Assembly: GCA_965178125.1 (NCBI GenBank)
Contig: OZ237763.1
Coordinates: 1-64,000 of the forward strand
Length of the DNA: 64,000 bases
Reading direction: 5' to 3'
From: Bilabrum cf. latius
Taxonomy: Eukaryota
In this document: positions 1-64,000 of the stretch, piece by piece
How the letters are laid out: each line of letters opens with the position of its first letter
Numbering within the stretch: the first letter of the stretch is position 1
Translations under genes and position numbers: made by a program
Notes under the pieces: model-generated
Database searches by the model: none
What the model was told of the DNA's origin: nothing
What the model saw: the letters and a program-made list of their open reading frames with translations, nothing else

Positions 1-1110
1 ACCCTAACCCTAACCCTAACCTAACCCTAACCCTAACCCTAACCCTAACCCTAACCCTAACCCTAACCCTAACCCTAACCCTAACCCTAACCCTAACCCT
101 AACCCTAACCCTAACCCTAACCCTAACCCTAACCCTAACCCTAACCCTAACCCTAACCCTAACCCTAACCCTAACCCTAACCCTAACCCTAACCCTAACC
201 CTAACCCTAACCCTAACCCTAACCCTAACCCTAACCCTAACCCTAACCCTAACCCTAACCCTAACCCTAACCCTAACCCTAACCCTAACCCTAACCCTAA
301 CCCTAACCCTAACCCTAACCCTAACCCTAACCCTAACCCTAACCCTAACCCTAACCCTAACCCTAACCCTAACCCTAACCCTAACCCTAACCCTAACCCT
401 AACCCTAACCCTAACCCTAACCCTAACCCTAACCCTAACCCTAACCCTAACCCTAACCCTAACCCTAACCCTAACCCTAACCCTAACCCTAACCCTAACC
501 CTAACCCTAACCCTAACCCTAACCCTAACCCTAACCCTAACCCTAACCCTAACCCTAACCCTAACCCTAACCCTAACCCTAACCCTAACCCTAACCCTAA
601 CCCTAACCCTAACCCTAACCCTAACCCTAACCCTAACCCTAACCCTAACCCTAACCCTAACCCTAACCCTAACCCTAACCCTAACCCTAACCCTAACCCT
701 AACCCTAACCCTAACCCTAACCCTAACCCTAACCCTAACCCTAACCCTAACCCTAACCCTAACCCTAACCCTAACCCTAACCCTAACCCTAACCCTAACC
801 CTAACCCTAACCCTAACCCTAACCCTAACCCTAACCCTAACCCTAACCCTAACCCTAACCCTAACCCTAACCCTAACCCTAACCCTAACCCTAACCCTAA
901 CCCTAACCCTAACCCTAACCCTAACCCTAACCCTAACCCTAACCCTAACCCTAACCCTAACCCTAACCCTAACCCTAACCCTAACCCTAACCCTAACCCT
1001 AACCCTAACCCTAACCCTAACCCTAACCCTAACCCTAACCCTAACCCTAACCCTAACCCTAACCCTAACCCTAACCCTAACCCTAACCCTATCCCTAACC
1101 CTAACCCTAA
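1..1110. repeat. Telomeric repeat array (CCCTAA)n, i.e. TTAGGG-type; chromosome end
   Basis: Near-perfect CCCTAA tandem array from base 1 to 1110, with rare variants (CCTAA near 20, CCCTAT near 1092). Confidence 0.99.
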
Positions 1111-1112
1111 AA

Positions 1113-1490
1113 GCAGTCAGCGCCGTGGATGGTGTTTGTGGGATGGATTGCTGGAGTGTCGGGTCGGTGGGCAGTCAGCGCCGTGGATGGTGTTTGTGGG
1201 ATGGATTGCTGGAGTGTCGGGTCGGTGGGCAGGCAGCGCCGTGGATGGTGTTTGTGGGATGGATTGCTGGAGTGTCGGGTCGGTGGGCAGTCAGCGCCGT
1301 GGATGGTGTTTGTGGGATGGATTGCTGGAGTGTCGGGTCGGTGGGCAGTCAGCGCCGTGGATGGTGTTTGTGGGATGGATTGCTGGAGTGTCGGGTCGGT
1401 GGGCAGTCAGCGCCGTGGATGGTGTTTGTGGGATGGATTGCTGGAGTGTCGGGTCGGTGGGCAGGCAGCGCCGTGCATGGTGTTGGTGGG
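1113..1490. repeat. Subtelomeric 58-bp tandem repeat, about 6.5 copies
   Basis: Unit gcagtcagcgccgtggatggtgtttgtgggatggattgctggagtgtcgggtcggtgg starts at 1113, 1171, 1229, 1287, 1345 and 1403, with a degenerate copy at 1461. It directly abuts the telomere. Confidence 0.95.
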
Positions 1491-1668
1491 ATGTATTGTT
1501 GCCAGTGGAGCTGTCTCGCTGCTTGAGTGGCGTCGTGGGTGGCAATTCGAACATAAAGTACCCTTGCAGTATATAAATATGCGGAAAAAATAACCGTAGC
1601 AAGCGCCATCATAAGGTCTAGCTCCAGCACATACCTGGCAGATCGTGGCAGATCTAGGCAGATCTACT

Positions 1669-2550
1669 TCAGAGCGTGTGCTGTTGGTAGCCGCCTGCTG
1701 CAACTGTGGGGTCCACAGGGGCGGACGGTGCCTTCGCACTCGGGCTGCTGGCTTGATACTCGTGCCCTGAACCCCCCATGCCATCGTCCTGTTGGTAGCT
1801 TCCATCCGCGCCCATGTCATCCTCCTGCTCCTGGGGAAACCCTGCACCCATGCCCATCCCAGCAGCACCAGCTGGAGCACCATCTGCAAGATAATAAAGA
1901 ATAAACATTTAGCGTGTGCCCAAATGACAACTTGGCTTGTGAACTCGATGGATACATCAAATTGCAGACGGATTCCCTAACCAATGGAAGCAGCAGATTG
2001 AGCCGCGTGGTACCCCCCCCAAGACTGGAAAGTTTGGTAGCCGAACCAACCGATGGCTACCTTAGCAAACATATTAAGCACCGTCATAGCCAGTCCGAAT
2101 GCATCAGCACTAGCGTACTTCGTCGGTGAATTCGAGAGTGCGACGTCAACAAGATGTCCCCACAGGCCACACCAGGCAATGTCAAGCACTAGAGACCCTG
2201 CGAAATTAATGAGAAGGGTAGAAATCATACAATGGTTTCCTTGGCTTGTAGCTTGGATTGCGGTGCGGCTTGCTTAGAGTAACAACTGTGCGCTTACCCG
2301 CAAGCAGCGCAAGGAATAGCCCTAGGCCTCGAGGTCTCATGCTCCACAGGCCCCACAGCCCGAAAAACGGCAAGACAACATTATAAGCCTGCGTTGCCGT
2401 TGAAGAGATACAGCGAAGGAGGCAATGATGCAGGAAGTCTAGCACAATTCCTGGAACACTGCCAAATTTTCTCACTGGAGTCAACGATGACATGCATGCC
2501 AGGAACGAGAGAACGCTCGAAACGATGAGAGAAATCTCTAACAGATCCAT
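1669..2550 (-). CDS. Small multi-pass membrane protein, AGTRAP-like (spliced)
   Basis: ATG at 2550; predicted GT-AG introns about 2474-2388, 2297-2198 and 1981-1884; TGA at 1669. The joined product has hydrophobic helices and LDIAWCGLWG...AFGLAMTVLNMFAKVAIGWFGYQTF, resembling AGTRAP (LDI...RFGVGMAILSLLLKP), followed by a Gly/Gln/acidic tail. Confidence 0.55.
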
Positions 2551-2989
2551 GCCTGTCGATTTCGTCGGCGCACTGTGTCTTCTCCTTCCATTCTTTCATT
2601 GCCTCAGAAGTTGCACTGTACAATTGAACTCTTATGTCAGATTCGGTGCTCAGCGCGTCAGCGGCGCCGGCGCCACAAGCATTTGGATCTTGGGATACCT
2701 GTGACAGTGTATTGATCAGAGCTTGCAATAGGATGTATCGTCGCGCACGGGCATTGGAAAGGATATTTTCTTCAGCATGTGTCCGAGCCGCTGCTCGACC
2801 TGTCGCAAGGTAAGGTGCACCTCGACCTGCGATGACAGTGCGGTATTGATTAGGTTTGCCAGTCAAGCCCGACAATAGTCCTGTCTATCAAATGCTTGTG
2901 GCTGTCTTCCATGCTTGGATGGCTCGAGATTCTGACCGACAGCCGGTATCGCATACGTGACGCTTGATGTCCGCCCCCAGTATTGCAGT

Positions 2990-4583
2990 ATGAATATTAT
3001 CCGGAGCATGGCAACGTTCAATGATACTGATTATACCCCTATGAAAATGCCAGCATTGTCTCCGGTGAGTTTTGACTACTGAAGTTTTTGGATTGTGGCA
3101 GATCAGCTCCTCCTGCAACAAGTGCCGAGGCTTGCTGCTTTATCCAATCCCACACGAGCCAATGCACGAATCTTAGTTGCTTTTCTAGCTGATTGCACAG
3201 ACCATGGAGCACGGTCGTATCAAGGAATGGCAAGTTGCTGAAGGGGATGAGCTGTCCCCCGGGATGGAGCTTGCTGAGGTTGAGACGGACAAAGCTAGTA
3301 TTACGTTCGAGTGCCAAGACGACGGCTACCTAGCGAAAATATTTGTTGAAGCAGGTGCCGGTGATGTTGCGGTTGGGGACGTGATTGGGGCGATGGTAGA
3401 GGACGAGGAGGACGTTGCAAAATTGGCTGGACTCACCTTGGATGAAGCTGCGGCGGCTGCTGGCGGCGGTGGCGGCGCCGATGCGCCTGCACCCGCTCCC
3501 ACACCAGCCCCGGCCCCGGCCCCGGCTCCGGCTCCGACGCCCTCTCCAGCCGCAGCATCCGCGGCAGGCTCCTCCCCGGCACCCGCCCCTTCTTCCGCCG
3601 GAGGGCCCGTCCGCGCAACCCCGCTCGCCAGGACGCTCGCACGGGATGCCGGGCTTGATTTGGTGCAGCTTGCAGGGGCAGGTTCTGGCCCTGAGGGCCG
3701 CTTGGTGGCGGACGACGTGCGCGCTGCCATCGAGGGCGGGGCGGCTGCTGTGGTGGGTGACCAGGCCCCGGCCCCGGCCCAGGCACAGGCAGGGTACGGG
3801 CAGCAGGGCCAGGGGGTGGCTCCGCAGGCTGAGGCAGGAGCAGCAGGGGCGGGCGGCTGGTTCCCGACCCGGGGTGCGTTCACGGACATGCCTCACGGTC
3901 CTGGCCGATCTGAGTGGGCCGCTGCTCTGACAGCCAGCAAGCGGGACGTACCTCACTACTACCTGACGGTGGACGTCTCCATGGATGCGGCACTGGCGCT
4001 GAGGGGTAGGCTGAACACCAGGCTGGCCCAGGGCAAGGGGGATGCTCCCGCCCAGGTGTCATCGCACGATCTGGTCGTGAAGGCCTCGGCTCTGGCCATG
4101 CGAGACGTGCCCGAGGCCAACTCAGCCTGGCTGCCCGAGGCGGTCAGGCAGTACCACTACGTGGACGTGGCTTTTGCGGCGCAGGGGCCCAGTGGCAGCA
4201 CGAGCCACCCCGTACTGGTGGACGCAGGCACCAAGGGCCTGGGCGAGCTGGCTGAGGCACGGAGCAGGCTGCAGCAATAGGCGGCGGCGGGTGAGCTGCA
4301 GGGTGACGAGGCCCAGGGGGGCACGTTCACGGTGGTCAACTTGGGTAGGTTCGGAGTGAGGCAGGCCAGCGCCATTGTGCGGCCCCCGCAGTCCTGCGTG
4401 CTTGCGCTTGGGGCGGTGCAGAGGCGGGCTGTTCCGGACGGTCCCAATGGCGGCGTGCGGCCGTCGTACGTGCTGAGCTGCACGCTCTCGTGCGACCACC
4501 GCACCGTGGATGGGGCGGTGGGCGCCGCTTGGCTGCAAGCCTTCAAGGCCTACCTGGAGGACCCGGACACGATGCTGCTGTGA
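2990..4583 (+). CDS. DLAT: Pyruvate dehydrogenase E2 dihydrolipoamide acetyltransferase-family protein (one in-frame TAG)
   Basis: MPALSP|TMEHG across intron 3065-3200; lipoyl motif VETDKA; E3-binding ATPLAR...GSGPEGR; catalytic domain GGTFTVVNLG...TLSCDHRTVDGA. The TAG at 4278-4280 is followed in frame by AAAGELQGDEAQGGTF. Ends TGA at 4583. The start codon is uncertain, and an E3BP/PDHX-like paralog is possible. Confidence 0.88.
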
Positions 4584-4746
4584 GTGGTAGAGAGACAGGG
4601 ACGAAGGAAGCCACGGCTGTGCGGCTGCACGACCATTGAGTCTGCACAGGATATGACCTAGAATTGCAATAAGCACACACACCGAAGTGCATCCGGATAT
4701 GTCTGTCCATCAGGCTCGGATCTATCAATCTGCGAACCTGGCCCCT

Positions 4747-6621
4747 TCACCCTCGCTTGGACGAAATCTCCCTGGCCCTCCTCACTGCGAACCTGGCCCT
4801 GGCCCTCTGCAGCAGCCACTGGGACCTGGCATCCGCCTCCATTCCGCCGGGGCTCAGCCCTCCCTTGCGACTGGGCAGTGGCGCCTCAAGCACTGCGCGG
4901 GCAGCCGCCAAGTCTTCTGGCCAGCCCTTGGAGCTCTCCTTCTGTGCCTCAGCGGCGCCGGCGCCTGCCCCTGTAGAAGCCCCATCCCGTTTACCGGCAG
5001 GCTTCGATTCACTGCCTGCTCCTCGCCCCGGTCTGGCTTCGAGCTCATCTCGGCCAGCAGCTGGCAACTACCCCGCCAGGGCGGCCTCAACCACGGCACC
5101 AACCGATGCACCCCCCTGCAGCCTCTCCCTCACGGCCTGTTCCCGCACCTGAGGTGCCACGTCTAGCACGCTCGCCACGTTCCTGTCCAGCGGAGAAGGA
5201 CTACCAGCCGCTTCCATGCCTCTGCCCAGCACAGCCGGCACGTCCACCCGCCCTAGAGGCCGGCCCAGGTCCGTCCTCAGCCCAAATGCACCCCCCGTCA
5301 CCACGGACAAAGATAGGGAAGGCAAGCCAAGGAACCCTGCCCCAGCTCCCGCAGCGCGCGCCCCGCCAGCGCCTGGGAGCGAGGGCGAGTCTCCGCGCCT
5401 GCCAGCTGTGGTTTGTCCGTCTAGCCGCAATACCAAGGCGTCTGCATGACCAAGCGCCGAGTCGGCGGGCGGCATGCGCACCCCATCCGGCCACTCGCCG
5501 GCTCCCTACGAGGCGGCAGGTACCGCTGCCTGCGAGCCCGCAGCGGTGCCTCCTGAGGCCCCGGCTGACGGAGAAGCGATCAAATCGGCCCCGCACATGG
5601 GACAGGCCGCTCCGGTGGCTCGGATGCCCACCCACCGCACCAGCAGATCCGTCCGGAACACATGCCCGCAGGACGTGCGCACGGCATCACCACCCGGCCC
5701 CACCCGCACCATGGAGATCCCGCAGACGAGACCATTCTAGTCCACCGCCTCCCACAGCCTCTGCGCCTCTTTCAGCCTGCCCATGACCCCCACGTGCCTC
5801 GCGTAGTCGCCCACCTTGGACAGCAAGGCCCAGGCACGGCCCAGCGCAAGCCACAGGAGCCCCAAGTGCATCACTCCGACACCACGCTCCATCAGACCGA
5901 GCTGCAGGGCAAGCCAATCCTATGCCACGCTCAGAAACAAGGTGCTGACATCGACGGCGCCGTCCAGGGCCAGCGTGATTGCAGGAGCGGAAGGACCCCC
6001 TGCCAGGCCGCGCGAAGCTGTGTGCATGGCGATAGCAGCCGCGTGGGCCCCATCCAGTGCAAGGTAGTATGACACTAGCGGCTTCGCGCCCCCCATGAAC
6101 ATTATAGCCAAGTACCCCAGAGCTATCGAAGCACATGCAACCAGCACGCTGCACGACATGATGGCTGCGTGCTGGTGCGGAGGGAAGCCAGTCAGCGCCT
6201 AGCCGTGCAACTCCACGGCATCAAGCCGCCGACGCGCCAGAGCTGCCAACTGCTCCAAAACTATGATAATACCGACCCATCCCGCCCATAGAAGCGCTTC
6301 CACGTCGAAATGAACCCCAAGCAGTGCAGCTGAGAACACCAGCTTCAGCAACACAAAATTCAACGCTTTCTCCTATAGCAATAGTTTTTCATCCGAAGAA
6401 AGCGTACCAAATAATACTGAACTTATTGTAAAAAACACCCAGCCGCATGCTACCGCAATAAAATTACCGGCAAGCACGATTTTGGCTGGGTTGTGCAAGA
6501 CGTCTGCTAGCATGGCTTCCACGGTGAACGATCCGCCCTCCCGAAGGCACCCCAGTGCAAGAGATAGAACTAGAAAAACGGTTGATACTGCCGCGTAGCC
6601 TTTCCATGAAAGGATCGACAT
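4747..6621 (-). CDS. HRD1/AMFR-like multi-pass membrane protein with a degenerate RING domain, about 624 aa (6 in-frame TAG)
   Basis: Five ORF fragments share one frame, joined by TAGs at 6373, 6199, 5920, 5737, 5506 and 5068; TGA at 4747. N-terminal TM region (VLFGTLSSDEK, like HRD1 FFGxLxxxE), then CGIS...SCGHVF...LVRW...CPMC. Confidence 0.7.
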
Positions 6622-6740
6622 GGTGGTACAGGCAAAATACTCGGAAGGCAACGTGGAGGCTGCTGATCGCGGCTCAACGAAGGTTCCTGCCGAACCTGAA
6701 GGTCGAATTTGAATCTCGAACCAGTAGATAAGCCCCTGCC

Positions 6741-8411
6741 ATGGACTGGGAAGTCGGGAGGACTCCAGTGGAGTTGCAATTTAAGGTAAGCCTTGATTCA
6801 CACTTACCTTGATAGTAGCGCGCCGGGTACACGCATTTTGGAGGAGGTATCAGTTGAATCATTTGCGCTGTCCGCAGGCAGAAAATTAGCTCATAGAGGT
6901 GACTCCACTGCGCAATTCCAGCCTTGTATACAATGGATACAGCGTGAGGCATTCTTGTGTAGTTTTAGATCGCAGTAAAGCCGGTATTCCTCTAAAATTC
7001 CTTAACTTGCGCTGTCGATGCATATCGCAGGGAAAGTTTGGCCCGTTCGCGCGCGGCAAGTCGACGAAGCTCCCTTTGTTCCTGGCATTGCTGCTCAAGT
7101 CAAGAGGAGTTCTTGCCGTTCGGTGCCCGGCTTGGCTGTAGCTCGATGCATTGAAGCACGTGCTGCGAGAGGAGCAGGATGAGAATCGAAAGCACGAGCT
7201 AGCACCGCTACCAGAGTATTGGGAAGAAATGGCGGCACTTATTCTAAAGAAGTGAGTGATTATGGTGCGTTTTGTTTGATGAACGTGGGTGCAGTGCATA
7301 CAGAGCATTTGAACCACACACGAGCCATATACTCAACTAGGGTCGCCAACGCAGGGCCCCAGAAGACGTAGCAGCCATCTCAGACGTGAGGCAAGTCTTG
7401 CAGAGCATTCGTGAGGTTAGAAGAGCCAAAATTTTGCGCGGCCGCGCCACCCTCCTCGGCCTGGCCGAAGCAGAGCCCCTCCCGTTCTCGGCGGGGATCC
7501 CTCACGTGGGCCGCCGGGAGCTGCTGCTGCTTCAGGACGATTTCCTCGGAGTGCTGGACGACCTGCAGTCCGTGCACCAAACCAAGCTGGAGCTGGAGCT
7601 GAGAGAAGCCCGCGAGCGAGCGGAGGAGGCGCAGGCCAGCAGGTCAGGCGGGGGGCTCCGGGCGCGTGGCTCTGCTGGTGCGTCCTCGTCCTCGTCCTCG
7701 GTACCGAGAGGAGGGCAGTCCACGGATCCTGCATCGGGGAGTGGGGGCAGGGCGAGTGGGGTTGCAGGGACTGGATTCGGCACGCCCGATCCTGTCGCGT
7801 ACCGCGGCACTGGCAGCAGCACTGGGGCAGGGGACCCTGCCGTGCCCTCGGGCCCGGGCAGCGCCGCGTTTGGGCTCAGGACAGGGGAGGCCACTCCTGC
7901 CCCCAGACTGGGTCCGGGGCTCGGGCGCGCGACGGACCCCCGTCCGCTGGCCTCGGCCTCCATCGGAGGCGCTGGCTCTGGCAGCGGGCCTGCCCCTGGC
8001 GGGTCTGTGCTGACCACCAACATGAGCGCGGTGACGCAGGCGAGGGCACACCGCACCGCGCAAGACCTCAGGGCACGATTCCATCGAGCCAGGGCTAGCG
8101 CTAGCACCGGCACAGCTGCCAGTGGCGCTAGCTCGGGGGCAGTGTAGCTTGAAGAAGAAGGTGGCCAGGGCAGCAGCAGCAGCCCCAGCTCGTCGTCATC
8201 AGCAGCGGCAGCTGATGAGGCAAAGGGGACGGCAGCTCTGATGGAGGGCACGGGCGACCCCAGGGTAGGCTAGAAGAGGCCAAACGAGGGCGACCTCGCG
8301 GAGGATGTGGGGGAGCGGGCGGGAGACTGGGGCGGCGAGCAGGAGCCGTTGCAGCCATCCGGGGACGCGGCTGGGAGCGAAGAGGGGCAAGGGGCAATGG
8401 AGGAGAGCTGA
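6741..8411 (+). CDS. PSF2: GINS complex subunit Psf2 with a long low-complexity C-terminal extension (4 in-frame TAG)
   Basis: Exons MDWEVGRTPVELQFK|AEN*LIEVTPL...|GKFGPF...LPLFLALLLK...PAWL*LDAL...PLPEYWEEMAALILK|KAPEDV...IREVRRAKILRG match Psf2/GINS2 motifs. Introns 6786-6877, about 6944-7030, and 7252-7354; TGA at 8409-8411. Confidence 0.85.
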
Positions 8412-8741
8412 AGCAGAAACCCTGCCATTGGGAAGATCCTTAGCATTACATCTTTCCTGTCGCCCAGAATTGCAAGCATTGTGCCTCGTGCGGCCGCTCG
8501 GATAGCGCTGATCACTGCGATTGGTGTGGCCTACGCGCTGGCGGTTGCGGATTGAGCAGGGATTGACCGCATCCCAGGCTTCTCCCGAAGCAAATTGCAC
8601 AAGTCGTTTAGTGTGCGGAGATGAGTGCTCCGAATCCTAATCGTTGCCGTGGGCATCTCCTGTTCGTCCCGATGCAGTTCGCAAAGGGTCGAGCCCGTCA
8701 TAAATCAAATGTAGTCCAGCGCTTGCAAATGAGGTAAATTC

Positions 8742-9443
8742 ATGCGTCGAAATAGGCAAGCACCACAATGTAGTGTTTGTGGCGAACCAAGCGACCACCA
8801 AATTTTGAAGTCGTACTGCAACTGTTCTAAAAAAAGGGAGGACCAGGGGCTGTTCCATCCTCGGTGCTGCGCTTCGCTGTTGGTGGCATATGCAAGAAGC
8901 TAGCAGACGGACGAAGTTGGTAGATCCCACATTGATCGCAGTGGGAACGACTTCGACGAGCGTAACGTCACGCAAGCTCTTGGACTGTTTGAAGGACCGC
9001 CTGCTAGCCCCAGATGCAAACGCTGCAAGGCGAACATACGAGCTCGAGCTGTGGAATCGCTGCAGTGCTCTTGTACCGATATCGTCGGGTGCGCCAGGAA
9101 GGGCCTACTTGGGCAAGCCATCGAGATGCTTTCGCTTGTTGTGGTGCTCGTGATGTTCGTGGGCACTTTCGTCCTTGCGCTGCAGGTGATGGACAGGGAT
9201 AGGGCAGATGAAGATGCATTCACCGCCGCCCGCAAACACGGCGAAGCTCCTGCCCCTGAGCTGGTCGCGAGGGTGCGCCGGGCCCGCTCGCTCCGGCATG
9301 GCCGCCCGCCGGTGCCCCTCTCCACCGAGAGGATCGTGGAGGCCTGCTTCGTGGTGGCTGTGGTTGCGAGCGTGGTCACGGTTTTCGTGCTCTGGCGGAG
9401 GGCGCGAGCCGCGGCCACCACGGTCAAGGTCGAGATGAAGTGA
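8742..9443 (+). CDS. MARCH-type RING-CH (C4HC3) E3 ligase with two TM helices, about 233 aa (1 in-frame TAG)
   Basis: From ATG 8742: CSVC...YCNC...FHPRC...(TAG 8901)...CKRC, then two hydrophobic helices; TGA at 9443. The RING part is missing from the standard-code ORF track. Confidence 0.7.
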
Positions 9444-9638
9444 CTGCCCCCCGACAGTTAGCCAGCTTGCCAAGTTGCAATGCATGTGTTCTTCTTGGCG
9501 GATCCATGCGACGATATTGTGGCAGAGGTATGACGCAGCTGAATTGCAAGAGAAAATTTTCGAAGTCTCATCGCAATTCTTCAGTCCAACCAAAGCTTCG
9601 GACCACTCGTAGCTCGCAAGCACCGGGCCCATGCTCAC

Positions 9639-12146
9639 TCACAGCTCCGGCAGAGTGGCGGGCACCGCGGGCGCCGCTGCCCCCTCGAATCGCGCCATGA
9701 GCGCCGCGGCCTTGGCTGCGATCCCGTCCGGGGTCAGCTTAAAGTGCTCGTACACTGCTGGCCCCGGCCCGGACAGCCCGAACGTGTCCACGCCGTGGTG
9801 CCCGTGCCCGAACCGCTCCCACCCCAAGGAGCACGACGCCTCCACGGTCAGCACCGGGGTCCCCTTAGGGAACACAGAAGCCCTGTACTCCGGATCCTGC
9901 TCCAGGAAGACCTCCTGGCAGGGCAGCGACACGATGGCCACCTTCTTGCCAGCGGCGGCCCCGCCCTCCAGCTGCAGGGCCTTGGCTGCCTCCACGCACA
10001 GACTGACCTCGCTGCCAGAGGCGCACAGGATCACGTCGGGCTGGCCCTCGCCCTCCCCGCCCTGCAGGGTGTATCCGCCCTTCATGGCGGCCTCCACCGA
10101 GGAGCCCTCCAGCTGGGGTAGGCCCTGCCTCGAGAGGGCCACCACGGCGGGGTGCCCGGGGCGAGTGGCGTAGTTGCCGTACGAAGCCGAGACCTCGTTG
10201 CCGTCTGCCGGCCTGTAAACATCCATGTGGGGCATGCCGCGGAGCATGAGCAGCATCTCCACCGGCTGGTGCGTGGGCCCGTCCTCGCCCAGGCCGATCG
10301 AGTCGTGCGTCGCCACGAAGAGCACGCGGAAGTGGGACAGGGCAGACACGCGCACAGCGCCCGCGGCGTACCCAATGAAGTTGAGGAACGTCGCCACGAA
10401 GGGTAGGTGTCCCCCGAAGGCCATGATCCCGTTGGCGATGGCGGTCATGCCGTGCTCCCTCACGCCGAAACGGATATACCTCCCGGCGGGGGTGTCCTTC
10501 TAAAAGTCGCCAGTGATCTTGAGCAGCGTCTTGTTGGACGGAGTCAGGTCGGCAGAACCGCCGAAGAGCTCCGGCAGCTTCTCGGCCAGCGCGTTGAGGG
10601 CCTTGCCGCTGAGGCTGCGTGTGGCTTCCTTCTTGTCCGCGGGTGTGTACCTGGGCAGGCAGTCCACGATGTCGGCGGGCAGCTCCCCCTTGAACCTCCT
10701 CTCGATCTCCGCCCCCTCCTCGGGGAACTTGGCCTTGTACGCCTCGAAGGCAGCGTCCCACTCCTGCCTGGCCTTGACGCCCCTCTCGGCGGCCTCCTTG
10801 TAGTAGGCCAGCACGTCCTCTGCCACCACGAAGGACTCCTTGGGGTCGAACCCGAACTTCTCCTTGGTGGCTGCAAGCACTTCATCGCCCAGGGGCGACC
10901 CGTGCACGCCCGCGGTACCCACCTTGGAGGACCCGAACCCGATGCGGGTGGACACCTTGATGATGGAGGGCCTGGAGGTCTCCTTCTTGGCCTCCTCCAC
11001 GGCCCGCTGGATGGCACCAATGTCCTCGTCACCATCTTCCACCACCTGCACATGCCACCCATAGGCCTCGTAGCGCTTGGCCACGTCCTCGGTGAAGCTC
11101 AGCTCCGTGGACCCGTCGATGGTGATCTTGTTGTCGTCGTACAGCACCACGAGGCTCCCCAGCCCCCAGTGTCCCGCCAGCGAGCTGGCCTCGCTCGAGA
11201 TGCCCTCCTGCAGGCAGCCGTCCCCGCAGATGACAAACACGTTCGAGTCGAAGATCTCGTGACCCTCCTTGTTGTACGTGGCGGCCAGGTTCTTCTGGGC
11301 CAGGGCCATGCCCACCGCGTTGGAGATGCCCTGCCCCAGCGGGCCGGTGCTCACCTCGATGGCCGGGTGCAGCTCGTTCTCGGGGTGGCCGGCGGTGCGG
11401 CTGCCCAGCTGGCGGAAGGCCTTCAGGTCGTCCATGGTCATGTCGGAGTGGCCAGTGACGTGCAACATGGAGTAGAGGAGTGCGCACGAGTGCCCGTTGG
11501 AGAGCACGAACCGGTCCCGGTTGATCCACTTGGGCTGCGAGGGGTCGTAGTTCATCTGGTTGCCCCAGAGCACGTGGGCCATGGGAGCGCAGCCCATGGG
11601 AGCACCTGCAAACACATACAGAATAGAGGTGGGTGGGGCAGCTACTAGTGGGCATTCGACACCGGCACGCAAATACACGAAATCAGCAGACAAAGGCAAC
11701 TGCGCGTCACATGCCAGTCTCGCTTCCAACCTGGCTGGCAGCCCAAATTGGAAGCGGAAACATCGGTAGGGAAGAACGGCTATGCTGAACCATCGGAGCT
11801 GTAACGGTGGAGAGCGCATGCTGGTCGTGTGCAAAAAGGGGCGACGTGTTGCAGTCGTCTGCCGCGAACACTCGGCGACGTCACCACAACTCATCCAAGT
11901 CCGACCTCATTGGTAAGATTATAGATGTAAAAGCACTACAATGGTTAATCAATTCGCGCGCTGCCTCGACAGAGCAAGGCCTATCCCTAGATGGCGCGTC
12001 GATGCTGTGCTTCAGTACATCTCACCTGGGTGTCCGCTGTTTGCCTTCTGTACCATGTCTGCTGATAGCAACCGCACCGTGTTGATGCACTTGAGATCAA
12101 TCCCATCGGCTTTCGCACCCGCGCCACCGCTTGCAGCTCCTGCCAT
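9639..12146 (-). CDS. TKT: Transketolase (1 in-frame TAG)
   Basis: INTVRLLSADMVQKANSGHPG|APMG across intron 12025-11606; NRDRFVLSNGH; TPP-binding motif GDGCLQEG; GDF*KDTPAGRYIRFGVREHGM; THDSIGLGEDGPTHQP; TGA at 9639. Confidence 0.97.
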
Positions 12147-12334
12147 ATTATGTAGTGCAGCGTCGAAGATGCAAAGATCTTCCGAGGTGCGCGCCCGGAA
12201 GCTAAATGTTCCGCAAATCGCGGCGCCAAAATATGTCGTCGTCACACAGGTCAGTGACACTGTGAGTGCCACAGCGCATTCCCGGTAGCGTCAGTGGCAA
12301 TGATGCACGCAGGTTTTTGCTTTTAAGTATTAAT

Positions 12335-15196
12335 ATGAACCTGGAGGCAGTGTTTTTCCGGGTACACTAGCAAGCTGCAAAGCTCGCGCAGGCTATTTTG
12401 CCTCACGGGTTTCGCGGGTTGGCCAAGCTAGTTTGCGTAGCATACATCGTTCTTGTTGTAATAGCGCTGGCTTTGGTGCACCTTACGTATGTAGGATCGG
12501 GACCAGGAACAGAATGCATCGCTGCTGCGATCGACCGCACCTCGCAAGCCGACGGTGGGATAAACAGCAAGCAGTCGTTGTTAATCTTCGAGCTGGCACT
12601 GGTGCCCAAGCAAGCTTATGACAACTCGGACCTAATTTTGTCTGGAACAGGTGGTTCTGACACTGGAAGCTCTATTTCTGTAGGAGCAGCTCAAGTTAAT
12701 ACGAACCTGCCGACGGGTGAACCGCCTCGCAGAGCCATTTACTCGCCCGTTCGATCCAGGGTGCGGCGTTGGACTGCCCTGCTGCAAGCATGGTTAGGAT
12801 ATGCTCACATCAATGATGCTAGCACGGACGCACTCGAACCGCCTGCCGAGCGCGACGGGAACTCCCCTCGCGACGATCTCTCGGGGTCGCTTGGCTCGTC
12901 TGGTGGCGCCAGTGTTGCCTCGCTGGCGGCTGCGCTGACGGGGCAGTACCACCCGCCCCCCTCCAGAAGGACATCCAGGCAGCACGGCAGGGCGCAGTTC
13001 CTGTACGCCCAGGACGCGGGCTGGCTGTCCATGGCCCCTGCCACGGTGCTCGCCGCCGGCGGCCGCGTCAGGGTGTTGCGTCTGAGGGCAAGCGGGGCTG
13101 GGGGTGGCGATGACTTTGAAACCAGAGGCGGGCTGAGCCTGGATCACGGATGGCAGGACACCAAGTGCCTGGGCAGCCCCGTGGTGCGGCACATGGCGGC
13201 GGCGCTCGGGCAGACGGACGTAGCGGCGCTGAACGGGCTGGTAGAAGCGTTCCGTGGGAGTGGGTTTGCCAGGCATATCTCGGACCAGGAGGCGGCGTTC
13301 TGGGCGGCGCAGGAGGGAAAACGCGGTAATGAAAGTGCCGTTGGGATGGTATCAGGCGGTGGCAGGGCCTCTTTTGTTCCCCAGGAGCAGGAGCAGGAAC
13401 AGGAGCCCCCTGTTGTGGGCAGCTCCAAGGTGTGGAGACTGTCACTGGCCAGGGATGTGGCCACGTTCCGGCGGGACTTCGAGAGCTGGGTCATGTTCAA
13501 GCTGGGCACTCTGTGCGCCGCCGTGTTCCTGCTCTTCTCGTCCTCCTCCATCGTGAGCTTTGTGCTGGGAGAGACGCAGCGACGCATGCTGCGGTTCGCC
13601 GTGATGCTGCGGGAGCTGATCGAGGAGCGCAGGCCCGTGGTCTGGGCGGTGCTCTCGCACGCGGCAGGCTCGTTGGTCTTTGTGCCTGTGATTCTCGGCG
13701 TGCTGTTCTTCCTGTTCGAGTTCTTCGGGGACCAGCTGCTGGCTCTGCTCGCACTTCTGGCAGTGTGGGCCTGCGAGATATATGCCGCCGTGGCCTGTCG
13801 CACTGCTGCATCACTGCAGGTCTTCCCCTTTGTGTTCGCGGTGACCTTCACATGGTTCTTTATATACCAGTTCTCGTACCCGTTTGGGGCGCACTACCTT
13901 GCCCTATGGGGGGCTGTGGCGGGCACCTCGTGCACGGCTGCGCACCTGTACCTTGACTACGAGATCCCTGCCCTGCTGGCCGGGTGGATCCACGCGGGGA
14001 ACATGAGGGACACTGCCGCGGGGGGGCCCTGGGAGGGGATCCGCACGCTCCTGCTGGGGGCCAGGGATAGGCACGTGCGGGCGGGGGAGGCGCTGCGCAG
14101 GGCCAGGGAGGACCTGGAGCGGATCCGGGCGAGGCGGAGGGCGCTCGGGCGGGGCCGTGGGCGCCGCGCGGGGAGATCGAGGGAGCGCGAGGAGGCTGGT
14201 TGGGATGGAACGTAGGCTGGCAACGAGGGCAGGCAGAGGCGGCAGCGGGGCAGGCAGCGCGCAAGCACTGGCGATGCGGCGCTGTTGAGCGGGGCTGGGG
14301 CGGATGGGCGGCGGCACGGCTTGCTGGACGAGCTGTATGCAGATGATCCGGGAGAAGAGGGTCACGGTGAGGTAGTTGAGAAGGAGCGAAGGCGAGGGTC
14401 AGCGAGCAAGCGATAGCGCACAGTCGGTGGCGGGGGTGGACGAGGCCGGCAAGCGACAGGCAAAGAGAGGGGGGAGGTGAAGGCGAGCAGCTCGACTCGC
14501 ACTGGGCGAGCGAGTCAAGCGGTGGATGGCTCGGTGCATGGGGACGGTTCCGTGCTATCATCGGTTGGTGCAGTCGTGGCCGGCTCAGGGTCTCTGGAAG
14601 ACACTTCGCCCGTTGGCCGTGGGCCCAGGCTATCTGCTTCCTAGGCAGCGGCGCAAGGCTCCCCACACAGAGGCACTGCTGCGAAGCTGCACGCCGCCGG
14701 GCGATCGCCCGCATCTCCAGAGGGCACCGGTGGCGGCTCACTGCCCCAGGGGGCGGGGGCGGGGGCGGGGGCCGAGGATGAGGGTGGGTCGCAGGCAGCG
14801 GTGGCATCCGTGACGAGCACTGGCCTCGGGTCCGACGCGACCCGGGGCGTGGACTCGAGGGCTTGCACCCCGTAGATGCAGGGCCTCAGGAGGCGGCGGA
14901 TCAGCAACGTGTCGGGGCTGGGCAGCGCTGCCGGGTCGCTGACAGGGGAGCTGGGCAGAGGCGGGCTCGGTGGCGCCGGGGAGGTAGGACTGGTGCGGGA
15001 CGTGCTTGAGTCAGGGTCGGGGTCGGGGCAAGGCGGTCGCGTTGCGCATGTCGGCCAGCACGAGGGGGAGGTTCACGCAGTCCGCAGGCCACCGGGGTTC
15101 AGGGTGAGCTTTGATGGAGACTCGGCACTGGATCGACTGGGCCAGGAACAGGGGTTTCCTGCAGGAGCACCGTCTAGCGAAGGCCGGACCACTTGA
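12335..15196 (+). CDS. TMEM259: Membralin (TMEM259)-like ER membrane protein (5 in-frame TAG)
   Basis: MNLEAVFFRVH*...LVHLTYV N-terminus and SFVLGETQRRMLRF...SLVFVPVILGVLFFLFEFFGDQLLA...FSYPFG match the membralin family. The frame continues through TAGs to TGA at 15196. Confidence 0.82.
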
Positions 15197-15277
15197 GCAT
15201 CGCATCCGGAATATGATCTATAGATCTACACAAAATTCTCACAGCAACTGAATGGGCAATCTGTCAGTAGAATCAGT

Positions 15278-16858
15278 TCATGCACGGGGCGCTTTGTACT
15301 GTGCCACATCATCGAACGGCACCGTCACCACTGTCCTATCCTCCTCCATCTGCACAGTCGCGCATTGAGTCCGCTTGTCCCGCTGCAGCAGCACCCCTAG
15401 CTCCCCCCGCTACTCCCCTCGCAGCATCATCACCTGCCTGTTCCCCGCTCCACCGCTGCTTGCCTTGGGCAGCACGGTACACATCTACTCCTCCCGCAGC
15501 TGCACCGCAGTGCCCGCGCTCCCTTCCCCGCCCAGCTCCACGCGAACAGTGGCCATCCCCGGCGCAGGCAGGTCTTCCACCCACCCCTTGCAGTGCAGTG
15601 CATCCCTGCCTCGCACAACCACTCCTCGGGCCATGACCCGCACCCTTATTCCAGGCCAGGCCCAGCCACCCTTCCTCTTGCTCTCACTCCTGGGAGCGGT
15701 GGACGGGCCCGTCCTCCGCGCCTTCTTGGAATCGGGCTGGGGCACCTGTACAGCTGTGGGCTCGCTGGACGCCTGCCCTCCTGCCTCCGGCCTGCGTCGC
15801 TTGCTACCGGCCCTTGCATCCTTCCCGTGGGAGCTGGCAGCACTCCCGGCCGACTTGGCTCTGCCTGACTGCGCGTGCCCCTGTCCCTCATTTGCATGCA
15901 CCGCAGCCCCCTGCACCCTTAGGCTGGCACCAAGCCCGGGGTGCAGCACCACACGCTTTTCGCCCCGGTGGCGCCAGCGCATGCCAGCTGGCACAGATCG
16001 GACCTCATCGTCCTTACCATCGCCCCCCCCACCGGCCTCCTCCTGCTCCTGCGCAGCCACCTGCATGGCCGCCGCAGCCACAGCCTCGGACTTGCTGCCG
16101 GCTGAGCCCTTCGCTTTCGGACCCCCACTGGATGCGACGCTGCGGAATCTGGATTTCGCGCCATCGGTGGCCAATTTTATGAGGTCTTGCAGCTGCTTGG
16201 AGGAGGGCTCCTCGCCACGGACCTGCTTTTCGGACGCACCCATTCCGCGAAGCATTGCATCCCCGAAATCTTCAACGGCAATACCAGTCTTGCCTCCAAC
16301 CGCTTCACTTTCTGCAGCAAGTACCCGAGACATTAACGATGATCCAACCATTCTCTTCACCTCGTCGCTTCGATGCTGTGCAAGTGACTTTGCTGGGTTG
16401 TCGGCCTCTGGCAATGCGGCCAGCTCTTCTGCCAGAGTGGGGTTGAGGCTTCCAGAGGAAGTTGACACGCGAGCTTGTCGGGCGCGGAGAAGCAAAGGCC
16501 CTTCTTGCTTCGTTTTAGCGCGAGATCCGTCCTTGGCTCCGAGCATGTGGCCACTTTTTCGGAATAGTCTACTTCTCAGGTCGCTAGCTGTCCCTCGAGC
16601 AGAGACAGAGGCTTCTATTGCTGGTTTGATCGCACCAGGCAGGGTAGGCGGTATAATCATTGGAATTGTAAGCTTCTCTGGCTTGGGTCCCTCTTGTGTT
16701 TTGGGAGCATGCCCAATGGACCTCGAAGCAAATGCCGCTAGGCCAGCATCTTCCCTCGCATCTGTGCTTACAAACTATAGAGCAGACGTGGCCGATTCCA
16801 ATGATTTAGGTACTGATATTGCCGGTCGTTTTGAGGCCTTGAAACGTACAGCGGACAT
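15278..16858 (-). CDS. GPKOW: G-patch and KOW domain splicing factor (Spp2/MOS2/GPKOW family; 3 in-frame TAG)
   Basis: IAVEDFGDAMLRGMG (Spp2/MOS2 G-patch) and WAWPGIRVRV. After the TAG at 15485 comes the C-terminal KOW MCTVLPK...VMMLRGE*RGELGVLLQRDK...VPFDDVAQY; TGA at 15278. Confidence 0.8.
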
Positions 16859-17125
16859 TGAAGGCTGTGAACACCCGATCGTCCCGCTCGTCTAGTTCGG
16901 TTGCGTGTACTTTTGGACGTGTCGAGGGTTTGCGTCAAGACTTATATCTACCTTTGCATAGGATTTGTGCGTTAAACAGGCCACCAGCTGGCAGACTTGT
17001 CTATTTTGTAGCCTTTTTGCTGGCGACAACTGGTTAGTTGCTGAGCAAGCACTGCTTTCAGCGCTGGACACAGTGGCCCGTTGCACCCAAAACAGCAGTC
17101 AAAGACTCAATCGATCTTGGAGGAA

Positions 17126-20100
17126 ATGGCAGGCCGTGAGATAAATTCGAACCATGCTTTCATAATTGTTAATGGATTTAATCTCGACTGCCTTTGATTG
17201 CGGTTCTATTCAAGTTTTATTTGCGCAGCGCCGCCGCCACCAGGAGGTGGACCACGGCCAAGAGTGCCATCTCTTGCACTCAAGCCAGGGCATTCTGCCC
17301 CTGCTGGTGTCCCAGCTAGACCCGGAAGGGCAATGATGACAATGAAGGAGTTGCGAGCAGCAATGATGAAGGAGGGAGTTGATGTGCCGGCCAAGTCGCC
17401 GAGGAGCACGGGGTCCCGCTCACCGAGAGGCGCAAGCTCACGGTCACCGCCAGGGTCAAGGCCGCCACCACCGCCTGGTGCAGGGAGACCGCCTCGATAG
17501 GGTAGTGCCGGCCCGCCGAGGCCCGGCCGCCGCTCCTCGGGCTCAGCTGGTGGCCCCAAGCGGCTTCCACCTGGAGCCCCACCGCCACCAGGCCAGTCGC
17601 AGCAGAGAGCACCAGGACCTCCGGGCCCTCCACAGCCCGTCAGAGTATCTGGGAGCAGACCGGGCCCACCTGGAAGCAGACCAGGTCCACCTGGAAGCAG
17701 GGTACCACCCCCGGGTGCCCCCACCCGGGGGTCAGGGGAACCCCCCCGGGGGTCAGGTGCACCCCCTAGGCTCATACCCCCGGGCCCTCCCCGCGGCCCC
17801 CCCAGCCCTGGCGCCTCGCGCAGCTCTCCGCCACCCCCCGCCGGTTCAGGACGCCCAGGAAACAGGGCAGCCTCCCCGTCACTCCCCCCACCTAGCGCTC
17901 CAGGGTCGCCACGGCCCCCGCCGCCTGCTCCAGCTGCCGTCAGTGCCGCCAACCGACCAGCGGCACCCGGCGCACCTGGCAGCGAAGACGGGTCTGCTGC
18001 CGGATAGGTTGGCTCTGGCAGCCCGCGAGGTGCTTCGGATCCGCCACCAGGCCTGAAAGCCCCGCCGGGACGTCCCATGGTCGATAGTACGGGTACTGGG
18101 AAGCTACCGCCAGGCGCGCCTCCCCCGCCACCGGGCCAGGACGGACAGTCTCCAGGATTGTCCCCAAGATCGTCGCCGAAGCAGGCAGCCGAAGCCATGA
18201 AGCGGGCATCGCCATCGCCACCGCCGTCGCCGAAGCAGGCAGCCGAAGCCATGAAGCGGGCATCGCCACCGCCGTCGCCGAAGTAGGCAGCCGAAGCCAT
18301 GAAGCGGGCATCGCCACCGCCGTCGCCGAAGTAGGCAGCCGAAGCTAGCCGTGGCTCAGACTCTGGTGCTCCACGGCCCCAGGGAACTGGAACGAAGACG
18401 CCGCCGTCGCCCCATCCGATCCCACCGGGAGGCGAGCCTCGAGCTGCAGTCACATCAAGTGTCCCCCCCAGCCCTGGCTCTCGCCCTGGCCCATTCGGAC
18501 GTGTAGAAGGTACCGAGGCAGACTCTGGTGCTCCACGACCCCAGGGAACTGGAACGAAGACGCCGCCGTCGCCCCATCCGATCCCACCGGCAGGCGAGCC
18601 TCGAGCTGCAGTCACATCAAGTGTCCCCCCCAGCCCTGGCTCTCGCCCTGGCCCATTCGGACGTGTAGAAGGTACCGAGGCAGACTCTGGTGCTCCACGG
18701 CCCCAGGGAACTGGAACGAAGACGCCGCCGTCGCCCCATCCGATCCCACCGGGAGGCGAGCCTCGAGCTGCAGTCACATCAAGTGTCCCCCCCAGCCCTG
18801 GCTCTCGCCCTGGCCCATTCGGACGTGTAGAAGGTACCGAGGCAGACTCTGGTGCTCCACGACCCCAGGGAACTGGAACGAAGACGCCGCCGTCGCCCCA
18901 TCCGATCCCACCGGCAGGCGAGCCTCGAGCTGCAGTCACATCAAGTGTCCCCCCCAGCCCTGGCGCTCGTCCTGGCCCTGGCGCTCGTCCTGGCCCTGGC
19001 GCTCGTCCTGGTCCTGGCGCTCATCCTGGCCCTGGCGCTCGTCCTGGCCCTGGCGCTCGTCCTGGCCCTGGCGCTCGTCCTGGCCCTGGCGCTCGTCCTG
19101 GTCCTGGCGCTCGTCCTGGCCCTGGCGCTCGTCCTGGTCCTGGCGCTCGTCCTGGTCCTGGCGCTCGTCCTGGCCCTGGCGCTCGTCCTGGCCCTGGCGC
19201 TCGTCCTGGCCCTGGCGCTAGCCCATTCGGAGGTGGTGGAGGCGGCGGACTGTTTGATCCTCGCGAGCTGCAGGCGGCACTGAAGAAAACGAAGAAGAAA
19301 GGGAAGAAGAAGAAGGGCAAGAAGAAGGCCGACAATGGGAATTCAAAGACTCCTGTATCGAAGGTGGATGAGGAGCCCGCTGCGTCGAAGGTGGATGAGT
19401 AGCCCGCTGCGTCGAAGGTGGATGAGGAGCCCGCTGCGTCGAATGTGGATGAGGAGCCCGCTGCGTCGAAGGTGGATGAGGAGCCCGCTGCGTCGAAGGC
19501 GGATGAGGAGCCCGCTGCGTCGAAGGCGGATGTGGAGCCCGCTGCGTCGAATGTGGATGAGGAGCCCGCTGCGTCGAAGGTGGATGAGGAGCCCGCTGCG
19601 TCGAAGGCGGATGAGGAGCCCGCTGCGTCGAATGTGGATGAGGAGCCCGCTGCGTCGAATGTGGATGAGGAGCCCGCTGCGTCGAAGGTGGATGAGGAGC
19701 CCGCTGCGTCGAAGGTGGATGAGGAGCCCGCTGCGTCGAAGGCGGATGAGGAGCCTGCTGCGTCGAAGGCGGATGAGGAGCCCGCTGCGTCGAAGGCGGA
19801 TGAGGAGCCTGCTGCGTCGAAGGCGGATGAGGAGCCTGCTGCGTCGAAGGTGGATGAGGAGCCCGCTGCGTCGAAGGTGGATGAGGAGCCCGCTGCGTCG
19901 AATGTGGATGAGGAGCCCGCTGCGTCGAAGGTGGATGAGGAGCCCGCTGCGTCGAAGGCGGATGAGGAGCCCGCTGCGTCGAAGGCGGATGAGGAGCCCG
20001 CTGCGTCGAAGGCGGATGAGGAGCCCGCTGCGTCGAAGGCGGATGAGGAGCCTGCTGCGTCGAAGGTGGATGAGGAGCCCGCTGCGTCGAAGGTGGATGA

Positions 20101-23100
20101 GGAGCCCGCTGCGTCGAAGGTGGATGAGGAGCCCGCTGCGTCGAAGGTGGATGAGGAGCCCGCTGCGTCGAATGTGGATGAGGAGCCCGCTGCGTCGAAG
20201 GTGGATGAGGAGCCCGCTGCGTCGAAGGCGGATGAGGAGCCTGCTGCGTCGAAGGCGGATGAGGAGCCCGCTGCGTCGAATGTGGATGAGGAGCCCGCTG
20301 CGTCGAAGGTGGATGAGGAGCCTGCTGCGTCGAAGGTGGATGAGGAGCCCGCTGCGTCGAAGGTGGATGAGGAGCCCGCTGCGTCGAAGGTGGATGAGGA
20401 GCCTGCTGCGTCGAATGTGGATGAGGAGCCTGCTGCGTCGAAGGTGGATGAGGAGCCTGCTGCGTCGAATGTGGATGAGGAGCCCGCTGCGTCGAAGGTG
20501 GATGAGGAGCCCGCTGCGTCGAAGGTGGATGAGGAGCCCGCTGCGTCGAAGGTGGATGAGGAGCCCGCTGCGTCGAAGGTGGATGAGGAGCCCGCTGCGT
20601 CGAAGGTGGATGAGGAGCCCGCTGCGTCGAAGGTGGATGAGGAGCCCGCTGCGTCGAAGGTGGATGAGGAGCCCGCTGCGTCGAATGTGGATGAGGAGCC
20701 CGCTGCGTCGAATGTGGATGAGGAGCCCGCTGCGTCGAAGGCGGATGAGGAGCCCGCTGCGTCGAAGGCGGATGAGGAGCCCGCTGCGTCGAAGGCGGAT
20801 GAGGAGCCCGCTGCGTCGAAGGTGCATTAGCGGGATACCGTTGCAACCCAAGCTGACTATCCCGCTGGTTCACCACGTAAGGATGAGGGCACGACTAACA
20901 GCGCACATGACAAGCAATTCAAGGCTGAAGAAGAGGCGAGGCAACGCATGGCGGCCCAGGTTGCAGAGAGGGCCATGGGCTCATTGCCAGCCGGCCGAGG
21001 CCGTAGTGACCCCGCTGCACCTGCCAAAGGTTAGAGCGACGGCAGTGACCAGCGTCACTAGTCGGCAGCTGTCTCGGTGGGCGGCTCGCCCGCCAGCTCC
21101 GGACACACTGCCTCTCAGACCGCGGGGCTCGTGCTGGTGGACGCATTAGCCCGCGGAGATACGAGCGGGCTAGACAAGCGCACCAAGCACCTGCTGCAGA
21201 TCATCGCAAAAGACTCGTAGCTCATGCGCAAGCTAGCTCGCGCCGTCAAGCAGCGCAAGCAGGAGATCAAGGCAGAGGAAGACGGCATTCCAGCTCCCAT
21301 CCAGGCGCTCATGCGTGGGTCGGGGTCTGGCAGCTCTCAGTCGGGACGGTTCACTGCACCGGCCGTAGGAGTCTCGGTGGACCAGCAGTTGAGGTCCAGC
21401 CCCGGTGCGTCGCGCAGCTTCCCAGCACCCGTGGACTTGTCCAAGGTGGTGATGCCTCCTGACCTGCAGGCCAAGATGGCTCGGCTGCTGGAGGCCCAGC
21501 AGCAGTGCGAGGCGGGAGACCCTCCGCTGAGACTGCCCGTGCTGACGGCAGACGACCTTGTTCGCCTGACTGCAGACCAGCTGCAGCTGTACAAGGCCGC
21601 GCTCACCAGGGTAGTCGCCGCCAAGAAAGTCGCCGTGGCCCGCAGGAAGGAGCAGGAGGCCCGCTCCCCTAAGCAAGTGAGCCCCAAGGTGGACACTGGG
21701 TACGCGGCCAGGAAGTCCCCGTCCCATGCGTCTCCACGAGCATCACCGTCGGCTGGCAGCGGGAATGGCAAAAGGCTGTCGCCTCGCAGTGGAGGCAATG
21801 CCCACTTCTCGAATGCCTCGCGATCGCCCCGAGGGTCCGGTGGCGGGCGGGCGAGATCCAGAAGGGCCAGAGGGTCCGTGGGAGCTGGATCTGCTCGCAG
21901 CAGCAGGCGCGGCGAGCGTACGGTGGACGCAGGACAGTATGCTACGGCAGATGCTCTGTCCGCCCGGGCCAGCGCACGGGCCAAGTCTAGGACCAGGTCG
22001 AGTCCAAGAGGCAAATCACTGGGGCGGTCACGGGGGAAATCGTCGGGCCGCTCACGGGGCCCAGCCTCCGGCAGCAGCGGCAGCTCTGGCAGCAAGAGCA
22101 TCAGTAAAATGGCAAGGCAGGGCGTGGACGCCGAGACGGGCGCCCTCGTGCTCAGGCAGCCCAACAAAGTCACGGCGGACTCTGTGACGATGCGTTCTGG
22201 CCGCGGAGACCCGACCTAGATCGCCTTCGAGACGGGTCTCAGAGGCAGGGCGGGAGGACTGGTGCCCTCACGGGAAGCTGGCTCAGCACGACCCACAAGC
22301 CTCCGTAGGCGGGCAAGCTCCAAGGGCGCCAAGTCCACAGGCAGTCCCAGGGGCACGCCTGTGACTCGATCAGGACGCAGCCGCAGCGGCAGGCAAGGCG
22401 CTCGCTCCAGGTCCGGGGGCGCCCGATCTGCCCTCCAAGCGGGCGCTGCAGACCGTCTGTCCCGTCCTAGGACAGGCTCACCGCGCACTGCCTCTTCAGC
22501 GGGAGCCCAGGCCTCGATCCGTCAGGCAGCCCGACTAGAGGAGGAGGCCAGGGCCCGAGAGAGGACCAGTCGGGTGCGAGCCAAGAGCAAGGGGCGGGGG
22601 CGGGGGCAAAGCAATGGCGGGCAAGGTCCACTTGAGTCACCCCTGGTGCAGTCTCAGTCCCAGGCCCGCGAGCTGGCCCTCATCCGCATGAGGAACACCC
22701 CCATAGTGGACGGACTAGGCCCCGACGGGCAGCCCATCCCCGACCTGCAGGCCAACACCGCCCCCGCGCTGCCAGACGAAGTCCCCCAGGTGGGTGCACT
22801 GGCCAGAGAGCCATTGACTGGCCCCTCCATGACCTATGCGGCGCCTGCCTTGGACGGCGTGGAGGGTCCGCCTAGGCCGCAGTCCCTCGGGAACACGGAC
22901 GCGCCCGCGACTGCCAGCGTGGCTGCCTCGGCTGCCAGCCTGACGCTCTCGAGCCGCAGTGGCACCCGCTCGCTGGGCCGCAGGCACACTCCCAACTCGG
23001 ATCGGTTGCTGGCCGAGCTGGCAGCCATGGACGCGCAGGTGGAGGCAGAGACAGCTGCGGCGCAGTCCGAGTCCATCGACTCCGGGTCCATCGTGATCAC

Positions 23101-26100
23101 CATACCCACTGCGGCACAGCTGGACGAGATGGCTTTGGAGGAGGGCGCGCTTGGAGAGGCACCAGACAAGGTCAAGACCAAGCCAGCAGAGGGACCTGAT
23201 CAGGTATCTGACGGACCTGGTGATGCCAGTCCTGTCGAAGTGACCGATGGTACTGCTAAGCAGAACGACACGGCGGCAAAGGGTGGCACAGCAGCAAAGG
23301 AGGACACTGCTGGAAAGGATGACATAGCAACGAAGGAGAGTAGCGAAGGTCCCACTGGCAACGCCTAGACACCCCCTAGTGAAGGCAAGGGTAAATCATC
23401 AACTGCCGGTGGGGAGCAAGAGCAAGAACAGCACAGCGGCGCACCGGACCCCCGGCTGCCGGGCGCAGCCAGCAAGCCAGCACTGCGCCCGGCACCCCAA
23501 GGCACCAACACCCTGAAGGACCAGGACAAGTCGCCATCTCCGTTGTAGGAGGGAGGAACAGCTGAACCCAAAGAGAGCGACGAGACTGAGCGACCGGACG
23601 CCTCCAGTGCCGATGGCCCGTCCCGGCCTGGCCCTGGCGCTCGTCCTGGCCCTGGCGCTCGTCCTGGCCCTGGCGCTCGTCCTGGTCCTGGCGCTCGTCC
23701 TGGCCCTGGCGCTCGTCCTGGCCCTGGCGCTCGTCCTGGCCCTGGCGCTCGTCCTGGCCCTGGCGCTCGTCCTGGCCCTGGCGCTCGTCCTGGCCCTGGC
23801 TCTCGTCCTGGCCCTGGCGCTCGTCCTGGCCCTGGCTCTCGTCCTGGCCCTGGCGCTCATCCTGGCCCTGGCGCTCGTCCTGGTCCTGGCGCTCGTCCTG
23901 GCCCTGGCGCTCGTCCTGGCCCTGGCGCTCGTCCTGGCCCTGGCGCTCGTCCTGGCCCTGGCGCTCGTCCTGGCCCTGGCGCTCATCCTGGCCCTGGCGC
24001 TCGTCCTGGCCCTGGCTCTCGTCCAGGCCCATTCGGACGTGTTGGAGGTACCGACGCAGGCTCTGATGCTCCACGGCCCCAGGGAACTGGAACAAAGACG
24101 CCGCCGTCGCCCCATCCGATCCCACCGGCAGGCGAGCCTCGAGCTGCAGTCACATCAAGTGTCCCCCCCAGCCCTGGCGCTCGTCCTGGCCCTGGCGCTC
24201 GTCCTGGCCCTGGCGCTCGTCCTGGCCCTGGCGCTCGTCCTGGCCCTGGCGCTCGTCCTGGCCCTGGCGCTCGTCCTGGCCCTGGCGCTCGTCCTGGCCC
24301 TGGCGCTCGTCCTGGCCCTGGCGCTCGTCCTGGCCCTGGCGCTCGTCCTGGCCCTGGCGCTCGTCCTGGCCCTGGCGCTCGTCCTGGCCCTGGCGCTCGT
24401 CCTGGCCCTGGCGCTCGTCCTGGCCCTGGCGCTCGTCCTGGCCCTGGCGCTCGTCCTGGCCCTGGCGCTCGTCCTGGCCCTGGCGCTCGTCCTGGCCCTG
24501 GCGCTCGTCCTGGCCCTGGCGCTCGTCCTGGCCCTGGCGCTCGCCCTGGCCCTGGCGCTCGTCCTGGCCCTGGCGCTCGTCCTGGCCCTGGCGCTCATCC
24601 TGGCCCTGGCGCTCGTCCTGGCCCTGGCGCTAGTCCATTCGGAGGTGGTGGCGGCGGCGGACTGTTTGATCCTCGCGAGCTGCAGGCGGCACTGAAGAAA
24701 ACGAAGAAGAAAGGGAAGAAGAAGAAGGGCAAGAAGAAGGCCGACAATGGGAATTCAAAGACTGGTGCTAACGAAAAGCAACAGGAAGGCTAGCCGTCCT
24801 AGTCCTAGTCTGTGCCAGTTCCAGATACAGCATTATCTGCGCTCGAGCCCCAGCCGGCTGTTTCCGAGAGTTCGGCAATCTTCGTGCAAGCGCAGCATCC
24901 GGACAACAAGGATGTTAATACCAGCACCAAACAGGGACATGGTGGCGCGCTCGTCCTGGAGGCGAAGAAAGAAGCTGAAGGCACTACTCCCGAAGAGAGC
25001 GCCAACGTGGTGCCTCTGCTGTCCCCACCTAGAGCGGGGCGCGCTGCTCCCATCCTTCTTGGTGCCGTGGTTGGCGGTGGCGGGGACGATGACAGTCAGG
25101 GCCAAGAGCCGGCTCAAGCCTCATCTCGAGCGCCAGGGTCCAATGCCGACGGCGGGCAAGAGGACGGTAACGACAGCGACTCCAGCTCAGCCGATGAGAT
25201 GGATGGTACTGGCACTGGTGGAAGGGCAGGCGGGCAGCCACACAGGGATAGCGGTAGCGACTCCTCCAGCTTGCAATCGGGAGGAAGCAGGAACAGGAGC
25301 AGGGGTTCGCGATCCAGGTCTAGGTCTGGGTCCAGGTCTGGGTCCTCGTACACGGGCTCGTATGACAGCCGCTCGAGCAGTCAGTCAAGGTCCCGATCTG
25401 GCTCTGGATCCTACAGCGACTCGGGCAGCAGCGACGGGTCGTTCGACTCGCGCGAGGACAGCCAAGATACGGGCGAGTCCATGCCAAAGCTGAACTCGGT
25501 CCAGATATTCGTTACACCGCACGGACCGCTCCCGTTCATGCGCGCCCCACAAGGCTGGATCCCGCTGCCTCCACCGACCCAGGCTGCCGCCGCGACAGCC
25601 GGTACCCCGCATACCACAGTTCCCCCCGTGCCGGGCAGTATTGCGATGTCACAGCCCATTGCAGGGGCAGAGATCGATCTGGGAGGATCTGTCGCATCTG
25701 TTGCTTATGTACCGGGCCAGAGCGCACACCCTGCACCCGGGACCCTGGGTAGCACAGTCCCCCCGGGTGCCAGGTGGCTGCAGCCCAGACAGGCCCCTCC
25801 AGTGCTAGCCGCATCTGCTGGCAGTCTGGGCTCCAGGGAAGTTCCCATGCTCAGCCCAGGTGCCCGCACCCTTCCCACCTCTGGAGGGCGAGCAGAAGCA
25901 GCTGCCTCGAATGGGACTGCTGGTAAGGCTGATAAGAAAGCGGCCCATCTGTCCAAGACGGGCGCCAGGTCGCTTCAGCGAGTGGGCGCTCCAGGTGGGA
26001 ACGGCAAGGCAGCAGCAGGCAGCTCCAGCAGCACCGCTTCTCCTGGTCGCTCTCCCCTAAAGCCGCTGCTGCCAGTGGGCGCCCCGGGTGACGAGGATGA

Positions 26101-29100
26101 GCGCGAGGCTGAGGACGTACTGGGAGCCTCTCTCAGGGGGGTCAGGGAGCCTGCGGGGGCGAAGGCACACCGTGCTGCTAGGGACAGTGCGGCTGCCGGT
26201 GCGACCTCTGGCAAGGGAAAAACATCTGGGACCAGTGGTGCGCGCGGGGTCAGGGGCAAAGACAAAGACAAGAGCGGCAAGCGGTCCAGCCGCAGGCAAG
26301 CCGCAGCTGGCTAGAACCCTGCCGACGATCCCAAATACATGCCACGCAAGGGCAAGCACGCCCCGCTTGAGGGACTCAAGGCCTTCATGTACGTGCCCAA
26401 CGCGCGTTGGAAGAGGCCCAAGGCCGGGGAACAAGAGTCCCCTGACGCGCCCAGGTACTGGGTGGGCCGCGTGACAGAGATCACGAGGCATCGCAAGTGC
26501 GTGCTGCACTGGTACAGGGAGACGAGCCCCGGTTCCGGCCTTTACAAGTCCACCAACCACCACTTTGCCGAGAAGATTGGCGCCCTACGGCAGTTCCGGA
26601 CCGCGGTGCGAGACAAGGCGGCCAAGGGCTGGCGGCTGTACCCGATCGTGCAGGTGGATGGGGACGACAAAGACAGAGAGAAGGAGGAGGAGGACAGGGC
26701 GAAGAGGGAGGCTGCGGGTATGCCCGTGGATGGCGAGGAGGACGAGGAGGATGAAGAGGAGCTCGCTATGGAGCGGAGGAAGAAGGAGGCTGGTAAGGGG
26801 CCCGAGGTGGAGGAGGAGGACCCCTCGCTGTTCGTGGGGCAGTTCATCTTTCTGAGAAACGCGAGGTTCGACTCGGCTAACGAGACCACTCGCAAGCCGA
26901 GGTACTGGGTTGGGCGGGTGGTTAATCAGGCCCCGCCCGCAAGCCCAATGGGCATCCCTGGCATGCCAGCCATGCCGGGAATGCCTCCCATGCCCGGAAT
27001 GCCGCCGATGCCCGGAATGCCTGGCATGATGGGCATGCCCCGACCGGGTGCAGGCGGTGCCCAGCAGCTGGCAGCCTCTGTCTCTCACAAGGTGGTGGAC
27101 GCCCGCGGCCGAGTCAAGCTGTAGTGGTTTATGGAGACCGCCATCGGGAGCGGAATATTCGTCGCCACAGACAAGACCTTCCTGGAGGCCAAGGACCTTG
27201 TAGTGCCGGTCCCGGGGGGTCTCGTGCATGACCGCAGCATCAACGCGTGGAGGAGGAAGGCCGGGCCGCGGGGGGCACCCCCCGAGCCCATCGTGTACCC
27301 CGGGGACGAGGCCCTGATCGCAGCCATCGTGCGCGAGAGGGATGCAGGGCCGGGCAAGGTGACCGGGGAGGGGCCCAGCTTGGGCGACGGGGCTGGAGGA
27401 GCTGCTGGATCTAGTGACCGGGCATCTCCCGATCCACCTGTGGAGATCAACGAGGAGAGGTCGGTCGCGCTGGAACCGGGGTATTTCTGCTTCTTGCCAA
27501 ACAAGAACTACAGGCAAGGCGCAAAAGAGACTCCGGACACGCCTCGGCACTGGGTGGCTCGCCTCACGCGCGTGCTGCCCAAGGACCAGGAAGGAGACGT
27601 GTGCGGCCGCTTCGAGTGGTGGCGGGAAGACAGTGCGGGAAGTAGGCTGTACCGCCGCACCGAGAGGGTTTTCAAGCAGAAGGTGGCCCAGATGTCCGTG
27701 ATCATGCCCGAGCACATGAGACCAGCGCCCGAGGCAGGCAGCGGGGCCCGCCTCATGTCTGGCCCCTTCAACACAGGGGCTCGGTTCGCCATGCCAGACG
27801 AGCACAGGACAGGCGGACCGCCCTCTTTGCCCATGGGTACTAGCAGCAGCACGGTGGCGGGAGATGGGGGCAGTGGTGCGGTCAGAGGGCAGGCGAAGGG
27901 TTCGGGGCCTGCTGCAGGGACATCCTCCCCGGCCCTGTCCAGCGTGCCCCCGACCCCCGAGGCCTTGGCTCAGCAGCACGGACAGACGAAGAAAGAGCCA
28001 ACAGGCAAACCCCCGCTGGCCAATGTAGCTTCTTCAGGTTTAGTGGAGGACAAGGAGGAAGAGGCGGCGGCATTCAAGGCCAACGGGAAGTCAAAGACCA
28101 AAGCAAAGGGCAAGACCAAGGGCAAAGCGAAAGGCAAGGGCAAGACCAAAGGCAAGACTAAGGCCAGCTCCAACAGCTCCTCTCAAGCTGCCTCCAAGGC
28201 CACGTCAGTAGCACATTCCGTGGCGGCAAGTGCCCGCAGTAAGGGGACGTCATCCTCCAGGAGAGCCAGCGATGCAAGCCTTCGAGCAGCAGACACAGCC
28301 CCAGGCACACCTGCGTCTGCTAGACCAACCCCAGGCCATCGACCGCAGCCGAGACCCCGTCCTAGGCCCGGTGGAGCCCGTCCCCGACCAGGAGCAGGAG
28401 CAGGAGCATCGACGCCACCAGCCCCTGCAGCATCGGATGCCCCAGCGCCCGGCCCTCGTCCGCAGCCGAGACCCCGTCCTAGGCCCGGTGGAGCCCGTCC
28501 CCGACCAGGAGCAGGAGCAGGAGCAGGAGCATCGACGCCACCAGCCCCTGCAGCATCGGATGCCCCAGCACCCGGCCCTCGTCCGCAGCCGAGACCCCGT
28601 CCTAGGCCCGGTGGAGCCCGTCCCCGACCAGGAGCAGGAGCAGGAGCAGGAGCATCGACGCCACCAGCCCCTGCAGCATCGGATGCCCCAGCGCCCGGCC
28701 CTCGTCTGCAACCGAGGCCCCGTCCTAGGCCCGGTGGAGCCCGTCCCCGACCAGGAGCAGGAGCAGGAGCAGGAGCATCGACGCCACCAGCCCCTGCAGC
28801 ATCGGATGCCCCAGCGCCCGGCCCTCGTCCGCAGCCGAGACCCCGTCCTAGGCCCGGTGGAGCCCGTCCCCGACCAGGAGCAGGAGCAGGAGCAGGAGCA
28901 TCGACGCCACCAGCCCCTGCAGCATCGGATGCCCCAGCACCCGGCCCTCGTCCGTAGCCGAGGCCCCGTCCTAGGCCCGGTGGAGCCCGTCCCCGACCAG
29001 GAGCAGGAGCAGGAGCAGGAGCATCGACGCCACCAGCCCCTGCAGCATCGGATGCCCCAGCGCCCGGCCCTCGTCCGTAGCCGAGGCCCCGTCCTAGGCC

Positions 29101-30490
29101 CGGTGGAGCCCGTCCCCGACCAGGAGCAGGAGCAGGAGCAGGAGCATCGACGCCACCAGCCCCTGCAGCATCGGATGCCCCAGCGCCCGGCCCTCGTCCG
29201 TAGCCGAGGCCCCGTCCTTGGCCCGGTGGAGCCCGTCCCCGACCAGGAGCAGGAGCAGGAGCAGGAGCATCGACGCCACCAGCCCCTGCAGCATCGGATG
29301 CCCCAGCACCCGGCCCTCGTCTGCAACCGAGGCCCCGTCCTAGGCCCGGTGGAGCCCGTCCCCGACCAGGAGCAGGAGCAGGAGCAGGAGCATCGACGCC
29401 ACCAGCCCCTGCAGCATCGGATGCCCCAGCGCCCGGCCCTCGTCCGCAGCCGAGGCCCCGTCCTAGGCCCGGTGGAGCCCGTCCCCGACCAGGAGCAGGA
29501 GCAGGAGCATCGACGCCACCAGCCCCTGCAGCATCGGATGCCCCAGCACCCGGCCCTCGTCCGTAGCCGAGACCCCGTCCTAGGCCCGGTGGAGCCCGTC
29601 CCCGACCAGGAGCAGGAGCAGGAGCAGGAGCATCGACGCCACCAGCCCCTGCAGCATCGGATGCCCCAGCGCCCGGCCCTCGTCCGTAGCCGAGGCCCCG
29701 TCCTTGGCCCGGTGGAGCCCGTCCCCGACCAGGAGCAGGAGCAGGAGCAGGAGCATCGACGCCACCAGCCCCTGCAGCATCGGATGCCCCAGCACCCGGC
29801 CCTCGTCTGCAACCGAGGCCCCGTCCTAGGCCCGGTGGAGCCCGTCCCCGACCAGGAGCAGGAGCAGGAGCATCGACGCCACCAGCCCCTGCAGCATCGG
29901 ATGCCCCAGCACCCGGCCCTCGTCTGCAACCGAGGCCCCGTCCTAGGCCCGGTGGAGCCCGTCCCCGACCAGGAGCAGGAGCAGGAGCAGGAGCATCGAC
30001 GCCACCAGCCCCTGCAGCATCGGATGCCCCAGCGCCCGGCCCTCGTCCGCAGCCGAGGCCCCGTCCTAGGCCCGGTGGAGCCCGTCCCCGACCAGGAGCA
30101 GGGTCGAGCACTCCGCCCCCAGCGCCAGGCATGGGGGCAGCTGGGTCGAGCACTCCGCCCCCAGCGCCAGGCATGGGGGCAGCTGGGTCGAGCACTCCGC
30201 CCCCAGCGCCAGGCATGGGGGCAGCTGGGTCGAGCACTCCGCCCCCAGCGCCAGGCATGGGGGCAGGGTCTCTACAGGTGGGCCAGCCGAGGCCACGGCC
30301 CAGGCCGAGACCACGGGCGCGGCCGGGCAACTTCGGGCCCACACAGCCCCGGACTCAGGATGCCGCGCCAGCGCCACCCCCACCACCGCCAGGAGCTGGT
30401 GCCCCGACAGCATCGGTGGGCGGTGCCAGGCCCAGACCCAGGCCCCGGCCTCGACCGGGGCCGAGGCCGCGCCGCAATGCGGTGCACTGA
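17126..30490 (+). CDS. Giant (~4420 aa) Pro/Gly/Ala-rich repeat protein with three BAH/Tudor-like modules (about 20 in-frame TAG)
   Basis: ATG at 17126, intron 17136-17228. ORF pieces at 17198, 18077, 19418, 21224, 22262, 24812, 26339, 27131 and 30131 are all in one frame, and every stop read between them is TAG. First TGA at 30488-30490. Confidence 0.8.
18358..18960 (+). repeat. 162-bp coding tandem repeat, about 3.7 copies
   Basis: Units begin at 18358, 18520, 18682 and 18844 (DSGAPRPQGTGTKTPPSPHPIPP...). Confidence 0.9.
18957..19218 (+). repeat. 18-bp coding tandem repeat (PGARPG)n
   Basis: Unit cctggccctggcgctcgt; the same unit recurs at about 23625-24030 and 24171-24630. Confidence 0.92.
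19357..20826 (+). repeat. 27-bp coding tandem repeat (DEEPAASK/N-V/A), about 54 copies
   Basis: Unit gatgaggagcccgctgcgtcgaaggtg with minor variants; encodes an acidic 9-aa repeat. Confidence 0.97.
23625..24630 (+). repeat. Two 18-bp (PGARPG)n arrays separated by one copy of the 162-bp unit
   Basis: Same 18-bp unit as 18957-19218; 24030-24170 resembles the 162-bp repeat. Confidence 0.92.
28340..30100 (+). repeat. 117/123-bp coding tandem repeat, 15 copies (PRPQPRPRPRPGGARPRPGAGAGA...STPPAPAASDAPAPG)
   Basis: Near-identical units; the Gln position is CAG, CAA or TAG depending on the copy. Confidence 0.95.
30100..30268 (+). repeat. 45-bp coding tandem repeat, about 4 copies (GSSTPPPAPGMGAA)
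   Basis: Unit gggtcgagcactccgcccccagcgccaggcatgggggcagct repeated. Confidence 0.85.
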
Positions 30491-30630
30491 CCCTGGATTG
30501 GATTCGTATTGGTTTGCAGCGAATGCACATGCATACATTGTTGTCTAAGGAGCCTTCTACACCTCACACACACCTTCACAGTGCTATTTTGCCAAGCTTA
30601 AGCTAGACCCGACCATTACACCCACTGCAA

Positions 30631-33600
30631 TCACATGATGCCCCCAAGGATGTCGCCCCAATTAGGCGACGCCCCCGCACCGGTGCCCTTCGGGCCTGAA
30701 CCAGGGCTACTAGTCATCGTGCGGCCCTTAGCACCTGTAAGTGTGCTACTGGCTGCATACGTATTAGTAGCAATTTGCTTCGGACCTCGCTATGCTCGTG
30801 GTGCGCTGCTTCTGCTACCAGCATCCGGCGCGGAAGTGCTGGCAAGCGCCTCAGTGGACTCATGTCCCTTCCCTGCCTCGCCCAGTTTGCCCTCCTTCTC
30901 TTGTACCTTCCGCGCTTCTCGCTTGGCACGATCAGCATCCATGGCCATGGCCATGGCCCGCGTGGCCGGCACTTCCCTCGCGTACATTGCTCTGGCCTCA
31001 GGACAGCTCTGCAGCGCTGCCTCGGACCAGCCCAGCAGACGGACGCCCTCCCCGCTCACTGCCCTGCTGAGCGCCGTGTACCCCATGCCCGGCCCGAATG
31101 CACGCGACAAGTCCACCTGCACCTTAGGCAGCGTCATGCCCTGGGCCTTGTGCACGGATAGCGCCCAGCCGAGCAGCAGCGGAACCTGCCTCCTCACGGC
31201 TGTGTTCCCCAGCGCGTCCTTGACCTCGAATGCCTCTGCACGCAGCTTGACCCGGATGGTCCCCGGGGGCCCGTCCTTGGCCCTGGTGGCTCCATAGCCT
31301 TCGATGGAGGACAGGGAGGGGGAGGTGGAGAGGACAATGGGCGATGCAGACGACAGCGAGGATGAGGATGAGGATGAGGATGAGGATGAGGATGAGGATG
31401 AGGAGGATCTCTGCAGGGAGGCGGGCCCCTCCAGCGCGCTGCCGCTGCCCACCGGCCAGAAATCGACCTCCACCGCGGTTGGGTTGCCCCCTTTAGTGGC
31501 ATCTACGAAGCGAGCCACCACCCCCGGCGTGCCATTCACCACCCCCCTAGCCCCCATCTCGCGGACCAGGTTCTTGCACAAGATCACGCGGGCTCCAGGC
31601 TTCAGACTCACAGTGGCTGGTGCCACGCACCCACTCACCAGCTGTGACAGAAGCCTCGCCCCCGCCCCTCCTGCCTACATGGCCACTATCTCCCTCGCCG
31701 CCTGTGCCCTGGCCCTGGCCCCCTGGTCACCCCCCTCCTTGGCCTCCGCCTGCAGCTGCTCCCACTCAGCCACCCCGTCCACACGCACCCTGCGCCCCGC
31801 CCCTGGCCCGGCCCTGATCTCCACGTCATGGGAGGCCACGAAGGACACTGCCGTCCCCTCCAGCGCCCTGAGCCTGCCCTCATTCTCCCGCGCCACGTCG
31901 ATCTTGCGGGGCATCAGGCGCACCGCCTCCTGGAAGTCCCTCGATGCCCGCCCCGCAGCTGCCCTCACGAACCGCCGCACCTCCTCAGAGGCTCGGCCCT
32001 CCCTCACGTCCCCCAGCACTCGCAGGAAACCGCCATCCTTCTGGCGGTACACCGCGTCCAGCACCACGGTGCATGGCACTGCAGTGCTCCAGAGCGGACT
32101 CCCGAAACAGTACTTGGACACTTCACCCAGCGAGCCCCCTTGGGCAGCTGACTCCCGCCAGGCTCCATCCCGCACAGGAGGAAGCTGGTGGAAGTCGCCC
32201 ACCAGCACCAGCTGCACGCCGGAGAGCCCGCCCCGCCGGCCATCAAGCACACTGTGCGCCCCCGCTGCAGCCCCGCTGTTCCCTGCAAGTCTCGCGGACA
32301 AGGCGCCATGGGTCTCTTTGAGCCTAGCTATCTGACGAGCTGCAACCCCGGAGGACGGCTGGAGGGGGGCGGAGAGCGAAGATGATGACGGCGAGGGCGA
32401 TGGTATGCCAGCACCGGCAGATCCATGGTGCTGCCCCGCCCCCGCCCCCGCCCCCGCCCTCGCCTCTCTCCTGGTGGCCTCTCCGCCCCTGCACGCCTGC
32501 GCCGCCGCCACCACAGCCGCGAATAGATCCGGCCCCAGCATGGAGGCCTCATCCACCACCAGCACGTCCGCGTTCTGCCAGGCCTCCCGCGCCAGAGCCG
32601 ATTTCCTAGCCCTCCCCGCTAGCTCCTGGGGGGAGCCATTCGCCGCGCCAATCCCTGCGAAGCTGTGCAGCGTCTGCCCGCCCACGAGACAGGCAGCCGA
32701 TGCAGTGGTGGCCGTCACCGCCACAGTCAGCCCCAGGTCCTCCCGCAGCTCCCGCACCGCCAGCCGCAGCACGTGGCTCTTCCCCGTGCCCGCCGCCCCA
32801 CACACCAGCACGCTCTTCCGCCTCACGCAGATGAGGTCCAGGGCGAGCCGCTGCTCGGGCGAGAGCCCCTCTCTCCTCTTGTCCCTGCGCCGGGCCAGCT
32901 CGGCCCCCCTCGCCCTCCTCCTCGCCGCCGCCATGGCCGCCCTCTCGCTGGCAGGGGACATGGGCACCGCCTCCCGCGGGATGGCCCCCTGTCTGACGGC
33001 CAGCAGCGCGCCCGCGTGGGTGGGCACAAGGACGAGGGCCGGGGCATGGGGACGGCGGGCTGCAGCGGTTCCTGGCTTGCTCCCTGCACTTGCGACCGCC
33101 CTCGAAGCTGCGCCAGCCGCAGAGCGTGACCCGGAGCTGCCCGCCTTGGTCTTGCTTGGGCCGCGGCCAGAGGCACCGGCAGACCACTAGGCGCTAGGGG
33201 ACATACGGTGCCGTTTGGCGGAAGGAGGAAGTGACCGAACCCATCCATTGCTTGCACTGCTTACCTGTGGCCCATTTGATGCCGCTTTAGACCCTGGCTT
33301 GCGGAGCAACAGAGCGGCGGCGGAACGCTTCGCGCCTATCCGTCCCGGCTGGCTCCCAGCCATCTAAGAGCCAGATGAACGAGGGGCTCCTGGTGTTGAT
33401 GCATTGCTACAACGCGCTTCCACCGCAGCGTTTCGACACCACTGCGACCAATCGGGATCTCGTTTCTTGTTTGAAACGAGCCCGTTACGCTGCATCTTGG
33501 ACACTGTATCCAGTATCACATACCCCGGGATAGGAGCTAGTGATCCATGATATTTACTTTTGACGGCTTTGGGAACCTGGATCGGGACAAGATAGTCCGT

Positions 33601-33705
33601 TTTCCCACGCAAGAATGACTGCAAAGCTTGAATGCACGGCGGGGATTTTGCGAAGTGCAGCGCCGATACAGTTCCAATGATGACATCTCGCACCTCATTT
33701 GACAT
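30631..33705 (-). CDS. PIF1: PIF1-family 5'-3' DNA helicase, about 1024 aa (4 in-frame TAG)
   Basis: LSPEQ, GAAGTGKS, TLHSFAGIG, VVDEASM, VGDFHQLPPV, YRQKD, LKPGARVILCKNL, VNGTPG, RQVPLLLGWALSVHKAQGMTL, YTALSRA. Fragments join through TAGs at 33364, 33187, 31675 and 30790; TGA at 30631. Confidence 0.92.
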
Positions 33706-33947
33706 TTAGTCGATATTGGAATCACAGATTGAGACACTCTATCCAAACCTTGCGCCAAAGAGTCCTAATTTTTTGAACCAGGCATCTGCTCCAATCTGTG
33801 ACGAGTGCATTTCTCAATTTTGTAACGTGCGTAAACTGCCAAACCAGTTCCAGGGGTTGTTGTTCTACATTACATCGAGCTAGCACACGAGCGCGGATCT
33901 GAATCTGTGCTTGAACACTACCTAGCTACATCTTTTATCCAACTAAC

Positions 33948-35119
33948 ATGTCTGGTTGGGGTCGTGAGTTTCCTGTGACACGCATTCCGATACCGCGCTG
34001 CACCGAGACCAACTGCAGTTGCAGTGCTTCCGTTCAGCAGTGCAACTCGACACACTCTTGGCCGAACAGCGGGTCATCCAGAGTTATTTTATTACCTATA
34101 ATTGTTTCTTTGTAATCGCAGGTGGCGGCGGCGGTGGACGCGGTGGACGAGGTGGATTCGGGGGCCGGGGCCGGGGCGGAGGCCGAGGCGGCGGTCGTGG
34201 CGGATTTGGCGGGCGCGGTGGATTCGGTGGGCGCGGCGGTGGCCGTGGTGGATTTGGTGGTCGTGGTGGCGGTCGCGGCGGAGGCCGTGGTCGAGGAGGA
34301 GGCCGCGGGCGCGGAGGAGGAGGTCGCGGTGGACGGGGCGGCGGTCGCGGCGGCTCTCGAGTCTCCGTGCAGCCCCATAGGCATCCCGGAATCTTCTTGG
34401 CGCGCGGTGGAAAGGACGACATGCTTGTTACATTGAACATGACCCCTGGCAAGACAGTGTACGGCGAGAAGACCGTGAAGGTGGACGGCCCCTCGAGCGG
34501 AGCCGGCGCCTCGTCCGGCGGCGACGGCGCCAGCGCGGACGCGGGCAAGGTCGAGTACCGCGTGTGGAACCCCTTCCGCAGCAAGCTGGCAGCCGCAGTG
34601 ATGGGCGGCGTGGGCAGCATCTGGATGTCCCCCGGGCAGAAGGTGCTGTACCTTGGCGCTGCCTCTGGCACCACGGTGAGCCACGTGAGCGATCTGCTGG
34701 GCCCTGAGGGCACCGTGTACGCGGTTGAGTTCGCGCACAGGCCCGGGCGTGACCTTGTGAACATGGCCAAGAGCAGACCGAACATCGTGCCCATCGTGGA
34801 GGACGCCAGGCACCCCCTCAAGTACCGCATGCTGGTGGGCATGGTGGACTGTGTCTTCGCCGACGTGGCACAGCCGGACCAGGGCCGCATCGTGGCCCTC
34901 AACGCCTCGTACTTCCTAAAGGCGGGCGGGCACTACGTGATCAGCATCAAGGCCAACTGCGTGGACTCCACGCTTGCCCCCGAGGTGGTGTTCACCAAGG
35001 AGCGCAACTTCCTCAAGGACCAGGGCCTCATGCCCAAGGAGCAGCTCACCCTCGAGCCGTACGAGAGGGACCACGCAGTTGTCGTCGGGGAGTACCGCCC
35101 AGAGAAGAAGAAGGGATGA
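33948..35119 (+). CDS. FBL: Fibrillarin (rRNA 2'-O-methyltransferase, Nop1)
   Basis: MSGWG|R across intron 33964-34121; RGG/GAR domain; [46 protein letters not shown] at 35119. Confidence 0.98.
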
Positions 35120-35337
35120 ATGAATGCAATGCATTTAGTAATAAGAACTTGGATCCACGAAATCTGCCATGTGCTCTCGCATCCTCCAGCGCTGCTCAGC
35201 GATGCCTACATGGGTTGCCCGAGTGCGCTGGGCCAACGGAACACGCGATCAAGTGCTGTCGTAAAATCAATCATTAGTCAAGCGTCACATTCGAACGCAC
35301 CCACAGTCAATACCGTACATGCGCACAATGTATCAGA

Positions 35338-38300
35338 TCAGATCCCGAGCCGAAGGCCCGCACCGCTGGCAGCCTCCATCAGCTGCTCCCGAGTCACCTC
35401 CACATCGATGCCCTCCTACAACTCGCCAGTGCCGGTGCCCCTGGGCCCTGCCCCCTTCCGGCCCGTGCTCTTAGGCCCGTGCCCCGCCAGACGACGAGAC
35501 CGCCGCACCGGGGTGGCCCTTAGAGGAGCCCCCGGCCGGTCTTGCCTCAGCCGAAGCACCGACACGCTGCCCTGCTCGTTGCTAGGCCCACTCACCAGAC
35601 GGGACGGAGTGCCGGCGCCGGCTGTGCGTTCAACCACCGCCTACCCACATGGCTGGACGGGAGATGCCATCCCACCATCTTCGGCAGCGGCAGCAGCCTC
35701 CGCCTCCTGTGCCCCCTCCTCCTTTTCGAGTCCCACGTCATCCTCAAAGCCCTCATGCCCGACACCCCCCATGTCATCCTCAAAGCCCTCGTGCCCGACA
35801 CACCCCATGTCGGCCTCATCGTCAGGACTCACATGCTCACCACCGTGCGCTGCGCCCGCACCTCCTCTCACCTCTTCACCTGCACTTGCTCCGGCGCCAG
35901 CTGCCGCCGGTCTCCCGGTGCCCGCCACGTGCGTCACCTGCACCGCCGCAATACCCACGGACAGCACCACCACCCCCATCACGAAGCCGGCGCGGGAACC
36001 AGACCCAGACCCAGACCCAGTACCAGCCTCTTGTCCATGGTGCTGTCCCTCACCCAGAGCATCGGCAACAGCGCGTTGGTCCACGACGGCACCAGCGTTG
36101 CCAGACCCAGGCGCTGATGCACTGACCCTCTCCACTGCGGGACCGGTGGTGGCGCTTGTGCTTGGGCTCGTCACGGAGGGCATGGGCACGGGCATGGCCT
36201 GGGCCTCATCCCACCACGTCATTGGCTACTGCATCGTACTCTCGCGCACGGAGGACGAGCCAGCCTGCGATGTCTCCTGAATGGCCTCTCCTCCATTCGA
36301 AGTCTCCACACCCAGGTCCGCTCCGACCACTGCCTCTGCCTCTGCTCCCACTCCGGAATCAGCAGCAGACAGGAGTGCTTGCTCTAGCGACACACCGCCC
36401 ACGCCCCGCCCCTGCTCCGGGGCCCACACCTGGTACCCGTCCATGACCCCCTCGACCTGCCACCCAGTACCCGAGGGAACAGCCAACCGGCGACGCACCA
36501 CCACCGCTGGCTCGTGCCTCGGCTGCGACAGGCGGTCCAGGAGGAGGGAGCGGGCCTCTTGCATGCCTGCCAGCTCCACCCGCCGCACCTGCGCGCCAGG
36601 AGAGAGGGCCGGCGCAGTGGTGACCCGCGAGACGGGGGCCCACAGCCACCCTTGCCCATGACCCTGTCTCTGTCCCTGCTAGTGCCGAGATCGGCTAGCG
36701 TACGATGCCACGGCGGGATGCTGCACTCCTGCGTACGCAGCTAGCAGCAGGGCCAGCACAGCCACAAGGACTAGGACAACCCCTGCCACATGGTCTCTCT
36801 CTCGCGCACTCTAGTCTACGACCATGGGAGACTCAGCAGCCCTTGCACAGGTAGATTCCTCTGATACGGGGTGTGGCAGTAATACCGAAGCATCGGTGCA
36901 GGCGCTAGTGCCACTGTCCGCCTGGTATCCGCTCTGGGCCTGGGGAACAGCAATCGCTGCGGCGTCCATGCCATCCTCTGCGGCGTCCTCCTCCCCGTCG
37001 GTTTCCGACTCCGAATCCAGGTCATCCACGAACCGACGCGACGCGGCCAGATCTTCAACTGCTTTTGTAGCCGTCACTGGAACGTCCACTGGTTGGTCTG
37101 CGTCGGCGCCAGCGCTGTTAGAGCCGGTCTGAGCCGTGCACTCCTTGGCCGCGCTGGCAACGCTGTCGGAGCCGCTGCCGCTGCCGCTGCTACCTCCGTC
37201 CAACACCTTGAGCTGGTGCTCTACGCGGGACCAGAACGACAGTCGGCCAGCCCCTTGCTCATGCTCGAGACCATTCCCGGTTCCCTTTTCATCCTCCCGC
37301 CCGGGCCCGTCCCCCAGCGAGGGCCTCGATGGAGGGGGTCCCACAGCCTCCAGGTCGGCCTCCATCTGCAGCGACCAGGGAGACGTGCTCCGGCGGCGGT
37401 CCTGATTCTGGTCGGAATGATCGGTGGTATCTGCCATGCTTGGCTGGGTGCTGCACTCGTCACACGCGTGCCAATCCCCGTCCACAACATCCGCATCGCT
37501 GTGCACCCCGCTCAGGATGGACCCGTCCTCCAGACTGCCACCCTCCACCCCTTCAACACCCTGCTGCTGCTGTTGTTGCTGCTGCTGGTGGGCATGAGTC
37601 TCTTCGTGATGGTTTTCCTCCTCGTCCTGGCCTCGGACGTGTCCTCTACCTGCCTCTGGAGCAGCCTCGGCCCGAGCCGCTGCTGACCTGGCCCGCACCT
37701 GGATCCTGGCAGCATCTCTTGGGCTCATCAGGGTCTCGCCCACTTTGACCACGTCTCGATCCCGCACCATTGGTGAAGGGCTGGACGCACAGACGGGTGG
37801 ACGAGGGATTGCAGTGCGATGCACCTGATCGTTGGCCGAGGCCCGGCGCGGCACAGGCAGCAGCGATCTGCGCGCCCCCTCACCCTTACCCTTGTTCCCC
37901 CGTGGCACCTCGACAGGTCGCACCCTCACCACCGGGCGGGCCCTCTATCCTGCACCGAGCCCTGTCCCCAAAGCTGCGTTCCTCCCCTGCCCCTTTACCT
38001 TCCGCCCCGCCAGAGGAGACATGAACCCCCCGAGTGCCCTCTGCTCCCGCCCAGCCCGCCCGCTCCCATCCGGGTGTCCACCAGAGGGGCTGTCCCACCA
38101 GCCCTCCTTTGCCTGCCGCTGCTCAAATTCGGCGCGAGCCGCAGTGATCTCGTCCTCGCCGGAAATGGCATCATCCGTCTCGACCTCCTCAACGGCACCT
38201 GCAACAGGGACCGATGCAGCTGCGGGCTCCGCAGCATCGCGAATCACCCCCCTCCCCCGGCCCCTGCTTCCACCCCTTGCTCTGCCTGTGACCACAGCCC

Positions 38301-39696
38301 GTCCCCCGAACGACAGCCTCGCCCCCAGCCCCCCTGCCCTCCTGCTCGAGGTCCTCACCGCCGGGGCCGCTGTCTTGGGCACAGGCACCTGCGACACGCC
38401 CGCCTGCTCATCCCCGTCTCCCTCGCCCGCTGCACCAGTGGCACTCGCCCGCACCCTCCCCCTTCCGCCAGACGCAGCCCGCCCCGACCGCACCCTCAGC
38501 CGCCCCTTGCGCACCGCCCCTCGCCCCGCAGAGACGGGACGGGGGCGCGAGCTGGGCTCCACGGGGGCTGACCCCGACGGCGATTCCGGCTCTGCCTCGG
38601 CCCCATCGTGGTGGTGGTGCTGCTGTTGTTGTTCCTGCAGCTTGTCTGACCTATCGTGCGATGCACCTGTACTCAGTCCTAGAGCCACGTCAGCCATCAG
38701 CTGGTCCACAGTGCCCTGCTTGTGCCCTCCAATGCCGCTGTCATGCGCCTCTGCTACTCTCTCGTGCCCATGCAGCACGTCCTCCCGCATGTCGTTGCCC
38801 CGCACATGCTCGCCGCCGCTCTGCTTTACCCTCGCCTTCTCTCCCCCGCTCGCCCTCGCCCCCCTGCCCCCGGAGCTCCCCCTCCCTCTCGCCCTCTTGC
38901 CCGCCTTCATCCTGGCCTCCAGCTCCGCCTGCCTCGCCCGAGACTCCTCCTCCCGGCGGCGCTGAGCCTCCAGCCGGGCCGCGTGCCGCTCCGCCGCCGC
39001 CTACTGCCTCCTCGCCACGGACACCCCTCTCCCTCTCCCCTTTTCACCCTCCCTCCTCCTCCTCCCGCTCCTCGCCCGAGCCCTCCCTCCAGAGCCCACC
39101 ACTGCCCGGGCCGTGTCTGGGACCCCCCGGCCGCCATGGAGCTGTCCGGCGGGCGTTACGGCCGAGTCCTGGGGCTCCACTGGGATTGCGACTGGGCGTG
39201 AGAGCAGGGAGCGCGGGGCTTTCGCGCCAGTGGCCCGGGGTCGCCCCACTCCGTTGGCTGCTCCTTTGGCTTGCTCGGCGCTCGGGGCTGCTCCTCGAGT
39301 GCGTCGCGCGGCGGGTTTCTTGCGAGCAGCACTGCGTGATGTGACCTCTATCTGGTGTTTTGTGGCCGATGATTGCTTGCTCGACTGCTTCTATTGCTTT
39401 GCGAGCTTCTCATAGGAAGGGAGCAGCTCTAGGAAACTTGGCGAGCTCGTATCCTTTAGCGCAGGCCCTCCGTCCGCTCCTGATTCGCAGGCAAGCTTCT
39501 TGGCTTTCCACTCAAGAAGCTCATGCATGCGCATTGACGAAGGTGTTAACTCGCCAGACTGGGCTTTCCGTCTCAGCACAGCAGCTGGGGAGCTCGGAAC
39601 CTCCGAGTTAGCGTCTCTGGGAGTTAATCCTTTAGGCTTCAAGGCAGCCGTATCATCAGAGACAGCTAGCGGCTATAATGTTCCTCTATGCTCCAT
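35338..39696 (-). CDS. Hypothetical low-complexity protein, about 1450 aa, with two hydrophobic segments (about 9 in-frame TAG)
   Basis: Seven ORF fragments (39642, 39249, 38910, 37932, 36588, 36222, 35637) lie in one frame separated only by TAG; ATG at 39696, TGA at 35338. TM-like segments VAGVVLVLVAVLALLLAAYAGV and GFVMGVVVLSVGIAAV. Confidence 0.7.
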
Positions 39697-39858
39697 GATT
39701 AGCCTGTCCACTATCAGATTGCGCTGATCCAGTTATGCATGCGTGCTTCGGAAGCGCGATTTCTCAACGTCCGGAATTCTCATTTTACCGGACCGGAAAT
39801 AACGGCACGCTATTAGCCCACAAATCTGGCTTGTGCATTTGTTGCGCCTACCTGCGCG

Positions 39859-41205
39859 ATGGCAGCAGCTGATCCATCATCAGGCATTCCATCCGGAAGT
39901 ATAGGTGGGGCCGCGTCCGGCGGGGCGGCGTTCGAGGATGACGGTGCGTTCGGAGAAGCAGTGGTGGCAGACCTCGGTACGGGGACGCTTAGAATAGGAT
40001 ATGCAGGGGCAGAACGACCAAAGCTAGAGCTTTCGTGCGTTGTTGGGCGATTAAAACACCCCAAGGTATTATCAGGTGGCGCACTAGATGGAAAATCAGA
40101 GTGAGTAAACGCTGAGTGCGCGAGTTGCACATCACGGTTTGAAACCGGATGCTTTGGGGCAGAGCGACACGCAAGCCAGAGAATCATGCAGTGTTTCGTG
40201 CGTTGCACAACCACTCATTTGCGCAGAATTATTGGATCAGACGCGCACGCGCACCGTGGGGTGCTCCGTCTTTCGCGGCCGCTAGAGCACGGTGCTGTGA
40301 GCGACTGGTCGGACGCGGAGCGCCTGTGGCGCCACGCGCTTGGATCTTCGGGAATCCGCGCCGAGTCTGGGCGGCATCCCATTCTAGTCACCGAGCGCGC
40401 GCTCACCTCTCGGCCACACCGCGAGGCGCTCGTCACGCAGCTGTTCGAGGAGCAGGGCGCGCCCGCGGTGGCGGTGGCGGGGCAGGCCCCTTTGGCCCTC
40501 TACGGGACCAGCGCCACGACGGGGCTGGTGGTGGACGCGGGGGAGGGATGCATCACCGCGGTTCCGGTCTACGAGGGCGTGTCTCTGCCCCACGCGACGG
40601 GCCGCGCGGACATCGGGGGCAGAGACGTGACGGCGCAGCTGATGCGCCTGCTGCGAGTGAGGGGCCTCCCGCTGTCCTCCTCGGCGGAGGCAGAGCTGGC
40701 GAGGGAGATCAAGGAGGCCACCTCGAGGGTGGCGCTAGATCCCAGGGCGGCAGAGGCGGAGGCAGCCGAGGGCAAGTCAGCAGAGGGGAGGTACCGGCTG
40801 CCCGACGGGAGGGTGCTCACCGTGGGGGCGGAGCGGTTCAGGGCGCCTGAGCTGCTGTTCGACCCCAGCGTGGGGGGCATGGAGGCCCCCGGGGTGGGGG
40901 TGCTGGCGGCGGGGGCGGTGCTGCGGGCCGACGTGGACACGCGATCGGCCCTTCTAGGGGGCGTGCTGCTGTGCGGTGGAGCCAGCAAGTGCCCGGGGTT
41001 CGGCGCTAGGCTGCTGCGCGAGATGCGCGGCCTGAGTCCCAAGGGCAGCAAGATCAGGATCAAGGCGCCCAAGGAGAGGGAACTCCTCCCTTGGGTGGGG
41101 GGCAGCATCTTGGCGGCACTGAGCAGCTTCCGGGGCAGGTGGGTGAGCAAGCAGGAGTTCGACGAGGAAGGGGTCCGGGTAGTGCACAAAAAGGCGCTCG
41201 GGTGA
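39859..41205 (+). CDS. ACTR1: Actin-related protein, Arp1/centractin-like (dynactin)
   Basis: VVADLGTGTLRIGYAG, VGRLKHPKVLSGGALDG, HRGVLRLSRPLEHG, ERFRAPELLFDP, KIRIKAPKER...WVGGSILA; intron 40101-40226; TGA at 41205. Confidence 0.85.
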
Positions 41206-41341
41206 AGCTGGGGAAGAGAGGCCGAGTGCATGGATTGCATGATGATCCTCAACGTCAGACCGGCAAGTTCAAGTAGCAGATGGGTCCTATGCGGAAACAC
41301 CAATAACAAACTGACTAGCCAGATGCACCCATCCATGCCCG

Positions 41342-42590
41342 TCACCCCGTCGTCCTCTCTGCCTTCCACCTGAGCTTCTCACCCGCCATGAGAGGGACCA
41401 CACTGCCCCCCGCCTCGAACGTGTAGCTCGCAGGCACCTCCCACTCCACGCGCCTGAGCACCACCCCGCCCTCGGTGTCGCCCTTGCCCTTGCTGCCATC
41501 GCCCCCTGTCGCCTCCCCCTTCTCCTCCTCGCCCCCATTCAGAGGCATCTTGTAGAACCTAGGCCCGTGCTCGCACGCAAACGCCCTCAGGTGCTCCAGA
41601 CAGCCCTCTGTCTCGAATGCAGTCGCGTACAGCTCCAGGCAGATGGGCGCAGTGAAGATGCCCGCGCACCCGCAGGAGCTCTCCTTCCTCCTCACCTCGT
41701 GGGGGGCGCTGTCGGAGCCCAGGAAGAACTTGCTGGACCCGGACTTGACCGCCTCGCACAGCGCCCGCCTGTGTTCCTCTGCCTTGAGGATGGGCAGGCA
41801 GTACATGTGCGGCCGCACGCCGCCGCGGAAGATCTCGTTGCGGTTGTACAGCAGGTGCTGCGGAGTGATGGTCGCTGCCACGTTGGGGCCCTGCTCCTTG
41901 ACGAACGCCACCGCCTGCGCCGTGGTGATGTGCTCCATGACGACCCGCAGATCGGGGAGCGCCGCGACGAGAGGCCGGAGCTTCTGCTCGATGAACTCGG
42001 CCTCGCGGTCGAACACGTCCACGTCGTCGTCCGTCACTTCGCCGTGCACGCACAGGACGAGGCCAAGCTCTGCCATTCGCTTCAGGGTCGGCATGACCTT
42101 CTCGATGGACGTCACACCGCTGTCGCTGTTGGTTGTCGCGCCGGCAGGATACAGCTTGACTGCAGCCACGCGACCGGACTTCACAGCCGCATCGATCTCT
42201 TCCGGTGGGGTGTTGTCCGTAAGATACAATGTCATCAAAGGGTCAAAAACAGAACCTGAACCCATGGCTGCGGTGATCCTCTCGCGGTATTTGAGCGCCT
42301 GCTCGGTGGTTGTGACCGGCGGCTTCAGGTTCGGCATGATGATGGCCCGCTTCATTATTCCAGGCCAAGCTGCACGTGATTGCACTTAAATGTCTCGAGC
42401 TACGTGCAAATGCCAACAGGTACGGGCAGAATCAAGGGAAAGGACATTTTCGGAACTCACACTTGCCGAGAGATGTTAGAGCCTCGCCATCCCTCAAATG
42501 CAAATGCCAATCATCAGGGTAAGGCAAGGCAATGTCAGAGAGTTCTTCTTTGCTTGCGGTTGCGCCAGATCGGCCAGCAACGCCCGCCAT
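41342..42590 (-). CDS. pyrC: Dihydroorotase, standalone homodimeric (PyrC/URA4 type)
   Basis: PDDWHLHLRDG, RAIIMPNLKPP, KLYPAGATTNS, VHGEVT, MEHITT, YCLPILK, FFLGSDSAPH; one intron at about 42385-42460/42467; TGA at 41342. Confidence 0.96.
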
Positions 42591-42773
42591 GGTGCACACA
42601 CGGCCAGGATGCAGGGCAGTCATGCAAGCTTCACTTCTTCGATTCGGAGCCTCTCGGCACGCGCGCGCGCTATCCACTCCTATCCAGTCAGAATTCTTTC
42701 GCCGCAAAGCACTCTTATCGAGAATTAAACTCCAGGTTCAACCCAGCTCCAGGTACTGCGGCACCTCGCCCAC

Positions 42774-45160
42774 TCAGTACACCCTCTCCTGCGGCGGGAA
42801 GGTGTCCCTGCCCAGCTCCTTGGCGTCGAGCGCATTGGAGTGCACGGCCCTGTACTTGAGCGTGGTCTTGGCCTTGTCCGCGTCAAAGAACCCCAGCGTG
42901 TGCTTCATCCACTTCTCGTCGTCCCTCGTGCTGAAGTCCTCCCTCGCGTGCGCACCCCTGCTCTCCTTCCGCGCCTCTGCCGCGTGCATCGTCACGGCGG
43001 CCTGCCCCAGCAGGTTCTGCAGCTCCAACGTCTCCACCAAGTCAGTGTTCCAGATCAGAGACCGGTCTGTCACGCCCACGTCCGAGAAGCTCGCCGCCAC
43101 CCGGTCGATCTCCTGCACACCCTTCTCCAGCGTCTCCTGCATGCGGAACACCGCGGCGTAGTCCTGCATCGTGCCCTGCATGTCCGCCCGGATCTCCGAC
43201 GTGCGGCGGGGCCCCGTGGCGTACCGGATCCGGTCCAGGTTAGCCACGGACTGCATGCCCGCGTCCGCCGGCAGCGGTGCCTTGGCCTGCCCCGGCTTGG
43301 AGATCTCGGCCACGCGGTTGGCGCACGCCCTGCCGAAGACCACGATGTCCAGCAGCGAGTTGGCGCCCAGGCGGTTGGCCCCGTGCACAGAGGCGCAGGC
43401 AGCCTCACCGGCGGCGAAGAGCCCCGGCACGATGGCGTCGTCGTTCCCGCCCTTGGGGTTGACCACCTCTCCGTGGTGGTTGGTGGGGATGCCGCCCATG
43501 TTGTAGTGCACCGTCGGCAGCACCGGGATGGGCTCCTTGGTCACGTCCACCCCAGCGAAGATGGCGGCCGTCTCGCTGATCCCAGGGAGCCTCTCGGCGA
43601 GCGTCTCCGGGGGCAGGTGGTCGAGGTGCAGGTGGATGTGGTCCTTGTTAGGCCCCACCCCCCTGCCCTCCCTGATCTCCATCGTCATGCTCCTGGACAC
43701 CACGTCCCTGGATGCCAAGTCCTTGGCCGAGGGGGCGTACCGCTCCATGAACCGCTCCCCCTCGCTGTTCCTCAGGATGCCGCCCTCGCCCCTGCACCCC
43801 TCCGTCATGAGGCACCCGGCCCCGTAGATCCCAGTGGGGTGGAACTGCACGAACTCGGGGTCCTCGATGGGCAGGCCAGCGCGGAGGGCCATGCCCCCGC
43901 CGTCGCCCGTACACGTGTGCGCCGAGGTGGCCGAGAAGTAGGCTCGCCCGTAGCCTCCCGTGGCCAGCACGGTCGAGTTGGAGTGGAACCTGTGGATGCT
44001 CCCGTCCTCCATGTTCATGGCCATCACGCCCACGCACCGGCCCTCGTCGTCCATGATCAGGTCCATCGCGAAGAACTCGATGAAGAAGTTGGCGTCGTAC
44101 GCAAGCGACCGGCCGTACAGCGTGTGCAACATGGCGTGCCCCGTGCGGTCCGCCGCGGCCGCGCACCGGTACGCCTGCCCCCCCTTGCCGAACTCGAGGC
44201 TCTGTCCCCCGAAAGCCCGCTGGTAGATCTTCCCGTCCTCGTTCCTGCTGAAGGGCAGCCCGTACGACTCCAGCTCCAGCACGGCCTTGGGCGCCTCCCT
44301 GCACATGTACTGGATTGCGTCCTGATCCCCGAGCCAGTCGCTGCCCTTGACCGTGTCGAAGGCGTGCCAGCGCCAGTCGTCCTCGGTGCGGTTGCCCAGC
44401 GCGGCGTTGATGCCGCCCTGCGCCGCCACGGTGTGCGAGCGGGTGGGGAACAGCTTGGAGATGCAGGCGGTCTTGAAGCCGCTCTCGGCCAGGCCCATCG
44501 CGGCGCGGAGGCCGGCGCCGCCGGCGCCCACCACCACGGCATCGAAGTCGTGGTCGACTGCGCGCGCACAGGGGAGAATGTAAGGGTGGCGTGGCGCTAA
44601 CAGGGGATTGTTATAGTACTAAGCACAGTGATGCGGAGGTAAAACTAGCGGCAGACGCTCCTATGGGGACGCCCGCCCTTGCAGTCTGCGCGGCAGCAGC
44701 ACTCACTGATGGGGTACGCCTGCGAAGAGGCATCCACCTTGGTGGACGCGTCCTGCGACCGTACGCTCATTACCTTCGCGGACCTAGAGGCAGATACATG
44801 CAGGCCCCGCGCCCACGCCTGCGCTCCATGTGGACACAGAAAAGGACAAGTTGATGGGTACTGACTGTTGTGCAACTCGTGGCAATCATCACCTGACATC
44901 CTCTGAACCGCGACGCACGAGGACAAGCTGGAAGCACAGCTCAGATAACATGAATATTTAACACTTGGCCGGTTGCTGTGTCCCAGGTCCCAGTGCCATG
45001 CAAGGGAAGCGACATGACGTCAGGTAGTGCCCGGGGCGGCTTGCCTGTCGTTGCACTACCAGGAAAGCCACGCAGCACTATCTCGCACGCCACAATCTAA
45101 ACTATATAAACTTACCTTCCTGGCGGCAGTGCGAGCAATACTCCGAGCTTGAGACAGCAT
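42774..45160 (-). CDS. SDHA: Succinate dehydrogenase flavoprotein subunit, mitochondrial
   Basis: Exons 45160-45116, 44818-44707 and 44557-42774; Arg-rich presequence; [47 protein letters not shown] at 42774. Confidence 0.99.
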
Positions 45161-45294
45161 AAGGCTTAGATTTTGCCCCTGCCGAAGCCAAGATGTTCCA
45201 AACCATATCTGCACGCAACTCAAACGCTGCGACCGGTTTGGCGCCAGCAGACAGAGCAGTGTAGGCAGCGACAAGGCTCACTCTTGCCAAAATC

Positions 45295-47286
45295 ATGTTC
45301 ATGGAGAAAGGTTCATTTGGTGACGGAGGCGGATCTCGTGGTGGCGATTCGCGAGGGTTCGGCGGGGGTGGATCTGGCTTTGGCGGTGAGACTTGCAGAC
45401 TTGTGCTTGCATAGACTCTTAAACACGCCATGTGGCTTGGATTCATACCCATTTTTGGATAAGTTGCCTCATTTCAACGAGAGATCGTTTGAGGCATGAT
45501 CGTGTGGCCTGCGTTACCCAGCGTTCTGCACTGCTTTCGGCTGCCAGTTCGGTCGGCCACCACTTCTAAGTGGGCGTCGACGCCTCCACATCGCGCAATA
45601 TTGATCACACCAAGATATCGCTTAAAGATTGCTCGTATCTTCTTAATCTTTGGAGCAGGTTCAGGGTTTGGCGGCGCTGGTGCACTTCCTGGAAGTGGCA
45701 GCGGGGACACGCTCGAGCGCGAGAGGGAGCGCGCAAAACAGAAGGCTAGAAGTCGAGCAATGGGTGGAGGCACCGGATTCTCCGCTACAGGAAGCACACC
45801 AGCGGTTCCACAGTTCTCCGCGCCCCGTTCTGGGGCCACCGGGTTCGGAGGCGGTTTCGGCGGTTCGTCTGGCCCTTCCGGAGCCGGGGCCGGCAGCGGT
45901 TTCGGCTCGTTCCGCTCCAGCAAGCCGGCAGGATCTGGATTCGGTGCCGGTGGTCGCGGTGTGCTGGCCGCGGGGCGCCGAGGCGGGGGGAGTGCCCGCG
46001 GGACGGACATGGGCGTTGAGGAGGACGCTGACCTCGAGGCGATCGAGATGCCCGCCGAGAGGGAGAGGGGTAGGGAGAGGCAATCGGAGGACCGGGGGAG
46101 CAAGGGGGATCGGGGAGGCGCGGGCGGGATCATGAGTCCCCTGAGGAGCGCCCCAGAGGACCACGGCAGGGGACAGGGGGGGGGGCATGGCGGGGCCGTG
46201 GCGGGGGTGCGGTCGGCTCCGCCGGCGCCTGCAGCTAGCATGGAGGACCGGGGTGGAAGGGGTCGGGCGGAGGACGGGGCCGCTGGGGGCAGGGGCCGGG
46301 ATGGCGGGCAATGGGAGGACGGGCGGGGGATGGGCAGGGGGCCTGTGGGTGATGAGGAGGAAGACGACGACAGGGCGGCGGGTGCAGGGCGTGGTGGTGC
46401 AGGGGCCTCCAGCGGGGCAGGGGCCGGTGGTCCGGACGGCGGCGGCGCGGGGGCAGGTGCAGGCGGCGATGTGCCCATGCGCGGATGGCCCAAGGTGAGG
46501 GTGGTGGGCACTCGAGCCCTGGATCTGTCCCAAGCAGGCAGGCAAGCGCTGCTGACCACCCCCTGTCCCCCCGAGGCGGGCATCCTGCAGTGCTACATCG
46601 AGCGGTCGGGGGGTGGTTTCTTCTCGAATGTCAAGTACAGCATGTACATGAAATCCGGCGACGAGTTCTTGATGGCGGCCGAGAAGAGGAGCGGGCAGCG
46701 GACGAGCAACTTCACCATCAGCAGTGACCCGAGTGACCTGGACAGGCACGGGAAGCACTTTCTGGGCAAGGTGCGGTCCAACTGGGTGGGCACTGAGTAC
46801 ATGGTGTACGACGAGGGGGCTGCACCGGGGAGCGGCGAGAAGGGCGAGAGGAGAAAGGAGCTCGCCATCGTGACCTACGAGAGCAACGTCATGGGGGCGA
46901 GGGGGCCTCGCAAGATGAAGGCAGTGCTGCCGGAGGTGGGGTACCCCAGCCTCAAGCCGAGGCCGTTTCAGCCCAGGGAGGGAGAAGAGGCCATGCTGGA
47001 CCTGTACAAGAAGGGCCACCTCGAGGGCATGCAGCAGCTCATGAACAAGCCGCCCAAATGGTCCGAGGACGTGGGCGCCTACGTCCTCAACTTCAACGGG
47101 AGGGTCACCATGGCGTCGGTCAAGAACTTTCAGCTGGTGTCACCGGACGAGCTCGAGACGGTCATCGTGCAGTTCGGCAGGGTGGGCAAGGACCTGTTCA
47201 CCCTCGATTTCAGGTTCCCGCTCAGCCCGCTGCAGGCGTTCGGTATCGCGCTTTCCAGCTTTGATTACAAGCTAGCGTGCGAGTAA
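45295..47286 (+). CDS. Tubby-like protein
   Basis: Gly-rich N-terminus (intron 45386-45658); tubby domain LQCYIER, FLGKVRSNWVGT, GPRKM, LNFNGRVTMASVKNFQL, QFGRVG, QAFGIALSSFDYKLACE; ends with TAA. Confidence 0.95.
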
Positions 47287-48004
47287 ATTTCTTCCCTTTG
47301 CTGTCTATCAGAGCGGGCGAGGATGTGGTGCAAGTATTGATCGCTCCCTATCATCATCCGTGCCATGCATGCATCTTCCTTGCAAAAGGTCCGTTCAAAA
47401 AAGAACGAGTGCATATAGAACTTTCACTGATTTGACCCAAGCTACATCTCATTGCCACATTTCATTGCTTTATGTATCCTAACGAACCCAACTTGAAGCG
47501 TCGAACCTTCGTGCCAGTGGTGCGACCGACTGGTGTCAAAGACATCTGGCAGGGCAGCACAATTGCGATCCTCAATCTAGGGTTGCTTGCTGATCACACC
47601 GACTCATTGGGCGCCGTGAGAAACTTGAGAATCAAAGATGAATGCAAGCCTTGCATTGAATCGCACCGTGGCCGCTGTGCAGCACATTTCGCGAGCTGTG
47701 GTGCCGAATGCTCGTTGGGTTGGATGCTTGAAGCCTGTGGCCGCTTGAGGCGGTCTGGCATGCCCTTTTGCCGCGATTCTACCACATCATGCTGCATGTT
47801 ATCATCGGCTGCGGCCATTGAGTATTTTTCATGGCCCAGTAGCCCGCAGACACCTTGCTCTTGGTGGTGGGTTGGGGCGCTTTTTGGGTGTTCTGCCCGA
47901 GGTTTGAGCTCTTCAAGACATTCCAGTTCTACTTTCACGACTACTTGGACTTAACGTTCTTCTTTCAAATCATTGGTCCGGAGCAGGTACTGACAGTCGG
48001 ACCT

Positions 48005-51000
48005 ATGGCAGCTAAAAGCGCACTACTAGCTTGGGCAGCACTGCTTGTGGCCCCTGCTGACGCACAGCTCGCGTTTACGAACCCCTCGTATACGTTCCAG
48101 CCCGTCAGGAGGAACGATCGTCTATATATTGGGCAGGTTCGTGCTATTGACGGTCCAAATGACCTTGACATGGGCGCTACCATCTCGTATCGCATCGTGG
48201 ATGGTGCGACCACGTGAGTTCTGCGCTGTCCGGTTTCGTGTTCCTCGCCACACCACGACTCGATATACACAAACACGCCAAGCGTTCGTTCTTTCATTGA
48301 TTACTATTTTCATTTAATCTTATTTCGCAGCGAAGACGTCGACTTCGAGATCCATCCTCTGACTGGTCGCCTCTACCGCCTACCGACGACGGGTTGGATC
48401 ACTTCTCACACGATCCGCGTACAGGCACGACTTGAGAGGCCTGGACTACCAATCCAGTTTGCCTATGCCTTCGTGGTAATCGCTTTCTAGGACCAATAGC
48501 CCCCGATTGTCCATATTTCGGTCGGATCCTCGGGCCCGTCGTGCGCGACGAACTCGCAAGGAAAGTTCTGGTGCTGGGGATAGTGCTAGGCCGGGCCTTC
48601 CACCTACTGTCCATATGAGGGGGAGCAGAACGATCTGCGGATAGACAACGCTATTTTACCTGACGTAGCCGCCCTGCCCCCCGTTCAAACCAGCGATCAA
48701 GCCGTCCAAGTTGTCGGTCTGAAGCGCACCGGGCGAGCAGACCAAGCATCGTGCTTGCTCACGAGGTCTGGCAACGTTCGATGCTGGGGTTCCGGTTCGT
48801 ATCTTCCGTACAACAGTGCTGCAGACGTTCCCTCCCCTACTTCTTCGCCCGCGCGTCCTCAGTACAGCCAGACGATGGAGTCGGCCCACGGGCTGAGCAA
48901 TCGCCACAACGCCCGGGTACTCCAGCTGTATGCCGGCGAATCGAGTTTTTGCGCCGTCATTGACCAGACCATCATGCTGAATGGAGTTTCACTCTTCTCG
49001 CCCACTCGAGCTTCAAACATTGAATGCTGGGGCTCCGGGGGCGTGGTCAAAACGTGGTTCTCTCGCGGAACAATTCTCGTGCCTTCCTACCCGGGGCAAC
49101 TGGCCAGGCAGTCGGCGCAAGGCGCTGCTGTCGGCGCCAACGCCGTTTGTTGGCTAGGAGAGAGCCGATACGACCGGTCGATCAGGTGCTACGGCTCCAG
49201 TGTGGCTGGCAGATCGGGAAGCGAACCCTTTCTGGTGACGAGCTGGTCACCAAGCGGCCTGTATCCGTTCGCGATCGATGCGAGCTTCGACCGGTACTGC
49301 GTCTTATACAGCAGGATCACACTTTCACCCGTCGAGGTATAGGTCTATTGCTTCGGAACATTCACCGACCCCAGGAGGGCGATGGACAAGAACATTTCTG
49401 TTTCGAGTCTGTCTCCGACAACCCAGCGGATCCCTTCATTCAGCAGTTTCTACAGGGGCATGGTGGGCACACCAGTGGGCATTGCCGTCATGCGAGGAGG
49501 ATTTTGCGTGGCGGTAGATCCGTAGCGGGCTGGATCGAACCATATCTACTGCAGTCGGGCCGCGAGGGAGACTGACAGCATCGGCACGACACACGACGAC
49601 ACCGTCGACCTGTTCGAAGCAACCCCGCCCTAGAACCTGATTCACGCGTACAGCGACATGCATCTCTACGAGAACCTTGCAAACCTGCAGGTCACCGACA
49701 TCAACAACCCGAACCAGCGGGTGACTTCAATCTCCGCTGCGGGATGCTCCGTGTGTGCGACCATCGACGGGATCACTGGCACGGGCGGGGACGTACGGTG
49801 CTTCGGATGCGATGGAATGGGCTACTAGCTGGATACTGGCTCAGTGGCCCAGCAAGGGAGGCTAGGCTACGGGCCTTCGGTCCCTACTCTGGGCACCACA
49901 TCGCCCGCGTATGCTTACGGCCCGCACGACTTCAACGGCGCGACCGACTTCGCAGCGCGAGGTCAGCAGCCCCGCATCGAGTTTCCAGCCCAACGCCAGG
50001 TCATCTAGGTGGATGAAACCAATGAAATGTCTGTTTAGATCTTTGAGCGTGTCCAACTGTCGCAAATAGACCCTTCCAGCAGCGGCCTGGTCTTCGAGCT
50101 CGAGTCCAAGGAAGCCTACTCCGACAACAGGCACTTCCGGATGAATCCCATCACTGGAGCACTATCAACCAACGGGACATGGCCGTTTGATTACGAATGG
50201 ATAAGCCAGCACAGATTGGATGCGCGGTACAACTTGGCCATGATCGTCCGGGACTCTGTGGGCGTTGACACGGTCGAGTTCACCATCGAGGTGCAGGACG
50301 CGCCTGAGCCTCCCATCTTCGTCACTCCCATCCCGGCCGAGGTGGAGCTGGGTAAAGTGACTGAGAGCGTGGGTGCACACGGAACTCAGAGCGTATTCGG
50401 GATCCCTGCATCGCAAGCCACAAGAACTGCCACGGGATTCTCGGTCGAGCTCGGGCTGGCTCTGCGGGGTGCCAACGGCAACCATGGCACCGTGATTGTG
50501 GCCCTCATGCACAGCGAGGGACCATCGAACGGACTGCAGCTCAGTCAGGTCGATGTGATGATCACACTGCAAGCAACGAGCACTACCATCGAGGCAAATG
50601 TACCCCCAGATGCCACAGGGGAGCTCAAGGGCGGCGAGTACACGGTCTTCCTCAGAGCAGCCGACCGAAACACGGGAGTGGAGCAGGACACGTGGGTGAA
50701 AGCAGAGATCATGGTCCCTTGCAAGACGGGCAGCATCTTTGGAACTTCGTCTGGGGAATGCAGCGAGTGCCCGGTGGGCACTGCTGCCTCCGCAGATGGC
50801 ACAGAGTGCATCCTCTGTGACGTAGACAGCTACCAGCCGCTGGCCGGACAGACCCAGTGCATTCGATGCGACTCGCACCTGGATGCGGCCAGGTGGCTGA
50901 AGCACTCCAGCCCAGGACAGTCCACAGAATGCCCCGTGTGCTCAGAATATGCCCAGGCAGTCACTCCCGAGCGGGACTAGTGCCTGTGTCGGGCTGGCAC

Positions 51001-54000
51001 CTACGAGGTCCGTCCGAGTGAGAGCGCGGTGGGGCCTGCGCTGCAATGCAATAGAGCAGCAGCGCTTGGCACGCTTGGCACTCCTTTTACCAGCTTTGCC
51101 GAGCACTCGTTCCCGGACTTGGCGGCAGGGGAAGAATTCCGGCTGCTGGAGCCCAGATATGGGCAGTCGACCACAGTTCAGCTGTTTCCAGTTGCATCAG
51201 GATTGACCCACACCATTCGGTTGGTAAATTTGAACCACGGTGCCGAGCAACAGGGGCTGGGCCTGGCTGAAGCGGGGGCTAACGTCGCCAGCAACGAGAT
51301 CTCCGACGCGTAGCCAGGCGTGCGCTACAATATCGTAGATGTCAAAAGCGACGAATAGCCCGAGCTCAACTACTGGGACCTAGAGCCGCTGCAGCAGGCC
51401 ATCAGGAACAGCACTGAGGGGGGAGCAATGGTGCCAATGTCCGAGACAGGCTCAGCACTTAGGGTGCGAGTGGTGGTTGATGACGGTATCGAAGGAAACC
51501 CATGCGAGGAGGGGCAGGAGCTGTCGATCGAGTGCAGCGACAGCCCCGCAAGCGCAGACTTCTAGATCATAATCACCGACATATTTGACCGCCCCCACTA
51601 CAAGCTGGCCGGTAGTACATTCACCATTAGAGAGAACCAGGCAGGTCCACCCACGGCCTCGGGAGACGGGCTTCAGTGGCCCGAGGCACCAAGGGCCAAC
51701 GTGGCACCTGACGTGCAGGAGGGCTAGCTGTGGACATCGGGGCAGCAGGGTCGGCCATCCATCTTCGAGAAGATCCCGCAGTTCTACGATCCTGCAGGCC
51801 CACTAGCGGCTGTCTTCAGTGACCTAACATTCGGAGGTGCATCCAGCATTAACTTCGAGGAGCTGCCAATCGATAGCGGCACCATTACGAGCAACAGGGT
51901 CGTGTTCGAGTCGCATTTCACCATCAACCAAGGACCCCCGGTTCCCTTAGGACCTGGGGGTCCTCTTGCGCTCCCACCGATCCCTATGCCTCCCCTGGCA
52001 CCTGGAGCACCCCCGGCTCCGTTGCCTATTGGACCCGCGGGCGAGACCGTAACCATCACAATCGAGTTCGTGGACGAACAAGAGGCCCCTGTGGAGGTGG
52101 ACGTAACTGGGGGGCCCATGAGCATCGAGGAGAACAAACCGGCTGGTACGCTGGTTCAAGGGGGAACCATATCGGTGCTGGATGAGGACAGCGGGGCCAT
52201 GGTCAAGTGTCAGGTCACCGGCGCGCAGGCAGCCTTCTTCCAGGCAGCTCCCGTCGGTATTGCTGATGCAGACAGGTTCCAGCAGCTTACGCCCGCAAGT
52301 GAGACCAACATCGCAGAGGTGAACGTGGGCGCAGTGGGCGTGTGGGAGCTGCGCACTGCGGCTGCGCTCGACCACGAGGACGATGCTTTGGGCTTGTCCG
52401 CTGACGGAAGCCTGGATGTGACGATCAAGTGCACAGACAACACCGGGCTATCAACCACGCTAGATCCTCGCGCTGTGCACGTGTACAACGTGAACGAGAT
52501 GCCCCAGATCTTGGGTCTGGAGGCAGGCGGCACTTTCACGACGCTCGTGGAGAACGTGCCGACTGGCACGGAGGTGGGCGTGTTTGTGGCAAGCGACCCC
52601 GATGCCGGAGATGCTGGCACTCTGTCGTTTAGTCTGTCCGGTGCAGACGCATAGTCCTTCACCCTGGTGCCCCTGGATGCATAGTCATCTTCCTCTGGAG
52701 ACAACGTCCACAAAGCCTCAATACGGGTGGCATAGGGTACCTCTATTGACTTTGAGACGCAGAGCACTTACACGATCACAGTCACAGCCAGCGACGATTC
52801 GCCAGGAGGCATTATTTCAGAGCGCCGCCGGCAGTTGCTCGAGGCATCCACGGACATCTCGATCTAGGTCTTGGATGTGAACGAGCCCCCAGTGATCAGC
52901 ACCGAGGCATCTACGGAGTACACGGTGCCAGAGAACAGCCAGACAGGGACTGTTGTGACTGGACAACCGCAGCAGGCAAGTGACCCAGATGCAGGCGACA
53001 TACTGACCTGGGGCATCGTCGGGGGCAACGGGGCTAGCCATTTCGCGGTGGACTACTTAACAGGGGTGATCACCGCAATCGCTGGAGCTTCGCTTGATTT
53101 CGAAGACCAAAATATGCCTAGTCCGTTCGAGATCGTCCTGAGGGTGGCGGACCCGGGTGGGCTGACGGACGATAGGACAATCACAGTGGCAGTGCAGGAC
53201 GTGCAGGAAGCACCCTCCATCTCTGCCTCAGACGTGCAGCCCGTGCCAGAGAATTCTGAGGGGCGGGTGACTTTTGCCACTATCAAAGTGAGCGATCCAG
53301 ACGCTGCTGATACTCACTTGGGTCTGGGGCCTTCACCGTCACCAACGCCCTCTGTGTCAGCATCGCCAAGTAGCACGGCTTCTGTAACTCCCACTGCGAG
53401 CGTCAGCGGCAGCCCGTCCACATCGCCCACTGCGAGCGTCAGCGGCAGCCCGTCCACATCGCCCACTGCGAGCGTCAGCGGCAGCCCGTCCACGTCGCCC
53501 ACTGCGAGCGTCAGCGGCAACCCGTCCACATCGCCCACTGCGAGCGTCAGCGGCAGCCCGTCCACATCGCCCACTGCGAGCGTCAGCGGCAGCCCGTCCA
53601 CGTCGCCCACTGCGAGCGTCAGCGGCAGCCCATCCACATCGCCCACTGCGAGCGTCAGCGGCAGCCCATCCACGTCGCCCACTGCGAGCGTCAGCGGCAG
53701 CCCATCCACGTCGCCCACTGCGAGCGTCAGCGGTAGCCCATCCACGTCGCCCACTGCGAGCGTCAGCGGCAGCCCATCCACGTCGCCCACTGCGAGCGTC
53801 AGCGGTAGCCCATCCACGTCGCCCACTGCGAGCGTCAGCGGCAGCCCGTCCACGTCGCCCACACCATCGCCATCGCCGTCCGCAGCGCCTGCTGGGACGG
53901 TCGTGTCTTCCACCAAGATCGCGCAGGGTACGGGCGGGCTACCTGACACATTCCCGCAAGCCGGTGATGCGCTCGGGCGCACGGCAGGTGTGGTCGGCGA

Positions 54001-57000
54001 CATGGACGGCGACGGCGTGGACGATCTAGCGGTCCAAGTCTTCATCAGCGACCCGATCAGTGTGACGAATGCGGGCTCATTCGTGCTGCTCTTCATGAAG
54101 ACGGACGGCACCGTGAAGGGCTACAAGGAGTACTGGCTGGGAGCCGGAGGGCACTTCATCGAGGGCATCGGCAGCACGGCCAGCTCAGAGTTCGGACAGG
54201 CCCCCACCAGGCTGGACCAGCCGAATGGCGAGGACGGCCACCAGCCCAGGCTCATTGTGGCACAGGGCATCTTCAACAGCGGACGCGGCCGTGCATTTAT
54301 CGTGCGCATGGACGATCAACTAGAAGGAGCCAGCTACACCAGGCTGGAGCCGGGGTACTCAGGCCTGCCCGCCAACACCTTCGGTAGCGGTGACCGCTTC
54401 GGCACGTCGCCCAGCGTGTTGGGCGACATCGACTCGGACGGTCTCAACGACATCGCCGTGGGGGCTGACAACACTGCAGATGGCGTAACACAGGGCGGCT
54501 GCGTGCTGATCATCATGCTGACCGCGCAAGACACCATCAAGAGCTTCGAGCGGATCTCGCAGGCCACGGGCGGCGGGCTCTCCGGCATCTCGCCCCAGCT
54601 GCAGTTCCTGTCTCGCGGCATGGCGGCCCTGCCTCCCCGGCACGTGGGACATCCCGTGAGCCTGGCCGTGGGCGCGTGGGGCGCCCGATCGAATGCCGTG
54701 GTGCTGCTGACCGTGACATCATTGGGCACAGTGGCACCCGGCTCTGCGCGCGTGATCGCGGACGGACAGCAGGGCGTGCCGCCGGGCACGCTGCAGCGCG
54801 GGTCTCGCATCGGCTTCAACGTGGTGAATGTGGGCGACTTGGATGGCGATGGCATTCAGGACATCGGTGTGGGCGCGCCCAGAGACAGCACGGGAGGAGC
54901 CAGCAGCGGAGCCGTGCATCTCATGTTCCTGGCAGCTGGCAGCGAGTCCAACGCAGTGAAGAGCGTGGTGGTACTGCGGCCCACGTCACCAGGCTTGGGC
55001 GGAGTGGTAGGGGCCGGAGCCGAGCTGGTGATTGTGGCGGCGTTTGCGGATCTGAGTGGCGATGGGCGTGCAAACCTGGTGCTGAGTGGGCTTAAGGACG
55101 ACACGGGAGCCATGGATGCGGGTGCGTTGTACGTGGTCAGTATGGGCGGGCCTATCCCGTCATCCTCGCCATTGCCATCGAGGCGGCTGACGCGCACCAC
55201 TGACGGTATTGAGGGCGTGTCTGTGGACTGCGGATCCAGCAAGACTCAGGTATCCGTTGAGCTCGCCGAGGAGCAGGACACAATTGTGCTTCAGTCTATC
55301 GCTTCTCTAGACTTTGAGAGCTTCGTCTCGGCCGAATGCGAGGTGACGGTCACTGACAGCGCTGGGCTGATTGCCAGCACCTCTGTCCCAGTGGCCGTGA
55401 CGGACGTGCAGGAGAGTCCCGTGTTCTACCAAGAAATTTTCCAGTACTTGCTGGACGAAAACATGCATCTGCACGCCCCGGTGAATGCGACCGGCCTGGC
55501 CGTGGCCGCCTTTGACCCTGACGCCGCCGATGCCAGCGCTCTCGTGTACACCCTGACCGGCCCCACCGCCTGGCGATTCCACATGGACGGCACTAGCGCA
55601 GTAGTTGAGTACCGAGGGCTGGGCGAGAATTTCGAGTCCTTCCCACTTGGAATGGAGTACGTGGACGTCGGTGTCAGCGTGACAGACTCGGCTGGAAACA
55701 CTGATAACGCAATCATGCGGGTGTGGGTGGCTGACGTGAACGAGGCACCTGTGCTCGTCGGACCCCCAACTGCGGAACAGGCACCGCGCCTAATCACCAA
55801 GGACATCGGCGCGGGAGCGGCGGTGAGTGGCAGCCCGCTACTCACTGTGGACCAAGATAGGTCAGACCAGCTGCACTGGTATGAAGTGACCGGGTGCTCG
55901 GGCCAGGGGTGTGGTGCCTTTGGGTTCCATCCCGAGACCGATCCGAGCATCCGTCTGCTTCGGCCGGAGCTACTGGACGCGACAGTGGCAGCCTATGAGG
56001 TGTCTCTGACGGTGCGGTCCAGGGACAGGCAAGACACCACGGCAGGGCTATTCTCGGGGGAGGGCGTGGTGCGGGTCTTGGTCGACTGCCCCACGATCTC
56101 CTGTCCCGATGGGTACGTGGCGCACGGGATTTGCGGGCCCAACGTATAGCAGCAGTGCATTGCACTCGACCAGACTGGACCTGCCCCTGTGGATGACAAC
56201 GAGAACGCCTTCATCGTGCAAGAGCGGGCGCCTGCCTCCGCAGAGGGCCCCGTGGCTGGCCTGACCCTGGTGCAACACACACAGCATATGGGACGCGAGG
56301 GCCAGGGGACCTAGACCAGCCGTGATGGGGACTGCGGCACCGAGCTGAAGCTGACCTGGGCGGTGGAAGCAGAGCCTGCAGAGGTAGGGAGTGGGCTGAG
56401 CTCGGCGGCTCGCCTGGATGCCGTCCGTTTCTTCCGTCTCACAGGCAGTACTAGCTCCTTCATGGGCGAGGAGCCCGCGCGTGCCGTGATTGGGCTGAAT
56501 GGATCCACTGGGGGCCAAACTGCCGTGGTGTACTCGCCCCGATTGGGACTTGGTGATGCCTCCAGCGTCATCGTAGAGCAGGTGTTGGTGGGCGATGGCT
56601 GCATCGACTCCAGCGCCAACCCTGACAACCTGCTTTCCTTGCCCGAGTCGTGCTTTGCCCCACTAAAGCCACTGGCGGGAGGTAGCATGCTTTCAATCGA
56701 CCCAGTGGACGTGTCCACGAGGTGCTTCTGCAGCCGATGCGGAGTGCCTCCCGGCGCAGTGGCCACCACCTACCGCAACCCAGCCTGCCTGGCAGACACC
56801 TATGACGCCTACATGGTGCCCGAGGAGGAATGGTGCCTGGAGTGCAGCACCTGCACCAGCCAGCAATTTGAAACTCGAGCCTGCAGGGGGCAGCACGAAG
56901 GCGACGAGGTGGACCCTGGGACTGACCCCGCCTCGCTGGACAGGCAGTGCCAAGACTGTACCGTGTGCGGGTATGACGAGTTCGAGGTGTCCAGTTGCGG

Positions 57001-60000
57001 AGGGGACGACGGGCGTACGGACCGCGTGTGTGCTCCCAAGCTCATGGAGAGCTACCCTGTGAGGAGAAAGGACGGGCGCACTCGCAGAGGCAGGCTGTTT
57101 GATGGGTTCAGCGGGTAGTTGCGAAATGCCTTGGACCAAGCCGAGTTTGAGTTCCGGTACAGCGACAACCAGATCTCGGAGGGCTAGTAGGCGTGGTTCC
57201 GAGTGGACGAGATCCGCCGAGGCAACGTGCGATTCGCGTACGTGTTTAAGGCCGATAATCACCGCGAGTACCGCTTCATCTTGGGGAAGTTTCCAAATCA
57301 GGACCTACGCTTCCGGCTGTCCTACCTCCACATCGACACCCGTCGAGGGGAGTCAATGCCAACCGAGAGGCCGAGGGACACGGATTTACGATGGAGGCAG
57401 TCCAACACGGTCGAGCTGCGCGCCGGCAGTGTTGAGACATTCAAAGAGGCCACCGTCGTGGGCGGATACCCCAAGCGGTCGGTTCGGGCCACGGGGTCAC
57501 GTGGGCGCATCGAGAATGCGTACGACTTGCAGCAGCGGAACGAGTCATGCCACGTCATTGCTGACGTCAGGTACGTGTGCCGTGATCGTGGGGCCGGCAC
57601 CGAGTGCGCTGAGGAGCAGACCTTCCTGGTCCGCGAGACGAGGCGGGGCAACATTCGGTTCGGCAGGACGATCACCATGGCCGCCGACACCGAGGCGCGA
57701 CTGGATCTGGGCACCTTCCCCAACCAAGACGTCAGGTTCACGCTGTTTCACTCGGACGGCAGCGGAGGGTGGAGGCGGTCCAACGACATCGACGTGCGGA
57801 CTGGGTGCGCGCCCACCTTTGAGCCTCTCGAGGTGGTGGGGGAGCAGGACTCGGACAGGCAGACCAACCGGAGGGGGCGGCTGATTCCCATGTACGGAGA
57901 GAAGAGAGCCGCAAATGGTGACGTGCTAGTGTTCATTGATTACTTTGATGAGGACGGGCCCGCAGTAGACCGCTTCGTGGTCAAAGAGACACGCCGAGGC
58001 AACATCCGATTCGCCAAGGAGATCACGCTGCATAACGGCGAGAGGAAACTGCTCAATCTGGGCCAGTTCCCCAACACAGACATCCGATTCGGGCTGTTCT
58101 TTGAGAATAGGGAAGGTCGCGGGGACTGGCGGCAAGGGCACACCATCGATGTTGGCACTCAGAGAGTTGAGACATTCCAACAGGCCCTGCCGCTGGGTCC
58201 GTCCACCAATACCACTCGACGCACAGGGCTCAGGGGCCGCATCGAGGGCGTGTACGGGGAACGTCGGGCCCCGGGGTGCAGCGTGCACGTGCGTGTGCGG
58301 TACTGGGACGAGCACAGGTGTGACGAGGACCAGAGGGAGACCTTCCTGGTCCGTGAGGTGCGCAGATCCAACATCCAGTTCGCACGCACCGTGACTCTGC
58401 AGAACGGGCAGGCCATGGACCTGGATCTGGGTACCTTTTCTAACACGGACCTGCGGTTTGCTCTCTTCCACGAGTATCCCGCGGGCCACTGGCGCGTGTC
58501 CAACGAGATCGATATAAGGACTGAGTGCGCGAACCTGTTCGATGAGGCGGACAACAGCGATGAGGCAGACACCATCAAGGGACGTGGAGGCAGGTACGAC
58601 GCCTACACTGGCTCCAGGGGCCGCATCTTCAACGTGTGGAACACGCGCAGGGCGGGATCGCAGTCTGGGCTAGTCACAGTGGATGCACAGACGGGATTAG
58701 AGACCCCGGTGCAGGGCGGCGACGTGGTGGTGCGCGTGGCCTACTCGCACATCCACGGGGCAGACCCGAAGCGCTTCTTGGTCCAGGAGACGAGGCGGAG
58801 CAACATCTAGTTTAGTAAGGCCATCACTTTGCAGGACGGAGAGGAAAAGTGGGTAAACCTGGGCCAATTCCCTAACACGGACATCCGGCTCGGCATTTTC
58901 TACTGGGACCGTGTGAGGGGCTGGCAGCTGGGCCGCGAGGTGGACATCGGCAAGGAGCAAGTGGAGGACCTGAGCCCAGCCGAAGAAGCAGACGGATATG
59001 CCATCGAGAACCATCGTCACACGGGCAGTAGGGCTCGTTTGGAGACCATCACTGGGCAGAACCGGCTGTGCGACGGCAGCGTGGCATTCCGCGTGCTCTA
59101 CTGCGAGGACGAGCGGTATGCCCCCGACAGCCGGACCTTCGTACTTAGAGAGACACGCAGGTCCAACGTGGATTTCACAGTCTCAATTGAGCTCAACAAT
59201 TGCAAGGAAACGGTGGTGATTGTGCCTGCCTCCGAGCTCACCAACCAGGACCTGCGCTTCCAGCTGTTCGACTACGACGGACAGGGCGGATGGGACGCGT
59301 ACAACCCAAGCTACGACATCCGCACGACCCGCGTGGACGAGGTGTGCCCTTCGCACCTGGACATCCCCGACGCTGACGTGGCGCACGTGGTGACCCGCCG
59401 CTCCCTCCGCGCGACAAAAGACTCGGGTGCTCGGCAGGTCCAGACCCTCCGGTCCTCACTGTCTGCAGGCGGGCTGGGCGCCTCTGCAAGGCTCATGCTG
59501 CCCGCTGCAGCATCCATCCAGGTGTCTATCGACCCCTTGCAGCTGGGTGCCGAAGCAGCTCAGGCGGCTGCCGCCGTGACCAGCCCAGGGCAAGGCGACC
59601 TAGCTCAGCTGATGGCCCTCCGCGTTGGGGCCCAGGACTCGATGCGGGCCGCACTGGAGACCACAGACCCAGTCTTATCCTCTCAGGTGATGCTGTTTGT
59701 GAACCTGGACGCCGAGGAGAGGCAATTGGGCCTGGCTGTGTTTCCTGGACATCTGGAGCAGGACGTGGTGCATGCACTATCGGAGTACACCTCGAACGGC
59801 GGTCTAGCGTCAGACCTGGGTCTTTCTCGCGCAAGCGTGGCTGCCGGTCGGTCTAGCTCTGGCAGTGGAGGTAATGAAGGGGCCCTGGTGCTGGTGCAGG
59901 AGTCCGAGCTAACCGTGGATCGTGCGGGGGCAGAAGCAGGATCTAGTGCAAGTGGTGCTGGCAATGCATCGCCTGGAGCCCGCAATGACAACAGTGGTGC

Positions 60001-60454
60001 GGGTACCGGCGGTGCACCGACATCCGACGGTAGCTCAAGCGGTGCTGCCGCGCCTAGCTCCATCGAGCTGCTGACTACATCACCAGCTCTGGTGGCGGTC
60101 GTGGCGGGGTCTGTGGTGGTGGCACTTGCAGCCATGATTGTGGCGGCTTTGCTTGTGGTGCGCACGCCGGGCAGAACGACGTCCCCTGCGAATCCGGCGG
60201 CTGTGCGCGCCTCGGAGGCTGGTGTGCTGGAGGAGGGCAGCAGCCTGCGGAGTATCGCTCGCCCCCTTCGTGGTGGCAATGCTGAGATTGGTGCCACAGA
60301 TGAGGAGAAAGAGAAGGAATAGACCCCAGTGGGCATCGCTGAAGAGTCTTCCGACGGTGATGACATGGTTCTGGCGTCGATCGACAGCGATAGCGAGTCA
60401 GGGTCTGACGAGGCGCGGGTGCTGCCGTCTGTGGGCATGGCTGGCATGACATGA
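48005..60454 (+). CDS. Giant (~4110 aa) type I membrane surface protein with cadherin-like, RCC1-like, Cys-rich, Ser/Thr-rich, FG-GAP and unrecognised repeats (about 25 in-frame TAG)
   Basis: Signal peptide MAAKSALLAWAALLVAPADA; intron 48214-48330. All later fragments (48755, 50141, 51029, 51902, 52871, 56363, 57203, 58829) are in one frame joined by TAG. Cadherin motifs DVNEPP, VPEN, ASDPDAGD, LDFE; FG-GAP motifs GDMDGDGVDDLAV, GDLDGDGIQDIGVGAP; TM at about 60085-60160; TGA at 60452-60454. Confidence 0.88.
53391..53860 (+). repeat. 36-bp coding tandem repeat (PTASVSGSPSTS), about 13 copies, mucin-like stalk
   Basis: Unit cccactgcgagcgtcagcggcagcccgtccacatcg repeated. Confidence 0.93.
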
Positions 60455-61271
60455 TCTAGTCATGGCTTTGCAAAGGTGCCCTATGCCTGCCAGGTGTGGA
60501 GGGCAAGTTGTTGAGGGAGGATGGAGGAGTAGGAGGCAGAAGCACTGCGGGCGAGGAGGTGCCTGAAGTGCAGTTTAGGTACAGCATGCGAGCCTTGGAT
60601 CCGTCTGCTCTCGGCCTCGGTGATGCCCTTTCTCTAGCTATGCCTGTGCCCTTGAGGGTGAAGGCGTGCCAGAGAAATGGCACTATTCGAGGGCGGATGG
60701 GTCCCACTGGCGAGCTGGGTGAGGGCTGGTGTCAGCGCACTGGGTGCGTTGCGCAGGCTATGCTTGGCTCGCCCACATTTGGTCCTTGTCTTCGGATAAA
60801 GGCCTTGGCTCCATCGTGTACGACTAGGGGGAGGAGGGGGGTTAACAGTTGCGATGGCAAGCGGGGGTTTGTGTCGCGTGAGGGGTGATAGTATAGGTAC
60901 CAGGGGCGAATGGAGCGAGTCTCCGTAGTCCGGAGTCCCGATTTCGGAATCGCTGCCTAGGCTAGAACACACGTCGTTTACCTGGTAGATGCTGCGCCCC
61001 TCTTGATGTGTTTGTGAGCTGCCCCTCAATCTACGTATGAACTGGATTTTGCTCAATCAGCAATCAAAATCTACGTCATTTTAATTATTTTCGGACTGCG
61101 ACAACTCTTTACGTAACCGTACCGGAGTCTCCCTAGGCAAGGCCCGAAAATGTCTGACTTCGGATTGTGGACCTAGGCCCAGAGGAAGGGCAATTGATAA
61201 TTACTACCAAGAACCTTATAGTTATAACTACCTGTGCACCTCAAGCAATCCTGCAAAATAACGCAATGCAA

Positions 61272-64000
61272 TCATTCCTCCCCCTGTCCAACTGCCGACT
61301 GTGCCGCCGCCAGCGCCGCGTATAGCCCGTTCCTCCTGACCAGCTCGTCGTGCGTACCCAGCTCCTTCATCCTGCCGTTCTCAAGCACCGCAATTTGGAA
61401 TGCGTCCTGGATCGTCGAAAGCCGGTGCGCCACCACAACGCTGGTGAGCGCGCCGAGTCCCGCCGCGCCTCCCATCGCCTGCTCCTTGTCCCCACCATTC
61501 GCGCCCAGGATCCTGTTGAGCGCGTCCTGCACCGCCTTCTCGCTCTTGGAATCGAGCGCCGCAGTGGCCTCGTCGCAGAGGAGGCACGCGGGCCCGTCCA
61601 CCAGCGCCCTCGCGATGGCCACCCTCTGCTTCTGTCCCCCGCTGATCTGAGACCCGCTCATGTTGCCCACTGGGGTGGCGTACCCGTGCGCAAACGCCCG
61701 GACAAAGTCGTGCGCCGAGGCCGCCTGCGCCGCGCGCACCATGGCACCGTCGTCCCCGGTGTCCCCCGGCACGGGGTCTTTCTTGGTCTGCAGCCCAAGG
61801 TCAGGCTCCGGCTTGCGCGCGTCCTCCTTGATCCCGTACTTCACGTTGTAGGCCACCGTGTCGCTCCACAGCTGCGGCTCCTGCTGGATGAGACCGACCT
61901 TGCGGCGGAGCCACGCCACGTTGTAATCGCGCAGGTCCCTCCCGTCCAGCAGCACCTTCCCCTCGTCTGGGTCGTAGAACCGCATCAGCAGCTGGATGAT
62001 GGTGCTCTTGCCCGACCCGGAAGGACCCACGAGCGCGGTCTGCTTCCCCGGGGGCATGTCCAGGGTCACCCCCTGCAGCACCCTGACCTCGGGTCTGGAG
62101 GGATACGCGAAGGTCACGTCCACCAGACGGAAGTGCCCCTTGTATTCGCTATCCTCGGGCACGAAGCCGTCGTGCTGCCAGGGACCAGCGGCGGCGGCCT
62201 TCTCCTTCCTGACCAGCTCCTTGGCGGCCTCGGACCCGCGACCCCACCCCTTCGAGTGCGGCATGTTGCGGCCCTTGGGTGTCCGGTCGATCAGGTAGAA
62301 GATGCTCTCCTTGGCTGCCTCGGCCCGCCCCTGGTCGCCCAGGAAGGACGACGCCTGCCCGGCGCCCGTGGCGGCAAAGGCCAGGGCGAAGAAGCAGCGC
62401 GTGATGCTGCAAAAAAGGGAGAGTCAAGAGAAAACAAGGAAGGATGGAACAGGTAGCTCGGGGTGGGTGGCAAACACAAGTACAAGAGAGGGGCTAGCAG
62501 TGGGAAGTAGCCGGCGATCAGCTCACTCTTCGAATCCCCCGATCCATCCCTTGTCCAGGAACTGTGCCCCGGCCCAGAATGCGAGTGCGTAGAAGGAGAA
62601 GATGACCAGCTGGTTGGCGCCCATGGCCAGCCCCCCCGTGAGCCCCTTCTTGATCCCGATGGCGGCCTGGCCCTCCAGCTTCTGCTCGAACAGCCGCTGG
62701 ATGAAGCCCTGCATGCGGAAGGACTTGACGATTCGGATGGCGGTCATGGCCTCGGTGGCGACCTGGGTGGCAGATTCCACCCCCTCCCGGCCCGCGTCCT
62801 CCAGCCCCAGCTAAGCCCGCATCTGCATCTGGCCCGTGATCATGATCAGCGGCACGACTCCGATGATGACGAGTGACAGCAGCCACGTGGCGGTGAAGGC
62901 GATGATGAGGCCGGCCAAGAACGTGAACATGATCTGCAGCTGCGTGCCCAGCCTCTCCCCCGAGGTCAGCCGCACCAGTGTGGCGTCCATGGCCAGTCGT
63001 GCCACCAGCCGCCCGCTCGCGTTCTCCTCCCGGTCGAAGAAGGACACGTCCTGCTCCATGATGGCCACCATCGTGGCGGCTCGTAGCCTCGTGGTGAGCC
63101 TCGAGCCCACGTAGTCGAACATAGACACCTTGATGTAGTCGGCGATGGCCGCCCCGATGGCCAGGCCGGCGAACCCCAGGGCATAATTGCGCACCCCGGT
63201 CTCCAGCTGCGAGTCCACCGGGTTGTAGTACACCGTGATCATCTCAGTCAGGATGATGGCGTAGACTGCGGGAATGAGGGGAGAGAAGGGACGGGGAGTG
63301 GCAGCAAAGGAAATGAGGTGCAGGGGTGGGGGTGGGGGCAATTCGAATCCAGCGCGAGCCTACGGTGCATTGCAGTGCGGTGCTCATCGATCTCACCGGG
63401 GAACACGGAGCCCATGCACGCGGCCGCCACGACGCCCGTCCAGAATGCGCACTGCTCGTCCTTCTGGTACTCGAGTATGCGAGATAGGTTCACGGGCGCC
63501 CTCGATGCGGTGACGAGCATGAAGAGCAACTTGGCGTCTCCGCTGGTGGAGGGCAGCACCAGCGCGCCCTCGGTCACGGCGGGCCGCAGGTCCTCGTCCC
63601 TGGCCTTGCCTGCCTTGAGCCTCTGCAGCTTCTGCTCCGCCAGCTTGGCCGCGCTGGCCGTCTCTGCGTCCTTCTTGTCTTTGCCCTTGCCCTTTCCTTT
63701 GGGGGTGCTGCCCTCGGCCTCCGCGGCCGCTGCAGCGTCTGCCTCTTCCTCGCCCGCGGCCTCCCCCCCCCCACCGTCCTTCCTCTCCTTGGCCTCCATC
63801 TCGAGGGCGGCCTGCGCGCTGGCAGAGGCTGCCTTCATGTACTTGTCCCCACTGCGGGGATGAGCCAGGTAGAGCCCCTGGGGCAGCTTGCCCTGCACCG
63901 CGGCGCGCACCGCTGCCTGGAACCCCTCCGAGTCGGGAGCGGGGAAGGGCTCCTGGCCCACGGCCTGGGCCTTGAGCGGGTGGCACTCCAGACCCGTCCA
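61272..64000 (-). CDS. ABCB/MDR (P-glycoprotein-like) ABC transporter, C-terminal half; 5' part lies beyond the window (1 in-frame TAG)
   Basis: TMD2 with FFDREENASGRLVARLAMDA; NBD with FAYPSRP, GPSGSGKST, QEPQL, ISGGQKQRVAIARAL, DEATAALD, VAHRLSTI. Introns 63396-63266 and 62526-62407; TAG at 62811; TGA at 61272. Confidence 0.95.

Follow-up and report, generated by a model that had tools for sequence, protein, structure and literature searches.

The window analysed here, meaning the whole 64-kb stretch of DNA, very probably represents a nuclear chromosome end from a GC-rich eukaryote that has introns, respires with mitochondria and has fully reassigned UAG to glutamine, with UGA (the usual terminator) and UAA acting as stops. 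A nuclear code of this kind, with UAG as the only stop codon turned over to Gln, is of the Iotanema type and follows the pattern of NCBI table 15. Sixteen genes were recognised within the window and are listed in Table 1, together with the in-frame TAG codons on which the reassignment rests.

Table 1. Features of the 64-kb window, with positions counted from its first nucleotide
Feature	Position	Strand	TAG codons	Remarks
Telomere, (TTAGGG)n read as CCCTAA	1-1110	-		Repeat count 185
PDH E2, mitochondrial-type	3010-4583	+	3 in frame (2 intronic, 1 exonic at 4278-4280)	Pfam; PDB alignment to chain end 647/647; TGA at family C-terminus; exon 1 3010-3065, GT..AG intron 3066-3200 (135 nt), exon 2 3201-4583
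RING/synoviolin-like membrane protein frame	4747-6780	-	6	Word-indexed search gave no relatives
PSF2 (GINS), exon 7031-7251	TAG at 7139-7141	+	1	PDB PSF2 alignments cross the TAG; PSF2_N profile match below cut-off
Transketolase	9639-11906	-	1	Pfam; PDB 761 bits; ends TGA
Sole transketolase TAG	10500-10502	-		Codon 469 of frame, in D-F-x-K motif
g12266, 976 codons	12266-15196	+	5	Without family match; probably a membrane protein
GPKOW-like splicing factor	15278-17098	-	4	Pfam; PDB 7dvq_y; ends TGA
big1, 4,430 codons	17198-30490	+	22	Low-complexity repeats; ends TGA
PIF1-like helicase	30631-33705	-	4	Ends TGA
Fibrillarin	33968-35119	+	0	Ends TGA
g35338, 1,464 codons	35338-39732	-	9	Without family match
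Actin-related protein (Arp)	40105-41205	+	0	Ends TGA
Dihydroorotase (pyrC_dimer type)	41342-42385	-	0	Ends TGA
SDHA	42774-44702	-	2	TAG only in N-terminal presequence region; TGA at end of family profile
Tubby-family gene	45493-47286	+	0	Stop TAA at 47284-47286
big2 surface protein, 4,078 codons	48218-60454	+	26	RCC1-like repeats, cadherin, FG-GAP, Ephrin_rec_like; ends TGA
big2 stretch under sister fragments	48488-51565	+	12	Codons 91, 94, 122, 124, 375, 436, 472, 537, 597, 607, 921, 1116
ABCB-type transporter, exons	61272-64000	-	2 in membrane exon	Runs off window; ATPase exon ends TGA

TAG within reading frames

When only TAA and TGA are treated as stops, big1 and big2 each form a single giant frame with neither triplet inside it, in agreement with the original prediction of two 12-13 kb frames in which TAG is the sole apparent stop. 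The longest frame in the window under the standard code spans 1,093 codons; freeing TAA instead of TAG leaves this figure at 1,093, and freeing TGA instead raises it only to 1,206. Across 16 coding stretches (16,126 codons) the coding frames contain 75 TAG, 0 TAA and 0 TGA, compared with means per frame of 88.5, 42 and 265.5, respectively, in the other two frames of the same stretches, although the in-frame zeros are partly built in because the coding frames were delimited by TAA and TGA. Neither the frame lengths nor the homology running through TAG sites is a product of this delimitation, and within genes TAG is about as frequent as any unselected triplet.

Counted over all features, there are 85 in-frame TAG codons in 14 stop-to-stop frames, two more in the ABCB membrane exon and one in the PSF2 exon, so that the predicted figure of about 80 was right. 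TAG-bearing genes number 12, as originally proposed (PDH E2, RING, PSF2, transketolase, g12266, GPKOW, big1, PIF1, g35338, SDHA, big2 and ABCB), among 16 recognised genes rather than the 18 first given, and include all five that had been named individually (transketolase, PDH E2, PSF2, PIF1 and GPKOW); fibrillarin, Arp, dihydroorotase and Tubby carry none. A few N-terminal TAG, such as those at SDHA residues 14 and 28, may be non-coding.

Coding composition and homology both carry on past TAG. GC content at codon positions 1/2/3 is 0.66/0.58/0.66 over the 40 codons following each of 79 TAG sites, with no TAA or TGA among them, and falls to 0.46/0.50/0.55 after the 15 terminal stops, downstream of which a further in-frame stop triplet was found in 11 of the 15 genes. 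Homology lies on both sides of in-frame UAG in transketolase, PDH E2, PSF2, GPKOW and ABCB, and the gap-free alignments across TAG sites in the examined genes support the earlier claim that the frame continues beyond them.

These observations make it extremely unlikely that the code is standard and that the TAG codons are edited (U-to-C), lie in tiny introns, or stem from pseudogenes or assembly error. Two of the three TAG in the PDH E2 frame are truly intronic, which speaks for this explanation; against it, homology alignments cross TAG sites without gaps. Essential single-copy genes (transketolase, PDH E2, PSF2) carry TAG, a set of 75 TAG with no TAA or TGA is not producible by decay or sequencing error, and independent public assemblies have gene calls broken at the same sites.

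The reassignment of UAG is common to a second genome, that of a sister organism represented in a separate public assembly by gene fragments 80-88% identical to the window, as these fragments break at window TAG sites. A transketolase fragment (P0028, 98% identical) stops exactly ahead of the window TAG, and in the reverse case sister fragments terminate opposite window CAG, GAG and CAG.

The amino acid assigned to UAG

Conserved columns and orthologues place Gln at TAG sites and thereby support Gln as the residue encoded. Of 120 homologues aligned at the transketolase TAG, 112 carry Q in that column, six S and one D; one has a gap there and none has L. Ten big2 TAG sites can be read against the sister organism, which has Q at seven (codons 91, 94, 122, 124, 472, 607 and 921), Y at codon 375, E at 436, S at 1116 and L at none; at codons 537 and 597, both TAG, sister fragments end or begin. 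Seven of these sites (Q, Q, Q, Q, Y, E, Q) fall within one fragment, P0304, which shares 86% identity with the window over 533 residues, and Q stands opposite the window TAG in fragments P0241 and P0242 and S in P0245. Each of the non-Q residues (Y, E and S) is one base change away from TAG.

Further evidence for Gln comes from the repeats of big1. In a 41-residue repeat, one position is TAG in five copies and CAG in five, and a second repeat has TAG and CAG once each at one position. TAG and CAG are thus freely interchangeable between repeat copies as well as between sister genomes. A different repeat position, at which one copy has TAG and 14 have GAG, counts against Gln.

More distant homologues are less uniform. 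The TAG at 15410-15412 is opposite Q of human GPKOW in the alignment to PDB 7dvq_y, and that at 15485-15487 is opposite M. Other residues found opposite TAG are K in mammalian PDH E2 (the exonic site, PDB alignment), D in two distinct PSF2 chains among those listed from the PDB, and L or F in ABCB1, where one membrane-exon TAG occupies a variable loop position. For big2, 24 distant homologues (53 aligned pairs) place S eight times, T seven times and Q six times opposite TAG, and the BLOSUM62 sum over these pairs ranks Ser (26) above Gln (1). The TAG sites compared in this way are variable ones in a Ser/Thr-rich protein, but taken by themselves these pairs do not speak for Gln.

In favour of an assignment of UAG to another residue, be it Ser (as in Scotinosphaera), Glu, Tyr or Leu, are these distant big2 pairs with their BLOSUM62 ranking, the single close-orthologue sites bearing S, E and Y, the repeat position shared with 14 GAG, and S in six of the 120 transketolases. 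We consider such an assignment very unlikely given that close orthologues have Q at seven of ten sites, with S, E and Y found once apiece and L never, that the transketolase column is dominated by Q, that sister fragments twice end opposite CAG, and that TAG and CAG alternate 5:5 in the repeats. Codes reading UAG as Ser or as Leu were rejected specifically, on one S and no L among the ten sister sites and on six S and no L among the 120 transketolase residues. The originally proposed reading of UAG as Gln is thus upheld by the transketolase column, the sister sites and the TAG/CAG alternation in repeats.

Termination at UGA and UAA

Fifteen gene ends could be scored, of which 14 are TGA, one is TAA and none is TAG, and in eight of these genes the family alignment comes within 13 residues of the end. 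The single TAA, that of Tubby, lies exactly at the conserved family C-terminus, and the last residue encoded before it aligns with the last in five of six PDB tubby chains. Within the limits of this small sample, the claim that no recognisable C-terminus ends in TAG is borne out, and the zero counts of in-frame TAA and TGA accord with the claim that both triplets have kept their function as stops.

A code of the table 6 type, in which UAA and UAG both specify Gln and UAA is too rare in a GC-rich genome to show itself, is exceedingly improbable. Of the stop triplets, TAA occurs least often in the window and ends only Tubby, with TGA at the other 14 gene ends, as such a code would have it; the position of the Tubby TAA, at a C-terminus common to five of six solved chains, argues against it. 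So does the number of in-frame TAA, which is zero compared with about 17 expected if UAA shared the meaning of UAG (P ~2e-7), an expectation derived from the CAA share of 0.186. The UAR-to-Gln code (NCBI table 6) was rejected on these two grounds. Codes without a dedicated stop, as in Condylostoma, Blastocrithidia and Amoebophrya, were likewise rejected, there being no in-frame TGA and no in-frame TAA in 16,126 codons.

UAG might also have two meanings, encoding Gln for the most part and terminating in certain settings, such as close to 3' ends, in the manner of the context-dependent codes known from Condylostoma and Blastocrithidia. A TAG is present in the final 25-52 codons of three frames (big2 codon 4035 of 4078, g35338 codon 1439 of 1464, PIF1 codon 972 of 1024), where occasional termination may occur, and scorable gene ends number only 15. 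We regard a dual UAG as very unlikely, since TAG is at none of these ends, eight of which have a recognised family C-terminus, coding composition is kept after 79 of 79 TAG sites, and GPKOW homology extends past a TAG located 43 codons before the end.

Source organism and comparison with known codes

The source of the window is a GC-rich, oxygen-respiring microbial eukaryote, and the telomeric repeat at one extremity places the window at the end of a nuclear chromosome. The telomere, the high GC content and the presence of SDHA and PDH E2 had all been predicted and were found, GC content in the DNA of this organism being 55-69%; the intron in the PDH E2 gene marks the organism as intron-bearing. 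An SDHA tree groups the organism with stramenopile sequences with a weak lean towards Cafeteria-like ones, which weakly suggests a lineage near Cafeteria-type stramenopiles.

No ciliate-like trait was seen in the window, which combines a long TTAGGG telomere, on a contig 64 kb or more in length, with high GC and a GT..AG intron of 135 nt, features in which ciliates typically differ. UAG-only reassignment to Gln is itself already known, though rare, in Iotanema and some ciliates. Iotanema spirale, an anaerobic metamonad of the Fornicata whose genome was unsequenced at the date of the paper, is described as translating UAG into Gln while terminating at UAA and UGA (Panek et al. 2017, PMC5304391). 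It resembles the present organism in codon, amino acid, UAA stop and non-ciliate affiliation and differs from it in that the latter has SDHA, mitochondrial PDH E2, 55-69% GC, TTAGGG telomeres and an SDHA that groups with stramenopiles. Among ciliates, Protocruzia tuzeti and two phyllopharyngean lineages are reported to have the same UAG-only change, with UAA lacking that meaning, and the variant is described as having arisen repeatedly and independently (McGowan et al. 2024, PMC11687900).

Other known codes resemble this one in part. In Scotinosphaera, where UAG encodes Ser, and in the rhizarian exLh, where it encodes Leu, UAG is likewise uncoupled from UAA in the nuclear code of a non-ciliate (PMC11687900, PMC5304391), but the amino acid is a different one, given Q at seven of ten close-orthologue sites here. 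The UAG-only cases listed with the original prediction, namely Iotanema (Gln), a rhizarian (Leu) and ciliates, agree with these accounts, and the list lacked Scotinosphaera (Ser) as well as Protocruzia and the phyllopharyngean ciliates (Gln) (PMC11687900). UAR-to-Gln codes are reported from Amoeboaphelidium protococcarum, Hexamita, ulvophytes and many ciliates (PMC5304391, PMC6299283, PMC11687900); A. protococcarum offers a stop-to-Gln change in a non-ciliate aerobic eukaryote, but there TAG and TAA are both Gln, whereas here TAA ends Tubby and is never in frame. The phage 'code 15' makes the same codon-to-residue change through a suppressor tRNA (PMC9523058), as a viral takeover device in bacteria rather than a cellular nuclear code.

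No report of a UAG-to-Gln carrier such as the present organism was found in the literature searched, and no tRNA genes and no eRF1 gene occur within the 64-kb window. We posit that a tRNA-Gln(CUA), able to pair with UAG and unable to pair with UAA, would decode UAG, and that eRF1 would have lost affinity for UAG and retained it for UAA and UGA; a single mutation separates such a tRNA from tRNA-Gln(CUG). The same mechanism has been proposed for Iotanema, with a predicted tRNA-Gln(CUA) and an eRF1 changed in its GTS motif (T32G; PMC5304391). About 12% of the Gln codons are TAG, and these cluster in genes of weak bias that evolve fast, a distribution as expected if TAG were a minor synonym supplied by C-to-T changes in CAG. 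An independent origin of the UAG-to-Gln reassignment in this lineage, as originally proposed, is plausible.

The chromosome end and its genes

The sequence opens with a TTAGGG telomere, directly inside which lies a 58-bp subtelomeric tandem repeat followed by a segment of lower GC (~0.55) that holds only short open frames without family match. Outside the telomere and subtelomeric repeat, GC ranges from 55 to 69% across the window, and the DNA is gene-dense with both strands coding. Pfam, NCBIfam and PDB comparisons identify a mitochondrial-type pyruvate dehydrogenase (PDH) E2, a RING/synoviolin-like membrane protein, PSF2, transketolase, GPKOW, a PIF1-like helicase, fibrillarin, an actin-related protein (Arp), dihydroorotase, SDHA, a Tubby-family protein and an ABCB transporter, alongside four large frames without full family assignment. 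The PDH E2 gene contains a GT..AG intron of 135 nt; once this is excised, the lipoyl domain regains its conserved M-P-A-L-S-P-T-M start. Together these features mark the window as nuclear DNA from a eukaryote that has introns and a respiring mitochondrion. A tRNA scan and an Rfam scan of the window each returned no match.

Several gene models have features of their own. The RING-type membrane protein, possibly lineage-specific or highly divergent, matches synoviolin-TPR only below threshold, and a word-indexed protein search found no relatives. The PSF2 exon is closed in phase 2 by a GTGAGT donor, and the downstream frame is kept only by two acceptors, with which the intron would be very short, at 43 or 52 nt. 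This acceptor choice would also make the TAG at 7338-7340 coding, and the frame then runs into a ~250-residue low-complexity tail, unusual for PSF2. Two long antisense open frames without family match, opposite transketolase and SDHA, are by-products of high GC that could be mis-called as genes.

Coordinates of features in the window
Feature	Position	Strand	Detail
TTAGGG telomere	1-1110		185 copies of CCCTAA
Subtelomeric tandem repeat	1113-1498		6.7 copies, 98% match
Low-GC subtelomeric segment	1500-3000
PDH E2 intron	3066-3200
RING-type membrane protein	4747-6780	-
PSF2 exon region	7031-7345	+	donor 7252; acceptors 7294 or 7303; TAG 7338-7340
Open frame antisense to transketolase	9543-11804	+	753 codons
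Transketolase TAG	10500-10502
First giant gene	17198-30490	+	4,430 codons, 22 TAG
Open frame antisense to SDHA	42729-44600	+	623 codons
Second giant gene	48218-60454	+	4,078 codons, 26 TAG
~105-residue module of second giant gene	~57000-59400		about seven copies

In-frame TAG codons and gene ends

Under the standard code the longest frame in the window is 1,093 codons, whereas reading through TAG yields the two giant frames, neither of which contains TAA or TGA. In control runs, the maximum stays at 1,093 codons when TAA is read through and rises only to 1,206 when TGA is. In-frame TAG codons number 85 across 14 stop-to-stop frames; of these, the PDH E2 intron holds two, and a few near N-termini may be non-coding. 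Within 16 coding stretches comprising 16,126 codons we counted 75 TAG, no TAA and no TGA, the latter zeros being partly by construction as the stretches were delimited by TAA/TGA; the frame lengths and the homology running across TAG are not by construction. The other two frames of the same stretches average 88.5 TAG, 42 TAA and 265.5 TGA, and thus TAG is about equally common in and out of frame, and TAA and TGA are excluded. A homology-free check of composition agrees that TAG is a sense codon: the 40 codons 3' of each of 79 TAG sites have GC1/2/3 of 0.66/0.58/0.66 and no TAA/TGA, and 3' of the 15 terminal TGA/TAA these values drop to 0.46/0.50/0.55, with a further in-frame stop triplet in 11 of 15. 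These data confirm the original prediction that TAG lies in frame inside genes and that the giant frames are broken by TAG only.

The two giant genes differ in content. Low-complexity units in tandem make up nearly all of the first: PGARPG runs, KVDEEPAAS units by the dozen, and Pro/Arg-rich units of 41 residues. It also includes a '...RYWVGRV...' module in three copies, and has no Pfam family match. The second encodes a giant surface protein with RCC1-like repeats and cadherin, FG-GAP and Ephrin_rec_like domains, as well as a ~105-residue module with the motifs 'ETRRGNIRF' and 'LGxFPNxDxRF' that is without Pfam match.

Gene ends indicate which triplets still terminate translation. Stop usage is extremely skewed across the window (TGA:TAA = 14:1), with TGA closing 14 of 15 genes, TAA one and TAG none. 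In eight genes (PDH E2, SDHA, Tubby, Arp, GPKOW, fibrillarin, dihydroorotase and transketolase) the family alignment reaches to within 13 residues of the end, upholding the earlier claim that no recognisable C-terminus falls at TAG. The single TAA ends the Tubby gene, whose last residue aligns with the last residue of five of six solved tubby chains. A code in which both UAA and UAG specify Gln, as reported for Amoeboaphelidium and others, would account for the in-frame TAG codons, but conflicts with this TAA stop and with codon counts: the in-frame Gln codons comprise 450 CAG, 103 CAA and 75 TAG, so that about 17 TAA would be expected if UAA shared the meaning of UAG with the same A/G preference, against none seen (P = 2e-7). 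The Tubby end and the lack of in-frame TAA therefore indicate a UAG-only code, and the proposal that UGA and UAA remain stops is supported.

The residue specified by UAG

The only TAG of transketolase falls in a D-F-x-K motif. When 120 homologues are aligned, this column holds Q in 112, S in six, D in one and a gap in one; the gapped row is P0028, a 365-residue database fragment that is 98% identical to the window transketolase and ends exactly before the TAG codon.

Closely related sequences provide further evidence. With the first 1,116 residues of the second giant gene product as query, a full HMMER search recovered short fragments 80–88% identical (P0241, P0242 and P0245) and one, P0247, that is 100% identical; a cluster look-up added P0304 (555 residues, 86% identical over 533). 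The 80–88% fragments derive from the orthologue of this gene in a sister organism, which was split up by a gene caller using the standard code. P0304, P0241 and P0242 each lie on a 6,199-nt contig in one public assembly collection. P0247 lies on a 22,531-nt contig in a different collection; its 100% identity makes it more likely to belong to the same organism as the window, assembled separately, than to the sister. Opposite ten window TAG codons, the sister residues are Q, Q, Q, Q, Y, E and Q in P0304, Q in P0241, Q in P0242 and S in P0245, that is Q at seven of ten sites, and Y, E and S once each, all one base change from TAG. In the reverse direction, sister fragments stop opposite window CAG, GAG and CAG. 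Fragment ends also coincide with TAG codons of the second giant gene, with P0304 and P0247 ending before codon 537 and P0241 starting right after codon 597 (counted from the start of the frame). An upstream exon is probable for this gene, given the missing Met and the drop in sister identity ahead of codon 36.

Repeats within the window give a similar comparison: one position of the 41-residue repeat in the first giant gene is TAG in five copies and CAG in five, and a second repeat has TAG once and CAG once. One GPKOW TAG faces Q of human GPKOW. Taken as a whole, the in-frame TAG observation is confirmed, and the transketolase column, the sister fragments and the TAG/CAG repeats support the original assignment of UAG to Gln.

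Several other sites do not favour Gln. A second GPKOW TAG faces M. PDB alignments place K of mammalian E2 opposite the PDH E2 TAG, D opposite the TAG inside the PSF2 exon and L or F opposite the ABCB TAG; these three positions, like the TAG sites of the cadherin repeats, are variable and uninformative. At one repeat position TAG occurs once against 14 GAG. Among 53 aligned pairs between the second giant protein and 24 distant homologues, S (8) and T (7) lie opposite TAG slightly more often than Q (6), and the BLOSUM62 sum places Ser first, above Gln. We read this test as uninformative because the sites are variable in a Ser/Thr-rich protein, and dropped the distant homologues as a Codetta-like basis for naming the residue in favour of close orthologues and the conserved column. 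Given that UAG is reported as Ser in Scotinosphaera (PMC11687900), the distant-homologue result leaves a very small probability that UAG encodes something other than Gln.

Codon usage, lineage and implications

TAG accounts for ~12% of Gln codons, and its density drops with rising GC3 bias. Strongly biased genes (GC3 0.82–0.92: Arp, dihydroorotase, the ABC ATPase exon, the SDHA core and transketolase) hold zero or one TAG, and weakly biased, fast-evolving frames (GC3 0.61–0.72) hold 5–9 per 1,000 codons. This usage, together with TAG/CAG turnover between the sister genomes, fits a role for TAG as a minor Gln synonym generated from CAG through C-to-T change. Capture of UAR codons is usually invoked for AT-rich genomes, and the ~63% GC, TGA-dominant setting here is the opposite.

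As for mechanism, a tRNA that reads UAG and not UAA would need the anticodon CUA, one mutation from tRNA-Gln(CUG), and eRF1 would have to lose recognition of UAG (both as set out in PMC5304391). The same source describes a Tetrahymena tRNA-Gln(CUA) that decodes UAG and not UAA, and a T32G substitution in the GTS motif of Iotanema eRF1.

As to lineage, the best named SDHA matches are Cafeteria (81%) and a Bicosoecida sp. (79%). In a quick IQ-TREE tree of 47 rows picked from the best 120 matches, the query groups with the Cafeteria clade and two unnamed sequences (SH-aLRT 84), and this group lies inside a stramenopile set that is split from green plants at 99; FastTree with all 121 rows did not resolve its placement, and other supergroups are missing from both trees because only top matches entered. 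SDHA PDB scores do not discriminate lineage, Protein Atlas clusters for Arp are generic actin without lineage signal, and the best named transketolase matches (57–59%, none higher) are spread over stramenopiles, Balamuthia, fungi and Monosiga. A metagenome scan with P0304 found no relative, and all 80 loci among the matches listed with P0002 are at most 62% identical. We marginally favour a stramenopile affinity. More tentatively, and with the balance slightly against it, this could be the first nuclear code change in stramenopiles: an independent UAG-to-Gln reassignment in a Cafeteria-like heterotrophic flagellate lineage of ~63% GC with TGA dominant and UAA kept as a stop, shared by at least two species.

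UAG-only reassignment is itself already known, and probably has an independent origin here. UAG and UAA nearly always change meaning together; the few uncoupled cases are an uncultured rhizarian, Iotanema, Scotinosphaera and some ciliates (PMC11687900). Among the reported UAG-only codes, the codon means Leu in the rhizarian exLh, Gln in Iotanema and Ser in Scotinosphaera, whereas Protocruzia and phyllopharyngean ciliates use it for Gln or Leu (PMC11687900, PMC5304391). Our full-text literature search, which covered few subscription papers, found no report of UAG-only Gln in a GC-rich aerobic non-ciliate or in a stramenopile, so that a published description of the variant may exist.

Standard gene callers truncate the proteins of this organism at every TAG, and P0028, P0241, P0242, P0245, P0247 and P0304 are such pieces. 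Unless its genes are translated with a TAG=Gln table, the annotation, BUSCO scores and any phylogenomic matrices will be wrong. Each uncoupled UAG case tests how one eRF1 can ignore UAG yet read UAA. The present carrier is aerobic, GC-rich and assembled to the telomere, has a sister genome that swaps TAG and CAG at orthologous sites, and has a chromosome-level assembly in which the tRNA and eRF1 changes can be sought. These properties would permit direct study of the origin of tRNA-Gln(CUA), the substitutions in eRF1 and how fast new TAG codons spread.

Follow-up and report, generated by a model that had tools for sequence, protein, structure and literature searches.

An in-frame TAG in the transketolase gene of Bilabrum cf. 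latius and the very probable reading of UAG as glutamine by its nucleus

The transketolase gene

The window, that is, the whole stretch of 64,000 nucleotides that was analysed (GCA_965178125.1, OZ237763.1, positions 1 to 64,000), is the start of contig C29, and its positions 1-900 are a CCCTAA telomere array. The assembly (G000), with 48.6 Mb in 111 contigs and this telomere, is that of a eukaryote.

The transketolase gene lies on the minus strand. Exon 1 (12026-12146, with the ATG at 12146) and exon 2 (9639-11605, ending with TGA at 9639-9641) are separated by an intron of 420 nt with GT..AG ends (11606-12025), which were checked; the joint is present in contigs of the runs X5, X6, and X12. 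The coding sequence has 695 codons plus the TGA, and codon 409 is a TAG, at 10500-10502, in the minus-strand reading GAC TTT TAG AAG GAC ACC CCC. It is the only TAG of the gene; the other 18 Gln codons are all CAG. The original prediction had placed this TAG at the conserved Gln of the DFQ motif, and the alignment with the best 120 homologues bears this out: 113 of them have Q at this position, five have S, one has D, and one has a gap.

The 286 codons 3' of the TAG, which include the THDSIGLGEDGPTHQP motif, agree with the approximately 290 residues that termination was said to delete, and the description of both halves as intact also stood. X12 is from a relative about 95% alike; of its 27 listed differences on the 3' side of the TAG (40 of 95 rows being listed), 26 are synonymous, which argues for purifying selection on the second half. 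The relative likely has the same TAG, as positions 10486 and 10503 are among the differences listed, and 10500-10502 are not. Spliced contigs of X5 and X6 agree with the window at every position of 9600-11602, as does a contig of X8 with depth 2 over 10282-10844. X5 and X6 are runs of two other studies; their RNA status was guessed by the tool, yet the contigs skip the intron. Because the spliced contigs are identical to the window, the T of the TAG is neither a sequencing error nor edited. When the genome was searched with the C-terminal half (two candidates scored, one match), a single transketolase came up and no second, TAG-free one. It should be mentioned that the identical gene occurs in X5-X7, which are filed under three different organism labels; a flagellate that grows in cultures of other organisms might give this picture.

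The single in-frame TAG, and the protein P0033, 98% identical and predicted to end at the TAG residue, could suggest a peculiarity of this gene: readthrough confined to it, a nonsense allele, a pseudogene, or RNA editing of the codon from U to C. This is scarcely credible, since the gene is single copy, the spliced contigs keep the T, the differences listed 3' of the TAG are nearly all synonymous, and the dynein genes alone hold 308 TAGs. With UAG read as Gln, transketolase would be a normal protein of 695 residues with Gln409.

Other genes of the window

When TAG is taken as a sense codon, frames of 4,385 and 3,859 residues open in the window, each with 22 TAGs; no such long frames open in the window with TAA as sense. 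The longer one (17333-30490, plus strand) encodes a repetitive protein in which TAG alternates with CAG and CAA at the same repeat slot (CAG five times, TAG five, CAA four; at another slot CAG and TAG twice each). A repeat slot with one TAG among 52 GAG is read as a substitution. The protein is built from several blocks of tandem repeats and has a few copies of a Trp-containing domain without assignment; the frame has no Pfam match. The other one (48875-60454, plus strand) encodes a surface protein in which cadherin, FG-GAP, and ephrin-receptor-like matches occur together with a Ser/Pro/Thr repeat; near its C-terminus are about eight copies of a domain without assignment.

Several shorter genes also carry TAG. 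A G-patch/KOW protein (15278-16858, minus strand) has two of its three TAGs within the GPKOW_C match, which is below the curated cut-off. A dihydrolipoamide acyltransferase frame (3162-4583, plus strand) has one TAG within the match to the catalytic domain, and a PIF1-like helicase (30631-33705, minus strand) has four. In a Tubby-family gene (45496-47286, plus strand), a TAA directly after the Tub domain is the stop.

TAG codons across the genome

The meaning of TAG was examined in the dynein heavy chains, for which 17 of 19 PF03028 matches were fetched, the two weakest being left out. With TAG as sense, 16 of the 17 genes form single frames of 4,300-5,500 codons and the remaining one is in two pieces; TAA as sense extends no dynein frame in the 17 stretches. 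With the standard code, five of 16 stretches are without any 800-codon ORF. In the codon test against 150 dynein representatives, 193 of the 308 TAGs had at least 20 aligned residues, and a conserved column was assigned its majority residue. TAG faces Q at 30 of 48 conserved columns, E at 10, and other residues at eight; as controls, CAG faces Q at 367 of 557 and CAA at 40 of 66. At 90% conservation, TAG faces Q at 10 of 11. The summed log-likelihood is +138 for Q, and the next residue is E at -78. As a control of the method, the test assigns every sense codon (61 of 61) its standard meaning; the other codons are standard.

The E columns raise the alternative that UAG is ambiguous or stands for another residue (Glu or Tyr), for example through TyrRS charging a Tyr-like tRNA(CUA). 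The E share of conserved columns is 21% for TAG, compared with 8% for CAG and 17% for CAA. Nevertheless, the whole column profile of TAG (Q 0.20, E 0.12) equals, in effect, those of CAA (0.20, 0.135) and CAG (0.225, 0.116), and TAG occurs at none of 800 Tyr columns and at none of 762 Trp columns of the dyneins. This alternative, to which features of the tRNA described below also relate, is highly improbable.

In other genes, RPB2 has a TAG in a motif where the paralogue RPC2 of the same genome has Gln. The two alignable TAGs of Prp8 are at a P column (117 of 120 residues counted; 117 P, 1 V) and an H column (117 of 119), neither being Q; both are one base from Gln codons, yet they give Q no support. 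It should be mentioned that the Prp8 frame (L059, G000:C24) has an insertion of about 150 residues without a stop, in which one of its three TAGs lies; either a genuine insertion or an intron that looks unspliced is possible.

Among the Gln codons, TAG is a minor third one, with 157 of 1,980 (about 8%) in 71 filtered ORFs from 444 kb. Its use in 18 dynein frames is higher at low GC3 (Spearman -0.75), as expected of a non-preferred synonymous codon. Adjacency to Gln was uninformative (TAG 0.051, CAA 0.052, TTG 0.041). As a separate observation, with TAG as sense a single frame on the minus strand of G000:C1:1036105-1099998 (L190-L196) exceeds 21,298 codons and runs beyond the fetched stretch; it ends with TAA and consists of low-complexity Ser/Gly/Val repeats.

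A second, different 18S gene on the 17.9-kb contig C95 could point to a sequencing or assembly artefact, or to a foreign contig in a mixed assembly. TAG-bearing frames, however, lie on at least 15 large contigs, one of them adjoining the tRNA(CUA) gene, TAA never behaves in this way, and two other studies gave the identical spliced contigs, so that an artefact can be given almost no weight.

The nucleus very probably reads UAG as Gln and uses UAA and UGA as stops (NCBI table 15). The original prediction had implied that the TAG encodes Gln and is implausible as a stop, and the homologue column, the spliced contigs, and the dynein codon test bear out both points. It had treated one site; the site is real, and the evidence extends to a genome-wide reassignment, with in-frame TAG in 40 of 71 sampled ORFs.

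Stop codons

The ORFs were sampled from 444 kb of four contigs, where 71 of 575 candidates passed the codon-usage filter. They end with TGA (63 of 71) or TAA (8 of 71) by construction; the real tests of termination are the dynein ends and the GC3 after TAG. In 12 of the 18 dynein frames the alignment stops no more than two codons short of the terminator, and none of these 12 homology-defined ends has a TAG after the alignment or as terminator. TAA terminates the eRF1 gene, the Tubby-family gene, and three dynein frames. In three RNA polymerase second subunits and one cullin, a near-terminal TAG is read through into conserved sequence. Furthermore, GC3 after near-terminal TAGs is 0.667, versus 0.496 in 3' UTRs (70 ORFs, one telomeric frame dropped); to judge from this composition, the tails 3' of these TAGs look coding.

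These results bear on a dual, position-dependent meaning of UAG like that in Condylostoma or Blastocrithidia, where it would be Gln within genes and a stop close to the end of the mRNA. The TAG share of Gln codons climbs toward ORF ends, being four of 20 in the last five codons versus 71 of 916 at 100-300 codons (113 ORFs). One ORF ends with TAG-TGA, with a tail without homology, and eRF1 retains the residues described below. The enrichment of TAG in the last 40 codons is nevertheless mild and not significant (odds ratio 1.8, p = 0.065), and together with the dynein ends, the read-through polymerase and cullin genes, and the coding-like tails, this makes a dual meaning unlikely. The weak 3' excess (approximately 113 ORFs) gives a faint hint of a minor stop role for UAG beside its reading as Gln.

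The tRNA with a CUA anticodon

One nuclear tRNA gene with a CUA anticodon was found, at G000:C23:907607-907679(-). It scored 69.8 bits, the second best of 48, in an Rfam search in which 63 of 780 candidates were scored. A T run follows the gene, and the adjoining ORF carries eight TAGs. An anticodon pattern search (nine matches) gave no further nuclear CUA tRNA and no UUA tRNA. Pyrrolysine, the default label of ARAGORN for CUA, was set aside, the TAG columns being Gln.

The closest tRNA within the genome is tRNA-Tyr, not tRNA-Gln. Six of seven acceptor pairs and four of five anticodon-stem pairs are common to tRNA(CUA) and tRNA-Tyr(GUA), compared with three acceptor and three anticodon-stem pairs for tRNA-Gln(CUG). 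The comparison covered 24 other nuclear tRNA types, with His and Leu tRNAs left out. Among 269 isotype pairs taken as a control, one has six common acceptor pairs and none has more than eight of 12 in both stems, versus 10 for CUA and Tyr. Origin from tRNA-Trp was rejected, with only two of seven acceptor pairs in common. Like tRNA-Tyr, tRNA(CUA) has C1-G72 and a body of 73 nt; at the acceptor end it differs from tRNA-Tyr in two features, G2-C71 and G73.

The D arm, in turn, is nearest to that of Gln(UUG) tRNA (15 of 19). In viral contigs, 23 tRNAs fit a pattern of the D arm and anticodon stem with the anticodon left free, and all 23 are Gln(UUG); the best of them has 55 identities to tRNA(CUA), versus 50 for the organism's tRNA-Tyr. 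All 22 complete viral matches have G1-C72 and a body of 72 nt. A pattern of the acceptor stem matched 80 loci in the viral contigs, with no tRNA among them.

C1-G72, A73, G34, and U35 form the eukaryotic Tyr identity set, with A73 as a Tyr determinant, and G2-C71 and G73 belong to the bacterial Gln set, according to the available part of PMC9976931. tRNA(CUA) has G73, G2-C71, G10, U35, and A37 of the bacterial Gln set; that part of PMC9976931 contains no eukaryotic Gln set. C1-G72, a eukaryotic Tyr element, and the six shared acceptor pairs are what would favor charging by TyrRS. Yet of the Tyr set only C1-G72 and U35 are present, with G73 and C34 in place of A73 and G34.

These features suggest that tRNA(CUA) is charged with Gln, and an ordinary GlnRS might recognize it via U35, G73, and the Gln-type D and anticodon arms. 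The GlnRS aligns normally to human GlnRS, and no code-linked change was found in it. The tRNA would pair with UAG and not with UAA, where a C:A mismatch would arise. As to ancestry, a Tyr/Gln mosaic or an origin from tRNA-Tyr appears about as likely as an origin from tRNA-Gln with chance resemblance to tRNA-Tyr.

In the E. coli tyrosine suppressor su+III, some mutations at positions 1, 2, 72, and 73 switch recognition from TyrRS to GlnRS (PMC6182185). These mutants are CUA tRNAs with a Tyr-like acceptor differing at 2 and 73, as here. They are laboratory bacterial mutants with the bacterial Tyr pair G1-C72, and the parallel to tRNA(CUA) is an analogy.

Two other observations were made on the nuclear tRNAs. 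Several tRNA-Met-like genes (L040, L023, L048-L050) have six of seven acceptor pairs of tRNA-Pro(UGG), and three have U37; a second tRNA recruitment or a repeat family is possible. Furthermore, tRNA-Ile genes (L009, L045) have the anticodon GAU; eukaryotic tRNA-Ile usually has AAU.

eRF1

A single eRF1 gene is present (C35, four exons, 438 residues, ending with TAA), the other PF03463 match being Pelota. It contains two in-frame TAGs, and therefore its own synthesis needs the altered code. They correspond to human positions 44 and 69. At 44, 32 of 37 sequences have Q; at 69, 31 of 37 have L and five have Q.

The protein keeps GTS, T32, E55, NIKS, S70, and YxCxxxF. It differs at S60V (S in 37 of 37), I35V (36 of 36), and N30D (N in 32 of 35), and further at G29A, N129S, and K130H (human numbering). 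The reference set was 38 distinct metagenome eRF1s with no standard-code close relative among them; the metagenome scan found no close relative, the best match being 72%. The changes could be lineage divergence in a fast-evolving organism. In a possible mechanism, tRNA(CUA) would outcompete an eRF1 with weakened recognition of UAG, for which S60V, L69Q, and N30D/G29A are candidate changes.

Comparison with known codes

Table 15 is known for the nucleus of the fornicate Iotanema spirale (PMC5304391, PMC9161772) and of the phyllopharyngean ciliates Hartmannula sinica and Trochilia petrani (PMC11687900); as far as the available text of these source papers goes, the decoding tRNA was identified in none of the three. 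Iotanema, of an unrelated lineage, likewise has UAG as Gln and UAA as stop. Its eRF1 has T32G in GTS, whereas GTS is intact in Bilabrum, and for its tRNA(CUA) there is only a prediction, that of a mutated tRNA-Gln(CUG), whereas here the gene is present and has only three of seven acceptor pairs in common with the organism's tRNA-Gln(CUG). In the two ciliates, as here, only UAG is Gln, and 58-70% of UAGs are at conserved Gln positions, compared with 62.5% here by a different rule. UAA is their main stop, whereas TGA is the main one (63 of 71) in this GC-rich genome, and a suppressor tRNA is undetected in their assemblies (PMC11687900).

In the rhizarian exLh and in TARA ciliate MAGs UAG is Leu, and in Scotinosphaera it is Ser; UAG is thus uncoupled from UAA as here, with another amino acid (cited in PMC11687900). 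The eRF1 of exLh has L69A (same source), whereas position 69 here is Gln via TAG. This Gln is not diagnostic, because five of 37 other eRF1s also have it. With NCBI table 6 (UAR as Gln in Tetrahymena, ulvophytes, and hexamitins), the reading of UAG as Gln through tRNA-Gln(CUA) is in common; here, UAA is stop and a UUA tRNA was not found by the pattern search.

All features examined assign the nuclear code of Bilabrum to table 15, short of fully excluding UAG as a stop. Bilabrum is a new, independent origin of this rare known code, with a candidate tRNA. No nuclear code change in a stramenopile was found in the literature, including the available parts of PMC11412368, PMC12153298, PMC10553269, and PMC6657734, the search lying mostly outside subscription papers; that an earlier report exists is conceivable but rather doubtful. 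Only tentatively, the case can be put as follows: this would be the first altered nuclear code of a stramenopile, with a tRNA(CUA) that is not a one-base-changed tRNA-Gln(CUG) but either a mosaic of Tyr and Gln tRNAs or what was once an amber suppressor for tyrosine, passed to GlnRS via changes at 2-71 and 73, and with an eRF1 that lost recognition of UAG but kept GTS.

Only a few lineages are known in which the nuclear code treats UAG differently from UAA. The present genome, assembled nearly to chromosome scale, yields the code, a single candidate tRNA, the GlnRS, and the eRF1 together, and therefore the loss of one UAR stop with the other kept becomes directly testable. If the interpretation is true, code changes would be on record for one more supergroup, here with a GC-rich genome. 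With the standard code, gene calls cut short over half of the longer genes (40 of 71 in the sample) and thereby hide the lineage in protein databases, P0033 being one such truncated entry.

Placement of the organism and its organelle

In a FastTree analysis of 38 Prp8 sequences, which included no named alveolate, rhizarian, or bigyran, the organism groups with the oomycetes and Tribonema (support 1.0) but branches outside both, on a long branch. The transketolase tree agrees weakly. Searches with cox1, Prp8, and transketolase turned up no close relative with a name. The organism is very likely a stramenopile, and probably a bicosoecid-like bigyran. Its main 18S is short (1,700 nt). The nearest Prp8 neighbor, P0262, was deposited at full length, which hints weakly that its source has no altered code.

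As mentioned above, contig C95 carries a second, different 18S-5.8S-28S unit (L055, G000:C95:6099-7900). This unit presumably resembles that of a dinoflagellate, and the culture may be mixed.

The mitochondrial contig (G000:C111; L052-L054, L225) has 38.4 kb and reads UGA as Trp (table 4), with a tRNA-Trp(UCA); its long frames use 181 TGA and 30 TGG for Trp. The bicosoecid Cafileria is alike in its mitochondrial UGA and tRNA-Trp(UCA) (PMC6723347). ARAGORN gave only 10 tRNAs on this contig, rps3- and rps4-like frames have 808 and 1,063 residues, and one ORF of 535 residues is without assignment. Two of its 40 long frames end with TAG, which would be relevant if the cytosolic tRNA(CUA) were imported.

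Follow-up and report, generated by a model that had tools for sequence, protein, structure and literature searches.

In-frame TAG as a very probable glutamine codon, with TAA and TGA as stops, in a 64-kb eukaryotic chromosome end

The 64-kb stretch of DNA analyzed here (the window) very probably belongs to a genome whose nuclear code reads UAG as glutamine and retains UAA and UGA as stops, a code of the NCBI table 15 type. Sixteen gene segments with a total of 16,782 codons contain 74 TAG, 454 CAG and 106 CAA. In-frame TAG codons are located inside the Pfam-matched regions of transketolase, PDH-E2, an HRD1-like gene, an ABCB transporter and GPKOW. Mechanistically, a tRNA-Gln bearing the anticodon CUA would decode UAG, and eRF1 would have lost recognition of UAG and retained that of UAA and UGA. 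A tRNA gene scan of the 64-kb window returned no gene, an Rfam search of it no match, and no eRF1 gene lies within it.

Conserved columns and orthologous codons bear on the identity of the amino acid at three TAG codons of the window:

10500..10502, minus strand: in-frame TAG of transketolase (motif GDFxKDT), assessed by homologue column, the codon of a relative and a spliced contig
6373..6375, minus strand: in-frame TAG of the HRD1-like gene at query residue 83, Q in a 67%-identical fragment from a relative
5920..5922, minus strand: in-frame TAG of the HRD1-like gene at query residue 234, Q in 93%- and 55%-identical fragments

Among 120 transketolase homologues, the column occupied by TAG in the window holds Q in 112, S in 6, D in 1 and a gap in 1. 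Two metagenome contigs, L001 and L007, which by their sequence (99.1% nucleotide identity to one another) are one relative species, share 73% nucleotide and ~81% amino acid identity with the window transketolase; the closest full-length transketolase is only 65% identical, and a transketolase tree puts the window and L001 among unnamed sequences with no named sister. Both contigs carry CAG at the window TAG site. Conversely, two CAG codons of the window correspond to TAG in the relative, at columns where 120/120 and 115/120 homologues have Q. All three TAG codons of the window/L001 pair (one gene and one relative species) are opposite CAG, in both directions, on a background of 226 synonymous and 110 non-synonymous differences over 598 codons. 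The relative's gene terminates in TGA.

It is very unlikely that TAG is a sense codon for some other amino acid, be it the Ser of Scotinosphaera, the Leu of the rhizarian exLh or the Glu or Lys known from some ciliates. Serine is the second commonest residue at the window transketolase column (6/120), and three less conserved HRD1-like TAG sites have S, S and T in relatives, where S would fit a Scotinosphaera-like reading; TCG and TAG are separated by a single step, which may account for these serines. Lysine or arginine occupies the PDH-E2 column (K 102, R 16 and A 2 in 120 homologues), L or M the ABCB column in PDB homologues, and TAG is paired with GAG in a 27-bp repeat. However, K, L and E are absent from all three transketolase TAG columns of the window and its relative, where Q predominates, the HRD1-like fragment of 93% identity has Q at residue 234, and the non-Gln columns all fall within locally diverged sequence. 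The PDH-E2 and ABCB columns were set aside as uninformative on the amino acid for this local divergence. Distant full-length HRD1 homologues (25–34% identity) have scattered residues at the TAG columns and are equally uninformative, and a homologue search for GPKOW, which has two domain-internal TAG, gave no match.

The two remaining termination codons can be placed by homology. TGA stands precisely at the homologous C-terminus of PDH-E2 (...TMLL), and on such evidence it is a stop; it also ends the 11 tabulated ORFs and a small membrane-protein gene, with the exception of the Tubby-family gene, whose true stop is TAA:

47284..47286, plus strand: TAA stop of the Tubby-family gene, directly after ...SSFDYKLACE, by homology to TULP1 chain 2fim_A

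The match to 2fim_A extends to its last residue (276/276) at this codon. On the basis of this one homology-anchored gene and of its own absence from coding frames, TAA is likewise a stop. No TAA occurs in the 16,782 coding codons, which is partly by construction, and in-frame TAA is confined to positions upstream of first ATGs, for example immediately before the ATG of PIF1. TAG could be placed as a possible stop in none of the conserved genes, a small sample in which ORFs were delimited without TAG. It is very improbable that some TAG codons are true stops with an open tail behind them. Delimiting ORFs by TGA and TAA means that such a stop would be overlooked, and two genes do have a late TAG, the cadherin gene at codon 4035 of 4078 and the one at 35341-39876 at codon 1487 of 1512. 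Nevertheless, eight conserved genes or domains (transketolase, E2, SDHA, fibrillarin, actin-like, DHOase-like, Tubby and the ABC nucleotide-binding domain) contain 0 or 1 TAG each and none in stop position, and the TGA of E2 and the TAA of Tubby coincide exactly with the homologous termini.

A code in which TAG and TAA both encode glutamine (table 6), with TAA just rare in a GC-rich genome, would agree with the accounts in PMC5304391 and PMC11687900 that UAG and UAA are mostly reassigned together, and with TGA being terminal in all but one of the delimited gene models. This is nonetheless highly unlikely, as the Tubby TAA falls at a conserved C-terminus, the 8,508 codons of the giant ORF pair, read under table 6, include 48 TAG and 68 CAA vs. 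0 TAA, and in-frame TAA is restricted to sequence ahead of first ATGs.

One of these giant ORFs contains the tandem array of the original prediction, which noted TAG, CAG and CAA alternating at a single codon and held that this reveals the amino acid with no recourse to external homology. The features involved are as follows:

17333..30490, plus strand: giant low-complexity gene, first ATG at codon 46, TGA stop at 30488-30490 (ORF analysis)
18284..18286, plus strand: TAG in a 48-bp repeat (SPKxAAEAMKRA) of the giant gene (repeat unit comparison)
19400..19402, plus strand: TAG in one unit of a 27-bp repeat (KVDEEPAAS) of the giant gene, GAG in 53 other units
28334..30102, plus strand: tandem array of coding units, Pro/Arg/Gly/Ala-rich in translation and close to the C-terminus of the giant protein (TRF and unit alignment)
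28955..28957, plus strand: in-frame TAG of array unit 6, the paralogous codon being CAG (6 units) or CAA (4 units) (unit alignment)
29078-29080, 29201-29203, 29564-29566 and 29687-29689, plus strand: four further in-frame TAG of the array (unit alignment)

All 15 codon positions carry the codon claimed (CAG six times, CAA four times and TAG five times) in the frame of the ORF starting at 17198, and the frame of the array follows from its unbroken connection to the unique portion of this ORF upstream. Tandem Repeats Finder reports a single array with a period of 123, 14.5 copies and 95% matches, and unit alignment resolves it into 11 units of 123 bp, three of 117 bp and a truncated last unit. 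When the diverged first unit is excluded, only six columns vary by point changes. These are CCG>CTG (P>L), which is perfectly linked with CAG>CAA in four units (u4, u9, u13 and u14), CAG>TAG in five units (u6, u7, u8, u11 and u12), AGG>TGG (R>W) in two units, and the synonymous variants AGA/AGG and GCG/GCA. Units u7-u9 resemble u11-u13. In this alignment a single C>T and a single G>A mutation suffice for the three codon states, which would have been copied through unit and higher-order duplication; the five array TAG are very probably glutamine codons derived from CAG via one C>T transition followed by unit duplication. The alternation is real, but it represents two mutational events rather than fifteen independent observations, the non-synonymous changes P>L and R>W are also tolerated in the array, and CAG>TAG is merely the one-step transition route to TAG. 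The repeat by itself does not prove the amino acid, and TAG as a sense codon for glutamine is upheld instead by the conserved columns and orthologues of transketolase and the HRD1-like gene. The same logic applied to the 27-bp repeat would give glutamate. A second CAG/TAG alternation in the giant gene is seen on comparison of the four units of the 48-bp repeat, which carry CAG (18182), CAG (18236), TAG (18284) and TAG (18332). Of the 369 single-base changes open to an array unit, an in-frame TAG results from 3 and a TGA from 7. A single TAG among six variants does not in itself exceed chance. Similarly, TGA and TAA are absent from all three plus-strand frames of the array, and its open frame is therefore no evidence. 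The original prediction made no mention of a reassignment limited to TAG with TAA still a stop.

It is hardly credible that TAG is a normal stop and that the array, held open by high GC and repetition, is part of a pseudogene, of an untranslated region or of a non-coding satellite. The lack of TGA and TAA from every plus-strand frame of the array would suit such an explanation, as would the giant protein having no Pfam domain and the array being only predicted as transcribed. The three conserved modules of this protein had no useful match in Pfam at E<=5 and yielded no more than a weak WGR lead in the Atlas (score 0.82), and the cover seen in sequencing run X5 is that of the 5' part of the gene (17088-18170, depth 11.5-13). 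However, with TAG read through, the stop-to-stop frame from 17198 to 30490 has 4,430 codons with 22 in-frame TAG, 0 TAA and a terminal TGA, and the 2,612 codons of its non-repeat part contain 14 TAG with neither TAA nor TGA in the coding frame only, vs. 31 TGA in each of the other plus-strand frames. The GC content drops from 0.77 to 0.47 beyond the stop, and a convergent gene starts directly after the TGA at 30488. In-frame TAG also occupies invariant glutamine columns of single-copy housekeeping genes, reciprocally in two species, and at the level of the whole genome a normal-stop role for TAG is already contradicted.

Contigs from runs X5 and X6 contain GT..AG / CT..AC joints and for this reason were taken as spliced RNA, although X5 is labeled "probably DNA." They cover 13 TAG codons (transketolase 1, E2 1, HRD1-like 6, membralin-like 4 and GPKOW 1) with 0 differences from the window, and one spliced contig (X6 record 19) spans the transketolase TAG in unedited form. 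A standard code with U-to-C editing of the mRNA that turns TAG into CAG, for which no supporting evidence was found, is extremely unlikely and is already contradicted at contig level, as no other letter occurs at any of these codons in either run.

Reassignment of UAG to glutamine with UAA and UGA as stops is described in PMC11687900 and PMC5304391 for Iotanema spirale (Fornicata) and the ciliates Protocruzia tuzeti, Hartmannula sinica and Trochilia petrani, in which, as in the window, UAA is uncoupled from UAG and kept as a stop. The ciliates of the table 15 type are portrayed as using UAA as the predominant stop (PMC11687900), whereas TGA is the main stop in the window. The following features bear on the nature of the window:

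1..1110, no strand assigned: (CCCTAA)n telomere repeat (repeat analysis)
1113-1498, no strand assigned: 58-bp subtelomeric repeat (repeat analysis)

Given these repeats, the window is a eukaryotic chromosome end. With ~63% GC, TGA as main stop and a chromosome that measures 64 kb or more and ends in TTAGGG-type telomere repeats, the organism is not a typical ciliate, and because SDHA and PDH-E2 are encoded it is not an anaerobic fornicate either. In systems with table 6, reported for Amoeboaphelidium protococcarum, ulvophycean algae, oxymonads, diplomonads and many ciliates in PMC6299283, PMC5304391 and PMC11687900, UAG likewise encodes glutamine with TGA as the predominant stop, but UAA is also glutamine, whereas TAA in the window is a stop and absent from coding frames. 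Amoeboaphelidium, an algal parasite with TAG and TAA as glutamine according to PMC6299283, would suit the many unrelated labels of the sequencing runs but was rejected as a match because of this difference. Scotinosphaera (UAG as Ser) and the rhizarian exLh together with some ciliate MAGs (UAG as Leu) retain UAA in the descriptions of PMC11687900; all of them resemble the window in reassigning only UAG, but their Ser and Leu contrast with its glutamine at conserved columns. A literature search of open-access main texts returned no GC-rich non-ciliate eukaryote with UAG alone reassigned to glutamine besides Iotanema.

The organism has telomeres of the TTAGGG type, a GC content of ~63%, introns and mitochondrial enzymes of aerobic metabolism, and the best matches of its PDH-E2 are metazoan at 38–44% identity only. 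It looks like a further lineage with the known rare variant in which UAG is glutamine. Plausible, if somewhat short of probable, is the broader proposal that the window stems from a poorly sampled protist lineage, GC-rich, aerobic and comprising two or more species, in which UAG was reassigned to glutamine independently with UAA and UGA kept as stops. This would make it the second non-ciliate case and the first known with a chromosome-end assembly, with UAG making up ~12% of glutamine codons and being avoided in high-GC3 genes. Lineages that split UAG from UAA are few and provide material on eRF1 codon discrimination and the fixation of suppressor tRNAs, and a GC-rich, intron-bearing genome assembled to a chromosome end would, together with one or more relatives using the same code, offer a tractable comparison outside the ciliates. 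There is also a practical side to this code, as standard-code gene callers would split the genes of the window at each TAG and annotate those of 4,430 and 4,078 codons in pieces. Public protein databases already contain fragments cut in this manner, four of which end one residue before a window TAG codon, namely the transketolase P0028 (98% identity) and the HRD1-like proteins P0243, P0247 and P0242, and it is at such positions that standard-code gene callers are expected to cut.

TAG is best read as a sense codon in this genome. Under table 6 (UAR to Gln) the giant ORF runs from stop to stop at 17198-30490 through 4,430 codons, reading through 22 TAG codons and no TAA, and it ends in TGA at 30488-30490; the standard code breaks this frame into pieces. 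Its non-repetitive 2,612 codons hold 14 TAG, no TAA and no TGA in the coding frame, and the other two forward frames of the same stretch hold 31 TGA each and 1 or 16 TAA. In-frame TAG therefore occurs at approximately its out-of-frame rate, with TGA and TAA excluded. Past the TGA at 30488 the GC content drops from 0.77 to 0.47, and 140 nt further on lies the end of a convergent PIF1-like gene. The other carriers of in-frame TAG include genes recognised by Pfam:

Transketolase, Pfam-recognised: 1 in-frame TAG
PDH-E2, Pfam-recognised: 1 in-frame TAG
HRD1-like, Pfam-recognised: 6 in-frame TAG
GPKOW, Pfam-recognised: 3 in-frame TAG
PIF1, Pfam-recognised: 4 in-frame TAG
ABCB, Pfam-recognised: 1 in-frame TAG
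Cadherin/FG-GAP giant, Pfam-recognised: 22 in-frame TAG
48218-60454, whole ORF of the cadherin/FG-GAP giant (the second giant ORF): 4,078 codons, 26 TAG

Sixteen gene segments (16,782 codons) contain 74 TAG, 454 CAG and 106 CAA, so that TAG accounts for some 12% of all putative Gln codons (74/634). It behaves like a rare codon. Genes with GC3 >0.8 (transketolase, SDHA, actin-like, DHOase-like, and both ABC segments) carry 0 or 1 TAG, fibrillarin (GC3 0.79) carries none, and the high-GC3 genes nearly devoid of TAG, the ABC nucleotide-binding domain included, are presumably the highly expressed ones. In the second giant ORF, RCC1-like repeats are combined with ephrin-receptor-like, cadherin and FG-GAP domains and with a 36-bp Ser/Thr/Pro repeat; towards the C-terminus an unassigned module of ~110 residues (…ETRRGNIRF…) is repeated six or seven times ahead of a transmembrane segment.

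Conserved columns point to glutamine as the amino acid. When the 120 best transketolase matches are aligned with MAFFT, the window's TAG column (GDFxKDT) has Q in 112, S in six, D in one and a single gap, which belongs to P0028, a public 365-residue protein fragment that is 98% identical and ends ...KITGDF directly before the TAG. An exhaustive search with the HRD1-like protein gave 18 matches, seven of them short fragments (47-100% identical). Three fragments stop one residue short of a TAG (P0243 at TAG83, P0247 at TAG141, and P0242 at TAG295, sites being numbered by query residue), and four span TAG positions of the window:

P0242, 93% identity: Q at TAG234
P0244, 67% identity: Q at TAG83, S at TAG141
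P0245, 55% identity: Q at TAG234, S at TAG295
P0248, 47% identity: T at TAG518

The sequence around the Q sites is well conserved and that around the S and T sites diverged; TCG and TAG are one step apart. The PDH-E2 column (K 102, R 16, A 2) and the ABCB column (L or M in PDB homologues) were treated as uninformative because both regions are locally diverged. Serine, as reported for UAG in Scotinosphaera, and leucine, as in a rhizarian (exLh) and some ciliate MAGs (PMC11687900, PMC5304391), were the serious alternatives; three transketolase Q columns and the Q in the 93%-identical HRD1-like fragment argue strongly against both. The public calls P0028, P0242, P0243, and P0247, from this organism or close relatives, are fragments ending exactly one residue ahead of a TAG, and standard-code pipelines mis-annotate the organism's proteome.

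Two of these transketolase columns come from metagenome contigs, L001 (4-1797) and L007 (735-1835), which were counted as one relative species: at the nucleotide level the two share 99.1% identity, and 73% with the window. The relative has CAG at the window's TAG site and TAG where the window has CAG, namely at GDGCLxEG (Q in 120/120 homologues) and FMExDEE (Q in 115/120). The synonymous-like exchange to which the original prediction looked is thus borne out between orthologs, in one gene and one relative species: all three TAG codons of the pair face CAG, while in the background 262 codons are identical, 226 differ synonymously, and 110 non-synonymously. The relative's GC is lower (0.56-0.58) and its transketolase stop is TGA. 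Given its in-frame TAG codons at invariant Gln columns, UAG reassignment is common to a clade and not to one strain.

The observation that TAG, CAG, and CAA alternate at one codon of the array near the C-terminus of the giant ORF is confirmed, all 15 codons lying where they had been placed and in a single frame (6 CAG, 4 CAA, 5 TAG):

28334-30102, tandem array: period 123, 14.5 copies, 95% matches

Alignment of the units reveals only six point-variable columns. In four units a P>L change (CCG>CTG) and CAG>CAA always occur together; five units show CAG>TAG, two show R>W, and two further columns vary synonymously at the third position. The three-state codon therefore requires a single C>T and a single G>A mutation, multiplied as the units duplicated, and non-synonymous changes are tolerated beside it. 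TGA and TAA are absent from all three forward frames of the array, so that openness within it is uninformative, and 3/369 possible single-base changes per unit yield an in-frame TAG. Elsewhere in the giant gene, units of a 48-bp repeat read CAG, CAG, TAG, TAG, and a 27-bp repeat has one TAG against GAG in 53 units, which by equal reasoning would make TAG glutamate. The original conclusion that TAG encodes Gln is right, but its logic from the repeat alone does not hold; the array is a good hint, yet the amino acid cannot be identified from it. Tandem repeats (48, 162, 18, 27, 18, 123, and 42-bp units) make up nearly all of the giant protein, which also has three paralogous modules of ~100 residues (PRYWVGRV...WYRET...) that have no Pfam match and only a weak WGR-domain lead in Atlas.

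Two public runs, X5 and X6, are listed only as presumed RNA (X5 is labelled 'probably DNA') and were taken to be RNA from their spliced joints. Their contigs omit stretches of 87-420 nt bounded by GT..AG or CT..AC, whereas the DNA run X4 reads straight through. With two such introns excised, E2 regains its conserved lipoyl-domain start MPALSPTMEHGRIKEW, and two TAGs that seemed to belong to the 5' end of its frame prove to be intronic. Editing of TAG in mRNA was not seen, as 13 TAG codons covered by the RNA-derived contigs listed show no differing letter, one spliced contig (X6 record 19) crossing the transketolase TAG. In X5 the giant gene is covered over its 5' part, at a depth of 11.5-13.

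TAA and TGA appear to remain stops. Homology of the Tubby-family protein to TULP1 (2fim_A) reaches the chain's last residue (...KLACE) with TAA directly after, and E2 reaches its homologous terminus at ...TMLL, where TGA follows. In-frame TAA is otherwise confined to positions upstream of a first ATG, in one case immediately ahead of that of PIF1. The two giant ORFs read under table 6 (8,508 codons) contain 48 TAG, 68 CAA, and no TAA. Table 6 was rejected on the Tubby stop and on these counts, and the code is thus best assigned to the table 15 type (UAG to Gln). A tRNA-Gln(CUA) would read UAG, with eRF1 no longer recognising it; a tRNA scan of the 64-kb window found no tRNA gene of any kind and an Rfam search gave no match.

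UAG-only reassignment to Gln is reported in Iotanema spirale, Protocruzia tuzeti, Hartmannula sinica, and Trochilia petrani, and UAR to Gln in Amoeboaphelidium, ulvophytes, oxymonads, diplomonads, and many ciliates (PMC11687900, PMC5304391; for Amoeboaphelidium also PMC6299283). This organism encodes SDHA and PDH-E2 in the window, its long chromosome carries TTAGGG-type telomeres, its genome is GC-rich, and it uses mostly TGA stops; it matches none of the published table 15 organisms. The literature searches turned up no description of it, and the code variant is of a known kind in what appears to be a further lineage.

The window opens with ~185 CCCTAA copies and 6.7 copies of a 58-bp subtelomeric repeat (1-1498), and contigs of two public runs omit short GT..AG stretches (CT..AC on the opposite strand); it is therefore a eukaryotic nuclear chromosome end from an organism with spliceosomal introns. 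GC content is ~0.53-0.71. The first expressed, spliced gene begins ~50 nt inward of the repeats. The nearest full-length transketolase is 65% identical, and in the tree the window copy falls among sequences without a named taxon. Identical sequence (0 differences where compared) occurs in runs filed under several organism labels and studies, a distribution consistent with a contaminant, a symbiont, or a parasite in other cultures. At 3549-6626 a single RNA-derived contig (X5 record 9) spans the 3' end of the forward-strand E2 gene and the entire reverse-strand HRD1-like gene; transcription of these converging genes either overlaps or reads through. The ORF at 12266-15196 has no Pfam match and is membralin-like by language-model features with a very high score, PF09746 occurring in 74% of top-cluster members.
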